Positions 1 to 64,000 are shown, numbered from the stretch's first letter. The stretch: DNA of 64,000 bases from Abditibacterium sp. (GCA_965199495.1 CBDASK010000003.1:4160001-4224000), one strand, 5' to 3'. The notes: generated from the letters alone by a model not told the origin. Translations and numbers: made by a program.

Positions 1-216
1 CCACGGCGACGAAGCCGAAGTTTTCGTAAACGTCGAGTTCTAAGCCGGGCGCCAAAAGCGGTTGCAGCGTTTCGCGCGGCAGGGCGTAGGCCAAAACCAG
101 ACAATGCTCGAAGTGCGCGCTGACGGGAAACGGGTGGCGTTTGAGACGGTGAAACACGGATGATATTTTAACGCGATGAAGCAGGATTGCTGAGTTTCGA
201 TTTAACTATGGGGCAC

Positions 217-858
217 ATGAAATCCCCCTCGATTTTTCGCGCCGCCCTCATCGCTGGTTTTGCCGCCGCCATTTTGCCCTCGATTGCTCACGCGCAAAGC
301 CGTTCGCCGCGCATTGGCGCCGATGTCGGTTATTCTTATTTGCTCGATTCCAAAGCGCGGAGTGTTTTTGGTTCGGGCGTCACCGATATTGGGTTGGGCT
401 TTGGCAACATTTCGCCTTCCGTGGATGGGAAAACGGGGTTGGACGTTTCGATTTTGCGGCCCAGACAGACCGAGAACGGCATCAAATCCGACGCCTTAGT
501 AATTTCGGCTGGCCCCGAAATTCGCAAGTTGTATCTGCCCGGCTTTAACCGCGCGATGGGGCAACCGCAGCAGCAATTGCCGCCGAGCGTGTTTCCGCCC
601 GGCACGAAAATGCCGAAACAAATCGGCGGCTTACCCTCGACTTTGCCTTATTATGGCGCCAGCCTCAACCTGGTTTACGCGCAAGTGGATGCGCCCTCGG
701 AGGGCGTGGACGGCAACGGATTTGGCGTCGGCGGTAGCGTGTTCGCGGGCATTTCGTTCAATGATCGCTTCTATTTGGAAGGCCGCGTGCGCGCCAACTC
801 GGCGGTTAAAGGTTTCAACTTCTCGCGCGCCGGAATCACGGCGGGCATTCGTTTTTAA
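217..858 (+). CDS. secreted/outer-membrane beta-barrel-like protein
   Basis: Signal-peptide-like N-terminus (..AHA/Q), amphipathic strands, C-terminal ..AGIRF; start could be 208 or 217. Confidence 0.6.
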   Translation: MKSPSIFRAALIAGFAAAILPSIAHAQSRSPRIGADVGYSYLLDSKARSVFGSGVTDIGLGFGNISPSVDGKTGLDVSILRPRQTENGIKSDALVISAGPEIRKLYLPGFNRAMGQPQQQLPPSVFPPGTKMPKQIGGLPSTLPYYGASLNLVYAQVDAPSEGVDGNGFGVGGSVFAGISFNDRFYLEGRVRANSAVKGFNFSRAGITAGIRF

Positions 859-869
859 GGGTTTCAAAT

Positions 870-1574
870 ATGGCCACTCAAACCCTCAATACCGGCGCCC
901 GTTTGACGCCGTTTTTGCTGCCGCAACCCGCGCGCATCGGAATGTTAGTTTTGCCGGGCGGCGGCTACCAAAATCTGGCGACCGACCACGAAGGCCAGCA
1001 GATTTGCCAATGGCTCAATGCGCGCGGCACCGATGCGTGGATGCTCGAATATCACGTCGCTTTCACAACTCCTGCGCCGTTATTGAACAAACCGCTTGAC
1101 GATGTCGGCGCGGCGGTCAAGGCGGTGCGCGCCGACAAGCGCAACCAAAAGTTAGGCATCTGGGGATTTTCGGCGGGTGGTCATCTGGCGGCGATGGCAG
1201 CCACGGCGCCCGCATTGAAATTCGATTTAGCGATTTTGGCTTATCCGGTCATCGAAGTGAGCGGCTCGCTGGCTCATAAGGGTTCGGCGGATAATCTCAT
1301 TGGCCAAAATCCAACGCCGCTGCAAATCGAAGCGTATTCGCCGCTACGCCGCGTGTCGCTCGATACGCCGCCGACGTTTCTGTTTTCGACCTCGGAAGAT
1401 ACGACGGTGCCGCCGCAAAACTCGCTGTTGATGGCGCAGGCGTTGGCCGATCATCGCGTGCCGTTCGAGATTCACGTCTATGAAAAGGGCGGGCACGGCG
1501 TGGGATTGGCTTTGAATAATCCTTATTTGAAAAGTTGGAGCGAGCGTTTGGAAGCGTGGCTTTCGCTGCGTTAA
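870..1574 (+). CDS. alpha/beta hydrolase (acetyl esterase/lipase family)
   Basis: PGGGY oxyanion motif, GFSAGG nucleophile elbow, D..V and GGHG catalytic motifs. Confidence 0.9.
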   Translation: MATQTLNTGARLTPFLLPQPARIGMLVLPGGGYQNLATDHEGQQICQWLNARGTDAWMLEYHVAFTTPAPLLNKPLDDVGAAVKAVRADKRNQKLGIWGFSAGGHLAAMAATAPALKFDLAILAYPVIEVSGSLAHKGSADNLIGQNPTPLQIEAYSPLRRVSLDTPPTFLFSTSEDTTVPPQNSLLMAQALADHRVPFEIHVYEKGGHGVGLALNNPYLKSWSERLEAWLSLR

Positions 1575-1650
1575 GTCAATCGCGCGAAATCCGCCGAATT
1601 TGGCTGTTATACTGCCCGGTTGTTTCCCCGCAAACAACTAAGGTAATATC

Positions 1651-3018
1651 GTGTCCCATCTTCAAAATGGCAACGGCCATCATCCCGAACACACTTCGGA
1701 GTTCGACATCAAGTCGATTCCCGAAATCAAAATTCCGCCCCGCGTTTTGATGGGCGCCGGGCCTTCGGCCTCGTATCCCGAAGCCCTGCGCGCGATGGGC
1801 GCCAACACTCTGGGCCATCTCGACCCCGAATTTTTGGGCATCATGAACAACGTCGGCGCCATGCTGCGTCGCGTTTTCAAAACGAACAATCCCATCACCG
1901 GCGCCGTGCCCGCGACTGGAACTGGCGGCATGGAAGCGGCTTTGTGTAACCTCATCGAGCCGGGCGACGAAGTTTTGTGTTTGGTTTTTGGCTATTTTTC
2001 CAACCGCATGAAGCAGATGTCGGAGCGCATGGGCGCCGTCGTCACCGTTATCGAGCGTCCGTGGGGCACCGTTTTCACGCCCGAAGAAGTCGAAACCGCG
2101 CTCAAAGGCATGAAAAAGCCGAAATTGGTTTCGGTCGTTCACGCCGAAACTTCGACCGGCATTTTGCAGCCGATTGACGAAATCACCAAACTCGCGCATA
2201 AATACGGCGCTTTGGTTGTCGTTGACGCCGTGACGAGTTTGGCCGGTTGTCCTTTGCTCGTTGACGAATGGGATTTGGACGCCGTCTTTTCAGGCACGCA
2301 AAAATGTATCGGTGCGCCTCCCGGTCTGTCGCCGATCACGTTCAGCCCGCGCGCGATGGACGCGATTCGCGAGCGCAAAGTGCCCGTGCAAAGTTGGTAT
2401 TTCGATATGTCGCTGGTCGAAACGTATTGGGGCGATACCGGCGGCGGGCGCGCTTATCATTACACCGCGCCCTCCAATGCGCTGTTCGGTTTGCACGAAG
2501 CGTTGCGTCTGACGCTTTTGGAAGGTTTGGAGAATCGCTGGGCGCGCCACGAACTGCACTCCAAAGCGATTATGGCCGGTTTGCTTGAACTCGGTTTGGA
2601 ACCGTTCGCGCAGGAAGGCCATCGTCTGTGGCAAATCAACGCCGTCAAAGTGCCCGACGGTTTGGACGACCAATTGATGCGCACTCGGTTGTTGCGCGAA
2701 TACAACATCGAAATCGGCGCCGGTCTTGGCCCGGTCAAAGGCCAGATTTGGCGTATCGGCGTAATGGGTTATTCGGCCAATCGCTCCAACATTTTGTTGG
2801 TGCTTCAAGCGATGGAAGACATTCTGCGCGACATGAATTATCCGGTGAAATCGGGCGCCGCCAACGACGCCGCGCAAAACGTTTATCACGAACACGACCG
2901 CCAGAACAAAATGAAACCGCGCCCAAAAATCGAATTGCAAACCGCGCCGGACGACGAAAACGTCGGCGAATCTATTCCGTCGGAAAGCGTCGCGCGCGGC
3001 GTGGCTCATCGTGGGTAG
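1651..3018 (+). CDS. alanine-glyoxylate/serine-pyruvate aminotransferase (class V PLP)
   Basis: GAGPS, HAETSTG, VDAVTS, SGTQKC (PLP Lys) and WRIGVMG motifs; GTG start. Confidence 0.92.
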   Translation: MSHLQNGNGHHPEHTSEFDIKSIPEIKIPPRVLMGAGPSASYPEALRAMGANTLGHLDPEFLGIMNNVGAMLRRVFKTNNPITGAVPATGTGGMEAALCNLIEPGDEVLCLVFGYFSNRMKQMSERMGAVVTVIERPWGTVFTPEEVETALKGMKKPKLVSVVHAETSTGILQPIDEITKLAHKYGALVVVDAVTSLAGCPLLVDEWDLDAVFSGTQKCIGAPPGLSPITFSPRAMDAIRERKVPVQSWYFDMSLVETYWGDTGGGRAYHYTAPSNALFGLHEALRLTLLEGLENRWARHELHSKAIMAGLLELGLEPFAQEGHRLWQINAVKVPDGLDDQLMRTRLLREYNIEIGAGLGPVKGQIWRIGVMGYSANRSNILLVLQAMEDILRDMNYPVKSGAANDAAQNVYHEHDRQNKMKPRPKIELQTAPDDENVGESIPSESVARGVAHRG

Positions 3019-3034
3019 GGCAGGTTCAATTGGT

Positions 3035-3070
3035 AAAACGCGGGAGAATTTCGCTTCTCCCGCGTTTTTT
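3035..3070 (+). terminator. intrinsic terminator
   Basis: AAAACGCGGGAGAA / TTCTCCCGCGTTTTTT hairpin just after the stop codon. Confidence 0.8.
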
Positions 3071-3076
3071 GGTTTG

Positions 3077-3284
3077 TTTGGTAATTTCTTTCTGCGCGAG
3101 CGACTGTTGCATCTTGATTGTCTAATGCGGAAATGTAGGGGCGGGGTTCTCCCGCCCAAAATGTCAATGCGACATCGAACTTAATCTGGGGGCAATACGT
3201 TCCGGGCGGGAGAACCCCGCCCCTACATTTCCGCATTAGACAATCAAGATGCAACAGTCGCTCGCGCAGAAAGAAATTACCAAA
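3077..3284. repeat. 81-bp perfect inverted repeat with GTAG-type REP core
   Basis: Arms 3077-3157 and 3204-3284, 46-bp spacer; inner end of each arm is GTAG-GGGCGGG-GTTCT-CCCGCCC. Confidence 0.9.
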
Positions 3285-3327
3285 ACCCCGCCACGGAAAA
3301 CGGCCCTATACTCCTTCTCCCAATTTT

Positions 3328-4602
3328 ATGACCCAAGAACGCAACTGGCGCGATGAAGCCATTGATGAATCGCTTGGCGGTTTCAATTACGAGAATCATA
3401 TCGAGGCGATGATGGCGGCGATTCGCCGCTCGCAGCCATCTTGGCCGACCAACATCGTGCAGGCCAATCGTCCGCGTTCGCTCGATTTCTTGCGCGAAAA
3501 CTGCGCCGATGTGCGCTCACTTTTGAGCGCACCGCACGCTTTTACCGGCGACGACGATGACGAGGGCGACGAAGTCTGGGCCGATTGGGTTGAGGTCGAG
3601 TGGCAAGGCAGCCACGTCGAGTTGGTCTATTTGGGCGGCGAGTATAATTCGCGCATTATTTGTTTGTCGCCCGATGGAGATGTCGAAAAATTGGCGCAGT
3701 TCGCGCGCGCGATGCAAGATTTCGCGGCGCGTCCGGCCAATCGCAGCCTAATTTTTAACGCCGGTTGGGAAGACGCGCCGCACTTGGACTCCGAGTTGGG
3801 TCGCGTGACGTGGGACGATATTACTTTGCCCGACAACATTTTGCGCGATTTGCGCGAAGCCGTCGAAGGCTTTTTCGCGCAACGCGAAATTATCGAATCG
3901 TTTGGTTTTACGTGGAAACGAGGCGTTTTGTTGGTCGGCCCGCCGGGAACTGGCAAAACGATGGTTTGTAAAGCCGCCGCCGCGTCGTTGCCCGATTTGC
4001 CGTTTTTGTATGTGCGCAGCTTGGACGGCTACAATCCCATCGGCCAAGTTTTCGCGCGCGCGCGCAAGTTGGCGCCGTGCATCGTGGCGTTCGAGGATAT
4101 TGACGGTTTAATTTCTGCCGAAAATCGCACGGTTTTCCTCAACGAAATGGACGGTTTCGCTTCCAACGAAGGTTTGCTAATTATCGCCAGTTCCAATCAT
4201 CCCGGCAAAATTGACGAGGCGCTTCTCAAGCGTCCGTCGCGTTTTGATCGCGTGTTTCATCTGGGCTTGCCCGAAAAAGAGGAGCGCCGCGCGTTTTGTG
4301 AGCATCTGCTGCACCGTTCGAGTTTGACCGAGCGCCTGACGCCCGATTTCGATAGCGAATCATTGGCGCAGCAAGTCGCCGATAAAACCGATGGTTTTAC
4401 TCCGGCTTATCTCAAAGAAGCATTTCTGGCGGCAGCGCTAAGCCGCGCGCACGCGGGCGAAACGCAGTTGGATCAGGGTTATTTCGACGCGGTGTTGGAG
4501 CAGGTCGAAGAATTGAAATCGCATCTGAAACGCTTGAAAGACCCCGATGCGCTCGCCGAAATGCGTTCGGGCAACGAGTCAATTGGGTTTCGCGGACGCT
4601 AA
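3328..4602 (+). CDS. AAA+ ATPase
   Basis: Walker A GPPGTGKT, Walker B AFEDID, SRH region SSNHP..IDEALLKRPSRFDR. Confidence 0.92.
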   Translation: MTQERNWRDEAIDESLGGFNYENHIEAMMAAIRRSQPSWPTNIVQANRPRSLDFLRENCADVRSLLSAPHAFTGDDDDEGDEVWADWVEVEWQGSHVELVYLGGEYNSRIICLSPDGDVEKLAQFARAMQDFAARPANRSLIFNAGWEDAPHLDSELGRVTWDDITLPDNILRDLREAVEGFFAQREIIESFGFTWKRGVLLVGPPGTGKTMVCKAAAASLPDLPFLYVRSLDGYNPIGQVFARARKLAPCIVAFEDIDGLISAENRTVFLNEMDGFASNEGLLIIASSNHPGKIDEALLKRPSRFDRVFHLGLPEKEERRAFCEHLLHRSSLTERLTPDFDSESLAQQVADKTDGFTPAYLKEAFLAAALSRAHAGETQLDQGYFDAVLEQVEELKSHLKRLKDPDALAEMRSGNESIGFRGR

Positions 4603-5043
4603 ATTATTCGCTGTGTTCTGACCGGGCAACAGGTCGAGGCAAGACCAACCGGCGCTTAATAGCAGGATTAATTTGACGAGTTCCAAACCGATATAAATCC
4701 AGTGAAATGGAGCGGGCGGTGGCTGCTGCCCGGCCAGAATTTGCGTGACGCGCGCATCCAAAGTTGGAAGCAGCCACGCGCTCTGTAGAGCGACGATAGC
4801 GGCGACTGCCAACAACTTGAACATCAGGGCGCGCGATGGGCGCAGACGAAGTAAAATCGTGACAGCAAGGATGGCCGCCGCGATTTCGACTTTGTTGAGG
4901 GCGCCAAAAACGTGGCGACCCACATCCAGCCCGATGGCCAGGATGACGCTGGGCGCGGTGAACTTGACGGGCGTTTCTAAAAACGAAATGCCCGCCACCA
5001 AACCCGCCCAGATCAAACACAAAGCTGCCAGCGCTTTCATCAC
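4579..5043 (-). CDS. DUF4149-like membrane protein
   Basis: Four hydrophobic segments; ISFLETPVKFTAP and H..YIGLELVK motifs. Confidence 0.7.
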   Translation of the reverse strand: MMKALAALCLIWAGLVAGISFLETPVKFTAPSVILAIGLDVGRHVFGALNKVEIAAAILAVTILLRLRPSRALMFKLLAVAAIVALQSAWLLPTLDARVTQILAGQQPPPAPFHWIYIGLELVKLILLLSAGWSCLDLLPGQNTANNLASAKPN

Positions 5044-5435
5044 GCGGTTTTCTCCAAGGTCACCGTTAGCAGCATAGTGCCCGCCGTGCGCGCGGTCACG
5101 TTATGGCGCACGCCCGGCCACAAAACTAACATCGCATCGGTCGTCAACTGATGCGTTTCGTCGGGCGTCGCGATCTCGAAATCGCCTTCGATAATTTGAA
5201 TCGTCACCAAACCCCGCGCCGAATGTTCGGGCATCGATCCGCCAGATTCAAAGGCAAAAGCGACCATCGTCACGGCGCCGTGTTGCAGCAGCGTGATCTG
5301 GCGATGCCCACTTTGTCCGTCGTGAACTTCGGCGCGCAAATCTTGCGCGATTCGCTTCAAATCAAAGGCATGCTGCGGCCCGGCGAAACGCTGAACTGGT
5401 GGCACGCGCAGACGGGATTCATCGGAATTATTCAT
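5040..5435 (-). CDS. cupin domain protein
   Basis: MPEHSA..TIQIIEG and PGVRHNVTA cupin motifs; 4-nt overlap with the downstream gene. Confidence 0.85.
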   Translation of the reverse strand: MNNSDESRLRVPPVQRFAGPQHAFDLKRIAQDLRAEVHDGQSGHRQITLLQHGAVTMVAFAFESGGSMPEHSARGLVTIQIIEGDFEIATPDETHQLTTDAMLVLWPGVRHNVTARTAGTMLLTVTLEKTA

Positions 5436-5498
5436 GAGAGTTTTTATTTCCTTGGCGCTACGGAGTTTACGCGCAAACCATAAACCCCGCCGCGTCCG

Positions 5499-7292
5499 TT
5501 AAGAAACCAAATCGCTTTTTCGCTCGGTCTCGCTGACTGCTTCGCCATTGGGTTCGCTGACATCGCGCCCGCTTTCCGCCGCGTAAATGCGCTCGCGCAC
5601 TTCCTCGACAATCGCCTGCTCGCGCTCGTAACGGCGCTCCGATTCGACGGCGTCATAGGCATACGGGCCGCAGGTGACAATCGGAATTTTCTCGAAATTA
5701 AGTGTCGGCGGCGGCGACTGCATCTGCCATTCCAAACCGGTTGCGCCCCACGGATTGGCGGGCGCGCGTGGCCCATATTTTAGCGACCACAACAAATAGA
5801 AAAACGGCAGGGCAAAACCGACCGCCAAAATTGTCGCGCCCGCGCTCGACATGACGTTAAGGAACTGCATTTCGGGCGGATAAGCGTGATAGCGGCGGTG
5901 CATGCCCCACATGCCCAGCAGAAACTGCGGGAAAAACGTCAGGTTGAAGCCGATAAACAAGATCATCGCCGCGACTTTGCCCCACGTTTCGCTATACATA
6001 CGGCCCGTCATTTTGGGCCACCAGAAGTGCAAACCCGCCAAATAAGCCGACAATGTGCCGCCAACCATTACATAATGAAAATGCGCGATAATGAAATAGG
6101 TGTCGTGCAGATAAATGTCGGTCGCGAGCGCCGCGCAGTGAAGTCCCGTCAGGCCGCCAATGGCGAACAGGCCCATGAAGGCAATCGTATACCACATCGG
6201 GACGGTGAGTTGAATCGAGCCTTTATACATCGTCGCCGTCCAGTTGAAGGTTTTGACCGCCGAGGGAATGGAAACCATAAACGAAAGCAGCGAAAAAACC
6301 ATGCTGGCATAAGGCGATTGGCCCGCCACAAACATATGGTGCGCCCACACCAAAAAGCTGAGGATTGCGATGGCCAACGACGAGAACGCCACGAATTTGT
6401 AACCGTAAATTGGCTTGCGCGAGAAACAGGAGAGAACTTCCGAGATGCACGCGAACGCTGGCAAAACCATGATGTAAACGGCGGGGTGCGAGTAGAACCA
6501 GAACATGTGCTGGAACAATACCGGGTCGCCGCCCAGTTTCGGATCGAAAATCCCCACGCCCAATAATTTCTCGATGATGACACAAATCAGCGTGATCGCC
6601 ACGACCGGCGTGCCCAAAACCTGAATCAAACTCGCCGCGTAAATTGACCACACGAACAACGGCAGCCGAAACCATGTCAGGCCGGGCGCGCGCATTTTGT
6701 GGATGGTGACGATGAAGTTGAGGCCCGTTAGAATCGAAGAGACGCCCGCCAGAAAGGCGCCGATGATGACCCACACCACCATGTTGTTGGAATAGGTCGA
6801 GGAAAGTGGCGCATAAAATGTCCAGCCGGTATCCACGCCGCCCGATAGCATCGCGACAACAGCCACCGATGCGCCCGCAATATAAAAATAAAACGAGAGC
6901 ATATTGAGCTTGGGAAATGCGACATCGCGCGCGCCCAGCATCAGGGGAATCAGGAAGTTACCCAACACCGCAGGAATGGCCGGAATCAAAAAGAAAAAGA
7001 CCATGATGATTCCGTGCGCGGTGAAGGCGCGGTTATAGGTATCGGCGCCCAACAGACCCTGCGGCTCGATGAGGTTGTAGCGCACCATGCCCGCCGCCAA
7101 ACTGCCGACGATGAAGAAAATGGAAACCATCACCAGATACATCATGGCGATGCGCTTGTGATCGAGAGTGTAAATCCACGATTTCCACGAGAAATCGTTG
7201 TTGAGATAGGTCTCCTGCGGCGCCTCCTCGTTCAGCGTGAGCGGCGTTTCGGCGGGCGCGAGCGGAGTGGGATTTTTGAAGGCTTCGGTCAT
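5499..7292 (-). CDS. ctaD: cytochrome c oxidase subunit I (A2 type)
   Basis: [24 protein letters not shown] and MHRRY motifs; D-channel Asp (GARDVAFP) and K-channel Lys present. Confidence 0.96.
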
Positions 7293-7356
7293 AAAAGCGA
7301 GTCCTCTGTCGGAATCGCTTTGAAGTGTGGGCGCGCCGTGGCTGCTAATTCATCCG

Positions 7357-8061
7357 CTAAACGGCGGATTGAGAACGTTCGTTGTTGACTTCGATTAAAC
7401 CCTGGCGCGCCGCCCACACTGCGGCCTGTACGCGATCCGACACGCCCAATTTGCCGATGATGTGTTCGACATGTGTTTTGATGGTGGATTCGGCGACGAA
7501 TAGAATCGCGGCGATTTCGCGGTTGGATAGGCCGGTGGCTAAGAGTTGCAAAACCTGCGTTTCGCGTTGCGAGAGCGGCGAAATCAGTTGCGATGAATCA
7601 ATCGTGCGCGCGTCGAGGCTGTGGAGCGAGCGGCCCAGTTCCTCGCGCGAGAGCAGCATCTCGCCGCCAGCCACGGCGCGCAGGGCGCATAAAAATTCGT
7701 CGAGTTGAACGCCCTTGAGCAGGTAACCCGCCGCGCCACCCGCGACCGCGCGCGCCAGATAAGTCGGATTGTCGTAAGTCGTCAGCATCACGACGGCGGT
7801 GCGCGGCAATTCGCTTTTAATTTTCGCCAGCGCTTCCAAGCCATCGCCGCCCGCCATGCGAATATCGAGCAAAACGATGTCGGGCCGTTTGGCGCGCGCC
7901 AATTCGATGGCTTCGCGGCCCGACGCGGCTTCGCCCACGATTTGGAATTCGGTGTCTTCGAGTAACGAACGCACGCCGCCGCGCCAAATCGCGTGATCGT
8001 CGGCCAAAACGACGGTGACTGTTGGACTTTGGGACATAGATTGGCGCGGCAGAATTCTCAT
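7357..8061 (-). CDS. NarL/DosR-family response regulator
   Basis: Receiver domain (ADDH, LLDIRM, GYLLK) plus LuxR HTH (LSQRE..GLSNREIA..TIKTH). Confidence 0.93.
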   Translation of the reverse strand: MRILPRQSMSQSPTVTVVLADDHAIWRGGVRSLLEDTEFQIVGEAASGREAIELARAKRPDIVLLDIRMAGGDGLEALAKIKSELPRTAVVMLTTYDNPTYLARAVAGGAAGYLLKGVQLDEFLCALRAVAGGEMLLSREELGRSLHSLDARTIDSSQLISPLSQRETQVLQLLATGLSNREIAAILFVAESTIKTHVEHIIGKLGVSDRVQAAVWAARQGLIEVNNERSQSAV

Positions 8062-9245
8062 TAAGTTGACGATGAATTGACGCGAAAACGTGCGCTAATC
8101 CCCGTGCCTTCGCCGGGCGCCGATTTTACCTGCAACTCGCCATCCAACAGGCGCGCGCGCTCGGCCATGCCCGCCAATCCGACGCGGCCATTTTCGCCCG
8201 TCAATTTTTCGGGCGAAAACCCGATGCCCCAGTCGCGCACCCGCAAAGTCAATTCGTCGTTTTCGCGTTGCAAAGCAACTTCGGTGCGCTGGGTTTGCGC
8301 GTATTTGCGCGCGTTGGTCAGGGCTTCCTGCGCGATACGATAGACCGTGGTTTCCAGATTTTTATCGAAGCGCTCGTCGCCGACATTACACAGCCACGTC
8401 GCCTCCCATCCCGCGCTCGTCGCTTCTTCTTCGAGCAATTGACTCAGCGCCTGCACCAAACCTAAATCGTCGAGTGCGAGCGGGCGCAACCCATTAATGA
8501 GGCGCCGCGATTCGGCGACGGCGTCGCGCAAGTAGCGCGTGCCGGTTTCCCATTCGCGCGCGGCGCGCTCGCCTTGGCCCTGCGATTGAGCGCGCCCAAA
8601 GGCTTCCAAGTGCGCGTGGCTGGCCATCACCAGTTGCGTCAGGCCGTCGTGTAAATCGTAGGCGACGGCGCGGCGTTCTTCTTCCTGTGCGGTGATTAAT
8701 CCCGACACCAGACCGCGCTGGCGTTCGAGCATCTGCAAATTATAAATCGCAATCGCCGCGTGCGCGCCCAACGCCTGCACCGCCGTTTCGTCGGCGGGCG
8801 TGAACGCGCCGCCGCCCGTTTTGTTGGTCAAATACAAACTGCCAATCACGGTTTCACCGCGTCGAATTGGCACGCCTAAAAATGAACTCATCGGCGGATG
8901 GTTGGGCGGAAAACCAACCGACGCCGGATGATCCGCCAACACATCAATGCGCAACGGCTCGGCGCGTTCGAGCAGTAAACCCAGCACGCCCGCGCCGTGC
9001 GGCAACTCGCCGATGGCGGCTTGTTGTGCGGGCGAAAGTCCGACGGCGATGAAGTGCGATAACACGGTTTCCTCGCCGCGCCGCACGCCCAGCGCCGCGT
9101 ATTGCGCGCCCGCCAAAACGCGCGCGGCCTCGGCGATGCGTCGTAGCGCTTCGAGGCCCGATTGCGATGTCAAAATATCCAATGCCACGCGATTGGCGGT
9201 TTCCAGAACGAGCGCGCGCTGATTGTTGAGAGTTGCTTCAGGCAT
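8061..9245 (-). CDS. GAF-domain HisKA_3 sensor kinase, DosS/DevS-like
   Basis: GAF motif HPASVGFPPNHPPM..FLGVPI..GSLYLTNK; H-box EERRAVAYDLHD; QEALTNARKY, DWGIGF, GLAGM. Confidence 0.9.
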   Translation of the reverse strand: MPEATLNNQRALVLETANRVALDILTSQSGLEALRRIAEAARVLAGAQYAALGVRRGEETVLSHFIAVGLSPAQQAAIGELPHGAGVLGLLLERAEPLRIDVLADHPASVGFPPNHPPMSSFLGVPIRRGETVIGSLYLTNKTGGGAFTPADETAVQALGAHAAIAIYNLQMLERQRGLVSGLITAQEEERRAVAYDLHDGLTQLVMASHAHLEAFGRAQSQGQGERAAREWETGTRYLRDAVAESRRLINGLRPLALDDLGLVQALSQLLEEEATSAGWEATWLCNVGDERFDKNLETTVYRIAQEALTNARKYAQTQRTEVALQRENDELTLRVRDWGIGFSPEKLTGENGRVGLAGMAERARLLDGELQVKSAPGEGTGISARFRVNSSST

Positions 9246-9285
9246 AAGTAGTGCGGAAGATATTTTTCGGCATCAGCCAACGTTT

Positions 9286-9398
9286 CAATGCGATATAAAA
9301 TCGCAGCCAAGAAAGTGCTCGGCCTTCGCCGACAACGGCCCATGACACTTGTCGGCGAAGGCCGACCACTTTCTTGGCTGCGATTTTATATCGCATTG
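9286..9398. repeat. 50-bp inverted repeat with GTGG-type REP core
   Basis: Arms 9286-9335 and 9349-9398 (1 mismatch); core GTGG-TCGGC-CTTC-GCCGA. Confidence 0.85.
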
Positions 9399-9546
9399 GG
9401 GCACACGCAAAATACCGCTTTTCTTTCTTCCGACTACTTAATTGGCTGGACTTGAGTTATTGCGAGCCAGTTTGCCAGCTACAAATACAAATCGGCTGTT
9501 TCGCGGATGAAAAATGCGCCCTGTTCGGGGATAATGAAAGTTAATC

Positions 9547-10581
9547 ATGCTTCAATCCCCAAAGGCTCCGCACGAAGTTTTGCACGAAATTTCGCAACGC
9601 GATTTTCCGTTTAGCGGGACGCCCGAAGAGCAAATCCGATTTCTGCTGCAGTTCGCGATTCTGGCGCCGTCGAGCCACAACACGCAACCGTGGTTGTGGG
9701 AAATCGAAGGCGATGAAGTGACGCTGCGCGCCGACCGTTCGCGTTTGATGCCCGCGCTTGATCCGCTTGGACGCGAACTGATCCTGAGTTGCGGCGCGGC
9801 GCTGGGCCATTTTCGATTGGCGGCGCGCTATTTTGGTTGCGCGGCGATTACTCAAATGTGGCCCGACGAAAACCAGCCCAATTTATTGTGTCGCGTGCGA
9901 ATTGTGCCGGGCCGTCCGCCGACCGACGACGACCAAGAATTGTTCTCGTTTGTCGCCAAACGCCACACGCATCGCGGCGAATTTGAAACGCGTGAATTAC
10001 CCGCTTCGTTGTTGCGCACTTTACAAAGCGACGCCGAATCCGAAGAAGCCACGCTGCACTTTGCGCGCGACGAAGAACAGCGCCAATCGTTGGCCCGGCT
10101 CATCGAGCGCGGCGATGTTGAGCAAAACCGTGATGGCGCCGTGCGCCGCGACGTGGCTGATTGGATGTCGCCGCCCGGCGCGCGCCGCGATGGAATCCCG
10201 ACGAGTGCGCTGGGCATTCCCGATTGGCGCGCGCAGACCGCGCCGCTCGCGCAGCGTTATTTCGATCTGGGCGAGGCGACCGCGCAAAAAGATAAATCTC
10301 TGGCGATGGGCGCGCCGGTTCTCACTGTTTTAAGCACATCGGGCGATGACGAGCGGGCGTGGCTGCGCGCCGGTCAAGCGCTGGGCCGCGTGTTGTTGCG
10401 CGCACGTTCGGAAAATGTGTGGGCCAGCTTTTTCAGCCAGCCGGTTCAGGTGGACGGCGCGTGGAGCGAATTGCGCTCCCTGCTGGGATTGCACGATTAT
10501 CCGCAACTGGTGTTTCGTCTGGGCTACGCGTCGCCCGTAGCAGCCACGCCGCGTCGCCCGGTCGAAGAAGTTATCGTCTGA
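9547..10581 (+). CDS. Acg-family FMN-binding nitroreductase-like protein
   Basis: APSSHNTQPW, DP.GRE..LSCGAAL, KRHTHR, WLRAGQAL and QLVFRLGY..TPRR motifs. Confidence 0.9.
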   Translation: MLQSPKAPHEVLHEISQRDFPFSGTPEEQIRFLLQFAILAPSSHNTQPWLWEIEGDEVTLRADRSRLMPALDPLGRELILSCGAALGHFRLAARYFGCAAITQMWPDENQPNLLCRVRIVPGRPPTDDDQELFSFVAKRHTHRGEFETRELPASLLRTLQSDAESEEATLHFARDEEQRQSLARLIERGDVEQNRDGAVRRDVADWMSPPGARRDGIPTSALGIPDWRAQTAPLAQRYFDLGEATAQKDKSLAMGAPVLTVLSTSGDDERAWLRAGQALGRVLLRARSENVWASFFSQPVQVDGAWSELRSLLGLHDYPQLVFRLGYASPVAATPRRPVEEVIV

Positions 10582-10588
10582 TAGCCGA

Positions 10589-10648
10589 TAATCGGATTAC
10601 TTGTAATCGGATTACTTGTAATCGGATTACTTGTAATCGGATTACTTG
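10589..10648. repeat. 15-bp tandem repeat x4 (TAATCGGATTACTTG)
   Basis: Four exact copies with no spacers; last copy overlaps the stop codon of the GGDEF/EAL gene. Confidence 0.95.
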
Positions 10649-13600
10649 CCGATTAAATTTTCGGCGGCCAACAATTTTTGCAAATCATCGGGCGAGAGGG
10701 GCCGCGCGTAAAAATAGCCCTGCGCCTGATCGCAACCAAACTGTTGCAAACATTCGACTTCACCGATGACTTCGGTTCCCTCGGCGATAACTTTGAGTCC
10801 TAAAGTGTGCGCCAGTTGAATAATCGCGCGCACGATAACGCTGTGACCTTCGGTTTTGTCGAGGCCGGAAACGAATTCGCGGTCAATTTTCAAAAAGTCG
10901 AACGGAAAAGTGCGCAGATAAGCCAGCGACGAATAGCCCGTTCCAAAGTCGTCAATCGCCAGTTGCACGCCCAGTTTCGAGAGGGCCGTCAACACTTCGA
11001 GCGATTCGGCGGTGCGCTCCATTAACACGGTTTCGGTGATTTCCAGTGTGAGCAGATGCGGCGGTAAACCGCTTTCTTCCAATGCTGCCGCCACATCGCG
11101 CACCAGGGCGAGATGCGAATGTTTGTCGTCGTTGCCGCGCGCGTTGGCAGCCACGCCGCTGTGGAACTGGCGCGGCGACACGTTGACCGCGACCATCAAG
11201 GGCGTTTCGCGGCCCTGATTCCATTGGTGCGTCTGGCGGCACGCCTCGCGCAAAACCCAGCGGCCCAACGGCACGATCAGGCCGGTGGCTTCGGCGATGG
11301 GCACGAACTCGGTCGGCGAAATCGCGCCGCGTTGCGGATGTTCCCAGCGCACCAGAGCTTCGACGCCGCAAATCGCGCCGGTCTCCAGTTCGACTTTGGG
11401 TTGGTAAGCCAAACCCATTTCGTGGTTGGAAAGCGCGCGCCGCAGTTCGCCCTCGATTTCCAAGCGCGCCAGCGCGCTCGCGCTCAGGTTATCGCGAAAC
11501 ACTTCATAGCGGCCTTTGCCCAGACGTTTGGCCTCATACATCGCGGCGTCGGCGTTGCGCAATAAGGTATCGGCGTCAATGCTCGGCTCGGAAAACGCCA
11601 TGCCAATCGAAGGCGAAGTGTAAACCTCGCGCCCGTCCAAAACGAAGGCTTCCGACAACAAGGTCACGATGCGCTCCGCGACCACAAACGCGTAATTGGG
11701 ATCGTCCAGTTGCTCCAGCAAAACCACGAATTCGTCGCCGCCAAAGCGCGCGGGCGTGTCTTCGGCGCGCAGCGTTTTTTGCAGACGCGACGCGACCTCG
11801 CACAGCAAAACGTCGCCTTTGTCGTGGCCCAGCGAATCGTTGACCCACTTGAAATTATCCAGATCGATGAACAAAATCGCGGTCAGCGTTTCGCCGTCCG
11901 CGCGGGCGAGCGCGCTTTTGAGGCGGCTATTAATCAGCGCGCGATTGGCCAACCCGGTTAGCGGATCGTGGAACGCTTGATGGTTGAGGCGCTCTTCCAT
12001 GCGGCGCTGCTCGGTGATGTCGGAAAACGAAGCCACGACGCCGCCAAAGTGGCCGCGATCTTCGGGCAGAGGCGTGGCGTTAACCGACAAATCCACGGTT
12101 TCGCCGTTGGGGCGGCGCACGGAGTAGTGCATCGCATAAACCGGCTGGCGCTCGCGTTCGACGCGGCGAAACACGGTTTCGCTCAGTTGCAACGGCGTGC
12201 CGTCCAGCAGCGCGTCGCCCCACTGCGGGTCGTCGTAGGTCAGGCTCCACAATTCTTCGATGGGGCGCCCGAAAACGCGCGCGGCGGCGGCGTTGGCAAA
12301 GATGATATTGCCGTTGGCGTCATAGAGCATGATGGCGTCGGCGGCGGTTTCGGCGATGCGCGTCAGGCGCGTTTCGGTGCGACGACGCGCGCGCTCGGCG
12401 ACTTTGCGCGCCGTGATGTCGAGGCACATTCCCAGCAATTTGACGGGCGCGCCGGACGCCGTTTCGTCCTGATTTTCGCCCTCATGTTCCGCATGATTCT
12501 CGCCCAAAACTTTGCCTCGGTGTTGCCAGTGAAGCTCGCAACCGTCGGTGCGTTGCACGCGCACTTCGAGCGAAAACGAGATGCCGTGACTCCACGCCAA
12601 CTCGTAGGAGTGACGCAGCAGTTCCCAATCTTCGCGATGAACGTAGGTTTCCCACTCTTCTAAATTGCGCGGAAACTCGCCTTCGGGCAAGCCCAGCAGA
12701 TGACTGATGTTGCCCTGCCATTCCAGCAAAACATCCGCGTCGCAACGGATTTCGTGCGCTGCGGGCGCCGTGGCTACAAAAAAGCAGTCGCCCGCCGCCA
12801 ATGCGGCCTGCGCCATTTCCTGATGCAATTCCTGCGAGCGTGCGCGCGCGCGGTCGGCGGTTTCGAGCGCCTGCAAAGTCGCGTTGATATCCGAGGCCAG
12901 ATGGCCCAATTCGTCCCCGCCATGCGCGCGCACGCGCTGGCCGCCTCCCATATGCAAACGCACCTGCTGCACATCTTTCGACAATTGCGAAAGCCGCCGC
13001 AGCACCAGACTTTCAACGGGCAGTAAAGCTAATGCGCTGGCCAAAACGCTCATGCCCAGCAATACCCAGCCAAAAATCGCCAGCGTGGCGTGGCCCTGAT
13101 TGACCGTATCGCGCGCCGTCACGACTTTCAACGCCCAACGCGGAACTCCGTAAAATCCGCGCACGACCTGAAACCCCGCGACCTGATCCCAACTTTGCGG
13201 GATAACCTCGACTGAGGTCGCCCCTTTATTGCTGACTTTGCTATTGCTGACTTTGCCCTCGTGTTCGAGCAGTTTTCTCGAAAGTTCGCCTGGCAGAGAA
13301 TTTAAACCGATCAACTCAATTTGGTTGCGGGAACTCTTCTTATAATACGAAAGGCGTTGCGGCGTAAGAAATCGTCCCACGATCATAGTGCCTTTGCGGG
13401 CGTTGTTTTGCTTGGAATCGTAAATCGGAAACGACACAATTTGCAGAGGTCTCTGCGACAAACTGATGATTCCGATATGGTTGGTTTTGATCGAGGGCAA
13501 AGCAAACAGCGAGTCGCCGGGCACAAAATGCGCTTTCAGTTCGGGCCACACCGGAGCCGGTTGATGAAGGTCACGATTCCAACTCTGAGAGTAGATTGGG

Positions 13601-13929
13601 CGCGTCTTGTTGTCGAATAAACCGAGGTAATCCACATCCAGTGGATCAATCGTTGAATCGTTGAGATTGGATTTGATAAAACTCGCGTCGCGCGTGTCCA
13701 TGAAGCGACAAAGTTCTTCCCAATTCGCCCAATCCACGAAAGATTGCGCCAGTTCATTGCCCTGCTGGTCGAGCGATGCGCGCGCGTCGGCCATCACATA
13801 AATCATCTGCCGCTTTTCGGCGCGCTCAAAACTACTCAGCAGGATGCCGCGCATGACCGCCCACAAAAGCAGCATCGCCACCAAAAGCATCACGCTCATT
13901 AAGAGCAGTGTTTTCCACCGTAAAGTCAT
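10642..13929 (-). CDS. membrane CHASE4-HAMP-PAS-GGDEF-EAL diguanylate cyclase/phosphodiesterase
   Basis: Two TM segments, DWANWEE CHASE4-like motif, DELGHLA HAMP, PAS/PAC regions, RFGGDEF, EALVRW, DDFGTGYSS. Confidence 0.93.
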   Translation of the reverse strand: MTLRWKTLLLMSVMLLVAMLLLWAVMRGILLSSFERAEKRQMIYVMADARASLDQQGNELAQSFVDWANWEELCRFMDTRDASFIKSNLNDSTIDPLDVDYLGLFDNKTRPIYSQSWNRDLHQPAPVWPELKAHFVPGDSLFALPSIKTNHIGIISLSQRPLQIVSFPIYDSKQNNARKGTMIVGRFLTPQRLSYYKKSSRNQIELIGLNSLPGELSRKLLEHEGKVSNSKVSNKGATSVEVIPQSWDQVAGFQVVRGFYGVPRWALKVVTARDTVNQGHATLAIFGWVLLGMSVLASALALLPVESLVLRRLSQLSKDVQQVRLHMGGGQRVRAHGGDELGHLASDINATLQALETADRARARSQELHQEMAQAALAAGDCFFVATAPAAHEIRCDADVLLEWQGNISHLLGLPEGEFPRNLEEWETYVHREDWELLRHSYELAWSHGISFSLEVRVQRTDGCELHWQHRGKVLGENHAEHEGENQDETASGAPVKLLGMCLDITARKVAERARRRTETRLTRIAETAADAIMLYDANGNIIFANAAAARVFGRPIEELWSLTYDDPQWGDALLDGTPLQLSETVFRRVERERQPVYAMHYSVRRPNGETVDLSVNATPLPEDRGHFGGVVASFSDITEQRRMEERLNHQAFHDPLTGLANRALINSRLKSALARADGETLTAILFIDLDNFKWVNDSLGHDKGDVLLCEVASRLQKTLRAEDTPARFGGDEFVVLLEQLDDPNYAFVVAERIVTLLSEAFVLDGREVYTSPSIGMAFSEPSIDADTLLRNADAAMYEAKRLGKGRYEVFRDNLSASALARLEIEGELRRALSNHEMGLAYQPKVELETGAICGVEALVRWEHPQRGAISPTEFVPIAEATGLIVPLGRWVLREACRQTHQWNQGRETPLMVAVNVSPRQFHSGVAANARGNDDKHSHLALVRDVAAALEESGLPPHLLTLEITETVLMERTAESLEVLTALSKLGVQLAIDDFGTGYSSLAYLRTFPFDFLKIDREFVSGLDKTEGHSVIVRAIIQLAHTLGLKVIAEGTEVIGEVECLQQFGCDQAQGYFYARPLSPDDLQKLLAAENLIGK

Positions 13930-14050
13930 CAGAGAAAGAGTAACAATGAGTTCTGTTACCCAAAATGCACTGAAATGGCCTTGGCCGGCTGTGCTTGTGG
14001 AAATTTTCTGCGCGGGGAAGAGATAAATCCGCGAATCGGTGATGAAGACG

Positions 14051-14106
14051 CGAAGATTTTCCTTTCTAACATTTTCCTCGGTGAAAATTAGAAAGGAAAA
14101 TCTTCG
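14051..14106. repeat. inverted repeat downstream of carB
   Basis: CGAAGATTTTCCTTTCTAA (14051-14069) / TTAGAAAGGAAAATCTTCG (14088-14106). Confidence 0.75.
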
Positions 14107-14142
14107 TCCACTTTCATCAATCGCAAATTCAACTTCAAATTA

Positions 14143-15789
14143 TCACTCGCTCTCGCGTTCGTAGCACGAATAATAATACGGCGTGGCTGCCTCAAACTCA
14201 CCGGCGCAGGTGTCCACCATTTTATACGCTGGAACGATGCCGAACTCTTTGCGCCGCGCGCGAATTGTCATTTCGTCAATGCCGGTCAACTCGGAAATAT
14301 GCGCGTCGTGGAAGCCCAAATGTTTGGCTTTGTCCATCAATTCGGGCGTCAGTTCGTCCAACTTCAGGCCGCGCAGCAATTTCTCCATATCGGATAATTT
14401 CGCCAGTTTGCGCAAGAACCAGCGATCAATGCGCGTGATTTGAAAAATCTCTTCGACCAACAAGCCCCGGCGAAACGCCTCGAAAATCATGAAGATGCGC
14501 TCGTCGGTCGGCACGCGCAATTTTTCTTCCAATTCCATTTCGGACAAAGACGACGTGCCCTTCTCGCGCAAACCCGTTACGCCAATTTCGAGCGAGCGCA
14601 ACGCCTTCATAAACGCGCCTTCAAAACTGCGGTCAATCGCCATGACTTCGCCGGTCGCTTTCATCTGTGTCGTCACGCGCCGGTCGGAGCCTCCGAATTT
14701 ATCGAATGGCCAACGCGGAATTTTGCAGACGATGTAATCCAAAGCTGGCTCGAAGCAAGCCAACGTTTTCTGCGTGACGGCGTTTTGAATTTCATCAAGA
14801 TGAAAGCCGATGGCGATTTTCGCCGAAACGCGCGCAATCGGATAACCCGTCGCTTTCGAGGCGAGGGCGCTCGAACGCGAGACGCGCGGATTGACTTCGA
14901 TGACGTAATACTGGCTCGAATTCGGATCAATCGTCAATTGCACGTTGCAGCCGCCTTCGATGCCCAGTTCGCGGATAATATCGAGACTGGCGCTGCGCAA
15001 CATTTGATATTCTTTGTCGGACAACGTCTGCGAGGGAGCCACGACGATGGAGTCGCCCGTATGAACGCCCATCGGATCGAAGTTTTCCATGTTGCAAATC
15101 GTGATGGCGGTGTCGTTGCCATCGCGCATCACTTCGTATTCGACCTCTTTCCAGCCGACCAGATAACGCTCCAGCAAAATCTGGTGAATTAGCGAACGTT
15201 CGAGGCCGGACTTAACGAATTGTTCGAGTTGTTCATCGTTCCACGCGATGCCGCCGCCAGTTCCGCCCAGCGTGTAGGCCGGGCGAATAATGAGCGGATA
15301 GCCCATTTTATCGCGGAACTCGCGCGCCTGGTCGGCGGTGTCGCACACGACCGATTCGGGAATCGGCTGGCCGATGCGCTTCATCGTCTCTTTGAACAAA
15401 TCGCGGTCTTCGGCTTTTTTGATCGAATCGAGCGGCGTGCCGAGCAATTTGACGTTGTATTTTTCCAAAATGCCAGCTTCGGCGAGTTGGTAAGCCAAAT
15501 TCAAACCGGTCTGTCCGCCCAGCGAAGGCAGCAAACCGTCGGGCCGTTCGAGCGCGATGACCTGTTCGAGAAACGGTAGCGTCAAAGGTTCAATATAAAC
15601 CGCGTCGGCGGTTTCGGGGTCGGTCATGATCGTCGCCGGATTGGAGTTGACCAGAACGACGCTAACGCCTTCTTCGCGCAATGAGGCGCAGGCTTGGGTT
15701 CCGGCGTAATCGAACTCGGCGGCCTGTCCGATGACGATGGGGCCGGAGCCGATGACCATGACTTTTTTGATGTTGGGATTTTTGGGCAT
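14143..15789 (-). CDS. carB: carbamoyl-phosphate synthase large subunit, N-terminal half only
   Basis: [45 protein letters not shown]; ends at [18 protein letters not shown] after 548 aa. Confidence 0.93.
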
Positions 15790-16293
15790 TTATTCTGAAA
15801 GTGAGGCGCGTCCCGTTTCGATGGGGACGTAAAGATGAAAAGCATCGTCCAAGAGTTCTGTGAACTCGAAGCGGTCGTAGAAGCGGCGCGAATTTTCGTT
15901 GAGCGCCCACAATTCTACCACAGCGATGCCGATAAGGTCAGAGGCTTGTGTCGCGATCTCGAAAACCGATGACATCAAGGCGTGCCCCAGACGCTGGCCC
16001 TGAAACTCTTGCGCGACCGCCAAACGTCCCAGATGAACCGAGGGCACTAAGCGCGGCCAACCTTTACGGACATCTGTGGGAAAATCCGCAAGGGCAACTG
16101 TGCCCGCGCTTAAAGTGAAGTATCCGCAGATGCGCGTCTCCTCTGGTTGCACCGCGACGTAAGTGCGCGACGATCCGTTGCGCGCGTTTTGACGCGCGAA
16201 GCGTTGCAAGTAAGCATTGAGTTCTGGCTCGCCGCAATCGAAATCCTTGCGATTATGCCGCGTGTCAAGCGGTTCGATGAAGAAACCGCTCAT
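15790..16293 (-). CDS. GNAT acetyltransferase toxin (TacT/AtaT-like)
   Basis: FDCGEPELNAYL, LGRLAV..FQGQRLGHALM, FYDRFEF; overlaps the upstream antitoxin gene. Confidence 0.9.
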   Translation of the reverse strand: MSGFFIEPLDTRHNRKDFDCGEPELNAYLQRFARQNARNGSSRTYVAVQPEETRICGYFTLSAGTVALADFPTDVRKGWPRLVPSVHLGRLAVAQEFQGQRLGHALMSSVFEIATQASDLIGIAVVELWALNENSRRFYDRFEFTELLDDAFHLYVPIETGRASLSE

Positions 16294-16511
16294 CGGCGGA
16301 TTCCCAGAATTAAGCGTTTGGCGTCGCGCCGTGCGCGCTTCAATTCTTCGCTCGGCGGAGGCGGGTTTTGCAAAACGTCGAGCAGAATCTTTGAATCGCG
16401 CGCCGACAGTTTGGTGACGTGAAAGCCGTCTTCGCCGGGTGCTGAGGCTTCGAGATTATCGGTCATTTCGTCAGTCGGGTTTTCGATGTCGAATTTTTTG
16501 GTGGTCGCCAT
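16290..16511 (-). CDS. DUF1778/TacA-like antitoxin (short, no evident RHH)
   Basis: C-terminal KLSARDSKILLDVLQNPPPPSEELKRA motif; 4-nt overlap with the GNAT toxin. Confidence 0.8.
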   Translation of the reverse strand: MATTKKFDIENPTDEMTDNLEASAPGEDGFHVTKLSARDSKILLDVLQNPPPPSEELKRARRDAKRLILGIRR

Positions 16512-16549
16512 GGTTGTCTTCTTCGATGAAAATACAAGTCAGAGACGAT

Positions 16550-17059
16550 CTAAGAAATTGCCTCTCTTTTGCGCATCATCCTTCTTACGCAGCTTTTCTC
16601 GTCTCTCTTTTCACGTTGCTCTTCCTCGTATTTTTGCATTCGCAATGGTTCGCGTTCTTTGTGAATTCTATCCCATAGAACGCTCAGGCCCTCGTGACCT
16701 ACTGGCTTGCTCCAACTGCTACTTCCTTTCATATCAATGGTTCTTGTCTCGTCTAAAAGTAAGCTGTATTCAGAAGCACCGTAAGAATTTCTACTGATGT
16801 AGCATATCTTTACCACGACACCGCCTTGAGTTGTTGTTTCGTAAAATTTGTATTCGAGGCGCCGTTCCTGACGCCCCAAATCTGAGTCGTAGTTTTCACT
16901 GTAGAAATCGTAAGGTTCACCGTTGTTTTTGCCTTTCCAATCTGCGTTAGGAATAGCACATATCTTATGGAGGACTGTATCCAGAAATGCTCTTTTTTCT
17001 GGGGCTTGGGCGTAATCTGGCAGTGGGTTTGTCCAACTGTTTGTTTTGAAGGGCCACAT
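16550..17059 (-). CDS. hypothetical protein (low GC)
   Basis: 169-aa ORF with AT-rich codons, co-oriented with its neighbours. Confidence 0.6.
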   Translation of the reverse strand: MWPFKTNSWTNPLPDYAQAPEKRAFLDTVLHKICAIPNADWKGKNNGEPYDFYSENYDSDLGRQERRLEYKFYETTTQGGVVVKICYISRNSYGASEYSLLLDETRTIDMKGSSSWSKPVGHEGLSVLWDRIHKEREPLRMQKYEEEQREKRDEKSCVRRMMRKREAIS

Positions 17060-17071
17060 ATCGTTTCTGAG

Positions 17072-17203
17072 CTAAAGTTTACTGCCTTCGCGGAGCGAGG
17101 CGCAGGCTTGGGTTCCGGCGTAATCGAACTCGGCGGCCTGGCCGATGACGATGGGGCCAGAGCCGATAACCATAACTTTTTTGATGTCGGGATTTTTGGG
17201 CAT
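17072..17203 (-). pseudogene. carB: duplicated 5' fragment of carB (43 codons)
   Basis: Translates [43 protein letters not shown]; first 39 codons match carB at 15789 apart from N6D and synonymous changes. Confidence 0.92.
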
Positions 17204-17302
17204 TCTAAACCATTAAAGGTTACACATAATCAGGCCAATGAGGAACAGAAGCGAATTTTATCAAGCCAAGATGCCCTCGGCTCTGATGTTCTTTAATTCA
17301 AA

Positions 17303-17665
17303 TTACCGATTGAAAACAAACAAATACAAAACAAAGCCGATGAGAAGAGTGTTTGTGACGTTGATTAACAGTGGGCTACGCTTGAAGCCGCGATACCAAT
17401 CGAAGCGATTGAGACCTCTGTTGAGAAAATAAAGCGCGCCATAAACGATAATCGCGATGAGAGTGCTGGTTACGCTTACCCAAAAGTCTGAAAAAAAGTG
17501 TCCACTTTCTCGGATCAAACGCGAAGTCCAACTGACAACAGCGCCAATTGTAACTACAACCCAGATGGTAACGGCAAACGGCGGCTCGCGCGAAGGAGGA
17601 ATTGTGTTGCCGAGCCGATCTTTCTGAATTTTCGACTCTTGCGGGCGCAGCGATAAGAATTTCAT
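17303..17665 (-). CDS. hypothetical membrane protein (low GC)
   Basis: 120 aa with three hydrophobic segments. Confidence 0.6.
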   Translation of the reverse strand: MKFLSLRPQESKIQKDRLGNTIPPSREPPFAVTIWVVVTIGAVVSWTSRLIRESGHFFSDFWVSVTSTLIAIIVYGALYFLNRGLNRFDWYRGFKRSPLLINVTNTLLIGFVLYLFVFNR

Positions 17666-17747
17666 CGGCAGTAAATAGATGCCACATTTAACAGAGATTT
17701 GTCGTGCGATTTATTGAGTTGCTCAATGAAAAACGGAGTGTCCGCCA

Positions 17748-17951
17748 TCAACGGCGCGCCGCCATTTTTCGGTAGCGCGCGACGGCTTGTTTCAACGCCT
17801 CGTTGGGCGCGGGCGGATTCTCCAGCATTTCGATCAGCGCAATCGAATCGCGCTCCGAAAGCGGACGCGGAAACTCGTTATCGTCGCGCGGTTGCTCGAT
17901 TTGGTTACCCGTTTCGGGTTTGTCAATGATGGCCATGATTTTCCTCACCAT
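17748..17951 (-). CDS. orphan DUF1778-like antitoxin
   Basis: LSERDSIALIEMLENPPAPNEALKQA motif; no GNAT gene directly downstream. Confidence 0.75.
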   Translation of the reverse strand: MVRKIMAIIDKPETGNQIEQPRDDNEFPRPLSERDSIALIEMLENPPAPNEALKQAVARYRKMAARR

Positions 17952-17972
17952 TTAGTTTTGCACAAACCCACG

Positions 17973-19223
17973 CTAATTCGCCGGATGGAGCGCAATCCAC
18001 GCTTCAATACGCGCGAAAGCGGCGGCGTTATTGGGATCGCCCGCTTGATAGGGGAAATTTTTGTTGAGGCCCGTCAACTTGGACAGCGCTTCGCCAGCCC
18101 ACCAACTATTGACGCTTGGATCGTCTTGATGATCGCGCAAAAGCCTTAACAAAACCGGCGCGGCGCTCGCGTCGTTGCGCTCGGCGAAACCCGTCGCCGC
18201 CACCAAGCGCACACCAGCCACGCCGTCTTCGAGCTTGCTTTTGAGACGCGGTTCCAACGCCTCGAACTCGGCGCCTTTTAGCCAAAACGCACGAAATACG
18301 GCCTCGCGGCGCACTTTGGCATCGGCGTCGTCAATCAAAGCTGGCAGCGCCGCGCGCACGGCGGGTGAGGCAATCGGCAACGCGTAAATCGCGCGATAAC
18401 GGAGTTCGGCGTCATCGGATTTCAAGAACGGAATGAGCCTTTGCAACGCCGCGTCGTCGGGCATTCGGCTTGCCAGAAAATAAATCGCTTCGTAGTGCAA
18501 CAAAGGTTGCGCCGCGTCATCGTTGATTAAAAGCGCGATTGTATCCGCCCGCCCCATTTTCATCAGTGCAGATTCGGCCTGCGCTTTGAGCGGCTGTTCG
18601 TCAAGCGGAATCGTATAAATCGTGCCAAATTTATCGGCGGTTGGCGCGGGCGCGGGCGGCGCGCTCCGAAAAATGCGGACGATTTCGGGATAAAACGACG
18701 CGTAATCAAACGGGCCGTCCTGCTTTTGAGGAAATTCTGCGTCATAGAGAATTCCAAAACCACTCTTCAGAGCTTCCAAATTACTCACGCCGCGCAGTTG
18801 ACGCGTTTGGTCGTCAGAACGCAAATCATCGTGAAGCAAATTCATCGTCTGCGCGGGATATTTCTTCAGCGTCTTGCACGCCAGTTGTCCGCTTTCGGTA
18901 GAGAAATATTGAGCATTGCCCTGTTTCTCGGCCAAATCCGCTTGCGCTTCCGGCGTCAATTTCTCGTGATCGGGCGTGCGCCAGGGCAAACTCGTATAGA
19001 GAATTTCGCCCGTCAATTGCAGCGTTCGCGGAATTTGCGCCAGCAATTCGTAAAGTTGCGGGACGGCTTGCGCTTGTTCTGGGGCGGGCATTTGCGCGAT
19101 TTGCGTGACCGCGATGAACTGCGCGCGGTCGGTCGCGTGGTTAGAAGAAGCATCGGCCCGCGCGCCGTGGCTGATGGTGAGGACACCGAGTAAAAGCGCG
19201 CTGAGGCGCAGCAATCGAAACAT
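17973..19223 (-). CDS. secreted HEAT-repeat protein
   Basis: Signal peptide (..GARA/D); C-terminal L.SDDAELRYRA / D.DAKVRREA / D.VAGVRLVA repeats. Confidence 0.75.
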   Translation of the reverse strand: MFRLLRLSALLLGVLTISHGARADASSNHATDRAQFIAVTQIAQMPAPEQAQAVPQLYELLAQIPRTLQLTGEILYTSLPWRTPDHEKLTPEAQADLAEKQGNAQYFSTESGQLACKTLKKYPAQTMNLLHDDLRSDDQTRQLRGVSNLEALKSGFGILYDAEFPQKQDGPFDYASFYPEIVRIFRSAPPAPAPTADKFGTIYTIPLDEQPLKAQAESALMKMGRADTIALLINDDAAQPLLHYEAIYFLASRMPDDAALQRLIPFLKSDDAELRYRAIYALPIASPAVRAALPALIDDADAKVRREAVFRAFWLKGAEFEALEPRLKSKLEDGVAGVRLVAATGFAERNDASAAPVLLRLLRDHQDDPSVNSWWAGEALSKLTGLNKNFPYQAGDPNNAAAFARIEAWIALHPAN

Positions 19224-19293
19224 CGCGCGTTTTGACACGCCCGGTGATGCGCCAGTTCCGATGAACGAATCAATTGTTCCTAACCAAGAAAAC

Positions 19294-19324
19294 AAAAACG
19301 CCCGCGTTTTTGGCGCGGGCGTTT
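19294..19324 (-). terminator. intrinsic terminator after carA
   Basis: AAACGCCCGCG / CGCGGGCGTTT hairpin followed by a T-run on the minus strand. Confidence 0.65.
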
Positions 19325-19363
19325 CTAACTTTATTTAATTCTACAAGGCGAAAGAAATCATTT

Positions 19364-20479
19364 CTATTCGCCCTTCACCAGCGCCGCGAATTTATCGAAC
19401 AAATACGCGTTGTCCTTCGGCCCCGGCGAGGCTTCCGGGTGATACTGCACCGAAAACACCGGGCGCGTCGTGTGGCGCAAACCCGAAACCGTTTGGTCGT
19501 TCAAGTTGATATGCGTCACTTCGACTTCACTTGGCAAACTCTCGGCTTCGAGCGCGTAACCGTGATTTTGGCTGGTGATGTGAACGCGGCCCGTCGTCAA
19601 ATCTTTGACCGGATGATTGGCGCCGCGATGGCCGAACTTCAATTTATAAGTCTCGCCGCCAAACGCTTGGCCTAACAATTGATGGCCCAGACAGATGCCG
19701 AATATCGGGCGATTCTGGTTTTCGTCCATTAATTGCTGGATGACTTCGATTTCGGCTTGCAGCGAACGCGGGTCGCCCGGCCCGTTGGCGAGCATGATGC
19801 CGTCGGGCGCGTGTGCCAGAATCTCGTCTTTGGTCGCGTTGCACGGCAAAACCACGATTTCCAAATCGCGTTCGACAAGTTCGCGCAGAATGTTGAATTT
19901 GGCGCCATAATCCAAAACCACGACGCGCTTTTTCGCGCCGCGCGGCGGAATAACATCGGTCGGTTTGTCGTCGGCTTTGTCCCAGAAATAGGCGGTTTTG
20001 GTCGAGACATCGCGTGCGTAGGTTCCGGCGTCGTAGGGCGGCAAATTTTTCAGGATTTCCAAACCGGCTTCCGGCGAATGTTCCGTCGTAATCATGCCGA
20101 GCAATACGCCGCCGTCGCGGATGTGTTTGGTCAAATGGCGCACGTCAATGCCCTGAATCGAGACAATGTTGTTCTCGCTCAGATAGTCGTCGCCCGATTC
20201 TTGCGAGGCGTAGTTCGACGGAATTTCGCACATCTCGCGCACGATGAAGCCAGCCACGCGCGGCACGATGGATTCGCGGTCACGCGATGTCACGCCGTAG
20301 TTGCCGATAATCGGATAAGTCAGGGCGACCAATTGCCCGGCGTAAGACGGGTCGGTCAGAATTTCTTGATAACCGGTCATCGAAGTGTTGAACACAACTT
20401 CGCCCGTCGCGGTGCCGGTGGCTCCTACGCTTACGCCTTCGTAAAAGGTGCCGTCAATGAGAATTAATCGTGCTTGCAT
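19364..20479 (-). CDS. carA: carbamoyl-phosphate synthase small subunit
   Basis: GEVVFNTSMTGYQE, NGPGDP, FGICLGHQ, VQYHPEASPGP. Confidence 0.97.
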   Translation of the reverse strand: MQARLILIDGTFYEGVSVGATGTATGEVVFNTSMTGYQEILTDPSYAGQLVALTYPIIGNYGVTSRDRESIVPRVAGFIVREMCEIPSNYASQESGDDYLSENNIVSIQGIDVRHLTKHIRDGGVLLGMITTEHSPEAGLEILKNLPPYDAGTYARDVSTKTAYFWDKADDKPTDVIPPRGAKKRVVVLDYGAKFNILRELVERDLEIVVLPCNATKDEILAHAPDGIMLANGPGDPRSLQAEIEVIQQLMDENQNRPIFGICLGHQLLGQAFGGETYKLKFGHRGANHPVKDLTTGRVHITSQNHGYALEAESLPSEVEVTHINLNDQTVSGLRHTTRPVFSVQYHPEASPGPKDNAYLFDKFAALVKGE

Positions 20480-20571
20480 TTTGCTTGGGTAATAGAACGG
20501 AGGCCGTTCTGTTGAGTGTGTTTCAGTCTGTCAGACAAGTGTCGGTCGTGTGTATATGATTTGCTATGGCT

Positions 20572-21870
20572 CTAAAGAACGCGTTTGCCAGCGACGAAAG
20601 TCGCTTTAACGCGGCCTTTCACCGTTTGGCCCAGCCACGGCGAGTTTTTCGACTTCGACGCGATAGCAGCCACGTCGAGCGTCCACTCTTCGTTTGCGTC
20701 GAAAACCGTTACGTCGGCGCGCGCACCAACGTCTAAAGTTCCGCCTTCTAATCCCAAAACGCGCGCGGGCGCAATCGTCATTTTTTCGATTAACTGCGAC
20801 AAAGAAAGCGGCCCATTTTTCACCAAAGTTTGCAGCGAAATCGGCAGACTGGTTTCCAAACCGATGATGCCAAACGGCGCCTGATCGAACTCGCGATCTT
20901 TCTCGTGCGCGGCGTGCGGCGCATGATCGGTGGCGATGCAATCAAGGGTGCCATCGGCGAATCCGGCGATAATGGCGTCGGCGTCTTCTTGCGTTCGCAA
21001 CGGCGGATTCATTTTGGCGTTGGTGTTGTAGCCGCGTACGGCTTCGTCGGTGAGTCCGAAATGATGCGGCCCCGCTTCGCTTGTCACGCGCGCCCCCATA
21101 ACTTTGAATTGACGCACAATTTCAATGGCGTTTTTCGCCGTGATATGCAAAATGTGCAAATGAACGCCGGTTTCGCGCGCCAGAGCGCACGCTTTATAAA
21201 CCGCGATTTCTTCGCTCACGCGCGGCATTCCGCGCAAACCCAACTCATTAGAAACCGCGCCTTCGTTCATCACGCCGCCGCCTTTGCCAACTCCGGCGTG
21301 GCCGCCGCCCGTCAGCGCGATGTCTTCGCAGTGCAGCATCACGCACAAATCGAGCGTATTGGCGTACTGAAAAACGCGGCGCATGAAATCGGCGTCTTGA
21401 AGCGGAAACGCATCGTCGGAAACCGCGACGGCTCCGGCGCTTTTGAGGTCGGCGAATTCGGTCAACGCCTCGTTTTTGGCCGCGACCGAAATCGAGGCAA
21501 TCGGCAAAACGCGCACGCCATTGCCCTCGGCTTTCGCGCGATTCAAAATATCTTCGACGACGCTGCGATTATCAATGGTCGGCACTGTATTGGGCATCAC
21601 GCAAACCGTAGTAAATCCGCCCGCCGCCGCCGCCGCCGTCAAAGTTTGCGTGTCTTCTTTATATTCCTGGCCCGGCGTGCGCCCATGAACGTGAATATCA
21701 ACGAAGCCGGGCGCAACGATTAAATCGGTCGCATCGAACATCTCGGCGTCGTCCGCCGAGATGTTCGGGCCGATTTGCGCGATTACGTCGCCGTCGAGCA
21801 GCACATCAGCGAGTTGGTCGAAATTGTTGGCGGGGTCAATGACGCGCCCGTTTTTGATGAGTTGTTTCAT
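20572..21870 (-). CDS. pyrC: dihydroorotase
   Basis: PGFVDIHVH, MPNT.P, KMNPPLR, ATDHAPH; operon context. Confidence 0.95.
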   Translation of the reverse strand: MKQLIKNGRVIDPANNFDQLADVLLDGDVIAQIGPNISADDAEMFDATDLIVAPGFVDIHVHGRTPGQEYKEDTQTLTAAAAAGGFTTVCVMPNTVPTIDNRSVVEDILNRAKAEGNGVRVLPIASISVAAKNEALTEFADLKSAGAVAVSDDAFPLQDADFMRRVFQYANTLDLCVMLHCEDIALTGGGHAGVGKGGGVMNEGAVSNELGLRGMPRVSEEIAVYKACALARETGVHLHILHITAKNAIEIVRQFKVMGARVTSEAGPHHFGLTDEAVRGYNTNAKMNPPLRTQEDADAIIAGFADGTLDCIATDHAPHAAHEKDREFDQAPFGIIGLETSLPISLQTLVKNGPLSLSQLIEKMTIAPARVLGLEGGTLDVGARADVTVFDANEEWTLDVAAIASKSKNSPWLGQTVKGRVKATFVAGKRVL

Positions 21871-22076
21871 AGATAAGGTTTGATGAGGCGGACGCGGAAG
21901 AGCGGAATGTAAAGCAGTTCGCCCAACGAAGTTTTCAGCTTGATGATTTGGTCATCGTAATCTACCAGCGTGCCGCTATCTTTCATTGAGCTATCGCCGC
22001 CGACTGTCCACACATCAACGCGATGACCGCGCAATTCTTCGAGTAATTTCATGAGTTTTTTATTTGAAGGGGCCAT
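21867..22076 (-). CDS. small protein, possible Sm/LSm-like fold
   Basis: 69 aa, helix followed by V.V..G.LVDYDD..I.L...YIP...V pattern; overlaps the pyrC start. Confidence 0.6.
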   Translation of the reverse strand: MAPSNKKLMKLLEELRGHRVDVWTVGGDSSMKDSGTLVDYDDQIIKLKTSLGELLYIPLFRVRLIKPYL

Positions 22077-22260
22077 CGGTTTTCGACCACGGCGAATCGC
22101 TTTTCGAGGGCTTACCTGAAGCTGCTTTTTGAGGCTGGGGTTGCGGCTCTTTTTGTGGTGGCGCCGGACGCGATTTTTTGCGATTGGAGCGCGCGAAAAT
22201 TCTCAATAAGAGCGCGCCTATAACAAAAATATATTTGATGAGATGCGGATCGAATTTCAA
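22060..22260 (-). CDS. small single-TM hypothetical protein
   Basis: Overlaps the pyrB stop (ATGA); hydrophobic N-terminus and Pro/Lys-rich tail. Confidence 0.5.
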   Translation of the reverse strand: MKFDPHLIKYIFVIGALLLRIFARSNRKKSRPAPPQKEPQPQPQKAASGKPSKSDSPWSKTDGPFK

Positions 22261-23192
22261 GATTCTTCGCCTCCCATCAACTGATAAAGCACCGCCATGC
22301 GAACAGCCACGCCGTTGGTGACCTGATTCAAAATCACGCTTTGCGGCCCATCGGCCACATCATCCGAAATCTCGACGCCGCGATTAATCGGGCCGGGGTG
22401 CATCAAAATCGCGTCGGGTTTGGCCAATTTTAATCGGCGCGCATTAATGCCATACAATTTGGCGAACTCAGACGTATTGGGCAAATACGCGCCGTTCATC
22501 CGTTCGTTTTGCAAGCGCAGCGTCATCACGACATCGGCGCCTTCGACGGCGGCGTCGCAATCGGAAGTGACGCGACACGGCAATTGCGCAAATTCGGGCG
22601 GCAACAAAGTTTGCGGGCCGCACAACGTCAAATCGGCGCCCATCGTGAGCAAGCCGTGAATATCAGAGCGAGCCACGCGCGAATGCAACAAGTCGCCGAT
22701 AATCGTGACTTTCAGACCTTCGATTGCGCCTTTGTGATGGCGAATCGTCAGCAAATCCAAAAGTCCCTGCGTCGGGTGTTCGTGCTGACCGTCGCCCGCG
22801 TTGACGATGTGAAAATCGTAGCCGAACTTGCCCGAATATGAAGCGGCTAATTCGGGCGCGCCCGAACTTTGATGGCGAATCACGAAGCACTGTGCGCCCA
22901 TCGCGGCCATCGTCAAAAGCGTATCTTTGAGCGTTTCGCCTTTGGAAACGCTCGACGTGGCTACTGTTAGCGAGCTGGTGTCAGCGGACATCGTTTTGGC
23001 GGCCATCTCGAAACTGGCGCGCGTGCGGGTCGAAGGCTCGAAGAATAAGGTGCAAACCGATTTGCCGCGCAACGCGGGCGTTTTCTTGATTGGGCGCGCC
23101 AAAACTTCGCGCATGGCGTCGGCGGTGTCGAGATATTGATTGATTTCGGCGCGCGACAAATCGGCGAGACCGAGCAAATGTTTGGGTTTCAT
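22257..23192 (-). CDS. pyrB: aspartate carbamoyltransferase catalytic subunit
   Basis: FFEPSTRTRASFE, NAGDG.HEHPTQ, MHPGPINRG. Confidence 0.97.
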   Translation of the reverse strand: MKPKHLLGLADLSRAEINQYLDTADAMREVLARPIKKTPALRGKSVCTLFFEPSTRTRASFEMAAKTMSADTSSLTVATSSVSKGETLKDTLLTMAAMGAQCFVIRHQSSGAPELAASYSGKFGYDFHIVNAGDGQHEHPTQGLLDLLTIRHHKGAIEGLKVTIIGDLLHSRVARSDIHGLLTMGADLTLCGPQTLLPPEFAQLPCRVTSDCDAAVEGADVVMTLRLQNERMNGAYLPNTSEFAKLYGINARRLKLAKPDAILMHPGPINRGVEISDDVADGPQSVILNQVTNGVAVRMAVLYQLMGGEES

Positions 23193-23201
23193 AACGGCGT
23201 C

Positions 23202-23726
23202 CTATTGGATAATTATCTCGTCCGCGTTGTCCGTTTCGCTCAAATGCACTTTCACCGTTTGCGATTTTTCGGTCGGGATATTTTTGCCGACGTAATCAGC
23301 GCGAATCGGCAATTCGCGATGGCCTCTGTCCACCAGAACCGCGAGTTGCACGCCCGCCGGACGCCCGAAATCGGAAAGCGCATCCAAAGCCGCACGAATC
23401 GTGCGACCGGTGAACAAAACGTCGTCCACCAAAACCACGACTTTGCCCGAAACATCGAATGGAATCTGCGAAACCTTGGGCGAGGCGGCGCGCAAATGAT
23501 AATCGTCGCGATGTAGGGCAATATCCAAAGCGCCTTCCAAAGGTTTGGCGCCTTCGATTGTTTCCAGATGAGCCGCGATGCGATGCGCCAAAGGCACACC
23601 GCGCGTGCGCAGACCGACGATGGCGAGATTCGCCGTGCCGCGATTGCGTTCGGCGATTTCATGGGCGATGCGCTTCAAAGCGCGCTCGATGTCGGCGCTG
23701 TCGAGTAGGGTTTTAGAGTTGATCAA
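23202..23726 (-). CDS. pyrR: pyrimidine regulatory protein / uracil phosphoribosyltransferase
   Basis: [40 protein letters not shown]; likely TTG start at 23726 after GAGG. Confidence 0.95.
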
Positions 23727-23740
23727 AAGAAACCTCGCAC

Positions 23741-23865
23741 AAAAAAACGGCCCAATTCGCGTTTTGTAGAACGCGAATTGGGCCGCCAGAAAACGCGCGC
23801 ATGGGCGCGCCAAAAAGTTGAATCATGGTTGAACCTTGCGCGCCTCGCTGGACGCGCTTAAAAGA
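23741..23865 (-). promoter_or_regulatory. PyrR-binding loop plus attenuator terminator
   Basis: Minus strand UCUUUUAA..CGUCCAGCGAGGCG (23834-23865) resembles the PyrR binding consensus; hairpin CGGCCCAATTCGCG/CGCGAATTGGGCCG plus U7 at 23741-23785. Confidence 0.85.
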
Positions 23866-23981
23866 ACGAATCAAAGGATAAAGCGAAATTCGCTGGGCGT
23901 CAACGTTGCAACTCGGTATTCGTTTTGCTAAATTCGTAACTCTTGCGGTTGCTAATTTGGGCGACGGCACTCCAAATTCCC

Positions 23982-24647
23982 ATGAACAATTCCGAATTCT
24001 CGCCGGTGAGCGGCGAAACCATTGACGGCGCTTTGAACTGGCGCTATGCGACCAAACAATTCGATTCGTCGAAGCAGTTGACGGACGAGCAGTGGAGCGT
24101 TTTGCAAAATTCGCTGCATCTGGCGGCTTCGAGCTTTGGCTTGCAGCCGTGGAAGTTCGTCGTCATTTCCGACCCGGACAAAAAGGCGGCCCTCGTGCCC
24201 GATGCGTGGGGCCAAAGTCAGGTCGCCGACTGCTCGCATTTGGTGGTTATCGCCGCCAAAAAGACGATGAGCGTCGAAGACGTTGACAAACTGATGCAAG
24301 CCACGGCGGCGGCGCGCGGCGCCGATGCGACTTCTCTGGACGGCTACAAAGGCATGATCGTCGGTGGCCTGAGCGCGCGCACGCCCGAATGGATCGCGGC
24401 CTGGAATGCACGCCAATGTTATATTCCTCTGGGATTTTTACTCCAGTCCGCCGCGCTAATGCAAATTGACGCCTGTCCGATGGAAGGTTTGGTGCCCGAA
24501 AAATTCGACGAGCAGTTGGGTTTGACCGATTCGGATTACACCTCGGTCGTAATGTGCGCATTGGGCTTTCGCGCCGACGACGATAAATACGCCGACTTGG
24601 CGAAAGTGCGCTACGAAACCAGCGATGTTTTCGAGTTCATCGGTTGA
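23982..24647 (+). CDS. NAD(P)H nitroreductase (NfsB-like)
   Basis: WRYATKQFD, ASSFGLQPWKF, DACPMEG, KVR. Confidence 0.9.
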   Translation: MNNSEFSPVSGETIDGALNWRYATKQFDSSKQLTDEQWSVLQNSLHLAASSFGLQPWKFVVISDPDKKAALVPDAWGQSQVADCSHLVVIAAKKTMSVEDVDKLMQATAAARGADATSLDGYKGMIVGGLSARTPEWIAAWNARQCYIPLGFLLQSAALMQIDACPMEGLVPEKFDEQLGLTDSDYTSVVMCALGFRADDDKYADLAKVRYETSDVFEFIG

Positions 24648-24663
24648 TTCAACCAAAGCAAGC

Positions 24664-24700
24664 AAGACGGCGTGGCTGCATTAAGCAGCCACGCCGTCTT
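24664..24700. terminator. terminator-like hairpin built from an inverted pair of the GCAGCCACG motif
   Basis: AAGACGGCGTGGCTGC-ATTAA-GCAGCCACGCCGTCTT between convergent genes. Confidence 0.8.
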
Positions 24701-24722
24701 TGTGTCGCAGGTTTCAAAGCGA

Positions 24723-25577
24723 TTAGCGATTCATATTCATATTCGCCGTCATTTGATTGATGTCGCGGACGATGGTGTCCATGCTCGTCATGTCAATCGG
24801 TTTGCCCATGAGCGCGGGCGTAACACCGGGTGGAACCGGCGGAAGCGGCGGGCGCAGTTCGCTGCCGGGCGCTTTGATTTGTTTGGCGACGTTGTAAATC
24901 AAAATCGTGTGGCCCACGATGTCGGGCAAATACTGGCCCGCATAGCCTTTGAGGGCATCGTCCATGCCCGCGTTGGTTTCGCTGGCAAAGAGCGCGATGG
25001 TGTTCTCGTGGTCGGCGGTTTGTCCGGCCATATACATTTTGTCGAAGTTATCGCTTTTCGCTTTTTTTAGCGCATCGTAGACCGCCATGTGAGGCGCGCT
25101 CAGCATCGGCATCATCGTCATGTTTTTGGCGCGCATCAGTTGCATCAAATCGTTCTGCGCTTTGGTGTGGCCCATCAAAATCACCTGCGCAGTCTGGCGC
25201 ACGCCCGCGTTTTTGGATTTATTCAGTGCCAACTGTGCGAAAGTGATTTCGGCCAGATTGCCCTCGGCGGCGCGCGCGCCAAACAGTTGGTCTTGCGCCG
25301 ACATCATGCCGGGCATCGGCATTGTGCCAGTCGCCATCATGCTCGGCGCTGGCGTCATGTTATCCTGCGTCATGTTGCCCTGCATCGAGTTTGCGGGCAT
25401 CGCGTTGGGCGGAGTGGGAATGTCGAGAATATCGTCGGCGGGGCGCACGAAACCGGGCGTCGTTCCGGGCGTGGTGTTGGGAATCATCGGCACCGTATCG
25501 CCCGCCATTTGCGCCTGAGCCGCAGCCGCCAGCGCGCTCAAAGCGGCGGCAGTGAGCAGAGAAGATTTGAGTTTCAT
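24723..25577 (-). CDS. DUF4142 domain secreted protein
   Basis: Signal peptide; AAEGNLAEI..QLAL, FDKMYM..Q..DH..TIALF. Confidence 0.8.
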   Translation of the reverse strand: MKLKSSLLTAAALSALAAAAQAQMAGDTVPMIPNTTPGTTPGFVRPADDILDIPTPPNAMPANSMQGNMTQDNMTPAPSMMATGTMPMPGMMSAQDQLFGARAAEGNLAEITFAQLALNKSKNAGVRQTAQVILMGHTKAQNDLMQLMRAKNMTMMPMLSAPHMAVYDALKKAKSDNFDKMYMAGQTADHENTIALFASETNAGMDDALKGYAGQYLPDIVGHTILIYNVAKQIKAPGSELRPPLPPVPPGVTPALMGKPIDMTSMDTIVRDINQMTANMNMNR

Positions 25578-25810
25578 TGGAGTGAGAAAAGCCGCCATGA
25601 GAAGTGTTGTTGGTGCGGCTGAGAGCGGATTGTCAAATCGTATGCCCCGGATTGACTTAATCGAAGCGACAGGGGATTCACGCGCAAATTACAGGGAAGT
25701 CACCCGTGCCGCGTTGCGTCCCTTGGTTGGCTTTGACGCCAAACTGAAAGCCTCGATGGGACGCAATAAAACGCGACGAACTCCGCCCAAAATCGGGCAA
25801 ACTACGTTCG

Positions 25811-26494
25811 ATGAAACCCCTTCTCATTGTCCTCGCTGCGCTGATTGTGGGCGCTCCCGTCGTTTATGCGCAGGACGAAACGCCGTTGGCAATTGCGAGC
25901 GTGCCGCAACGCGCCAAAAATGCCGAAGCGTTCGCGCCGCGCGGTTGGAAAATCGAGAAAATCGCGCGCGGCGATCTCAATCGCGACGGGCGCGCCGATG
26001 CCGCGATTGTTTTGGTCGAAGCCAAAGATTCGCACGTCGAAGCGGGCGTGCCGATGGGCCGCCAGCGCGCGCTCGTCATCGCGTTGCGCCAGAGGCGCGG
26101 TTGGAAGCGCGTCGGCTTTAGCAACCAATTATTATTGGGCACGCGCGGCGGCGGCGCGTTCTACGGCATGACCGATGCGCCCGTCGAAGTTTCGATTCGC
26201 AAAGGCGTCGTGAGAGTCGGCATGGAGTTCGGTTCGCGCGAAGTCACAGCCACGACGCACCGTTTGCGCTGGGAACCGAAGCGCCGCGCGGTCTACGTGA
26301 TTGGCATGGATTCGATTACGCGTGACCGGGCGACTGGCAATCACCAAGATATGAGCGTGAACTATCTGACGGGCGAAAAACAAGTTACGACTTCGACGTT
26401 GGGCGGTAATGTCGGGAAAACCGTCAACAGCAAAATCGCGCGCCGGTGGCTCTGGTTGGGCGCCGTCAAAGAAGACGACCGTTATACGCTGTAA
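25811..26494 (+). CDS. secreted hypothetical protein
   Basis: Signal peptide; P.GW.IE...GDLNRDG..D motif. Confidence 0.7.
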   Translation: MKPLLIVLAALIVGAPVVYAQDETPLAIASVPQRAKNAEAFAPRGWKIEKIARGDLNRDGRADAAIVLVEAKDSHVEAGVPMGRQRALVIALRQRRGWKRVGFSNQLLLGTRGGGAFYGMTDAPVEVSIRKGVVRVGMEFGSREVTATTHRLRWEPKRRAVYVIGMDSITRDRATGNHQDMSVNYLTGEKQVTTSTLGGNVGKTVNSKIARRWLWLGAVKEDDRYTL

Positions 26495-26586
26495 CGCGAA
26501 CTGACGTTTGCGAATCGCGGGCGAGTTGAACTTAAACGCACTTTCGGCGTCCGCCACACGCGCGGTTGGAAAGTGCCGCATTTCGC

Positions 26587-27243
26587 ATGAACGCATTGAA
26601 TTCCTGGATACTGGCGCAGGGCGGACTCGCCGGTTTGGGCGTCGAAATCGCCCGCTACTCGCTCGTCGTTTTTTCGGTTGTCTCGTTGGCCGTCGTCATC
26701 GAGCGGGCGCTGGTTTTGCGCCGCATCCGCCGCGACGAAACGGCGCTTTATCCCCAAATCATCGCGCAATTGCCCGCAGTGAGCAGCGAAATCAACGCGC
26801 CGTGCGTTGCCATCGCGCGCGCCGGAAAAGAGCAATTGGAACGCAATGTGGCGCGCATCCGCGAGGCGACCGAAAGCGCGACGACGCTTGAAATCGCGCG
26901 TTTGCAGTTCAACTTGCCGATTCTGGCGAGCGCGGCTTCGACGGCGCCTTACATCGGATTATTCGGCACGGTGCTGGGCATTTTGGCGGCGTTTGGCGAA
27001 ATCGCGCGGTCGGGACAGACCGGCGCCAGCGTCGTCGCGGGTGGCATCACCGAGGCTTTGACGGCGACGGCGTTGGGTTTGGGCGTGGCGATTCCGGCGG
27101 TTTTGGCCTACAACTATTTTTCGGGACGCGTCAACGCCCTCGCGCTGCAAATCGAATTGCATGCCCTCGAAATCGCCGCGCGCCTTGAAGAACTCGCCGA
27201 AGAAAAATTGGCCGCAACGGGGGAGGCGCAAACCGATGCCTAA
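26587..27243 (+). CDS. exbB: MotA/TolQ/ExbB proton channel protein
   Basis: APYIGLFGTVLGI, GGITEALTATALGLGVAIPA. Confidence 0.9.
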   Translation: MNALNSWILAQGGLAGLGVEIARYSLVVFSVVSLAVVIERALVLRRIRRDETALYPQIIAQLPAVSSEINAPCVAIARAGKEQLERNVARIREATESATTLEIARLQFNLPILASAASTAPYIGLFGTVLGILAAFGEIARSGQTGASVVAGGITEALTATALGLGVAIPAVLAYNYFSGRVNALALQIELHALEIAARLEELAEEKLAATGEAQTDA

Positions 27244-27667
27244 AGTCACTGGCGGCGTCAATCGCCGTCGCACGGCGCCGATGGCCGAAATTAACATCAT
27301 TCCGCTCGTGGACGTGATGCTGGTTCTGCTGATCATTTTCATGGTGACGACGGCGTTTACCAAAGACACCGAATTGGGACTGAAATTGCCTCAGGCCGCG
27401 AGCGGCGTTGCGGCGCCCCAGCAGAACCGCGATTTGACTATCGCCTTGACGCGCGCGGGCGCGCTCATTGCCGATGGCCAAAGCGTGACGCCCGCGCAGT
27501 TGCCCGCGTTGATGCGCGCCCGCCTGAAAAGCGACCCGAAAGTGAAAGTGATTATCAAGGGCGACGGCGGCGTGGCTTATGAGCGCGTGGTGAAAGTGAT
27601 GGATAGCGCGCGCCAGGCCGGGCTGACCAGCGTCTCGCTGGGCACGCGTCAATCCGACGAAAAGTGA
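27236..27667 (+). CDS. exbD: ExbD/TolR biopolymer transporter
   Basis: AEINIIPLVDVMLVLLIIFMV, V.IKGD..V.Y..VV.VMD. Confidence 0.92.
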   Translation: MPKVTGGVNRRRTAPMAEINIIPLVDVMLVLLIIFMVTTAFTKDTELGLKLPQAASGVAAPQQNRDLTIALTRAGALIADGQSVTPAQLPALMRARLKSDPKVKVIIKGDGGVAYERVVKVMDSARQAGLTSVSLGTRQSDEK

Positions 27668-29124
27668 GTTGTGCGGAAACAGAACTTACGACGATGATGC
27701 GATTCGATTTGTCCAACTGGCGCCGGGGAATTTGGCCGCTCGTGATGGGTTCGCTGGCGTTGCACGCGCTGATCTTGTTGCTGGCAAGCCGCATCCCCGC
27801 CGCAGCCACGCCGCCCGACGAGCGCCTCGTCGAAGTTCAATTGGCGCCCGCGCCAACAGTCGTGCCAACGCGTCAACCGCCAGCCAAAACCAAGAAATCG
27901 CCGTTGCCCATCGCTACCAAAAAGCGCGCGATTCAGCCCCAACTAACGCAACCGCGCCAAAAGCCCAGAGTTGTGCCGACGCGCGCGCCCGTTGTCGCGC
28001 CGCTTCCCACGCCGATTGTGACGACTCCGCCGCCACGAAAGCGCGTGACGCCGGTCATCGCGCCAACGGCGTTGCCCGTCGCGACGGCTGTGCCGCAACC
28101 GAGCGTGGCCGCCACGCCGATTCCCCGGCGTTTGCCGCCTTCGTCGAACGCCGCGCCAACACCGACGGCGCCGACGAAAAGCAATTCGACCGGCACAGGA
28201 AAAGGCGAAGGGAGCGGCGAGGGCGCCGGGAAAGGCGAAGGAAACGGTGAGGGCGCGGGGAAGGGTGAAGGTAAAGGCGCGGGCAAAGGGAGTGGTGAAG
28301 GCAAAGGCGAGGGCAGCGGCAAAGGAAACGGAAACGGTAGCGGCGAAGGAGACGGAAACGGCGAGGGCAGCGGCAAAGGTAACGGAAATGGTAGCGGCGA
28401 AGGAGACGGAAACGGCGCTGGCAAAGGAAATGGTAACGGTAACGGTAACGGAAATGGAAGTGGCGACGGAAACGGCGCGGGTGGCGGGAACGGTTCGGGC
28501 GCTGGCGGCGGCGGAAATGGCGGAGGAGGAGGCGGAAAAGGGGGCGGCGGGCCGTTTGGTGTGGGCGGCGGGGGCGGGCAGGGCGCGCGGCGCATCATCT
28601 ATGTTTTGGATGTTTCGCCGAGCATGGAAGATCGGATGGAGCGCGCCAATGCCGAATTGAGTCAGGCGCTCGATAATCTGGTGCCGGGCGAAACCTTCGA
28701 TATTATCGCGTTTGATGCGAAGGCTTATCTGCTCGATAAAGCACTGTTGCCCGCGACGCCCGCCAACCTCGCGCGGGCGCGCAAGTTTCTGGAAGACCTG
28801 CGCTTGGATGTGCAAGAGGGCCGAAGTAATGGCACCAACTTGCAGCTGGCTTTGCGCCGCGCGCTGCAAACCCGCGCGGTCAACGTCGTCGTCGTTATCA
28901 CCGATGGCGAGCCGACCATCGGACAAACCGATTTCGCGGCGATTGCGAAAAAAGCGCGCCAGCTCAATAAAACTAAAGCGCGCATTGATACCGTCGGTCT
29001 GGTCGGGCACAACCCCGACGGTTCGCAGGATACGTTCGATGCCGGGCGTTTGCTGCAACAGATCGCCCGCGAAAGCGGCGGCCAATTCAAAGCCGTCGAA
29101 GACGAAGGCGCTGCACTGAAATAA
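27664..29124 (+). CDS. TonB-like membrane-anchored Pro/Gly-rich protein with C-terminal vWA domain
   Basis: N-terminal TM with SLALH (TonB-type S..H), Pro/Thr-rich spacer, Gly-rich tract, MIDAS DVSPS..T..ITDGEP. Confidence 0.8.
   Translation: MSCAETELTTMMRFDLSNWRRGIWPLVMGSLALHALILLLASRIPAAATPPDERLVEVQLAPAPTVVPTRQPPAKTKKSPLPIATKKRAIQPQLTQPRQKPRVVPTRAPVVAPLPTPIVTTPPPRKRVTPVIAPTALPVATAVPQPSVAATPIPRRLPPSSNAAPTPTAPTKSNSTGTGKGEGSGEGAGKGEGNGEGAGKGEGKGAGKGSGEGKGEGSGKGNGNGSGEGDGNGEGSGKGNGNGSGEGDGNGAGKGNGNGNGNGNGSGDGNGAGGGNGSGAGGGGNGGGGGGKGGGGPFGVGGGGGQGARRIIYVLDVSPSMEDRMERANAELSQALDNLVPGETFDIIAFDAKAYLLDKALLPATPANLARARKFLEDLRLDVQEGRSNGTNLQLALRRALQTRAVNVVVVITDGEPTIGQTDFAAIAKKARQLNKTKARIDTVGLVGHNPDGSQDTFDAGRLLQQIARESGGQFKAVEDEGAALK
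28190..28580 (+). repeat. low-complexity (G-x)n coding repeat (GKGEG/GNGNG)
   Basis: Degenerate tandem codon repeats inside the vWA gene. Confidence 0.85.
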
Positions 29125-29195
29125 GCCGCCCAAACACCGCTTGCTAAACTCTAATCGTTGGCAGTCTGCATTTAGCACGCGCACTTCCGAAAATT

Positions 29196-30047
29196 ATGAA
29201 TAACTCACTTTCTCCGCTCGCTGTTGGCGTGATGACCGGACTTGCTGATGGCCCGCTCGCCGGTTTGCAAACCGTGCGCGACGCCGATATTGGAACGGTT
29301 CATTTGCAATATCCGGCGCGGTTCGACAACGCCGATGGCATCGAAGCGATTCGCGATGCCGTCCGTCAGACCGGCGTCGCGATTACCACGGTTTTCTGCG
29401 GTTTTGAAGGTGAATCTTACGCCGATATTCCCACTGTTATCAATACGGTTGGTCTGGTGCCCGAAGAGCCACGCGAAGCGCGCGTCGAGAAAATCGAGCA
29501 GATTTCCAAGTTCGCGCGCGAGTTGGGCGTGGCACGCGTCGGCGCGCACATCGGTTTTATTCCACACGACAAATCCGATCCGCGCTATGATGCCCTCGTC
29601 GAAACCGTGCGCGGCATCTGCGACGCGTTGGCGGCGCGCGAGCAGGTTTTCGCGCTCGAAACCGGACAGGAAACCGCCGAATCGTTGAAAGAATTTATTT
29701 CGGACGTGAAACGCGATAATTTAAAAGTCAATTTCGATCCGGCCAACATGATTTTGTATGGCACGCAAGAACCGATTCCAGCGACCGAACTGCTGTTTCC
29801 GTGGATTGATGGCGTGCATTGCAAAGATGGCACTTGGCCGACGCAGGAAAACCAATTGGGACACGAAACTCCGTTCGGCGCGGGCGCGGTTGATGCGGCG
29901 GCGTGGCTGCAAACATTGATCGAATTGGGCTATCGCGGGCCGTTGACCATCGAACGCGAAATTAGTGGCCCCGACCAATTGCGCGATATTGTCGCGGCGA
30001 AAGAGTTGATCGAAAGCGTTGTGGGCGAAGCGGGTGTTGAGAATTAG
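29196..30047 (+). CDS. sugar phosphate isomerase/epimerase (TIM barrel)
   Basis: ALETGQE, NFDPANM, HCKDG, TIERE metal-binding motifs. Confidence 0.88.
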   Translation: MNNSLSPLAVGVMTGLADGPLAGLQTVRDADIGTVHLQYPARFDNADGIEAIRDAVRQTGVAITTVFCGFEGESYADIPTVINTVGLVPEEPREARVEKIEQISKFARELGVARVGAHIGFIPHDKSDPRYDALVETVRGICDALAAREQVFALETGQETAESLKEFISDVKRDNLKVNFDPANMILYGTQEPIPATELLFPWIDGVHCKDGTWPTQENQLGHETPFGAGAVDAAAWLQTLIELGYRGPLTIEREISGPDQLRDIVAAKELIESVVGEAGVEN

Positions 30048-30081
30048 AAAAGAAATTTGATTCGCCAAGATAATATTAATT

Positions 30082-30120
30082 AAAAACGCCTCGATTGAAA
30101 ATTTCAATCGAGGCGTTTTT
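30082..30120. terminator. bidirectional terminator
   Basis: AAAAACGCCTCGATTGAAA / TTTCAATCGAGGCGTTTTT. Confidence 0.85.
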
Positions 30121-30136
30121 GGATATGAATAAAATT

Positions 30137-30208
30137 TACCGACAGTAGGAATCGAACCTACATCAGCGGATTAGAAGGCCGCGGCTCTATCCATTGAGCT
30201 ATGTCGGC
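30137..30208 (-). tRNA. tRNA-Arg(TCT)
   Basis: GCCGACA acceptor stem, TAGCTCAATGGATAGAGC D-arm, CTTCTAA loop, GGTTCGATTCC T-arm; CCA not encoded. Confidence 0.92.
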
Positions 30209-30289
30209 GATTTTGTAACGCGCGAGGAAAACGCGCATCAAAAAACGCAAAAAGCGCGATAAAAAATCGCGCTTTGAAGTTGCATTCTC

Positions 30290-30360
30290 AGCAGGGAACG
30301 GGAATCGAACCCGTACTATCAGTTTGGAAGACTGAAGTTCTACCACTAAACTACCCCTGC
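30290..30360 (-). tRNA. tRNA-Gly(TCC)
   Basis: GCAGGGG acceptor stem, TCAGT-CTTCCAA-ACTGA anticodon arm, GGTTCGATTCC. Confidence 0.93.
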
Positions 30361-30394
30361 GAATCTCGTTCTGGGACAACGAGAAAAATCTCTA

Positions 30395-30469
30395 TCGGGA
30401 CGACTGGATTCGAACCAGCGGCATCTTGCTCCCAAAGCAAGCACTCTGACCAAGCTGAGCTACGTCCCG
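30395..30469 (-). tRNA. tRNA-Pro(TGG)
   Basis: CGGGACG acceptor stem, CTTGC-TTTGGGA-GCAAG anticodon arm, GGTTCGAATCC. Confidence 0.94.
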
Positions 30470-30533
30470 TAAAAGCGAAAGCGCAGTATGACGGTTTTAT
30501 GGGTTCGCGTCAAGCCCCATTTAAACCGCTGGT

Positions 30534-31586
30534 TTAAGGGACGCGCGCCTGAGCTGCTTTAATCAAAGCGGCTTTGGCGAAAGCGCCCCAAAACGGCGTC
30601 GGGGCGTAATTCCAGTTTTGGATCGTGCGCGGCGAGGCGTCGGGGTGAAACGTCCAGCCCGTCCAACTCAGATTGTTGCTGTCGAGGTAGGCCAAAATTT
30701 TGGGCGCCCACTCTTGCGGCGCGATTTTGGCGTTTTGCATGTCTTTGGGATCGGCGCCGACTTCACCCACGAAAACCGGGTAAGTTTTGGCGATCTCGCC
30801 GACGTGCGGATCCCAATTTTCGGGCGCGCTGCCCTTCCACGGATAGATGTGCGAGCCGTAAACGATGCCGCCTCCGCCCCGGTCATCGAGCGCGGCGCCC
30901 TGAGAAATTTGGGACAAATCGTAGCCCCAATCCAAACCGCCCGCGATCACCAGATTGCGCGCGCCGCCCGCGCGAATCACGCCGACCAGCTTCTGCATTC
31001 CCGGCGTGTGGTAAACCAAGGGCCGCTCCTGGATCGTCTCCTGCACCGCGCCACCCTCTTTCCAGACCTCCCAAGAAACGTCGTGCGGCTCGTTGTATAA
31101 GTCGAACAAAACGGCGGGATTGTTGGCGTAATGCTGCGAAACCATCGCCCAGAAAATTTGCGAGAAATCGTCGGGCATTTTGTGCTGCCCGATGTTCGCC
31201 CCCATCTGACCGGCGTTCGACCAGTGCAAATCGAGCGCGACGTACGCGCCCTTTTCGCTGGCCAAGGTCACGACTTGATCCACCAATCGCCGGTAGGCCG
31301 CGCCGCCATCGTCTTGGCCGGGCGCTGTGCCCAGCCAGCGATCTTGGGCCAAGGGCAGACGAATCACGTTGGCGCGCCAATCGTCGCAGGCGACACGCAC
31401 CGATTCGAGAACGTGATCGCCTTCGTTGCTCCATTCCAGAGAAGGCACGTTGACGCCGGTCAAACGCACCGCGACTCCGGCCTCGTTCAAAATGCGATTG
31501 CCCGCAGTGTGCAACGCCAAAGGCGCGCCGTGCGCCATCAACGTCAGCATCCACAAAAGCGTCATAACACCCAGAAACTTGAGCAT
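30534..31586 (-). CDS. glycoside hydrolase family 5 (cellulase-like)
   Basis: Signal peptide; NVIRLPL, LDLH, LYNEPH (acid/base), HIY, VGEVG (nucleophile). Confidence 0.9.
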   Translation of the reverse strand: MLKFLGVMTLLWMLTLMAHGAPLALHTAGNRILNEAGVAVRLTGVNVPSLEWSNEGDHVLESVRVACDDWRANVIRLPLAQDRWLGTAPGQDDGGAAYRRLVDQVVTLASEKGAYVALDLHWSNAGQMGANIGQHKMPDDFSQIFWAMVSQHYANNPAVLFDLYNEPHDVSWEVWKEGGAVQETIQERPLVYHTPGMQKLVGVIRAGGARNLVIAGGLDWGYDLSQISQGAALDDRGGGGIVYGSHIYPWKGSAPENWDPHVGEIAKTYPVFVGEVGADPKDMQNAKIAPQEWAPKILAYLDSNNLSWTGWTFHPDASPRTIQNWNYAPTPFWGAFAKAALIKAAQARVP

Positions 31587-31605
31587 GATAAAAATTCGAG
31601 CCAAA

Positions 31606-32670
31606 TCAAACCGCAGAGTTTCCCGATGTTTCCTCGGCAAACACCACGCTCGCCTCGCCCTCGCTCGCCACAATTTCGCCCAGCTCGAACGCTTTCACTC
31701 CCTGTTCTTTCAGGTGCCCAATCGTAGCAGCCACGTCGCCTTGCTCCACGACCAATACCATGCCGATGCCCATATTGAACGTGGTAAACATCTCGCGTTC
31801 TTCGACGCTGCCCTCACTTTGAATCAAATCGAAAATCGGTGGCATGGGCCAACTGCCGCGTTTAATCTGCGCCACAACATTTTCGGGCAAAGCGCGCGGA
31901 ATGTTCTCGTAAAACCCGCCACCTGTAATATTGGCAATCGCCTTGACTTCGACGGCTTCGAGCAACGACAAAACCGGCTTCACATAAATCTGCGTCGGCG
32001 TCAAAAGCGTTTCTCCAATCGTCGCATCGCCCAACTTTTCGTTTTTGGAATCGTAACCCAATGGCTCCAACAAACGGCGCGCGAGCGAATAACCGTTCGA
32101 GTGCAAACCACTCGACGCCAAACCGATTAGGGCGTCGCCGACTTCGACATCGCGGCCATCAATGACGCGTGGCTTGTCCACGACGCCAACCGTAAACCCG
32201 GCCAAATCGTATTCGCCGTCGGAGTAAAAACCGGGCAGTTCCGCCGTTTCGCCGCCGATCAAAGCGGCGCCCGCGTCAATGCAACCGTCGGCGATACCTT
32301 TGACGACCGCTTCGGCCTGCGCGGGCGCCAATTTGCCGGTCGCGAAATAATCGAGGAAAAAGAGCGGACGCGCGCCCGAACAAATCAAATCGTTGACGCA
32401 CATCGCCACCAAATCGCGCCCGACTGAATCGTGCTTATTCAGCTCGAACGCGATTTTCAGTTTGGTGCCGACGCCATCGGTCGCCGAAACCAACAAAGGC
32501 TCGGAATACTGAGTGAAATCGTGTTGAAAGAGCGCGCCAAAGCTGCCCAGATTGGAGATAACTCCGTCGGTAAAAGTGCGCTTGGCGTGCGGTTTGATGC
32601 GCGCGACAACTTCGTTGCCAGCTTCAATAGAAACGCCGGAATCGGCGTAAGTTGCGGGAGAATTAGTCAT
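31606..32670 (-). CDS. purM: phosphoribosylformylglycinamidine cyclo-ligase
   Basis: TYADSGV, TDGVGTK, GGETAE.PG, SSGLHSNGYSL, TFNMGIG. Confidence 0.97.
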   Translation of the reverse strand: MTNSPATYADSGVSIEAGNEVVARIKPHAKRTFTDGVISNLGSFGALFQHDFTQYSEPLLVSATDGVGTKLKIAFELNKHDSVGRDLVAMCVNDLICSGARPLFFLDYFATGKLAPAQAEAVVKGIADGCIDAGAALIGGETAELPGFYSDGEYDLAGFTVGVVDKPRVIDGRDVEVGDALIGLASSGLHSNGYSLARRLLEPLGYDSKNEKLGDATIGETLLTPTQIYVKPVLSLLEAVEVKAIANITGGGFYENIPRALPENVVAQIKRGSWPMPPIFDLIQSEGSVEEREMFTTFNMGIGMVLVVEQGDVAATIGHLKEQGVKAFELGEIVASEGEASVVFAEETSGNSAV

Positions 32671-32694
32671 TTTACAGAGCATTTAAGTTTTCAT

Positions 32695-32842
32695 TTTCTC
32701 ACAAAGAACACAAAGTTCTCGCAAAGGATACAAAGGGAATTAAGCGATTAGAATCGAAAGATCAGGCACTTCTGTTTTCTCATTTATATTTGCTTCATTC
32801 TCTTTGTCTCCTTTGTGAGAACTTTGTGTTCTTTGTGAGAAA
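32695..32842. repeat. about 50-bp imperfect inverted repeat built from CACAAAG units
   Basis: TTTCTCACAAAGAACACAAAGTTCTC.. and its reverse complement ending at 32842, between purF and purM. Confidence 0.8.
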
Positions 32843-32851
32843 CTAAAACGC

Positions 32852-34429
32852 CTAAACGATCGCGATTTCGCGGGCCTCGGTTTCTTGCGGCGTTTCGATT
32901 TCGCCTTCTTTATTTAATCGGAAACCGCCTTCGCTTTCGGGGCCGGGGTCGCCGCTCTCGAAAATCAGTTTGGTGAATTTCACGTCGTGCGGAATGTCAA
33001 TCGGATACTCGCCGTCGAAACAGGCGCGGCAAAACTTGTCTTTGGGCGCTTCGACCGCTTCCATCAAATTCTCCATCGAAATATAGGCCAACGAATCGGC
33101 GCCGTTGTATTGGCGGATGCCCTCGACATCGCGCTGAAACGCGATCAAATCTTTGCGCGCGGCGGTGTCAATGCCATAAAAACACGGCCATTGATACGGC
33201 GGACTCGAAATGCGCAAGTGAACTTCGGTCGCGCCAGCGTCGCGGATCATCTGCACGATGCGTTTGGTCGTGGTGCCGCGCACAATCGAATCTTCGACGA
33301 CAACGACGCGTTTGCCCTTCAAAACATCATCCAATGGCGAAAGTTTCATGCGCACGCCCAGTTCGCGTTGGGTTTGGTCGGGCGCGATGAAAGTGCGTTG
33401 AATGTAGCGATTTTTGATCAAGCCTTCCTGATAGGGAATGCCGCTTCCGGTCGCGTAACCGATGGCGGCGGGCAAACCCGAATCGGGCACGCCGATGACG
33501 ACATCGGCTTCGCACGGCGCCTGTTTCGCGAGCATTTCTCCCATGCGGCGGCGCGTGGCATGAACGCCTTTGCCCATTAACTGTGAATCGGGCCGCGCCA
33601 AGTAAATGAACTCGAAAATGCACAGCGCCTCGCGCTTGGCGTGGCCGGGCGCGTCGCCCTTGAAGTGAACCGATTCGACGCCCTCGGCGCCAATGAACAA
33701 AATTTCGCCCGGCTCGACTTCGCGCACGAACTCGGCGCCGACTGGCCCCAATGCGCAAGTTTCCGACGCCACAACCCAGCCTTCGCCATCGGTCAGTTTG
33801 CCCAGACAAAGCGGGCGCAAACCGTTGGGATCGCGCATCGCGATGAGACCATCGCGCGTCATCATTACCAGAGAATAGGCGCCCGAAACGCGCTCCATCA
33901 TCTTAATCAGCGCTTCTTCCAATGGCAATTCGGCGCCCGCTTCGATGAGTTTGGCCAACACTTCGGTGTCCATCGTCGTCGCGAAGTGCGCGCCGTCGCG
34001 CTCCAACGCCTCGCGCAGTTCGCGCGCGTTGACCAAGTTGCCGTTGTGCGCGAGGGCCAAAACGCCGTCGCTGCTCTGGCAAATCATCGGCTGCGAGTTG
34101 CACGCCTGCGAACCGCCGGTCGTCGAATAGCGATTGTGGCCGACGGCGATGTCGCCGGGCAGAGCGACCAGATTTTCTTCGTTGAAAATTTGCGTGACCA
34201 AACCCATATCGCAGTGAACGCGGATTTTTTCGCCATCGGAAACCGCGATGCCCGCGCTTTCCTGACCGCGATGTTGCAGCGCGAAAATGCCGAAGAAGGT
34301 GCGCCGCGCCACATCCACGCCGGGCGCGTAGATGCCGAAAACGCCGCACTCTTCCTGCGGACGGTCGGTGTCGCGCAGTTCGTCGTAATCGCCGAGGAAA
34401 TCGGGGTTTTGAAATTCGGAAGTCGTCAT
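32852..34429 (-). CDS. purF: amidophosphoribosyltransferase
   Basis: EECGVFG propeptide/Cys1, LQHRGQE, AHNGNL, VEDSIVRGTT, Fe-S Cys residues. Confidence 0.97.
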   Translation of the reverse strand: MTTSEFQNPDFLGDYDELRDTDRPQEECGVFGIYAPGVDVARRTFFGIFALQHRGQESAGIAVSDGEKIRVHCDMGLVTQIFNEENLVALPGDIAVGHNRYSTTGGSQACNSQPMICQSSDGVLALAHNGNLVNARELREALERDGAHFATTMDTEVLAKLIEAGAELPLEEALIKMMERVSGAYSLVMMTRDGLIAMRDPNGLRPLCLGKLTDGEGWVVASETCALGPVGAEFVREVEPGEILFIGAEGVESVHFKGDAPGHAKREALCIFEFIYLARPDSQLMGKGVHATRRRMGEMLAKQAPCEADVVIGVPDSGLPAAIGYATGSGIPYQEGLIKNRYIQRTFIAPDQTQRELGVRMKLSPLDDVLKGKRVVVVEDSIVRGTTTKRIVQMIRDAGATEVHLRISSPPYQWPCFYGIDTAARKDLIAFQRDVEGIRQYNGADSLAYISMENLMEAVEAPKDKFCRACFDGEYPIDIPHDVKFTKLIFESGDPGPESEGGFRLNKEGEIETPQETEAREIAIV

Positions 34430-34600
34430 GGGGAAAGCGGGGTTGGAGGCGCGTGCGGACACATGAAAAACGGCCTCCGCAGGGTGAGCGGGGCCGTGAT
34501 GGATTTTTTGGGGTTGGAAGCGTGAGAACGCATGGCGGACAAACCTCCGGTTGCAAAGGAACGACTTTATTTTAACGCGAGATTAAGGTTTGGGGCAAGG
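34426..34600 (-). promoter_or_regulatory. purF leader: promoter-like site, uORF and terminator-like hairpin
   Basis: TTGCCC..TAAAAT; GGAGG then ATG at 34533; hairpin 34470-34497 followed by U5. Confidence 0.45.
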
Positions 34601-34605
34601 GCACG

Positions 34606-36330
34606 TTAATTCTCGTCTTGCGATTTTTTGTCGGTGGAACGGAGCGATACATCGCGCAAAACCAGATTTTTTTCCGGGCCGCTCCACACGCGCTGAAAAA
34701 GCTGGAAGTTGCCGCCAAACTTTCGGCTGCTCTCATCGGGCGGCGACAAAATCATCGTAATTCGATCTTTTTCGTGTCCTTTCTCTGCTGGATCGCCCTC
34801 GTCGAAAGTGCTGCTCGAATTGTCAATTACGCCTTTTTCGTCATAAAAAATTTGTCGCTTCAGTTGCATATCATCTTGCGCCAAATATGCGCCGGGCGCC
34901 AAATCGAATGTCAGCATCAATGCTGCGCCGCCCGAAAACCGTAGATCGTCCTTCAAACTTTCATCGTCAATCCAGATGATGCGGCGCAAATACCAAACGC
35001 CATCGAAAATTTCTTTCGGCCCAAATTCAATCATATCGTTGCGTTTGGGCAACGGCACGAGCGGCAAAACGTGCGCGCTTAGAATGGTGCGCGCACGTTG
35101 CGCAGTTACGGTTACATCGGCTTTATCGGTCAGATTTTCGGGGCGACGAAGCGAGAATGACGACGAGGTTTCGCTCGCGTCCGTCAGCGAATTATCCGTG
35201 TGAAATACGCTATGCCAACCCCACGTTGATCCAAACAAATCGCGTGGTTGCCCATCTTTTTGCAATAACGTCGCATCTTTAGCTTTGAACGTCCAGATTT
35301 GGCCATCGGGCGCGGGCGCCAAATCGCGTAGCCAGAGCCGGACTTGCGGTTTCCCCTCAGGCTCCGAATCCCGCATTTCCCAGCTCGCCTCGAACGATTC
35401 GTTGCGCGCTTTCACCGCAGTCACGGCGGGCTGGTGAACTGACAAAGGCGCCATTTTCCACAACGCCGCGACGGGAATCTCGAACGAGACGCGCTGCGAC
35501 GCATCGTTGGCGCGCCAGCGCCGCGTGCTTTCGATCAGCTCGAATGTATAAGCCACACTGCGCGCCTCGTTTGGCACGTTGAGCAATTCAATCTCGATTT
35601 CGCCATTTCTGTCGGCATCAATGGAGGAGGTTGTTTCTTCGCCGATATTTTTGCCGCCAGCGCCCAAGTAATTTGCACGCACGTTCTCAAAATTTGCCTT
35701 AACTTCAGGCGCGTCAGTCGGAGGTAAAAATTTCCAATAGGCGACTAACTTCGAGCCAAGGCCAAACTTTTTGCGCGTCAGTTTTTCCAAACGCAATTGC
35801 GAACCCCGCACGGTTTTAAATTCGATGGGAAGTTGAATGATCGTTTCTTCGCCGTCGTTAGAAGGAATCGGCGGCAACTCCGTTATCTGAAACTTGCGGT
35901 GAGACAAGGCGCGGCCCGTGGCTGCAATCGGGCGCGCGGGATCGCGAATCTCAAACTCGGCGCTCACGTTTTTCCATAACGGCGAAACTTCGCTTGAATA
36001 GAGCCGTTTGCCTTGATGGTCGGTGTTCAGCAATGGCGTCCCATCGGGTGCGAATAAGCTAATTAAATCCACCGATTTGTTGAGGGTTTCTGCGTCCCAT
36101 TTCCCCGTGGGCGCAGTGACATCGTAAGAGAAGTAAAAACTACCGTCGCCTCTGACTTCGCCAAATCCGGCGTCGGTGATTTGCAATTGCAGACCGTTCA
36201 CTTCGCGCGCGGGTGGCAACAGCGCGGCGACTTTGGAAATGGGCGCCGCTTCTTGCGCATGGGTGACGCCACAAAAAATGAACAAAGCACCTACCGCAAT
36301 GGCGGCGCGCGAAATAGGAAAAGAAAACAT
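34606..36330 (-). CDS. secreted hypothetical protein
   Basis: Long ORF with a signal peptide (..THA/Q) from ATG 36330. Confidence 0.7.
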   Translation of the reverse strand: MFSFPISRAAIAVGALFIFCGVTHAQEAAPISKVAALLPPAREVNGLQLQITDAGFGEVRGDGSFYFSYDVTAPTGKWDAETLNKSVDLISLFAPDGTPLLNTDHQGKRLYSSEVSPLWKNVSAEFEIRDPARPIAATGRALSHRKFQITELPPIPSNDGEETIIQLPIEFKTVRGSQLRLEKLTRKKFGLGSKLVAYWKFLPPTDAPEVKANFENVRANYLGAGGKNIGEETTSSIDADRNGEIEIELLNVPNEARSVAYTFELIESTRRWRANDASQRVSFEIPVAALWKMAPLSVHQPAVTAVKARNESFEASWEMRDSEPEGKPQVRLWLRDLAPAPDGQIWTFKAKDATLLQKDGQPRDLFGSTWGWHSVFHTDNSLTDASETSSSFSLRRPENLTDKADVTVTAQRARTILSAHVLPLVPLPKRNDMIEFGPKEIFDGVWYLRRIIWIDDESLKDDLRFSGGAALMLTFDLAPGAYLAQDDMQLKRQIFYDEKGVIDNSSSTFDEGDPAEKGHEKDRITMILSPPDESSRKFGGNFQLFQRVWSGPEKNLVLRDVSLRSTDKKSQDEN

Positions 36331-36358
36331 AGAGAAATATCGCTGACTATTGACACAA

Positions 36359-37039
36359 TTATTCGACGTCAGTTGCCGCGTATTCAACTTGCAAAAAGCC
36401 CAATCGCGCCGCGTCCTCAATCAACGTTTCACAATATGTCCGCAGAGCGGGCGCGCTTTCCAACGCGGGCAAATTTAGTTCGCGCACTTGATCGGTGCGA
36501 ATGCTATGTTCTTTCCATGCGCGCCCGCCCGTCGTGAAATTGAGCAGAATCGGTAGCAGCCGATCTAATCCGCGCACGAACTTCGCTTCGGGCGTTTGCA
36601 GCGACTCGAACTCGTCCCAACGCGCGCGAAATTGCGCGTTTTGATCTGCGGGCAATAATCCGAAAATTTCGTCCGCCGCCTGTTGTTCGCGCGCTTCTTG
36701 CGTTTCACGGCCCGCGTTGTCGTAAACGTAGGTGTCGCCCGCGCCGATTTCGGGCAAATCGTGCAATAGCGCCAATTCCAACGCGCGTTGCAAATCGAGA
36801 TTGCGCTCGCGCGCCAACGGCTCGAATAATAAGACAGCCACGGCGAGGTGCCACGAATGTTCGGCGCTGTTTTCGTGGCGCGAGCCGTCGGAAACAAAGG
36901 TGCGCCGCTCGATGTTTTTTAGCGCATCGGCGGCGATGATGAACTTCAGGCGGCGCGCTAAATCCTCGTTCTGCGCGGGCGGAAGCGGCGTCTTGTCGGG
37001 CGCCGTGGCTGCATCAGACGCGGAGTTGGTTGGATTCAT
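36359..37039 (-). CDS. HD-domain hydrolase (5'-deoxynucleotidase-like)
   Basis: ENSAEHSW, LLHDLPEI.AGD, DRL.P. Confidence 0.88.
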   Translation of the reverse strand: MNPTNSASDAATAPDKTPLPPAQNEDLARRLKFIIAADALKNIERRTFVSDGSRHENSAEHSWHLAVAVLLFEPLARERNLDLQRALELALLHDLPEIGAGDTYVYDNAGRETQEAREQQAADEIFGLLPADQNAQFRARWDEFESLQTPEAKFVRGLDRLLPILLNFTTGGRAWKEHSIRTDQVRELNLPALESAPALRTYCETLIEDAARLGFLQVEYAATDVE

Positions 37040-37109
37040 TGTCGAATTGTTTTGGATTTGCGGTTTTTTATTCAGAACGTAGAATCTCGTTGAAAGATGA
37101 AGCCCGATT

Positions 37110-39125
37110 TCACGGCGCGACCGTGTTGGGCAACGTCCGCGCCACAACCCACTGACAACTGTCGCTCAACACTTTTCCGTTCTGTGTCGCGCTGACTTCG
37201 ATGAGGTTCGCGCCGTTTTTTAGTTCAACTTTATCCCAGCGAAAGACTTTGACTTCGTCCGGTTTGGCGGTGCCAATGACGACGCCGTTGACTTTCAATT
37301 CGACTTGCGAAGCCGTCGAGAAAACCTTGATTTGCGTAATTGGACGCACGCGCGGCGTCATGCGGCGGGCGGCGATATAAATCATCGGTTCGGGATTCCA
37401 ATTGGCCTTGTAGAAGTAGAACGAATCTTTGCCGACGGCGCGGTCATCGGTCACCAAACCTTTATCGTTGATGTGCGGACGGTCGCCTTCGTCGCGGCCT
37501 TGCACGGCGAAATCGGACATATTCCACACGAAACTGCCCCAGATTTTTGGATTATTCTGGATCGCTGCCCAGGCTTCCTGGTGAACGAAAGTTTGCCATT
37601 CTTCGGGGTGAAATTCGCCGCGCGTTTCCACGGGCGCCAAGTCGCCTTCTTGATGCTGCACAACGCTGGCGCCCGCGCCATATTCGCTGAGCGCTATGGG
37701 TTTCCCGTCCATCTTTTGGGAATCGCCATCAATTGTTTTCGCGTAATCGCCGGGCTTGCCGCCATACCAACCCGGATACATATTGAAACCGATGACATCG
37801 GGCGCATGGTTGAGCGCCGTTAATTCGGAATGATTGGACGCGCCCGTCGTCGAGCGCGAACTATCCAACGTGTGCGCCAACTGATTCAAACTTTCGATGA
37901 GCGGAACTCCGTTCAAGTTCCCCTGTTCGTTGAACAAACCCCACACGAAAATCGAGGGATGATTGCCCGTTTGCTTGATCATTTCAGTCAACTGCAAACG
38001 CGCGTTTTCGGCGAAGTGTGGCGTTTGCTCGGTGGAGTTGACGAGAGGGATTTCTTCCCACAGCATCAAGCCGTCGCGGTCGGCGCCGTCGAGAAAAACG
38101 TGGCTTTGCGGATAGTGCGCCAGCCGCACCGCCGTCGCGCCAATTTCCTTAATCAATTGTAAATCGCGCTCATGGTCGGCGGGCGTTAGCGCCCAGCCTT
38201 TGCCCTTCCAATCCTGATGGCGATTGACGCCGTGAAGCGGATAGAGCGCACCGTTGAGCCGAAATTTGCCGTCGGCGCCAAACGCAACCGTGCGCACGCC
38301 CAACTTTTCTTCGACCGTGTCGGCAGCCACGGCGCCGACGCTGACCTGCACGCGATACAAATACGGATCGGTTTTGCCTTGCCACAAATGCGCGTTGGGA
38401 ATCGTCAACGTCTGCGCGACCGGCGTCGAAGCGTTGGCCGTGGCTGTCGCGTTGGCCATAGAATTGGCGACGCTTTTGTTGTTCGCATCGAGAATCGCAA
38501 CGCGAACCGGCACCTGAGCATTGGTTTTGCCGCCGTTAGAAAGCAGCGTTGTCACTTCGATTTGGGCGTTTGCGCCGTTCATTTTCTGCGCCAGAGAAAC
38601 GCCCGACGAACCGAAATCGAGCGGCGAAATGCAAACCGCGTCGGTCACGATCAGATGAACCGGGCGATAAATGCCACCATCGAAATTGAAATCCGCCGAA
38701 AGTGGCGCGATACCCTGATTGGAATTATCGGCGCGCACGCGCAGTTCGTTCTGGGCGCCGATTTTCAGATTCGGCGTGAGTTCAACGCAAAACGCCGTAA
38801 AGCCGCCTTCGTGGCGTGCGACTTTTTGGCCGTTGAGATAAACGTCGGCGCTCAGCGAAACCGCCTCGAAACGCGCGAAAACGCGTTTGTTGCGCCAACT
38901 CGCGGGCGCCTCGAAGGTTTTTGCATACCAACCCGCGCCGCGCCGATAGTTATCGGCATTCCACGTATGGGGAATCGTAACGGGCGCCCAGCTTTGATCA
39001 GCCACGTCGGGCGCGGCGTCTTCGTTGAGGAAGCGCCAGCCAGCGTTCCAATCGAGATTTTGGCGTTGCGCCTGCGCGGGAATTGTGACTAATAGAAGAG
39101 CGAGAAGAAGTAGATGTTTTTTCAT
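37110..39125 (-). CDS. glycoside hydrolase family 2 (beta-galactosidase-like)
   Basis: Signal peptide; GVNRHQD, RLAHYPQ, WGLFNE, SEYGAG, NDKGLV. Confidence 0.92.
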   Translation of the reverse strand: MKKHLLLLALLLVTIPAQAQRQNLDWNAGWRFLNEDAAPDVADQSWAPVTIPHTWNADNYRRGAGWYAKTFEAPASWRNKRVFARFEAVSLSADVYLNGQKVARHEGGFTAFCVELTPNLKIGAQNELRVRADNSNQGIAPLSADFNFDGGIYRPVHLIVTDAVCISPLDFGSSGVSLAQKMNGANAQIEVTTLLSNGGKTNAQVPVRVAILDANNKSVANSMANATATANASTPVAQTLTIPNAHLWQGKTDPYLYRVQVSVGAVAADTVEEKLGVRTVAFGADGKFRLNGALYPLHGVNRHQDWKGKGWALTPADHERDLQLIKEIGATAVRLAHYPQSHVFLDGADRDGLMLWEEIPLVNSTEQTPHFAENARLQLTEMIKQTGNHPSIFVWGLFNEQGNLNGVPLIESLNQLAHTLDSSRSTTGASNHSELTALNHAPDVIGFNMYPGWYGGKPGDYAKTIDGDSQKMDGKPIALSEYGAGASVVQHQEGDLAPVETRGEFHPEEWQTFVHQEAWAAIQNNPKIWGSFVWNMSDFAVQGRDEGDRPHINDKGLVTDDRAVGKDSFYFYKANWNPEPMIYIAARRMTPRVRPITQIKVFSTASQVELKVNGVVIGTAKPDEVKVFRWDKVELKNGANLIEVSATQNGKVLSDSCQWVVARTLPNTVAP

Positions 39126-39140
39126 ATTAAGGGTTGCTCT

Positions 39141-39237
39141 CGTAGAGACACCGATTTATCGCGTCTAAAACGTGGATGAACTCGTTGAGTCTGCAGCAAT
39201 TTCTACGTTTTACACACGATAAATCGGCGTCTCTACG
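39141..39237. repeat. REP doublet (GTAGAGAC..ATCGCGTCT type)
   Basis: CGTAGAGACACCGATTTATCGCGTCTAAAACGTGGA and a near-reverse-complement at 39202-39237. Confidence 0.75.
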
Positions 39238-39584
39238 GAGATTTAACTCCGAATTTCACCGGTTCTAACTTCGGCGACATCAACTGCAAACTCCGACGGC
39301 GGCGACATAAGCGAAGCCGCAAACCAAGACAATAAGTTGGGAGATGAAATGGGACAGGAATATTGTAACATCACCCAAGTTTTGAGAGTTGCACTAATTC
39401 GGGCGCGTTTTGCGACGCTCGAATTAGCTGTTTAAGACTTTTATTCGTTTTGCGGGGTTGACCTCTTGGCCCCAAATGGTAATCTTTTCCCCGGCGGAGA
39501 ACTTCTACTCTTCGCCTCTTACGCCTCTGGTGCTCGCAATTGTTTGAGCCACTCCCGGAGACCGCAAGCAAGCAAAGTGATTCT

Positions 39585-40703
39585 ATGGCTATCCGCATTT
39601 TTTCTTCGACCCCCAAATCAAACTCCGCCGATTGGACGCGCTCTTTCCGTCCCACGAGCGCCCAGCGCTGCGGCCAACTCACGATTTGGACGATGACCGC
39701 CTGTGCGCTGTTGTTGCCCGTGGCTTTCACCCAGAAAACCGAAGCCGAAACGGCCACGGCGCCCATCGTTTTGCCCTCGCAAAACGCGTCCCTCAACTCT
39801 CTCTCCACGCCGTTGCCGCCGGCTCCCGGCACCGTCGTTCCCGATAAAGCTCCTTTGAACGTGGCCGCGCCCCAAACGGCGACTTTGACCGCGATTGTTT
39901 CCGGCCAGACCCAGAGCGGAAACGTAACTCCCGAAAACGGCTTAACCGTCGGCGCGGCGTTGTCCCAATTGGGCATCACGCTGGCTTCGAGCGACAGAGC
40001 CACGCCCGATGCCTCCGAAACTTTTCGTTCTGGCATGACCGTGCGCGTGACGCGCGTTTCCATCAAAACCCAGACGCGCCGCGAATCCATCTCCGCCGAA
40101 GTGCGCTATCAACCCACGACCGCAATCAAAGCGGGCACCAGCCAAATTACCCAATATCCGCAGGCGGGCTACAAGGAAATCGTCGAGAAGGTTTGGACCA
40201 AAGACGGCAAAGAAACGCTGCGCAAAGAAATTTCTCGCAGCGTCGGGCGCGCGCCGCAACCCAAAATTATCGCGCTGGGCGTCACTTCGCGTTTCATGCC
40301 CGCCGCCATCGCGCCGCACAAGCGTTATGCTAACGCGCTTTCCTATCGCGGCGGCGGCCCGCGCGACCGTATGTTGGCTAATCGCGCCGAGGGCAAAAAG
40401 CCACTTTTGCGCGTCGCTCGCAAACTGACGATGCTCACCACCGGCTACAACGGCGCCGAAGCGGGCGGCGGCGGCGCGCGCACCGCGACCGGAATGCGCG
40501 TCGGCTATGGCGCCGTGGCTGTTGATCCGCGCGTGATTCCGCTCGGCTCCAAACTCTACATCGAAGGCTACGGCTATGGTTTCGCCTGCGATACCGGCGG
40601 CGCGATCAAGGGCAACCACATTGACCTCGCTTTCAATTCGGTGCGTCAGGCCAACGACCACGGTAAACAGCGCGGTGTCGCGGTTTACGTGTTGAGCGAT
40701 TAA
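39585..40703 (+). CDS. G5 + 3D domain cell-wall protein (YabE/Sps-like)
   Basis: TVGAALSQLGI DUF348-like segment, G5 region, TATG..VAVDPRVIPLGSKLYIEGYG..DTGGAIKGNHIDL. Confidence 0.88.
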   Translation: MAIRIFSSTPKSNSADWTRSFRPTSAQRCGQLTIWTMTACALLLPVAFTQKTEAETATAPIVLPSQNASLNSLSTPLPPAPGTVVPDKAPLNVAAPQTATLTAIVSGQTQSGNVTPENGLTVGAALSQLGITLASSDRATPDASETFRSGMTVRVTRVSIKTQTRRESISAEVRYQPTTAIKAGTSQITQYPQAGYKEIVEKVWTKDGKETLRKEISRSVGRAPQPKIIALGVTSRFMPAAIAPHKRYANALSYRGGGPRDRMLANRAEGKKPLLRVARKLTMLTTGYNGAEAGGGGARTATGMRVGYGAVAVDPRVIPLGSKLYIEGYGYGFACDTGGAIKGNHIDLAFNSVRQANDHGKQRGVAVYVLSD

Positions 40704-40803
40704 TCGTATAATCAGGTAAAATTAATGGGCACGCGGAGCAAATTTCCGCGTGCCCATCGTTTATTTTTGGCGCCTTTTTTGCAAAAGTCGCGTGGACTTT
40801 ATA

Positions 40804-41916
40804 ATGATCAAATCTCCCCTTTTTTTGGTAGGCGCCGCGCTGTTGACGGGCGCCGCCGCTCACGCCGATGTCGCGTGGCAACACACCGGGCGCGTTTCGA
40901 TGGGTTCGGGCCAATCCGCCCAAACGCTGCTGAAATTCGATTTCAACAATCAGTGGAGCGGCGCCAACCATCGCACTTTTCTCAAATATGACGCGACTGG
41001 CATAAACAACGATTCGGCGGAGATGGGTAGTCCAACGATGGCCGCCGAAAAAATGGCCAAGGGCGAACTGACTTTTATTGAACGCTTGGACGACGACCGT
41101 TTGATCGTCGCGATTCCCGGCGCCGAAAGTTATATTGATGAGCCTTACTCCACGCTCAAAGAACGCACGCGGTTGAACATCTGGGAAGGTTTGGATTCGA
41201 CGCTGGGCAACGGCCCGGTTCCCGAACTCAACAACGAACAGCGCGAGCGTTTGGGCCACGAAATCCGCGCTTCGCTGTCGCCGTTCACGCAGCGCCTGAC
41301 GCGCCTTTATTTTCGTGCTTTGCCCAAACGTCGCACCATCAAAGGTTTGGATTGTCGCGGCTATCGGTTGAGCTTTTTGGTCAATACCAGTGGCAAAGCC
41401 AAAGGCGGCGATTGGATGCGGATGAACGCCGAATGGTGGCTGGCCGACCAACTGCCGGGCGATCAGGAAATTCTGGACTTCACTCAGCGCGCCAACAAAA
41501 TTAAGGACGACGGTGGCCCGGCCTCGCAGTCCATGTGGATCAACGAATATTTCCCGGTTTTGTGGCAAGTCGCGCCGCCCGAATTGCATCAGGCGTTGCG
41601 CAGTATCGTTGGTTACGAGGGCAATTCGGATTACGGTTTTCAGGGCACGCCCGTGCAATTTTTCGTGACAGTGCAGGAACCCAAAGCGCCGAGCATGATG
41701 CCAATGATGAACGGCGAATCCATTCGTTTCGCGCTCGAACTGAAAGATCGCTCGACCGATGCGGTCGCGCCCGCGATTTTTGATGCGCCCAAAAAGTTGA
41801 AGAAACAACCGATTGAGCCGTTCTTGCAGATGACGAGAAATTACGTCAAGCAAGCGCGCGAGAAAATGGAGAAAGAACTGGACAAAGAGTTCGGCCCCAA
41901 ACAGGTCATGCGCTAA
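40804..41916 (+). CDS. secreted hypothetical protein
   Basis: Signal peptide (..AHA/D); host-like codon usage. Confidence 0.7.
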   Translation: MIKSPLFLVGAALLTGAAAHADVAWQHTGRVSMGSGQSAQTLLKFDFNNQWSGANHRTFLKYDATGINNDSAEMGSPTMAAEKMAKGELTFIERLDDDRLIVAIPGAESYIDEPYSTLKERTRLNIWEGLDSTLGNGPVPELNNEQRERLGHEIRASLSPFTQRLTRLYFRALPKRRTIKGLDCRGYRLSFLVNTSGKAKGGDWMRMNAEWWLADQLPGDQEILDFTQRANKIKDDGGPASQSMWINEYFPVLWQVAPPELHQALRSIVGYEGNSDYGFQGTPVQFFVTVQEPKAPSMMPMMNGESIRFALELKDRSTDAVAPAIFDAPKKLKKQPIEPFLQMTRNYVKQAREKMEKELDKEFGPKQVMR

Positions 41917-42026
41917 AATCTAAGCGCCGTCGAACTGCTATTTTCGATGCGCGCTTTAGTCGGGTCGCGCATCCGTGTTAAAATATAAAGGCGTCCACGC
42001 CAAGCGTGGGCGCCTTTAATTTCGCC

Positions 42027-43307
42027 ATGAATTTCGATTTGCCCCATATTTCCGCGTTCGATCCCGAAGTCGCGGACGCCATGAAAAGCGAACTCAACCG
42101 CCAGCGCAACACGCTGGAAATGATCGCTTCCGAGAACTTCACTTCGCCCGCCGTTTTGGAAGCGCAGGGCAGCGTCTTGACCAACAAATACGCCGAAGGT
42201 TATCCGGCCAAACGTTATTACGGCGGCTGCGAATTCGTGGATGTCGTCGAAAATTTGGCCATCGAGCGCGCCAAAAGGTTGTTCGGCGCCGAACACGCCA
42301 ACGTGCAGCCGCACGCCGGAAGCCAGGCCAACGCGGGCGTTTATCTGGCGATGTTGCAGCCGGGCGACACGATTTTGGGCATGAACCTCGCGGCGGGCGG
42401 ACACCTGACGCACGGCCACAAAATGAGCTTCAGCGGCAAAATTTATAACGCCGTGGCCTACGGATTGAATAAAGAAACCGAGTTAATTGATTACGACGAA
42501 GTGCGCGCTCTGGCGCTGGAACATCGCCCGAAAATGTTGATCGCCGGGTTTTCGGCGTATCCGCGCACCATTGACTGGGCCAAATTCCGCGAAATCGCCG
42601 ATGAAGTCGGCGCCTATTTCATGGTGGACATGGCGCACGTCGCCGGTTTGGTGGCGACGGGCGAGTATCCGTCGCCGGTTCCGCACGCCGATTTCGTGAC
42701 GACGACGACTCACAAAACCTTGCGCGGCCCGCGTTCGGGCTTGATTTTGTGTCGCGCCCAATTCGCCGAAGCGATTGACAAAGCGATCATGCCGGGCATT
42801 CAGGGCGGCCCGCTCATGCACGCCGTGGCTGGTAAGGCCGTCTGCTTCGCCGAAGCGATGACCGATGGTTTCAAAACCTACACGCGGCAAATTCGCGCCA
42901 ACGCCGACGTTTTGGCGGCTGGCCTCATCGAAGGCGGTCTGCGTTTGGTGACCGGCGGCACCGAAAACCATTTGATGTTGGTGGATTTAACGCCCGCCGA
43001 CATCACCGGCAAAGACGGCGAACATCTGCTGGAATCCATCGGCGTGACCTGCAACAAAAACCAGATTCCCTTCGATCCACGCAGCCCGTTCGTAACCAGC
43101 GGCGTCCGTCTGGGCACGCCCGCACTGACCAGTCGCGGCATGAAAGAGCCGGAGTTCGTGGAAATTGCCGAGATTATCACCACGGCGTTCAAAGTGCGCG
43201 ACAATGAAGCCGAATTGGACAAACTGCGCGAACGCGTCGCCGATTTGTGCAACCGCTTTCCGCTCTACGAAAGCGGCTCAACGTTGTATGGTTCGCCAGT
43301 GAAATAA
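42027..43307 (+). CDS. glyA: serine hydroxymethyltransferase
   Basis: [32 protein letters not shown]. Confidence 0.98.
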
Positions 43308-43321
43308 AACGAAAAAGCCCC

Positions 43322-43558
43322 ACTAATTTACTCATCTTAGGCGGTCGGAGTATGGTAGCGGATTTAAATGCGCACATTTGTCATTCTGAGCGTAGAGAGG
43401 AACGAACGAAGTCGAAGAATCCATGACGTAGAATTTGTGATGAACGTCAAACTTCGTCGCAACCGGTGGATTCTTCGACTTCGTTCGTTCCTCTCTACGC
43501 TCAGAATGACAAAGCAAGGTGTTACCATACTCCAACCGCGTAAGGTGAGTAAATTAGT
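43322..43558. repeat. nested inverted repeat with GTCATTCTGAGCG-type REP core
   Basis: Inner perfect 47-bp arms 43377-43423 / 43467-43513; outer 36-bp arms 43322-43357 / 43523-43558 (3 mismatches). Confidence 0.88.
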
Positions 43559-43573
43559 CAAGGCGTTTTTGTT

Positions 43574-44368
43574 TTATTTCTGTTTGGCGGGAATAGTCAG
43601 CTTATAATCCAGATGATACGTTTTTCCGGTCAGTGCTTCAATTGTCACAGATGGAAAATCCTTGAATTTTTGTGGCTTGCCGTCCAAGACCGCTTCTGTT
43701 TCGGGCATGACGCCGAACGGCCCTGCGATATACAGACGAATTGAACCCGGTGGAACGCGCGCCTCGTAATGACCGGTTTCATCGGAAATCGCTGCCGCCG
43801 CGCTATCACCGGTTTTGGGACGATGTGGCCCTTCGCTGGCCACGTAAATTCCAGCGAGCGGGCGCCCGTTTTGATCAGTGATTTGGCCCTCGATGAGAGC
43901 GCCGCGCGTCAAAACGATGTCGCTGGAGCGGCGGCGTGTTTCGCCTTCTTTGGCCCACACGCCCTGCGCGGCGGGCGCCGTCCATTGCGCGGGCATTCCC
44001 AGCAAATAATAAACGACGCCCGGTTTACCGGTAATTTTGATGTTGTAGGGTGCCGTAACAAGGCCTGTCAAACGAAAAGTGCCATCGTTTTGCGTCAGAG
44101 CCATCACGTTGTTCTGGGCCTGAATAAAATCGACGGCTTTTTTGGTGTAAACGCCGCCCGGTTTGCGAGCGATGGCGCCTTTTTGCACCAGTTGCCATTG
44201 AAACGCGCGCTGCATTTCGGCGGCGATGTGAACGCCAGATGCCGGTTTGCCATCAGGATAAACGACGCGTCCAACAATCGTGCCTGTGCCATATTTCGCG
44301 GGCAATTCTTGCGCGGCGCTGACAGAAGCGATGGCGCCGACCAAAATTGGAGTTAGAAATTTAATCAT
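43574..44368 (-). CDS. secreted protein with carboxypeptidase-regulatory-like domains
   Basis: Two I.G.V....G.P..G..V / T..DG.F repeats; signal peptide. Confidence 0.75.
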   Translation of the reverse strand: MIKFLTPILVGAIASVSAAQELPAKYGTGTIVGRVVYPDGKPASGVHIAAEMQRAFQWQLVQKGAIARKPGGVYTKKAVDFIQAQNNVMALTQNDGTFRLTGLVTAPYNIKITGKPGVVYYLLGMPAQWTAPAAQGVWAKEGETRRRSSDIVLTRGALIEGQITDQNGRPLAGIYVASEGPHRPKTGDSAAAAISDETGHYEARVPPGSIRLYIAGPFGVMPETEAVLDGKPQKFKDFPSVTIEALTGKTYHLDYKLTIPAKQK

Positions 44369-44410
44369 AATTTCCCTGTCGAATTCAACGTTCGATATTA
44401 TAACTGAATT

Positions 44411-44941
44411 TTAGCGTCCTTTCCAATGGTTCCAGTTGAGCAAGCACATCGCGTAAAAACGCGCGAGTTCGCGGTCGTTACGCTTGAGCTTATTCCAATT
44501 GTCGAAAGCGTCGCGGGTTTGCTCGACGAGTTTCTCGGCTTCGCTTCGAGTGAAGGGACGGCTCAAATCGTAATCGGCGCGGTGGCGTTCTTGTTGAAGA
44601 ATAACGAAGGCTCTGGCCAGCTTTTGGAGTTCGATTGATGCAGCCACGTCGTATTTAGGCCACAGAGGTTTAAGTAGATCAATGGGCGTACCTTTCCCTA
44701 TTTCTGCGCTCGCGCTCCTCATTGCGGTGTGCGAAAATCCACGCCCAACAAGCTGGCGCAGTGGTTTGGCGGCGTTCGCTGTTCCAACCGTTAGCAACGT
44801 CGCTTCTTCGATGAGAAAGTGAAAAAGCGCGTAGTAAGCCGCTGAGACCGCGCGGCGCAAATTCGCTTGTTTTGGACGACGCGTGTCCAACTGTAACAGA
44901 AAGTTCGCCTGACCCAACAAATCGTCCGTGTATTGGCTCAT
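44411..44941 (-). CDS. HEPN-domain protein (putative toxin)
   Basis: RRAVSAAYYALFH, H, and ERHRADY motif; ATGA overlap with the upstream gene. Confidence 0.8.
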   Translation of the reverse strand: MSQYTDDLLGQANFLLQLDTRRPKQANLRRAVSAAYYALFHFLIEEATLLTVGTANAAKPLRQLVGRGFSHTAMRSASAEIGKGTPIDLLKPLWPKYDVAASIELQKLARAFVILQQERHRADYDLSRPFTRSEAEKLVEQTRDAFDNWNKLKRNDRELARFYAMCLLNWNHWKGR

Positions 44942-45225
44942 GCGCGCGCCTCGACGATTTCCTGCCATTCCGCCACTCGGCGCTCGCGGACATAAGGAAA
45001 AAAGTCGGGATAAACCGCGCGCGTGTAACGAAACGCTTCTTCTTCGAGCGGCTCAATTTTTTTCCAACTTAAGTCAGCATCGCTCACCTTATCATCGAGC
45101 AACAGCCACACGAATAGTGAATCTTCGCCTGTCCAATCGGGCGCGCGTTCGATAATAATCTGCTCGACTTTGGTAAAGCCCAGTTCATGCAAATGCGCTT
45201 TTAATTGTTCGGCGAATTGTTCCAT
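44938..45225 (-). CDS. small acidic protein, putative antitoxin of the HEPN gene
   Basis: 95 aa, DWTGEDSLFVWLLLDD; translationally coupled to the HEPN gene. Confidence 0.6.
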   Translation of the reverse strand: MEQFAEQLKAHLHELGFTKVEQIIIERAPDWTGEDSLFVWLLLDDKVSDADLSWKKIEPLEEEAFRYTRAVYPDFFPYVRERRVAEWQEIVEARA

Positions 45226-45289
45226 CCTTTAAGTATAAACTCCGCCCCAATCCGCCGCTTTGGGCGCGCGTCGTTCATACTATGGCGCG

Positions 45290-46708
45290 ATGTCCAATTC
45301 ACTCATCGAAGAGTTCCGCACGGCGGGACAACCACAGGTTTTCGCCTTTTATGATTCGCTCAACGACGCGCAAAAAGCGCGACTTATTCAGCAATCGCGC
45401 GAAATTGATTTAGACGAACTCGCCCAACTCAATCGCACTTTGGTCGCCGGACAGAGCGGCGCTAAATTCGATTATTCGATTTTAATTCCTGCACCGTTTG
45501 AACTTTTACCCAGCCACGGCGGCGACGCGCAAAAGTGGCAAAGCGCGCGTCAAACCGGCGAAGACGCTTTGCGCGCCGGGCGCGTGGCTGCTTTCACCGT
45601 CGCGGGCGGGCAGGGTACACGCTTGGGTTACGACGGGCCAAAAGGCACCTTTCCCGTGACGCCGGTTCAAAATCATACGTTGTTTCAGGTCTTCGCCGAA
45701 AAACTATTGGCGGCGGGCGCGCGTTATGGCAAACCGCTGCACTGGTTCGTCATGACGAGCGAGCAAAACCATGCGCAGACCGAAGCGTTTTTTCGTGAAC
45801 ACGATTATTTCGGATTGAGCGAAGATCACGTTCATCTGTTTCAGCAGGGCCGCATGCCCGCCGTTGACCACGATGGCAAAATTCTGCTTTCGGCGCCCGA
45901 CGAAATCGTTTTATCGGCCAACGGCCACGGCGGCTCATTGCGCGCTTTAGATCGCAGCGGTTCGCTCGACATTATGGAGCGCGCGGGCATTGACGTAATT
46001 TCGTATTTTCAGGTGGACAATCCGCTCGTTCACGTCATTGACGCGGCGTTCATCGGATTTCACGTTCAGGCCCAATCCGAGATGTCGAGCCGCGCTCTGC
46101 CCAAGGCCTACGCGGGCGAAAAAGTCGGCCATTTCTGTCTGGACGCGCACGGGCGTTTGATGGTCGTCGAATACTCCGATTTGCCGACCGAAATGCAGGA
46201 ACAGCGCGACGAAAACGGTAATTTGAAATTCGTCGCGGGCAGCATCGCGATTCATTTGCTCGACCGCGAATTTGTGCGGCGCATGGCGAGCGGTGAAGGT
46301 CAATTGCCGTTTCATCGCGCCGATAAGAAAATCCCGACGATTGATGCGCAGGGCAACGAAATCAAGCCCGATAAACCCAACGGCATCAAATTCGAGCTGT
46401 TCGTTTTCGACGCGCTACCGTTTGCGAAAAATCCGGTCGTCATCGAAACCAGTCGCGAATCCGAATTTTCGCCGGTCAAAAACGCCGAAGGCGTGGATTC
46501 GCCGCAAAGTTGCCGCGACGATCAAGTGCGCCAGTTCGCGCGCTGGGCCAACGCGGCGGGCGCGAACGTTGAAGTTGACGAAAGTGGCTTGCCCGCGTTT
46601 GCGTTCGAGGTTTCGCCGCTCTTCGCGACCGACGAAGAATCGTTTGCGCAAAGTTGGGCGAAGTTGGAGCCGAAACCCCAGATTGAGCAAGGAACGGTTT
46701 TGGCGTAA
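45290..46708 (+). CDS. UDPGP type 1 family (UDP-GlcNAc/UDP-Glc pyrophosphorylase)
   Basis: AGGQGTRLG..GPKG, NGHGG, QVDNPL, EKVG, VEYSD, KFELFVFD, EFSPVKN. Confidence 0.92.
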   Translation: MSNSLIEEFRTAGQPQVFAFYDSLNDAQKARLIQQSREIDLDELAQLNRTLVAGQSGAKFDYSILIPAPFELLPSHGGDAQKWQSARQTGEDALRAGRVAAFTVAGGQGTRLGYDGPKGTFPVTPVQNHTLFQVFAEKLLAAGARYGKPLHWFVMTSEQNHAQTEAFFREHDYFGLSEDHVHLFQQGRMPAVDHDGKILLSAPDEIVLSANGHGGSLRALDRSGSLDIMERAGIDVISYFQVDNPLVHVIDAAFIGFHVQAQSEMSSRALPKAYAGEKVGHFCLDAHGRLMVVEYSDLPTEMQEQRDENGNLKFVAGSIAIHLLDREFVRRMASGEGQLPFHRADKKIPTIDAQGNEIKPDKPNGIKFELFVFDALPFAKNPVVIETSRESEFSPVKNAEGVDSPQSCRDDQVRQFARWANAAGANVEVDESGLPAFAFEVSPLFATDEESFAQSWAKLEPKPQIEQGTVLA

Positions 46709-46765
46709 AACAGCGCGACACTCGTGTGCTTGAAACTCGCGCGCGCACGCGCTAAACCGCGTGCG

Positions 46766-47053
46766 ATGTTTTCTTGGATCAATCGAATCGTCGGCGCGCT
46801 ATTCTTTGGCGGTGGCTTGTGGGCGACTGGCGTTAGCGCCTATTACGTTTTTGCGGATTGGGGCACGCTCAACGCGTTTTATGCGCGCTTCGAGACGCTC
46901 ATCGCGGCCAACGCGCCGCTTCGCTCGCTCTACATCGTCGGGACGGAGCAGCAGGCGTTTCGCATCAACTGTTTCGCTGATGGCGTCGGCGTTTTGTTGG
47001 GCGCCATCGTCGCCGCGTTGGGCTGGATGATCTTGACGCGCGGGCCAAAATGA
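46766..47053 (+). CDS. small membrane protein
   Basis: Two TM segments; overlaps the next gene (ATGA). Confidence 0.6.
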   Translation: MFSWINRIVGALFFGGGLWATGVSAYYVFADWGTLNAFYARFETLIAANAPLRSLYIVGTEQQAFRINCFADGVGVLLGAIVAALGWMILTRGPK

Positions 47054-47379
47054 ACATTCTTTATGTCGAAAATCACGCGCGTTTCGCGCGCATCGCCATC
47101 GCTGCGTTTTTAAGCGCGCACGAGGTCGAAGTGCAGCCGAGCATTGCGGCGGCGTTGGAAACTTTGCAAAACCAAGTTTTTGACGCGATTCTGGTGGATT
47201 ACGATCTGGACGATGGCAAAGGCGATTGTATCGTTCGAGTCGCCGCGCAGTTGCAGCCACGGCCACGCATCATCGCGGTTTCGGCGCACGATGAAGGCAA
47301 TAACGCGCTCGTTGCGGTGGGCGCCGATGCGGTTTGTTCCAAGTTGAATTTCGCTTCGATTGGCCAGTTTCTGGAGTGA
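47050..47379 (+). CDS. single-domain response regulator
   Basis: ILYVEN, ILVDYDL.DG.G, VSA, GAD..CSK. Confidence 0.85.
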   Translation: MNILYVENHARFARIAIAAFLSAHEVEVQPSIAAALETLQNQVFDAILVDYDLDDGKGDCIVRVAAQLQPRPRIIAVSAHDEGNNALVAVGADAVCSKLNFASIGQFLE

Positions 47380-47487
47380 ACGAGCGTTTGTTGTGCGCTT
47401 GAGTTGTCGTTTCTCGGCTTCGCTTGAAAGGACACGCAAGCGAAATTGCGACTCGTGTAGTGCTTCCTACTGAAGAGGTTATATATT

Positions 47488-47565
47488 CAGCGGGGCTGAC
47501 GCCCTCTTCCAATCGGCGGAGTTCCGCGAAAGCATGCCGATTGGAAGAGGGCGTCAGCCCCGCTG
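47488..47565. repeat. 30-bp perfect inverted repeat
   Basis: CAGCGGGGCTGACGCCCTCTTCCAATCGGC (47488-47517) and its reverse complement (47536-47565). Confidence 0.85.
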
Positions 47566-47622
47566 GTGTAGCTTGCTGATGAGGAAGGGCGATAACTTCC
47601 AAGAAGAACAATTTGCGAAAAC

Positions 47623-47660
47623 AAAAAGGCGCGCCTCCCACCGGGAAGCGCGCTTTTTTT
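47623..47660. terminator. bidirectional terminator
   Basis: AAAAAGGCGCGCCTCCC / GGGAAGCGCGCTTTTTTT. Confidence 0.75.
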
Positions 47661-47670
47661 GTCGCAACAT

Positions 47671-50319
47671 TTACTTTACCGAAACCAGTCCGGCGTCTAT
47701 GTATTTGTCGCCGCCACTGTCGTGGACGTGAATCGCCATCACGTTTGCGCCGGGTTTGAGCGCGGCGATGGCTTCCTTAGACATTGGAAACTCTTCGTAA
47801 CCTCCGTTGGCGCCCGGCGCTCTGGTCGCTTGCACGCCGTTGAGATAAACCTCGGCATCGTCGTCATGATAGAGCATCAGTTGCAACGCGTTGCGGTCGG
47901 CGAGTTGAGCCGCAGTCAGGTTGAAGGTGCGGCGCACCCATAAATCGGATGTCGTCCACGGCGTGCCGATGACGGCGGCGCTGACATCGCGCTGCATGCC
48001 AAAACCGCCGGGGCCGGATTGCCATGTCGAATCGTCGAACTCGGATTTGAACCAACCATCCGCCGGTTGCGCGTCGGTATATTTCCAGATCACGTTGGTC
48101 TTGTCCGAAGTCGGCGCCAACATCGTCACGATTGGCGGCGCGGGAATCGGCGCCCAGTTCTCGTTGACGTTTTTCGAGGCCGCGATGTCGCGCTGCGCCC
48201 ACTTGTTCCAGATCGCCTTGTTGTTCAGCATCGGCATGAACACGCCGCCAATCGCTGAGCGCGCCTTAAAGCCGCGTTGCGTGCCTTCGATGGTGTTATA
48301 CCAATCGGTCATCGGCACGCGCGAAGGCGATTCGTTCAAGAAATCGTAAATCGGCCCGGCGAACGCCTCGACATCCGCTTTGTTGTCGGTCAGCGCCGCG
48401 CTCCACAACGTCCAATCGAGTTTGGTATACGTCGCGCGACTATCCAAAGGCACACCGTAACGGTTGAGTTTGGTCTTGTAATATGCGACTTCGGCTTCGT
48501 CCACGCTGGCGGGAAACAGGTCAATGCCCAGAATTTTATCCCACACGATATTATATTTCTGGCTCCAGGTGCCCGATTTATCGAACGCCAATTTGTAGTG
48601 ATCTCCGTCTTTGGCCGCGTCCTGCCACTGCTGGCTCATGCCCTGCGCGATTTTGCGCACGCGCGTGGCCTCAGCGTTATCGCCGCGCATTTTCGCCATC
48701 ATCGCATAAGCGCCGATGGCCTCAATGCTCTTGCCCGACAAATTCACGCTATGCGCCATGTGCCCGGCGAAATCGTCGGTCGAAAGCTGATTGTCCAGAT
48801 CGTAACCTTTGCTCATCAGGAAATTTGCCCATTTGGTCAGCGTGGGCCAATAACGGTCAGCGTATTTGGTGTTGCCCTCGACCTGGCTTAGCGCGCCCAT
48901 CAAAATCAGCATATTGCCCGATTCCTCGACCGGCATTTTGCCGCTCACGTCACCGTTAGCCGGAATGTTTTCGCCGCCGCCATAAGTCATGCCGGTGGCT
49001 TTGGGGTAGGTGCCGAGATCGTGCGGCGCGAAATCGAACGGCCAGCGCGAACTGCTCGAATAGAGCATCGTCGGCTCCATCGTCGCTTTGAGTAGGGTTG
49101 GCGAGAGCAGCAACATCTGCGGACTGGCCGGATACATCAAATCCACCGTGCCCGCCGAGCCGTTGGAGTTGTTCTCTTTAGAAACCGAGAGCGGCGCGCC
49201 GTTGGCATCGGCCACGATTTTCTGCGCCGCCAGCGCCTGACGATGCGCCAAGACCACCAAACGCTCATATTTTTCGCCGCCGACGGTGCGCAAATCGGCC
49301 ATCAACTCGTTGTCGAAAGCAATGCAGCGCGTATTCAAACTCGCATAATCTTTGGCCGCGACATCCAGCAGACCGAGCGCATCCATGCCGTTGCGGCGCC
49401 AATACGGACGCAACTGCTTGCCCATCCAGTTGAGCGAATATTCGTCGTCATACGCCACCATCATGGTGCGCGAAACCGGTTTGGCGCCGACGCTTCCGAC
49501 GTTGAACGACAGAGCAGCCACCGGCGCGCGGTCGGCCATCGTCGGCGTGGCTGCTACGTCGCGGGTGGGCAAATTGCCCGACCGGCCCCACGCCATTTGC
49601 GCATCTTCGCGCTGCGCCAAAACGCTTTGCAGACCGCTCTGGTTGGGCGCGGCGAGATAAAGATAGCCCCAGTCAATGCGCAAATCGTCGCCTTTTTTGG
49701 CCAAAACCGGCTGGTCAACCGAACCAATCTTGAGCGCCGTGATGTCGCCTTTGGATGCGCGTTCCCAGCTCACCTGTTGTTGGTTCGCTTCGTTGACAGT
49801 CAAGTTAGCAGCGGCGTCGGCATAGAATTGCACGTCGTGGCTTTTGCCGTCGAGCGAGCGCACCAAAAACGAAACGTAGGTTACGGGCCGCGCCAAAACT
49901 TCCAAATCGGATGGAATCGCGGGCGTCATGAAAACCAGTTGCACCTGCACTTTTTCGTTCTGGAACGTGTAAATCGTGCGCGTGGGCGTGACTGTAACGC
50001 TCTTTTGCGGGAGCGACGCCGATTCTTCGGGTTGCGTGCCCATCAGGCGAAAGGTCTGGCCGTCCACGCGCGCCATCGCGTTCAAACTGTTCTCGCGGCC
50101 CGTCCAATGGCGCGTCGAGTCGCTGTAAAGTTTGTTGCTGTTCGACCACACCGAAAAATACGGATCGTGCGTCACGAGCGGCACCGAAGGCGGACGAAAC
50201 GGCGCCAGTTCGGCGCTCGCATTCATTTGTTGCGCCTGCGATTGGGGCGCCGCGAGCGCAACCAAGGTCAACAGACCAACGGGCGCCAACACTTGCAAGG
50301 AAAGATGGGATGTCTTCAT
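47671..50319 (-). CDS. glutaminase A-like (DUF5127/DUF4965/DUF1793) secreted glycoside-hydrolase-like protein with C-terminal sugar-binding domain
   Basis: RPPSVPLVTHDPYFSVWS, SKEN.SNG..TVD, PHDLGTYP, MPVEESGNM, QLSTDDFAG, WSQKYN. Confidence 0.85.
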   Translation of the reverse strand: MKTSHLSLQVLAPVGLLTLVALAAPQSQAQQMNASAELAPFRPPSVPLVTHDPYFSVWSNSNKLYSDSTRHWTGRENSLNAMARVDGQTFRLMGTQPEESASLPQKSVTVTPTRTIYTFQNEKVQVQLVFMTPAIPSDLEVLARPVTYVSFLVRSLDGKSHDVQFYADAAANLTVNEANQQQVSWERASKGDITALKIGSVDQPVLAKKGDDLRIDWGYLYLAAPNQSGLQSVLAQREDAQMAWGRSGNLPTRDVAATPTMADRAPVAALSFNVGSVGAKPVSRTMMVAYDDEYSLNWMGKQLRPYWRRNGMDALGLLDVAAKDYASLNTRCIAFDNELMADLRTVGGEKYERLVVLAHRQALAAQKIVADANGAPLSVSKENNSNGSAGTVDLMYPASPQMLLLSPTLLKATMEPTMLYSSSSRWPFDFAPHDLGTYPKATGMTYGGGENIPANGDVSGKMPVEESGNMLILMGALSQVEGNTKYADRYWPTLTKWANFLMSKGYDLDNQLSTDDFAGHMAHSVNLSGKSIEAIGAYAMMAKMRGDNAEATRVRKIAQGMSQQWQDAAKDGDHYKLAFDKSGTWSQKYNIVWDKILGIDLFPASVDEAEVAYYKTKLNRYGVPLDSRATYTKLDWTLWSAALTDNKADVEAFAGPIYDFLNESPSRVPMTDWYNTIEGTQRGFKARSAIGGVFMPMLNNKAIWNKWAQRDIAASKNVNENWAPIPAPPIVTMLAPTSDKTNVIWKYTDAQPADGWFKSEFDDSTWQSGPGGFGMQRDVSAAVIGTPWTTSDLWVRRTFNLTAAQLADRNALQLMLYHDDDAEVYLNGVQATRAPGANGGYEEFPMSKEAIAALKPGANVMAIHVHDSGGDKYIDAGLVSVK

Positions 50320-50394
50320 AAATTGGGGTGCCCAACAGTTTAATGGATAGAAGTCGCGCCGTTGCGCTTGCCGTGAAATGACGATTTGAAATTT

Positions 50395-50964
50395 CTACTT
50401 TTTCATTTCGCTATCGCCCTGCAACTTCGAGCCGACCGGGCCTTGCTGCCCGGCATATTTGCCTTTGTAGGGCCGCGACGATGGCGACGAAATGCGCTCG
50501 AACGTCATCGAACAGATGCGCATGCCGGGATAGAGAGCCACCGGCATCGGGCCGATGTTGCCCAACTCCATCACGCAACGCCCGGCGAAACCGGGGAAAA
50601 ACATCGGCGCCGTGCCGTGAACAATAATGCCCAAACGCCCCAGCGACGAGCGGCCTTCCAAACGCCCCAACATATCGGCGGGCAGCGAAATCTCTTCAAT
50701 TGTCGCGGCCAAAACCAATTCCTGCGGGTGCATAATAAACGGTTCGTCGGCGGGCACGGTGACGATGCGCGTGAACGCGTCCCAGTTGATGCCTTCGCGC
50801 GGGTCAATGAACGCGGTGCGCGCGCGCTCGAAAACGCGGAATTCGTCGCCCAATCGCAAATCGAGCGAACAGGCGCCCAATTGCGTTTCCATATCGGGCG
50901 CGGGATTAATCGTGATGTCGCCGCGTTCGAGGGCGGCTAATAAATCGGTGTCGGATAAAACCAT
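50395..50964 (-). CDS. dcd: dCTP deaminase
   Basis: SLDLRLG, EGRSSLGRLG, PGF.G..MELGN, YKGKY.GQ. Confidence 0.93.
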   Translation of the reverse strand: MVLSDTDLLAALERGDITINPAPDMETQLGACSLDLRLGDEFRVFERARTAFIDPREGINWDAFTRIVTVPADEPFIMHPQELVLAATIEEISLPADMLGRLEGRSSLGRLGIIVHGTAPMFFPGFAGRCVMELGNIGPMPVALYPGMRICSMTFERISSPSSRPYKGKYAGQQGPVGSKLQGDSEMKK

Positions 50965-51070
50965 AATGACGGCATTGGGCCGCCCTTGAATTTTAACGCA
51001 GTAGGCGAATGACGCGCCAGAAGTGAATTACAATGATGTGGCTTGGATTATTGAGAACGGATTTTTTCTC

Positions 51071-51174
51071 TTTCAACGACAAGCTCACCCGCCGCCGGAA
51101 GCGCAGTGAGTGAAGGGAGCTTGCGACCGAAACGAACGGAGCTGTAGGCGGTCGGGTGCAGCGCCTTGTTCTGC
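51071..51174 (-). other. attC recombination site
   Basis: Minus strand GCAGAAC-AAGGCGCTGCACCCGACCGCC...GGCGGCGGGTGAGCTTGTC-GTTGAAA: R''/L''/L'/R' layout with an imperfect palindrome. Confidence 0.9.
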
Positions 51175-51192
51175 CGGTGTTAGGTTGCTTGG

Positions 51193-51690
51193 CTATAAGT
51201 TCTTGTGTCTTGTCTCAGCACGCCGGAGAACCTTGACGACCTGCGGTAATTTCATCTCTTGAGCATATTGTAACGCAGTTTGACCGCCTTCATTCTGCAA
51301 TAGAGGATTTGCGCCAGCATCAAGTAATAGCTGTGCCGCTTGGGGCGTGGGGGCGAGCATCAAGGCTGTGAACTCACGACCAATTCTTTTATTTACGTCA
51401 GCTCCACCTGTTATTAACACCTTCATAATCTTGAGGTCTGACTTTTCAGTGGCCCAAATCAGAGGAGTGCCTCCAACAAGTCCTCCGGCTCCAATGCGAT
51501 TGGGATTGGCTCCCCTTTGCAAGAGGTTATTTACTTCGGAAGCGTTTCCCGCTTCAATAGCATGGTAAACGTCGGCACTCAAGTATAATTCCCAAATAGC
51601 TCGCCTCACAGGTGTCAAAACGAGCGATAGAAATGCCAATAGCACAATGCCGATAAAAACGGGCCACTTTCGTTTTGATATAGCTTTCAT
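51193..51690 (-). CDS. ankyrin-repeat protein (integron cassette)
   Basis: LLQRGANPN, GTPLIWA, GADVN, TALMLA, GQTALQYA; N-terminal TM; low GC; GGAGG RBS. Confidence 0.9.
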   Translation of the reverse strand: MKAISKRKWPVFIGIVLLAFLSLVLTPVRRAIWELYLSADVYHAIEAGNASEVNNLLQRGANPNRIGAGGLVGGTPLIWATEKSDLKIMKVLITGGADVNKRIGREFTALMLAPTPQAAQLLLDAGANPLLQNEGGQTALQYAQEMKLPQVVKVLRRAETRHKNL

Positions 51691-51758
51691 CTTTTTTACA
51701 CCTCCAACAGCGCATTTGTAATTTCATTATAACTTCCGGCATTCGTCCACGCCACGCG

Positions 51759-51790
51759 CACCGGTAGAACAATGTTATTATGCCGCAAAT
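51759..51790 (-). other. attI site / cassette 5' junction
   Basis: Minus strand GCATAATAACATT-GTTCTACCGGTG; this junction 12-mer matches the reverse complement of the attC R'' side (GTTCTGCCGGTG) at 11/12 nt. Confidence 0.8.
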
Positions 51791-51968
51791 TTACACTTAT
51801 CTGCGGTATAACTCCGTGCAACGCCGGTTATTTTACCGCCAATTCCCTCGCATCGCAAAAAGCGGTATAATACCGTCTATCATGGCTTATCTCCGCAACG
51901 ATGGGCATCGCTCGATGTAACATAACGCGAAATCCATCACTGAATTTATCGAGGCTTGTCGAGCCTAT

Positions 51969-52883
51969 ATGCGCATACGGCGGTTGAGTTTGCAGACCGA
52001 AAAATCGTATCTGGCTTATATCCGGCGTTACCTTGAATTTCACCGGCGCAAGCCGCACGAAATGGGAGAAGCTGAAGTCGAAGAATTCCTGACGCATCTG
52101 GTGATGAGCGACCGTATCGCCAAAGCAACACAAAATGTGGCTTTTAGCGCGCTGCTCACTCTTTACCGCGAGATTTTGGGACTCGAACTCGAAAACGTGA
52201 ATGCGCTTCGGTCACAGCGGCCACGGCGCGCGCCTGTTGTCTTATCCAAAAGCGAAATCCAACGGGTTTTTGCCCGACTCCCGCCGCAGCAATGGTTAAT
52301 TGCTGCGGTGATCTACGGCGCTGGTCTGCGTTTGTTCGAGTGCCAGCGCTTGCGCGTCAAAGATGTAGATTTCGAGAACGGTTTGTTGATGATTCGCGCG
52401 GGCAAAGGCAACAAAGACCGGCCCGCCGTATTTCCGCAATCTTTATACCGCGCGCTCTACGATCATCTGAGCGAAGCCAGGGCGGCGTGGCTGCTCGCGC
52501 AAGCGGCGCAACCCTTGCCGGTTTCAATGCCCGACGCGTTGGCGCGCAAATATCCGGGCGCGCCGTTTGAGTGGAGCTGGCAATATGTCTTCTCCGCTCC
52601 CAAACCTTCGATTGACCCGCTCGATGGAACGCTCAAGCGCCATCATTTTCTGGAAGACACTTTTCAACGCGCGCTCAAAAAGGCGACCGCCCAAACCAAC
52701 GTCAATAAGAAAGTTTCGCCCCACACGCTGCGCCATTCGTTCGCCACGCACCTGCTCGAAAGCGGCTACGACATTCGCACCGTGCAAGATTTGCTGGGCC
52801 ACAAAGATATTCGCACCACGCAAATTTATCTGCACACCATGAATCGGCCCGGATTGGGCGTTAAAAGCCCGCTCGATGCTTAA
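51969..52883 (+). CDS. intI: integron integrase
   Basis: YGAGLR, GKGNKDR, IntI-specific patch ALARKYP..WQYVF..RHH, HTLRHSFATHLLESGYDIRTVQDLLGH..TTQIY. Confidence 0.96.
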   Translation: MRIRRLSLQTEKSYLAYIRRYLEFHRRKPHEMGEAEVEEFLTHLVMSDRIAKATQNVAFSALLTLYREILGLELENVNALRSQRPRRAPVVLSKSEIQRVFARLPPQQWLIAAVIYGAGLRLFECQRLRVKDVDFENGLLMIRAGKGNKDRPAVFPQSLYRALYDHLSEARAAWLLAQAAQPLPVSMPDALARKYPGAPFEWSWQYVFSAPKPSIDPLDGTLKRHHFLEDTFQRALKKATAQTNVNKKVSPHTLRHSFATHLLESGYDIRTVQDLLGHKDIRTTQIYLHTMNRPGLGVKSPLDA

Positions 52884-52940
52884 ACTGCGCGGCGCCGTCG
52901 CGTGATTGGTGCAAACTGTGGCGGACATCCGGCGCTTTTT

Positions 52941-53813
52941 ATGTTATTGACTCCCGCTCAACTCAAAACTCTCGACGTTTTAGCTTTGCACGCGCGCAAG
53001 GCGTTTACCGGCGCCAGCAAAGGCGAGAAACGTTCGACCCGGCGCGGCAGTTCGGTCGAGTTCGCCGATTTTCGCTCTTACAATTCGGGCGACGATATTC
53101 GCCGCGTGGATTGGAATGCTTATGCGCGCACCGACAAACTCTATATGAAAATGTTCCTCGAAGAAGAGGATTTGGACGTGTCTTTTTTGATTGACGCGTC
53201 GGCTTCGATGAGTTGGGGCGAGCCGACCAAACTGCGCGCCGCCTGCGAAATCGCCGGAGCATTGGGCTACATCGGCCTCGTCAATTACGACCGCGTTTCG
53301 GCTTCAACGTTCGGCGAAAAATTGCGCGACCGCTTTCCTCCGGCGCGCGGCAAAGGCGCGGCGGGGCAACTGTTTAACTTTCTGGAAAAACCGCAAGCCG
53401 ACGGCGTGGCTGACTTTAGTGAGGCGACACGATTGCTTTCATTGCAATCGCGCCGTTCGGGTCTGGCGATGGTGATTTCGGATTTCTTGTTTCCCGAAGG
53501 CTACGAAACCGGCCTCAAAACTTTGGCCGCGCGCGGCTTCGAGACGACGTGCATACAAGTGTTGGCGCGCGAAGAGTTGGAGCCGACCCTACGCGGCGAT
53601 TTGAAGTTGGTGGATGCTGAAGATGGTTCGATTAAAGAAATCACCATGTCGGCTTCGTTGCTGAAAAATTACAAAATTAATCTCGATAATTATACTGGCG
53701 GGTTGCGCGCGTTCTGTTTGCGATACGGCATGAATTACGTTTTGGCGGGCAACGATACGCCAATTGAAGAAACAGTTTCCAATCTTCTGCGCAAAGCCGG
53801 TGTCGTGCGGTAG
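52941..53813 (+). CDS. DUF58 domain protein (MoxR-associated vWA-like)
   Basis: GSSVEFADFRSY..GDDIRRVDWN, IDASASM, ISDFL. Confidence 0.9.
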   Translation: MLLTPAQLKTLDVLALHARKAFTGASKGEKRSTRRGSSVEFADFRSYNSGDDIRRVDWNAYARTDKLYMKMFLEEEDLDVSFLIDASASMSWGEPTKLRAACEIAGALGYIGLVNYDRVSASTFGEKLRDRFPPARGKGAAGQLFNFLEKPQADGVADFSEATRLLSLQSRRSGLAMVISDFLFPEGYETGLKTLAARGFETTCIQVLAREELEPTLRGDLKLVDAEDGSIKEITMSASLLKNYKINLDNYTGGLRAFCLRYGMNYVLAGNDTPIEETVSNLLRKAGVVR

Positions 53814-54085
53814 TTTTCACGCGTGCCAAGGTCGCTATTTTCATTGATGGTGACTTTTGGCACGGTTACGACTTCGATTCTTGGAAACACAAATTACAAC
53901 CGAAGTGGAGAGAAAAGATAGAAGCCAATATCAATCGGGACGAGCGCAACTTCGCCCAGTTGAAAGAATTGGGTTGGATCGTCACGAGAATTTGGGGACA
54001 CGAAATCAAAGCAGACACAAACGAATGTATTGAGAGAATCGAACGAGTGTTGAAAGCGCAATTCGAAATTACTGAAAGCGATTGA
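53810..54085 (+). pseudogene. vsr: 5'-truncated very-short-patch repair endonuclease
   Basis: Frame reads VVFTRAKVAIFIDGDFWHG..KIEANINRD..L.ELGW.V.RIWGHEI; no start codon and the N-terminal half is missing. Confidence 0.85.
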
Positions 54086-54092
54086 GCCTCAT

Positions 54093-54953
54093 ATGCCCCA
54101 CGATTTCTCCGATGAAATCCAAGTCGCCTTTGATCGCTACGAAGCCGAGCGCGATGCCCGCGTCGAGTTGCCACCGCTCCGCTTCGTAGGCGGCCCCTAC
54201 TTTCCGGCGCGCGTCAAAAAAGGCGACATCCTCCAATGCGCGCGTCTGGGCGAGATGCGCGTCGTTGGCTGGAGTGACGGGCCGTTGCCGTGGCCCAAAG
54301 GCGTGCGAGGACGAGGTGGGCCACCCTCGCTAATTCTTTTCGCCGATCTGGAGAAGGCAGTGCGCGTCGAGAGCGCGGTCGCCGTGGCCTTGGCGTGGGG
54401 CGTGTCGCGCAACTCCGTCCGCGACTGGCGCGCGGCTCTGGGGGTTGGGCCTATTACGCAAGGCACGGCAGCGCGCCATAAACAGAACAAGCCCGCGATT
54501 TGCGCTGGCATAGATTACGAAGCGATTTCTCGCATATGCCACACGCCCGAAAAGACTGAAAAAGCGCGTTTGACGCGTCTCGCTAATGGTCACAAAAAGC
54601 GGCAGTGGAGCGCCGAAGAAGTCGCTTGGATGGGACAATTGAGCGACGCCGAAATCGCCGAACGCCTTGGTTGCAACAAGCTCACCGTCGCCCGCGAGCG
54701 CAATCGGCGCGGCATTGCCGGGCGTTTCACCGGATGTAGCGCCGATTTACCTCCGGTTGATCCATCCAAGATTCGGGCGCGACGTTTGGCCCTTGGCCTG
54801 ACTCAGCAAGAGGTCGGCGCTCGAATGGGGAAGGCGAAAGACCGGGTTATTCAACTGGAAGCCGCGATTTCAAAGCGAGCCAAACCCGAAACTCTCGAAC
54901 ACCTCGCTCAAGCTCTCGAATGTGAAAAGCGCGATTTGCAACCGGATTGGTAG
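54093..54953 (+). CDS. multi-HTH DNA-binding protein with C-terminal XRE domain
   Basis: AVALAWGVSRNSVRDWR, SDAEIAERLG, IRARRLALGLTQQEVGARMG..LAQALEC. Confidence 0.75.
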   Translation: MPHDFSDEIQVAFDRYEAERDARVELPPLRFVGGPYFPARVKKGDILQCARLGEMRVVGWSDGPLPWPKGVRGRGGPPSLILFADLEKAVRVESAVAVALAWGVSRNSVRDWRAALGVGPITQGTAARHKQNKPAICAGIDYEAISRICHTPEKTEKARLTRLANGHKKRQWSAEEVAWMGQLSDAEIAERLGCNKLTVARERNRRGIAGRFTGCSADLPPVDPSKIRARRLALGLTQQEVGARMGKAKDRVIQLEAAISKRAKPETLEHLAQALECEKRDLQPDW

Positions 54954-54971
54954 GTCATCGCCTCAAATGGA

Positions 54972-57900
54972 TCAACTGACGACCGGTTCGGCGCGCATCG
55001 GAAACGGCAACACGCGCGGCACCGTGGTTTGCGAAGTCGCGATGGCGCCCTGCGCTTCCGACAAAGCGCTGCGTTGATAGACGAACAAAACGCCGCTTTG
55101 CCGCGTGCCAACGAGCAAACGTTCATCGCGCTGCGCCACCGGCTCCGCGTCGCCTTCCCCCGCCAAAGCTGGCAGATCGAGCGCGAACAATTCGAGCGCA
55201 CTCACGCCTTCCACGGTTTTATCAGCCAGATCGAGAGGTAACGTCAATTCGACTTCATCGAACCACGCGCCGTTTTGTCGCTGCCCACTGAGCCAATCGC
55301 CCGCGCCGCCCGCCACGCCGCGCGGTGGCCATGCGCCCGCCGCTTCGCCAATCGCGCCCCCGCTCCACGTCGCGACGCCGCCAATCGCGCCGTCGCGCGT
55401 CAGTGTGCGCGTATATTCAGTCGCCCCGCTTTTCCAAACTTCGCCGTTTTCCAAGCCCACGAAGTCGCTCGACGCCGCCGTAACCGCCGCGCCAAAAGTG
55501 TGCGTCAGCGACGGCGCCGCCACGCCGTCCGCCGAAGTCCATAACGCGCCCGCCGTGGCGACCGCCAAACCGGCGCCGACCGGCGCGCAAAACGTCACCG
55601 CGTCGGCTAACTCCCACACCAAACGCGGCGCGCCAAAGCTCAAATCGTAGCAACGTGTGGACGGCGTTTGTGTCGCGTCCACGTAAAGCGCCAGTGCGCG
55701 CGTGCCCACGACATCGACAAAACGGGGCGCCCGCGTTTCGCCGCGCACGGTGTAGGCCAGCGCCACTTGCCCGGCATCAGTGTCGAACGCGAACAGTTCA
55801 CCGGGCCGCACGACAAACAATTTATCGCCCAACAGCGCGGCGTCGGAGGCGTCGCCAGCGACGTTATCCGCGCCAACGAAAATCGGCGTCAACTGGCCAT
55901 CGTAAATGAACGCCTTCGCCGGATCGGTGCCCCACACCAGATGTTTCCCCGGCTCGATTTGGCGCAGTTTTATAACCGTCGCGGTGCCCGTCGAGAAAGC
56001 CGACAAAACCCACTGCTTCGTCCATTTTTCGCGCATTCGTATCTCTGCCAGATGCGGCAAGTTCAACGTGACCGGCGCGCCATACTGGGCGCGCGCGATG
56101 CGGTTGCCCTGCGCGCTTTGCGTCTCGCCGCGTTGCAGCACAATCGGCTGATGCTTGAGCCAATCTTCGTGCTGATACGGCCCATCCAAAGCGGTGCCAC
56201 TGCGCACGCCATGCTGCACCCAGAAATTGCGCGCCGTATTTTCAGCCGTCGGCCACACCTCGATGCCGACGTTGGCGCGCCCGATGACCTGACCGGCGGG
56301 CGCATCGAAACGGTAAACGTCGCGATAGAAGACGTTGCCGTGTAGCGAGTTTTCGACGACAACCGCGCGCGACATTTCGGCAAAGCAGCAATCGCTTCCA
56401 CGCGCGCGCACGCGCAAACTTTTGGCACCAGAACTATAATCAAGCGGCGAAAAATAGAAGGCGTAAACGCCGTTGCGCGGCGTGCCCGACGTGCGCGATA
56501 ACTGCACGACCGGCAACAGATAATCGCCCAGATACAACTCGATTTGCGCATCTGCGGTATCGAGCGACGCGCACGCATCGTCGGGCAAGAGCGGCACGCC
56601 GCATTCGTTCACGGTTTCGCCCGTATCGGCGAGCGAAAAGCGCAGCCACGTCGGGCGCGAAATAACTGCGTTTTCGTCGGGCGCAATCCACGCGATTTGC
56701 AGCGCTTCGGACGCCAGCGTAACCGTCGCGCTCCACGGCCCCCATGCGCCCGCGCCCACATCGTTGACGCCGCGCGCGCGATATTTGCGCGCGCTTTGTC
56801 CCGCGTCTGCATCGTCAAACGTCGCGGTCGCGATGACGAGATTGGGCGCATCGTCGCGCGCGAGTTCGAGCGAAGTCGCGCGCGGCGGCAAAGCGGGCGC
56901 GGTGACGACGATTTTATCCTGTTCGCAGTTTTTGGTCGCCGTGGGCGCGACGGGCGCATCCGGCGCCATCGGCGCGCCAGTCGGAACCGGAATACACGGC
57001 CCGCCTTCGACCTCACGATAAAAACCCGGCTCACAACAGTCGCAATCTTCGCCCGAACCGCTCCCCGAACCGCTCCCCGAACCGCTCCCCGAACCGCCCC
57101 CCGAACCGCTCCCCGAACCGCTCCCCGAACCGGATTCGATGCTTTCGGAAATCTGAGACTGGTCACTCAAATGACAATCATTCGCGTCTAAAAGCGCGAG
57201 GTTAAATGTCAAAAGTCGCGGCTCATCAAACTCGCTATACGCGGAACCAGAAAACGAATAGCGTTTGTAAACGTGGATGCCGACTTGCCCCGTGGAATCG
57301 TTGCCAAATTCGTCTTTGACGGTTTCCACAACCGCGCTCGTGGAAACGTCCCCTTGTTCACAGGAAAACGTTTCAACGGCCAATGGGCCACGCGCGATTA
57401 TCCTGCGACTAAATGTAAAGTGATTGCCGTAACTAAAATTACCCGAACTCGAAGGCGAATCTACGCTGCCTATCTCATTAAAATTGTAATTGCTAACATC
57501 TATTCGGACAATGCACGCTTCAATATATCGTTTAAAGCCGTCAACGTCCGGGCCGACACCTCCGCGCGTGGTGAAATAAATCTCTCCATTGAGCGCGCCT
57601 TCAAGGTCATCAAACTCGTAAATCTGACCGGTGAAATCGGCGGGGGGAGTGTTGGTTTTATACCAATCAATAGATTTGCCGTCGAATTCGCCTTCGACAA
57701 GCTCAACCGCCGTGGCTGTGTAACGCCGCGTCTCTAAATCAAACCTCAGTTTGATGCGCGGCGATGATTCGTAATTATCGGAGCCGGAGCCACTACCAGA
57801 ACCCGAACCGGAACCCGAACCGGAACCCGAACCCGAACCAGAGCCGGAACCCGAACCAGAGCCGGAACCGCTACCAGAGCCGGAACCGCTACCAGAGCCG

Positions 57901-58127
57901 GAACCGCTACCAGAGCCGGAACCGCTACCAGAGCCGGAACCGCTACCAGAGCCGGAACCGCTACCAGAGCCGGTGCCGCTACCAGAGCCGGTGCCGGTGC
58001 CGGTGCCAGAAGGCGTGCCGATTGGAACGCACTCGCCCGTTCCATCCTGTCGAAAATATCCAGGCGGACATTCGCCCGTTCCAAAACCTGAACTGCTACC
58101 AGAACCTGAACCGCTATTATTTTGCAT
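54972..58127 (-). CDS. large (Gly-Ser)n-repeat protein with Cys-rich motifs, FN3-like and beta-propeller-like regions; putative virion protein
   Basis: GS tracts, CPPGY..C and CEPGF..C motifs, Y.ARGVN.VG.G.W..WS FN3-like motif. Confidence 0.7.
57052..57132 (-). repeat. 12-bp tandem repeat encoding (GS)n
   Basis: CCCGAACCGCTC, about 6.7 copies, one variant. Confidence 0.9.
57781..58010 (-). repeat. 18-bp/6-bp tandem repeats encoding the long (GS)n tract
   Basis: ACCAGAGCCGGAACCGCT x6 exact (57855-57962) plus flanking variants. Confidence 0.92.
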
Positions 58128-58956
58128 TATTTAGAACCTCTTTTAAAACTGTCTCTGGCGAAATCGAACTGAGCGCACTGCACCCTCTATCGCACGCATC
58201 CGAATAGCTTTTCTCGCGTTGCCAGCCGCAAAACCGACACTTCGTATCAGGCGTAACCGCGCGAACTTCGCTGCAACTCCACAAAATTTGCGGCGCTAAC
58301 TGCGCGTGAATCGCCACCGTCGGCGCGCCCAAAAGCCCCGCGTAATGTGCGATGCCGGAATCGTTGCCCACAACGCAGCGCGCGGCTAAAATCGCATCGC
58401 CAACCCACGCCGCATCGTGCCCGTAAACCCAACTCATCCAACTTCCCAGATAGCCAAATTCGACCTGCGCGCGCGCCGCGTCCGCCGCCGTGACCAGCGC
58501 CACCACGTCGAAACCGCCCGCGTGCAGCAGTTCCGCCAGCCGCGCGAAATGCGGCGACGGCCATTCGCGCGCGCGCCACGCCGAAAACGGCGATAACAAA
58601 ACCACGTTCGTTTTGCCGCGAACACCGTGCGTCGCCGCACGGTGTTCGCGATTGATTTTCGCTGGCGCGGCGGGCGCAAACGGTTCGATGCCCGCGCCGC
58701 GCGCGATGGAATCGCAGTAGTAACGTTTGCGGTCAGAGCCGCTTCGGATATGAGCTTCATAATCGCTGTTACAGTTAATGCCAGTTTCGGCATGAGCCAA
58801 AAGCGTGAGGTTCGGATGCGAAACGCGCGCGAACCAATCGTGATGGCGCGCGTGGTAAATCACCTCATGTCCGGCGTTAGCGGCGCCGCACGCGGCATAG
58901 AGCGCGCACACGCTGTCGCCGATTCCGCCCGCCGAATTGTAGAGATTAAGCTGCAT
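58117..58956 (-). CDS. glycosyltransferase family 9 (heptosyltransferase-like)
   Basis: [42 protein letters not shown]-terminal CxxC..C..C..ISPETV. Confidence 0.85.
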
Positions 58957-59020
58957 GAGACACCCCGATTTGTTCGGCGATTACGTCCATATAAGATCTG
59001 AGTTATACCGATCGCGTTTT

Positions 59021-59269
59021 TTAAATTTCTGCGCCCGTCTCGTCGTCCAATTGCGCGATTTTCTCGGCGCGTATCTGCGCGAGATAGGGCGCGCACAGCG
59101 TTTCGCATAATTTTCGCGCGCCAAAATCTGCGCGCGAAATCGGATTTGGCGACGTTGTGCCGTCAGCGTTGAGAATGAGTTCTTGATACCCTGCGCTGTC
59201 AGCATAAGCGTCCACCGCATCTTTCTGTTTTTGGTTCGATGTTTTGATGTTGATTTGAAGTTTTGACAT
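59021..59269 (-). CDS. small protein after the tail fibre gene (possible fibre chaperone)
   Basis: 82 aa from ATG 59269, directly downstream of the fibre-like gene. Confidence 0.55.
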   Translation of the reverse strand: MSKLQINIKTSNQKQKDAVDAYADSAGYQELILNADGTTSPNPISRADFGARKLCETLCAPYLAQIRAEKIAQLDDETGAEI

Positions 59270-59279
59270 GATTTTGATG

Positions 59280-60470
59280 TTAGTTCTTGGATTCGACGCG
59301 CCAAAAAGTGCCCTCGCTGACAAGGACGACGCACGCGAATTGCGCTGTTAATACCACGTCGCCGCCCGCGAGATTTGTGACCGTTAGCGTGTTTGATGCG
59401 ACTGTTTTCCATATCGAATAACGCCGACCGGGACACGTTGACGCGGCGGGCAATGACTGAGAAATGCTCGCGTTTGTCGTATCGAATCCGATGCTGTGAT
59501 GTTGTTCTGATAACGTCACAGCGTCGGTTGAGACAATGTGCGAACCTAATGCGACACTGCCGTTGCCGTGCAAATGCGAGTGAGGCGCCGTCACTCCCGC
59601 AAAACCTACTTTATTTAGAGCAATTGTGAGCGGATAATAAACGACCCCATCACCATAATTCTCCGTTAAAAATCTGTGATATGGTTCATAACGCCCGTTA
59701 TAAACCATGCCATTATTCCGTTGAATTGACATGTTCACACCGCCCCAAAAAATTAAATTTGGCCCCATATTCAAAGACGGCATTGACTCAATTCCCGTTA
59801 CCCCGCCAAAATTTGCGGTGTAGTCCTTTTGTGCAGGGTCTCCGAAATAGATTCTGCGCGAACCTGTGTTGCTACTGATAAAAATAGCGTCAACGGCAGG
59901 ATTGGCGGGGTCGGGTCGTAACTCAATTTTCGCTCCAGCGCTACCGGGCAGGTTCGCGATTTTGTTGAGGTCTAAACGATTCGCTGAAAATGGTGCGTTA
60001 AGATTCGTAAATCTCCCGTCATCGCCCGCCGCCGCGCCGATATTGCCCCGCGCCGTCGCCTGTTCCGCCGTCGTCAATCCGCCCAACAGACGCGCCGCCT
60101 TGCCCTGAATCGCTGTCCAAAGATTCGCGAGAACATTGCGCAAAAACGACGACGCGCCCTCGTTGGTAACATCGAGCGTGGGGAGACCGCTGTCGTCAAT
60201 CGCATCAATCGCGGCTTGCAGTGATTCAAAATCATCCGCGCTCGCAGCCTCAATCGCATTACGTCCCGCTTCTGCGTCTGACGACGTGAGCAACGCGCGC
60301 CCGGTGCCGGTTGCGTCGCTGATTTTGTCTGAGGTGACATCGCCGACGCCGTCGCTGACATCGCCGCCCTGCACAATGCTATGCGTGGCCGGATCGTAAG
60401 CCAGGGAGACCGCGCCAAGCGCCGCTTGAAAGGGCGCGGTGTCAACAGTAATAAATCGTGGAAGTCGCAT
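59280..60470 (-). CDS. tail fibre / receptor-binding-like protein
   Basis: ISDAT.TGRALLT..DA..GR.AI, LT.AEQ..AR.NIGA, VG..GVTAP.S.LH, LPAASTCPGRRY motifs typical of fibres. Confidence 0.65.
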   Translation of the reverse strand: MRLPRFITVDTAPFQAALGAVSLAYDPATHSIVQGGDVSDGVGDVTSDKISDATGTGRALLTSSDAEAGRNAIEAASADDFESLQAAIDAIDDSGLPTLDVTNEGASSFLRNVLANLWTAIQGKAARLLGGLTTAEQATARGNIGAAAGDDGRFTNLNAPFSANRLDLNKIANLPGSAGAKIELRPDPANPAVDAIFISSNTGSRRIYFGDPAQKDYTANFGGVTGIESMPSLNMGPNLIFWGGVNMSIQRNNGMVYNGRYEPYHRFLTENYGDGVVYYPLTIALNKVGFAGVTAPHSHLHGNGSVALGSHIVSTDAVTLSEQHHSIGFDTTNASISQSLPAASTCPGRRYSIWKTVASNTLTVTNLAGGDVVLTAQFACVVLVSEGTFWRVESKN

Positions 60471-60478
60471 GATGAAAA

Positions 60479-62866
60479 TTAAGCCCGGCGCATGAGTTCA
60501 GGCAGTTCATCCAGCCGCACTGGCTGGTTTGTCGGCGTCACCAACACCACGGCTTCGATGCGCGCCGTGGCTGGCGTTGCGGGCACGATCAGGCGCCCGT
60601 AGTGCGCTAAGTGCGTGTAAGTCGTCAAATCGCCGCGCGACGCATCGCTATTTATCCGATACCACAGACACGGATAGGCATCTCGCTCATCGCTCAGCCG
60701 CTTTTCGTCGCTTGTATCGTTGATTTGAAAAGCCGACATCGGAGCTGCTGCGTCGGGTGTCATCCGTTCGAGACAGCGAAAACCAGAACCATCGGGCAAA
60801 CTGTCGATCACGCATTGCGCATTACCGCACGCCGGTTCGATGAACGGCCCTTCGACGCTGCCATCGCTGAGTATGTCGAAACAGAGTTTGCCCCAAAAAA
60901 GATTTGGATCGTAGGGCAAAGTGCCGTTGGGTCGCGCGTTGAAGAACATCGTCGTCGGATTGACGAAGAGCGACAGCCAGAAGCCAGTCGTCGGCATCGT
61001 CGCGCTCGCGCGCCACACGCCGCCGCCGTCGCGTCCCGCTTGCTCTATCCAAACGAAATACGCCGCCAACTTCGCCACGTCGCCGCCCGCCGCCTCGAAC
61101 TCCGCGCGGCTCAGCGTAAACGATTCCAGTTCCTCATTCCAAAACGAGCAGATATGAGTTCCGCCGCCGCCCGCGTTGAGAATCTCGACCACGCGATTGG
61201 CCGGGCCGATGCCATCGTCGCCATCGCGCGCCGTCACGAACAAACGCGCGTCTTCGCCCGCATTGCAAACCGTCGCGCGCCGAATGAAATAGGGAAACGC
61301 CGCATCGCGCAGCGTGCGACCATCGGCCACGGCGCAGATCGGCGCATCGTTTACATGGGGTCGCGCGCCTTCGCTGGCACCGGGCGCTTCGTCCACTGCG
61401 TCGGGCGCATCTTCGGGCTTTTGCTCCGACGGCGCGTGCGCGGGTTCGTCCGGCGGCGCTTGGCCGTCGCCGGGCGCATAGCCCCACAAATAGAGCCGAC
61501 TGCCGACCGCGCGCAGCCGTTGCCAGAAGTGCGTCGCGGTCGGGCGCTTCATGCCCGCAAATCCCTGCCAGCGCCCGCTTTCCATCCAGTCGAGATAAAG
61601 CGTCTCCGGCTCGTCGGAGCGCACCGCCCAGTAGCGCCCCAGATACAACTCCGCGCAGTTGGTGCCGTGCCACAGTGTTGACGGCCCGCTCAAATCGCGC
61701 CCGCCCACGCGCCGCACCATGCGATTGTAGTGCGCCGTGCCATCGCTGACGCCGCCGAAGTTCTCCGTCCAGAAAATCATTTCATTGGCTGATGGAAAGC
61801 GTAGACAGTTGCCGCCGGGATGCCCGTGGCTGCGGTCGGGGTAGCCGGGTAGCGCCTCGCGCACATCGGGCGCGTCGGGGTCGTAGCGAAACAAAGCGCA
61901 CTCGGTCAGGAAATAGAGCGTGCCATCGGGCGCCTGCACCAAATCGCTACAAAAATGATTGGTCTTGGCGCACTCGCACACGCCATCGGTGAAGCTGGTT
62001 TGCAATCCCAACAACTTCGCCGTGCCGTCGGCGCGCAGCAGCCACAACGCGGATTGCGGGCCATTTTCCGACGCCCGCAACCCGCCGATCAAAAGCGCAC
62101 CGGCGGGCGCGATGAACTGCCCGTCGTTGGTGCGAAGCGACTGCGTTAGCTCGCAGGACGCTGACACCGCGCGTGCCAAGGGGTCGAAGACAACGCGATA
62201 CTGCGCCGCGTTGGCGGGCGTGACAATCGCTTCGGTTTCGTCGTCGTTTTTGGCGTAAAGCGCCGCGCCCGGAGAAGGACAAACGCCCGCCGCGACGCTC
62301 CACTCGCCATCCCCTACGACAACGCGAAGCGCGCTCCACTCGCCGTCTTTGATACGCGCCGGGCCAAAGGGCGTCTCGAACACGGCGCCCGCGAAGGTGC
62401 GCGCCCACAGCAGATAGGCGCCATCGGGCACAATTCCCAACGCGCCATCGGCGCCCGACTGCGCGACCATCGCGCCGGTGGCACACGAGTAAAGTCGGGC
62501 GTCGGCCACGCCTTCGGGCACGCCCATCCCGTAATAATTGGCGCGGTAAAGCGTGATGCCCCTCGCCACGAGCGGCGCGCCCGACGCCACGCGGTCGAGC
62601 GGTTCGGGGAAACCGTTTGGGTTGAAGGTTTCGCGCGCCGCATCCAGGACGCGCAGATCGCCGACGACTTCGCGCGCGGGCATTGGGATAACGCCCGCCC
62701 ATGCGCCTTTGCGCTCGCTCCAGTAATGCTCGTCGTATTGCCACAACCCGTTTTGCACGCCCGCGAAAACTTGACCCGCGTGAGCGAGTGATTCCATCGT
62801 GCGAATTGAGGGTAGCGCCGTAAAATCGAAATGGGCGTGCGTTGGTATCAGTAAAGGGGCGGGCAT
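60479..62866 (-). CDS. hypothetical beta-rich (propeller-like) phage protein
   Basis: 795-aa ORF in the same operon. Confidence 0.6.
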   Translation of the reverse strand: MPAPLLIPTHAHFDFTALPSIRTMESLAHAGQVFAGVQNGLWQYDEHYWSERKGAWAGVIPMPAREVVGDLRVLDAARETFNPNGFPEPLDRVASGAPLVARGITLYRANYYGMGVPEGVADARLYSCATGAMVAQSGADGALGIVPDGAYLLWARTFAGAVFETPFGPARIKDGEWSALRVVVGDGEWSVAAGVCPSPGAALYAKNDDETEAIVTPANAAQYRVVFDPLARAVSASCELTQSLRTNDGQFIAPAGALLIGGLRASENGPQSALWLLRADGTAKLLGLQTSFTDGVCECAKTNHFCSDLVQAPDGTLYFLTECALFRYDPDAPDVREALPGYPDRSHGHPGGNCLRFPSANEMIFWTENFGGVSDGTAHYNRMVRRVGGRDLSGPSTLWHGTNCAELYLGRYWAVRSDEPETLYLDWMESGRWQGFAGMKRPTATHFWQRLRAVGSRLYLWGYAPGDGQAPPDEPAHAPSEQKPEDAPDAVDEAPGASEGARPHVNDAPICAVADGRTLRDAAFPYFIRRATVCNAGEDARLFVTARDGDDGIGPANRVVEILNAGGGGTHICSFWNEELESFTLSRAEFEAAGGDVAKLAAYFVWIEQAGRDGGGVWRASATMPTTGFWLSLFVNPTTMFFNARPNGTLPYDPNLFWGKLCFDILSDGSVEGPFIEPACGNAQCVIDSLPDGSGFRCLERMTPDAAAPMSAFQINDTSDEKRLSDERDAYPCLWYRINSDASRGDLTTYTHLAHYGRLIVPATPATARIEAVVLVTPTNQPVRLDELPELMRRA

Positions 62867-62869
62867 AAT

Positions 62870-63748
62870 TTAGGGGCCGACGGAGCCGAGGTCGGGATGG
62901 AAGGGCATTTCGAGCGGGGCATTGGTGTCGGGCGTGAAATCTGGTGTCGAGTTTTGCCCGTGCCCAAAATTGGCGCCCACGGCGGAAATTTGCAATCGCT
63001 CGATGGCGGGCGGGTTGACTTCGCCAAGGCCCACAGCGAGGGCGCCGATGGCCTCGCCCAGCAGATCGAACGGTTGCGGGAAAATGTCGTTGCCCTGCTG
63101 CAAGAGGGCGATTTGCGCCGCTAATGCGGCGATGGTGTTTTCGTTTTGTGCAATGCGGTTTTGGAGCGCGATGAAAGCAACCTGCGCGTTAAAATCAGCG
63201 TTGGGATCGGTTGGGTCGGCGGCTTCAAATTGCGCTAATCGCTCGTTGACGGTGCCTTTTTCGCGCGCTTCATCATCGTAACCGATGTCGGCCTGCAACT
63301 CTTCTAACAATGCAATTTTGCTGCGCGGTCGCCTGTCAACCCACTGTGTTTCAACCCATTGCGCCAATAGAAGTGCATCTGGCTCTTCTTCGTCTTCCGA
63401 CACGCGCAGTGTCGGCAACGCTCCGCGCGCCGAGTTGGTGCCCTGCGTGTCCTCGAATTCAGGGACGCGCAGAACCAAATGCAGATACTCGCCATCGCCG
63501 CGCGCAGGAATGGGAAGAGTATCAGGCACGCGAACGTAAATCGGCACGCCCGATTCGGTGCGAATAATCGCGCCGCCTGGCGCCACGGTGGATGTTCCCG
63601 CGAGCAGATCGGAGGCGCGCAAAACGCCGACGCCCAACGCCTCAAAAGCGCCGGGCAACTGTGCCTGCAAAATATCGCCGCGCAGATTGAGATCGTCTTC
63701 ATCAATTATGCTGTCAAAAGCGTAATCGGTCTTGATGTTATAGCTCAT
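62870..63748 (-). CDS. hypothetical phage structural-like protein with coiled coil
   Basis: 292 aa; LQNRIAQNENTIAALAAQI coiled coil; coupled to its neighbours. Confidence 0.6.
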   Translation of the reverse strand: MSYNIKTDYAFDSIIDEDDLNLRGDILQAQLPGAFEALGVGVLRASDLLAGTSTVAPGGAIIRTESGVPIYVRVPDTLPIPARGDGEYLHLVLRVPEFEDTQGTNSARGALPTLRVSEDEEEPDALLLAQWVETQWVDRRPRSKIALLEELQADIGYDDEAREKGTVNERLAQFEAADPTDPNADFNAQVAFIALQNRIAQNENTIAALAAQIALLQQGNDIFPQPFDLLGEAIGALAVGLGEVNPPAIERLQISAVGANFGHGQNSTPDFTPDTNAPLEMPFHPDLGSVGP

Positions 63749-63945
63749 CCCAATTTCCCCTCGTTAAGTGGCACTGTGCCGCAACGCAATGTGCGCCGCC
63801 CCAACGCGCGCGGTGTGGCTAACGCTCCATCAGTTGCGTCGGAGCGTTGGGCGTCGCGCATAATGGTGTTACGAAGCGGCGTTTGTTCGCTGGCTTTTGT
63901 GACCGCGCGCTCGACAATTTTGTTTTGAGATTCCCGAAGATGCAT
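63745..63945 (-). CDS. small hypothetical protein
   Basis: ATGA overlap with the downstream gene. Confidence 0.45.
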   Translation of the reverse strand: MHLRESQNKIVERAVTKASEQTPLRNTIMRDAQRSDATDGALATPRALGRRTLRCGTVPLNEGKLG

Positions 63946-64000
63946 TTTTATAATCCTGTTGCCGACAGTGCGCGCGCTGTGACCTGGGTGGAGCGTTCGG

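Follow-up and report, generated by a model that had tools for sequence, protein, structure and literature searches.

A hyper-abundant asymmetric DNA word in Abditibacteriaceae whose same-strand copies exclude one another

The word at the locus

The window, the whole 64,000-nucleotide stretch analysed here, lies on contig C3 (4.72 Mb, 55.7% GC) of the genome G000. It carries 24 copies of the 9-mer GCAGCCACG, 13 forward and 11 reverse, each at the coordinate given in the original prediction, which had expected about one copy from base composition; dinucleotide shuffles of the window average 0.80 copies with a maximum of 3, and 0 of 100 reach 24. As had also been reported, BCG follows in 18 of the 24 copies; 21 of the 24 fall within predicted genes. 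The 12-mer GCAGCCACGBCG proposed at the outset stands in its 3' portion. Position-by-position mismatch counts define the conserved core as AGCCACG-B-CG, and its leading GC belongs to a weaker 5' extension, (W)GC. This core 10-mer occurs 38 times in the window, which contains the following features.

1199..56653, forward strand: 20 cores, first bases at 1199, 3610, 7669, 8392, 10542, 11149, 18216, 20633, 20668, 22305, 24299, 24687, 27804, 31729, 36836, 38325, 39000, 44642, 45512 and 56644
2997..60572, reverse strand: 18 cores, leftmost bases at 2997, 7334, 10149, 12766, 14179, 19163, 22953, 24668, 27568, 29899, 37001, 40511, 42821, 49543, 52483, 53402, 57708 and 60563
4770..61833, both strands: six 9-mers with a variant 3' end, at 4770 (+), 10358 (-), 35917 (-), 45583 (-), 47253 (+) and 61825 (-)
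24668..24696: inverted pair of two cores, a terminator-like hairpin between convergent genes 23982-24647 (+) and 24723-25577 (-)
60572..64000: beginning of a word-poor, phage-like island (C3 4,221-4,269 kb) with 125 cores per Mb versus 565 in the core sample

The inverted pair at 24668-24696, the only one in the window, forms a hairpin of -39.7 kcal/mol (z -8.1), with equally stable structures in 0 of 200 shuffles. The 9-mers with variant 3' ends are weaker, yet also keep away from strong same-strand sites. The forward cores at 20633 and 20668 form a close same-strand pair, a rare kind. Rfam matches comprise three tRNAs and nothing else.

Abundance and chromosomal distribution

On C3 the core occurs 2,799 times, or 593 per Mb, with 1,407 and 1,392 copies on the two strands, and AGCCACG reaches 960 per Mb. 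The word CAGCCACG, with 3,083 copies, is the top 8-mer under both order-3 and order-5 Markov models. Using our own gene caller (4,035 genes, 84% coding), we assign 2,566 cores to genes (644 per Mb), 220 to intergenic DNA (298 per Mb) and 13 to gene edges; 92% of cores on C3 are coding. The original observation that copies also occur between genes therefore holds, with the qualification that they are rarer there.

Genic cores greatly exceed every codon-aware null, numbering 116-139 after synonymous shuffling, 268-290 after dicodon-conditioned resampling and 326-357 in a codon Markov chain (three replicates each). This 7- to 22-fold excess over nulls of 116-357 copies survives the codon- and dicodon-preserving shuffling that the original prediction had named as a check, and excludes a codon or peptide artefact. 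All six reading frames carry cores, bearing out the frame independence claimed earlier, and cores do not follow gene orientation (1,138 sense, 1,428 antisense). The word shapes proteins: VAA, AVA, AAT, TAT and ATA rank with the most strongly enriched tripeptides.

The strand balance seen in the window extends to the chromosome: strands are balanced in 50-kb bins along C3 (cumulative range 35 versus a random-walk mean of 83), and core density is even. On C3, where the origin was not located and GC skew is weak, the core shows no replichore polarity, gradient or leading/lagging bias, and hence none of the leading-strand polarity that the original prediction had taken as pointing to another role. 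Core flanks are unconserved in G000. Inverted pairs at gene ends, suggested earlier as a feature to look for, are few, with 16 intergenic pairs among the 3,083 8-mers.

Spacing of cores on the two strands

Same-strand copies of the core exclude each other over ~1 kb, whereas opposite-strand copies do not. At separations of 60-750 bp on C3, there are 191 same-strand pairs versus 573 expected and 589 opposite-strand pairs versus 573 expected, giving a same/opposite ratio of 0.32; at 60-500 bp, the values are 89 of 365 expected and 376 of 365 expected, respectively. Same-strand pairs fall below opposite-strand pairs in 15 of 15 slices of 300 kb. The same-strand observed/expected ratio is 0.14 below 112 bp and climbs smoothly to 1 near 1.6-2 kb, whereas the opposite-strand ratio stays near 1 (0.84-1.04 at 100-300 bp). 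Exclusion is equal on the 5' and 3' sides, with no polar asymmetry seen, and has a Gaussian scale of ~880 bp. It covers weaker variants of the word, not dead core variants, and persists where a pair spans a gene border or lies in genes of opposite orientation. Exclusion thus tracks the DNA strand rather than the gene, ruling out a gene-level cause. Where counts allow, eight of eight control words lack such exclusion. Cores show no 9-13 bp helical phasing, and oriented cores show no strand-skewed base use around them (within-gene GC difference 0.004 +/- 0.004, 336 genes).

Among the relatives described below, G011 repeats the exclusion (same strand 6 of 21 expected, opposite strand 20 of 21). 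In G004 the strand effect is not significant (39 of 69 versus 43 of 69; for single sites, 14 of 21 versus 21 of 21, p 0.16). The words of G017 and G020 are likewise spaced apart below 300-500 bp.

Known words served as spacing controls. For the Neisseriaceae DUS in 731 kb, 415 same-strand and 425 opposite-strand pairs were found, with 485 expected for each (ratio 0.98), and the N. gonorrhoeae DUS alone gave 70 of 103 expected in both orientations. For the Pasteurellaceae USS, an underpowered sample of 359 kb gave 32 of 43 and 36 of 43 (ratio 0.89), and the Lonepinella USS alone gave 10 same-strand versus 20 opposite-strand pairs (one-sided p 0.049). A strand rule may therefore be present in some uptake sequences, given this weak control and the Lonepinella hint. 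Even spacing of the USS is already on record (PMC1939737). E. coli Chi clusters, with 13 pairs within 300 bp versus 4.5 expected among the first 100 of 447 forward sites.

Conservation and depletion in mobile DNA

The core arises by point substitution and is conserved between species. In G011, at 27% four-fold divergence, 86 of 131 orthologous core sites are intact and 0 are gapped, and identity is kept at 23 of 33 words versus 4 of 15 matched same-peptide controls; in G004, 18 of 146 sites are intact and six are gapped.

Depletion in foreign DNA, another check named earlier, is observed. The resident plasmid C1 has 0 cores and the phage-like contig C2 has two; together with eight islands, which were chosen as word gaps, they range from 0 to 265 cores per Mb versus 565 in the core sample. 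These ten elements avoid the 6-base palindromes that are depleted in the host (O/E 0.00-0.14), nearly to the same degree as the core chromosome itself (0.01). Because this avoidance is family-wide, the mobile elements may derive from word-free relatives. Ribosomal RNA genes contain 0 cores in 6.2 kb, with ~4 expected. Three viral scans (2, 25 and 119 loci) found no word-rich phage of the lineage, and the 119 loci from a metagenome scan for inverted pairs were GC-rich chance matches, none of them from the clade by density or similarity.

Dialects and replacement words in relatives

G000 is placed in the Abditibacteriaceae because its ComEC and MutL find their best named matches in Abditibacterium utsteinense (48% and 74%, respectively) and in Abditibacteriaceae MAGs; judged by these two identities, A. 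utsteinense lies outside the word-bearing clade. Three of the 27 family genomes carry 2,676-3,503 copies of the 8-mer CAGCCACG, and the remaining 24 carry 131-529; among 41 relatives reaching out to phylum level, 38 have 1-94 copies of the 11-mer form. The unrooted RpoB tree, built on 12 genomes without G005 (partial gene), groups the word-bearing G000, G011 and G004 as a clade on a long stem (100/100). Roughly 20 more members of the clade exist beyond the 27 family genomes. G000 and G011 share one form, and G004 uses a longer dialect, GAYAS-CAGCCACG-TYC, with many intergenic doublets that have variable loops.

Other relatives carry other words. G017 has a AGTACGGTCGA doublet; doublets fall outside frames in 41 of 48 cases there and 43 of 58 in G004, and both genomes have terminator-like doublets near stop codons. 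Samples of 22-160 kb per relative revealed AGTACT-core palindromes in G020, G022 and G014 and no word in G002, G003, G005-G010, G012, G013, G016 or G023; they are too shallow for an unknown word in G001, G015, G019 and G021, and G018, G024 and G047 were assessed by pattern count only. AGTAC-N0-2-TCGA occurs 1,503-6,652 times in five of six genomes of genus g6, 209 times in G018 and at most 97 times elsewhere. Unrelated palindromic words play an equivalent part in two sister genera, as HIP1 does in cyanobacteria, and every form supplies each strand with a copy about every kilobase or two.

The original prediction placed its signal in a lineage with none described, and our searches, which mostly did not extend to subscription journals, turned up no publication that describes dispersed words in Abditibacteriaceae or exclusion between same-strand copies, although oligomer surveys might tabulate such words.

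Competence, recombination, repair and methylation proteins

G000 encodes ComEC, ComEA, DprA, ComF, RecA, PilB/T/C/D, MutS and MutL. The competence and type IV pilus genes that the original prediction had proposed searching for are therefore present; because all 27 family genomes encode ComEC, whether or not they carry a word, competence genes do not discriminate word-bearing from word-free genomes. By pattern, G000 has 13 pilin-like proteins; the ComP_DUS profile (PF16732) matched 0 of 5 genomes, and its positive control also matched nowhere.

AddA is found in 10 of 13 genomes of the genus, precisely the word-free ones, and in 0 of 14 others. AddB-type frames occur in nine of the 10 AddA-bearing genomes, and no word-bearing genome has an AddB-size PD-(D/E)XK frame. 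G000 has no AddA or AddB match and no nuclease of RecB, AddAB or AdnAB size, PF12705 being confined to a 299-aa island protein and a 1,421-aa fusion of a nuclease to a Dna2-like helicase. This fusion is present in five of 27 genomes; within the genus, the three word genomes have it and the other 10 do not. As a candidate reader of the word, the helicase fits the clade and was rejected beyond it: G016 has the helicase and no word in 102 kb, and G020 is the reverse.

In MutL, the first Asp of the DQHA(X)2E(X)4E endonuclease motif is missing: 119 of 120 homologues, from word-bearing genomes or not, have N, C or S there; Asp-to-Asn at the same position disables Borrelia MutL (PMC9159922). MutH is present in four of 27 genomes, none of them word-bearing. 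G000 has ~15 methyltransferase candidates, and the two profiled across 27 genomes are patchy: the type ISP and Eco57I-like enzymes occur in 15 of 27 and six of 27 genomes, respectively, are broken or divergent in G004, and were set aside. No reader protein was found, and neither MutH nor any profiled methyltransferase tracks the word.

Discussion

The word is abundant, shows selection-like conservation and a strand-specific, symmetric exclusion, and is scarce in or absent from mobile DNA, in a genome with competence genes. The explanation we favor, to which we give a little less than an even chance, is that it acts as a self-tag, built up through molecular drive during homologous recombination, and licenses the donor single strand after import through ComEC, which passes one strand only (PMC7811141). 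Chromosomal DNA from relatives would enter as a single strand via the type IV pilus, ComEA and ComEC. Next, a putative sequence-specific reader, possibly aided by methylation, would protect or license a donor strand that bears the word no more than ~1 kb away in either direction. Drive would add a copy only where the same strand has none nearby, and each strand could then fill to one copy per 2-3 kb, independent of the other. The palindromes of G020, G022 and G014 and the inverted doublets of G017 and G004 would be the same solution applied to both strands at once. We infer the process of transformation, the reading on single-stranded DNA and the existence of a reader.

Three toy lattice models, with parameters of our choosing, separate several possibilities. 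Strand licensing yields same-strand exclusion only, leaving opposite strands near 1. Under duplex uptake both orientations are excluded, as for the DUS of N. gonorrhoeae. A one-strand repair ratchet yields same-strand exclusion, but enriches opposite sites 2.3-fold at 100-300 bp. The word appears to evolve like an uptake sequence but to be read strand by strand. Several points speak against a single-strand tag: a reader was not found, competence genes are equal in word-free relatives, the mobile elements may have come from word-free relatives, the strand effect in G004 is not significant, and the weak Pasteurellaceae control includes the Lonepinella hint of a similar effect.

An unlikely alternative is the ratchet itself, Elhai's HIP1 model adapted to an asymmetric site, in which a mark on one strand would steer mismatch repair to retain the marked strand over ~1 kb and site-creating errors would fix until both strands are covered, each by its own sites. 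Its reach and two-sidedness match methyl-directed repair in E. coli, which acts up to 2,000 bp away on either side (PMC3848065, PMC4390886). MutS and MutL are present, and the missing first Asp of the MutL endonuclease motif means that the family may need another nicking signal. Moreover, in one binning four-fold divergence from G011 is 0.25 close to sites and climbs to 0.32 at 2-4 kb. With bins defined by cover on both strands, however, divergence is flat (0.26-0.28 for G011, 0.26-0.30 for G004), and G004 shows no trend with distance. Nor do oriented sites have the strand-skewed base use, or opposite sites the attraction, that such a ratchet predicts. The MutL change is common to word-free genomes, MutH is missing from those with the word, the two methyltransferases profiled are patchy, and the resident plasmid and phage have not gained the word. 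We prefer drive on single strands to the ratchet because the predicted attraction of opposite sites is unseen and the divergence signal is a weak rise in one binning that is flat in the strand-aware one.

Quite doubtful is a role in the repair of double-strand breaks as a Chi-like stop or a site for RecA loading, read by an enzyme other than AddAB, in which random breaks from drying or radiation would require both orientations. Chi is itself read on one strand and in a single orientation (10.1101/2021.07.08.451572), AddA is restricted in the genus to the word-free genomes, and the nuclease-helicase fusion is common to the three word genomes. The AddA pattern, however, comes down to one or two changes in evolution, AddA is missing from word-free genera as well, and the helicase does not track words beyond the clade. 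A polar enzyme should also give a 5'/3' asymmetry, E. coli Chi sites cluster rather than space themselves apart, and the palindromic equivalents in relatives differ from known Chi sites.

The original prediction favored a signal like a DNA uptake sequence, which in its classical form would be bound as duplex at the cell surface by a minor pilin. Its broader notion of a self-recognition signal fits a word that is genome-wide, strand-balanced, frame-independent, depleted in foreign DNA, gained by substitution and divided into dialects; terminator-like doublets in G004 and G017 and the 13 pilin-like proteins also suit surface uptake. Duplex recognition, however, should ignore orientation, as the Neisseriaceae DUS does and the word does not. 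With intergenic rarity and few inverted pairs, the classical form is improbable; ComP_DUS had no match in five genomes, with a profile whose control matched nowhere. Least probable is a cis-acting site for a nucleoid, replication-restart or transcription-coupled factor kept by ordinary selection, which would suit the even chromosomal density, the proposal of HIP1 as a chromosome organizer (PMC5861425) and a GC skew so weak that forks may run both ways, but not the lack of phasing, polarity and gene-orientation tie, nor the fast turnover of the word between genera and the word-free sister clades.

If HIP1 is the palindromic case of the same mechanism, an asymmetric word would show by what means HIP1-type tags are read and why about one per kilobase is a ceiling. 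The family contributes three or more unrelated words, one taking the place of another from genus to genus. More broadly, the same-strand, two-sided, ~1-kb rule separates surface uptake from strand-level reading by sequence alone, and the same pair statistic can be applied to other dispersed words.

Comparison with known systems

To our knowledge, hyper-abundant words with an experimental link to gene exchange come from the Neisseriaceae, Pasteurellaceae and cyanobacteria. For three decades HIP1 has lacked an agreed function.

HIP1 (GCGATCGC) is described in several papers as occurring about once per kilobase, mainly in genes, gained by substitution, conserved, replaced by alternate words and linked to transformation (PMC13756078, PMC4390886, PMC5861425, 10.1101/2024.09.10.611283). 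Our word shares its density, genic location, substitution gain, conservation and alternate words, and the AGTACT-core palindromes of G014, G020, G022, G024 and G047 resemble direct analogues. In contrast to HIP1, the word of G000, G011 and G004 is asymmetric and belongs to a different phylum, and this asymmetry makes visible a strand rule that would stay hidden in a palindrome.

DUS and USS are asymmetric 9-12-mers present at hundreds per Mb, with no replichore bias, depletion in acquired DNA and dialects that follow the tree (PMC3630211, PMC7811141). The word resembles them in over-representation, lack of strand bias, point-mutation origin, depletion in acquired DNA and rRNA, and phylogeny-following dialects. 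It differs in G000 by its same-strand-only exclusion and its rarity between genes; no ComP match was seen, with a profile whose control also gave none. The inverted terminator pairs typical of DUS and USS are few in G000 and frequent in G004 and G017. Like Chi of RecBCD or AddAB, it is asymmetric, and its effect, judging from spacing, may likewise depend on strand; unlike Chi, it occurs in G000 without a nuclease of RecB, AddAB or AdnAB size, has no leading-strand bias, exceeds what codon use supplies, and is spaced rather than clustered. KOPS and AIMS are polarised towards the terminus, and the word shows no polarity or gradient. REP and REPIN repeats are inserted intergenic hairpins with a conserved length. 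The intergenic doublets of G004, GTAG-GAC...GTGTC on one strand, resemble the GTAG-type REP ends of G000 itself, whereas the G000 word is mostly coding, single and ungapped, and the REP families of G000 are separate and lack it.

Tentatively, the word could serve post-import self-recognition on single-stranded donor DNA, standing in for AddAB-Chi and freely re-coded, with HIP1 as the palindromic case of the same mechanism. The word fails as a DUS or USS on two tested features, as HIP1 on palindromy and as Chi on enzyme and polarity. We conclude that this tag is real, specific to one clade, akin to HIP1 and DUS but from a phylum new to such tags, and subject to a strand rule absent from the uptake sequences and Chi sites tested.

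Avoided words and repeats

At least 15 six-base words, mainly palindromes, are extremely avoided genome-wide in C3, the 4.72-Mb contig of the Abditibacterium-group genome under study (O/E 0.01–0.05), and CTAG is likewise avoided (O/E 0.04). These avoided words are common to the family Abditibacteriaceae, with the exact set differing by genome. The same contig carries at least three families of REP-like repeats in inverted doublets, present in 157, 118 and 114 copies, and three short RAYT-like frames found by pattern.

MutL and a nuclease-helicase fusion

C3 84585–86483 (locus L457): mutL, with homologue proteins P0257–P0376
C3 4111365–4115630, minus strand (locus L105, 5368–9630): PD-(D/E)XK nuclease and Dna2/Upf1-like helicase fusion, 1,421 aa

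Across the family, the endonuclease motif of MutL carries N, C or S where its first Asp would stand and D or A at the position of its last Glu, and MutH is absent from most genomes of the family. The nuclease-helicase fusion has 381 homologues, all unnamed, whose hosts are Armatimonadota and Thermomicrobiales; the copy in one relative (G011) is interrupted by a stop.

CRISPR spacers and genes in the window

C3 2766477–2775000: CRISPR array, 131 repeats
window 54972–63748: phage-like late genes
window 51984–52883: integron-integrase family gene, scoring over the TIGR02249 cut-off
window 14143–15789: carbamoyl-phosphate synthase large subunit (carB), with coverage confined to the first half of its family model (545 positions out of 1,052)

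One CRISPR spacer has a 26-base match to the phage-like island (window 60123–60148), and a second matches C3 593119–593155 exactly. The phage-like late genes gave no PHROG match. One of them opens with a long Gly-Ser repeat and is adjoined by a heptosyltransferase-like gene. The half-length coverage of carB marks it as a split gene.

Comparison with known systems

The 2.17-Mb Neisseria gonorrhoeae record NZ_CP119140.1 (loci L604–L609) is labelled a plasmid, yet it appears to be a chromosome.

HIP1-like palindromes with an AGTACT core and a 22-base doublet palindrome occur, at a density of about one per kb, in two sister genera (genomes G014, G017, G018, G020, G022, G024 and G047). By contrast with these AGTACT-core palindromes, GTAC is strongly avoided in the genome under study (O/E 0.11).
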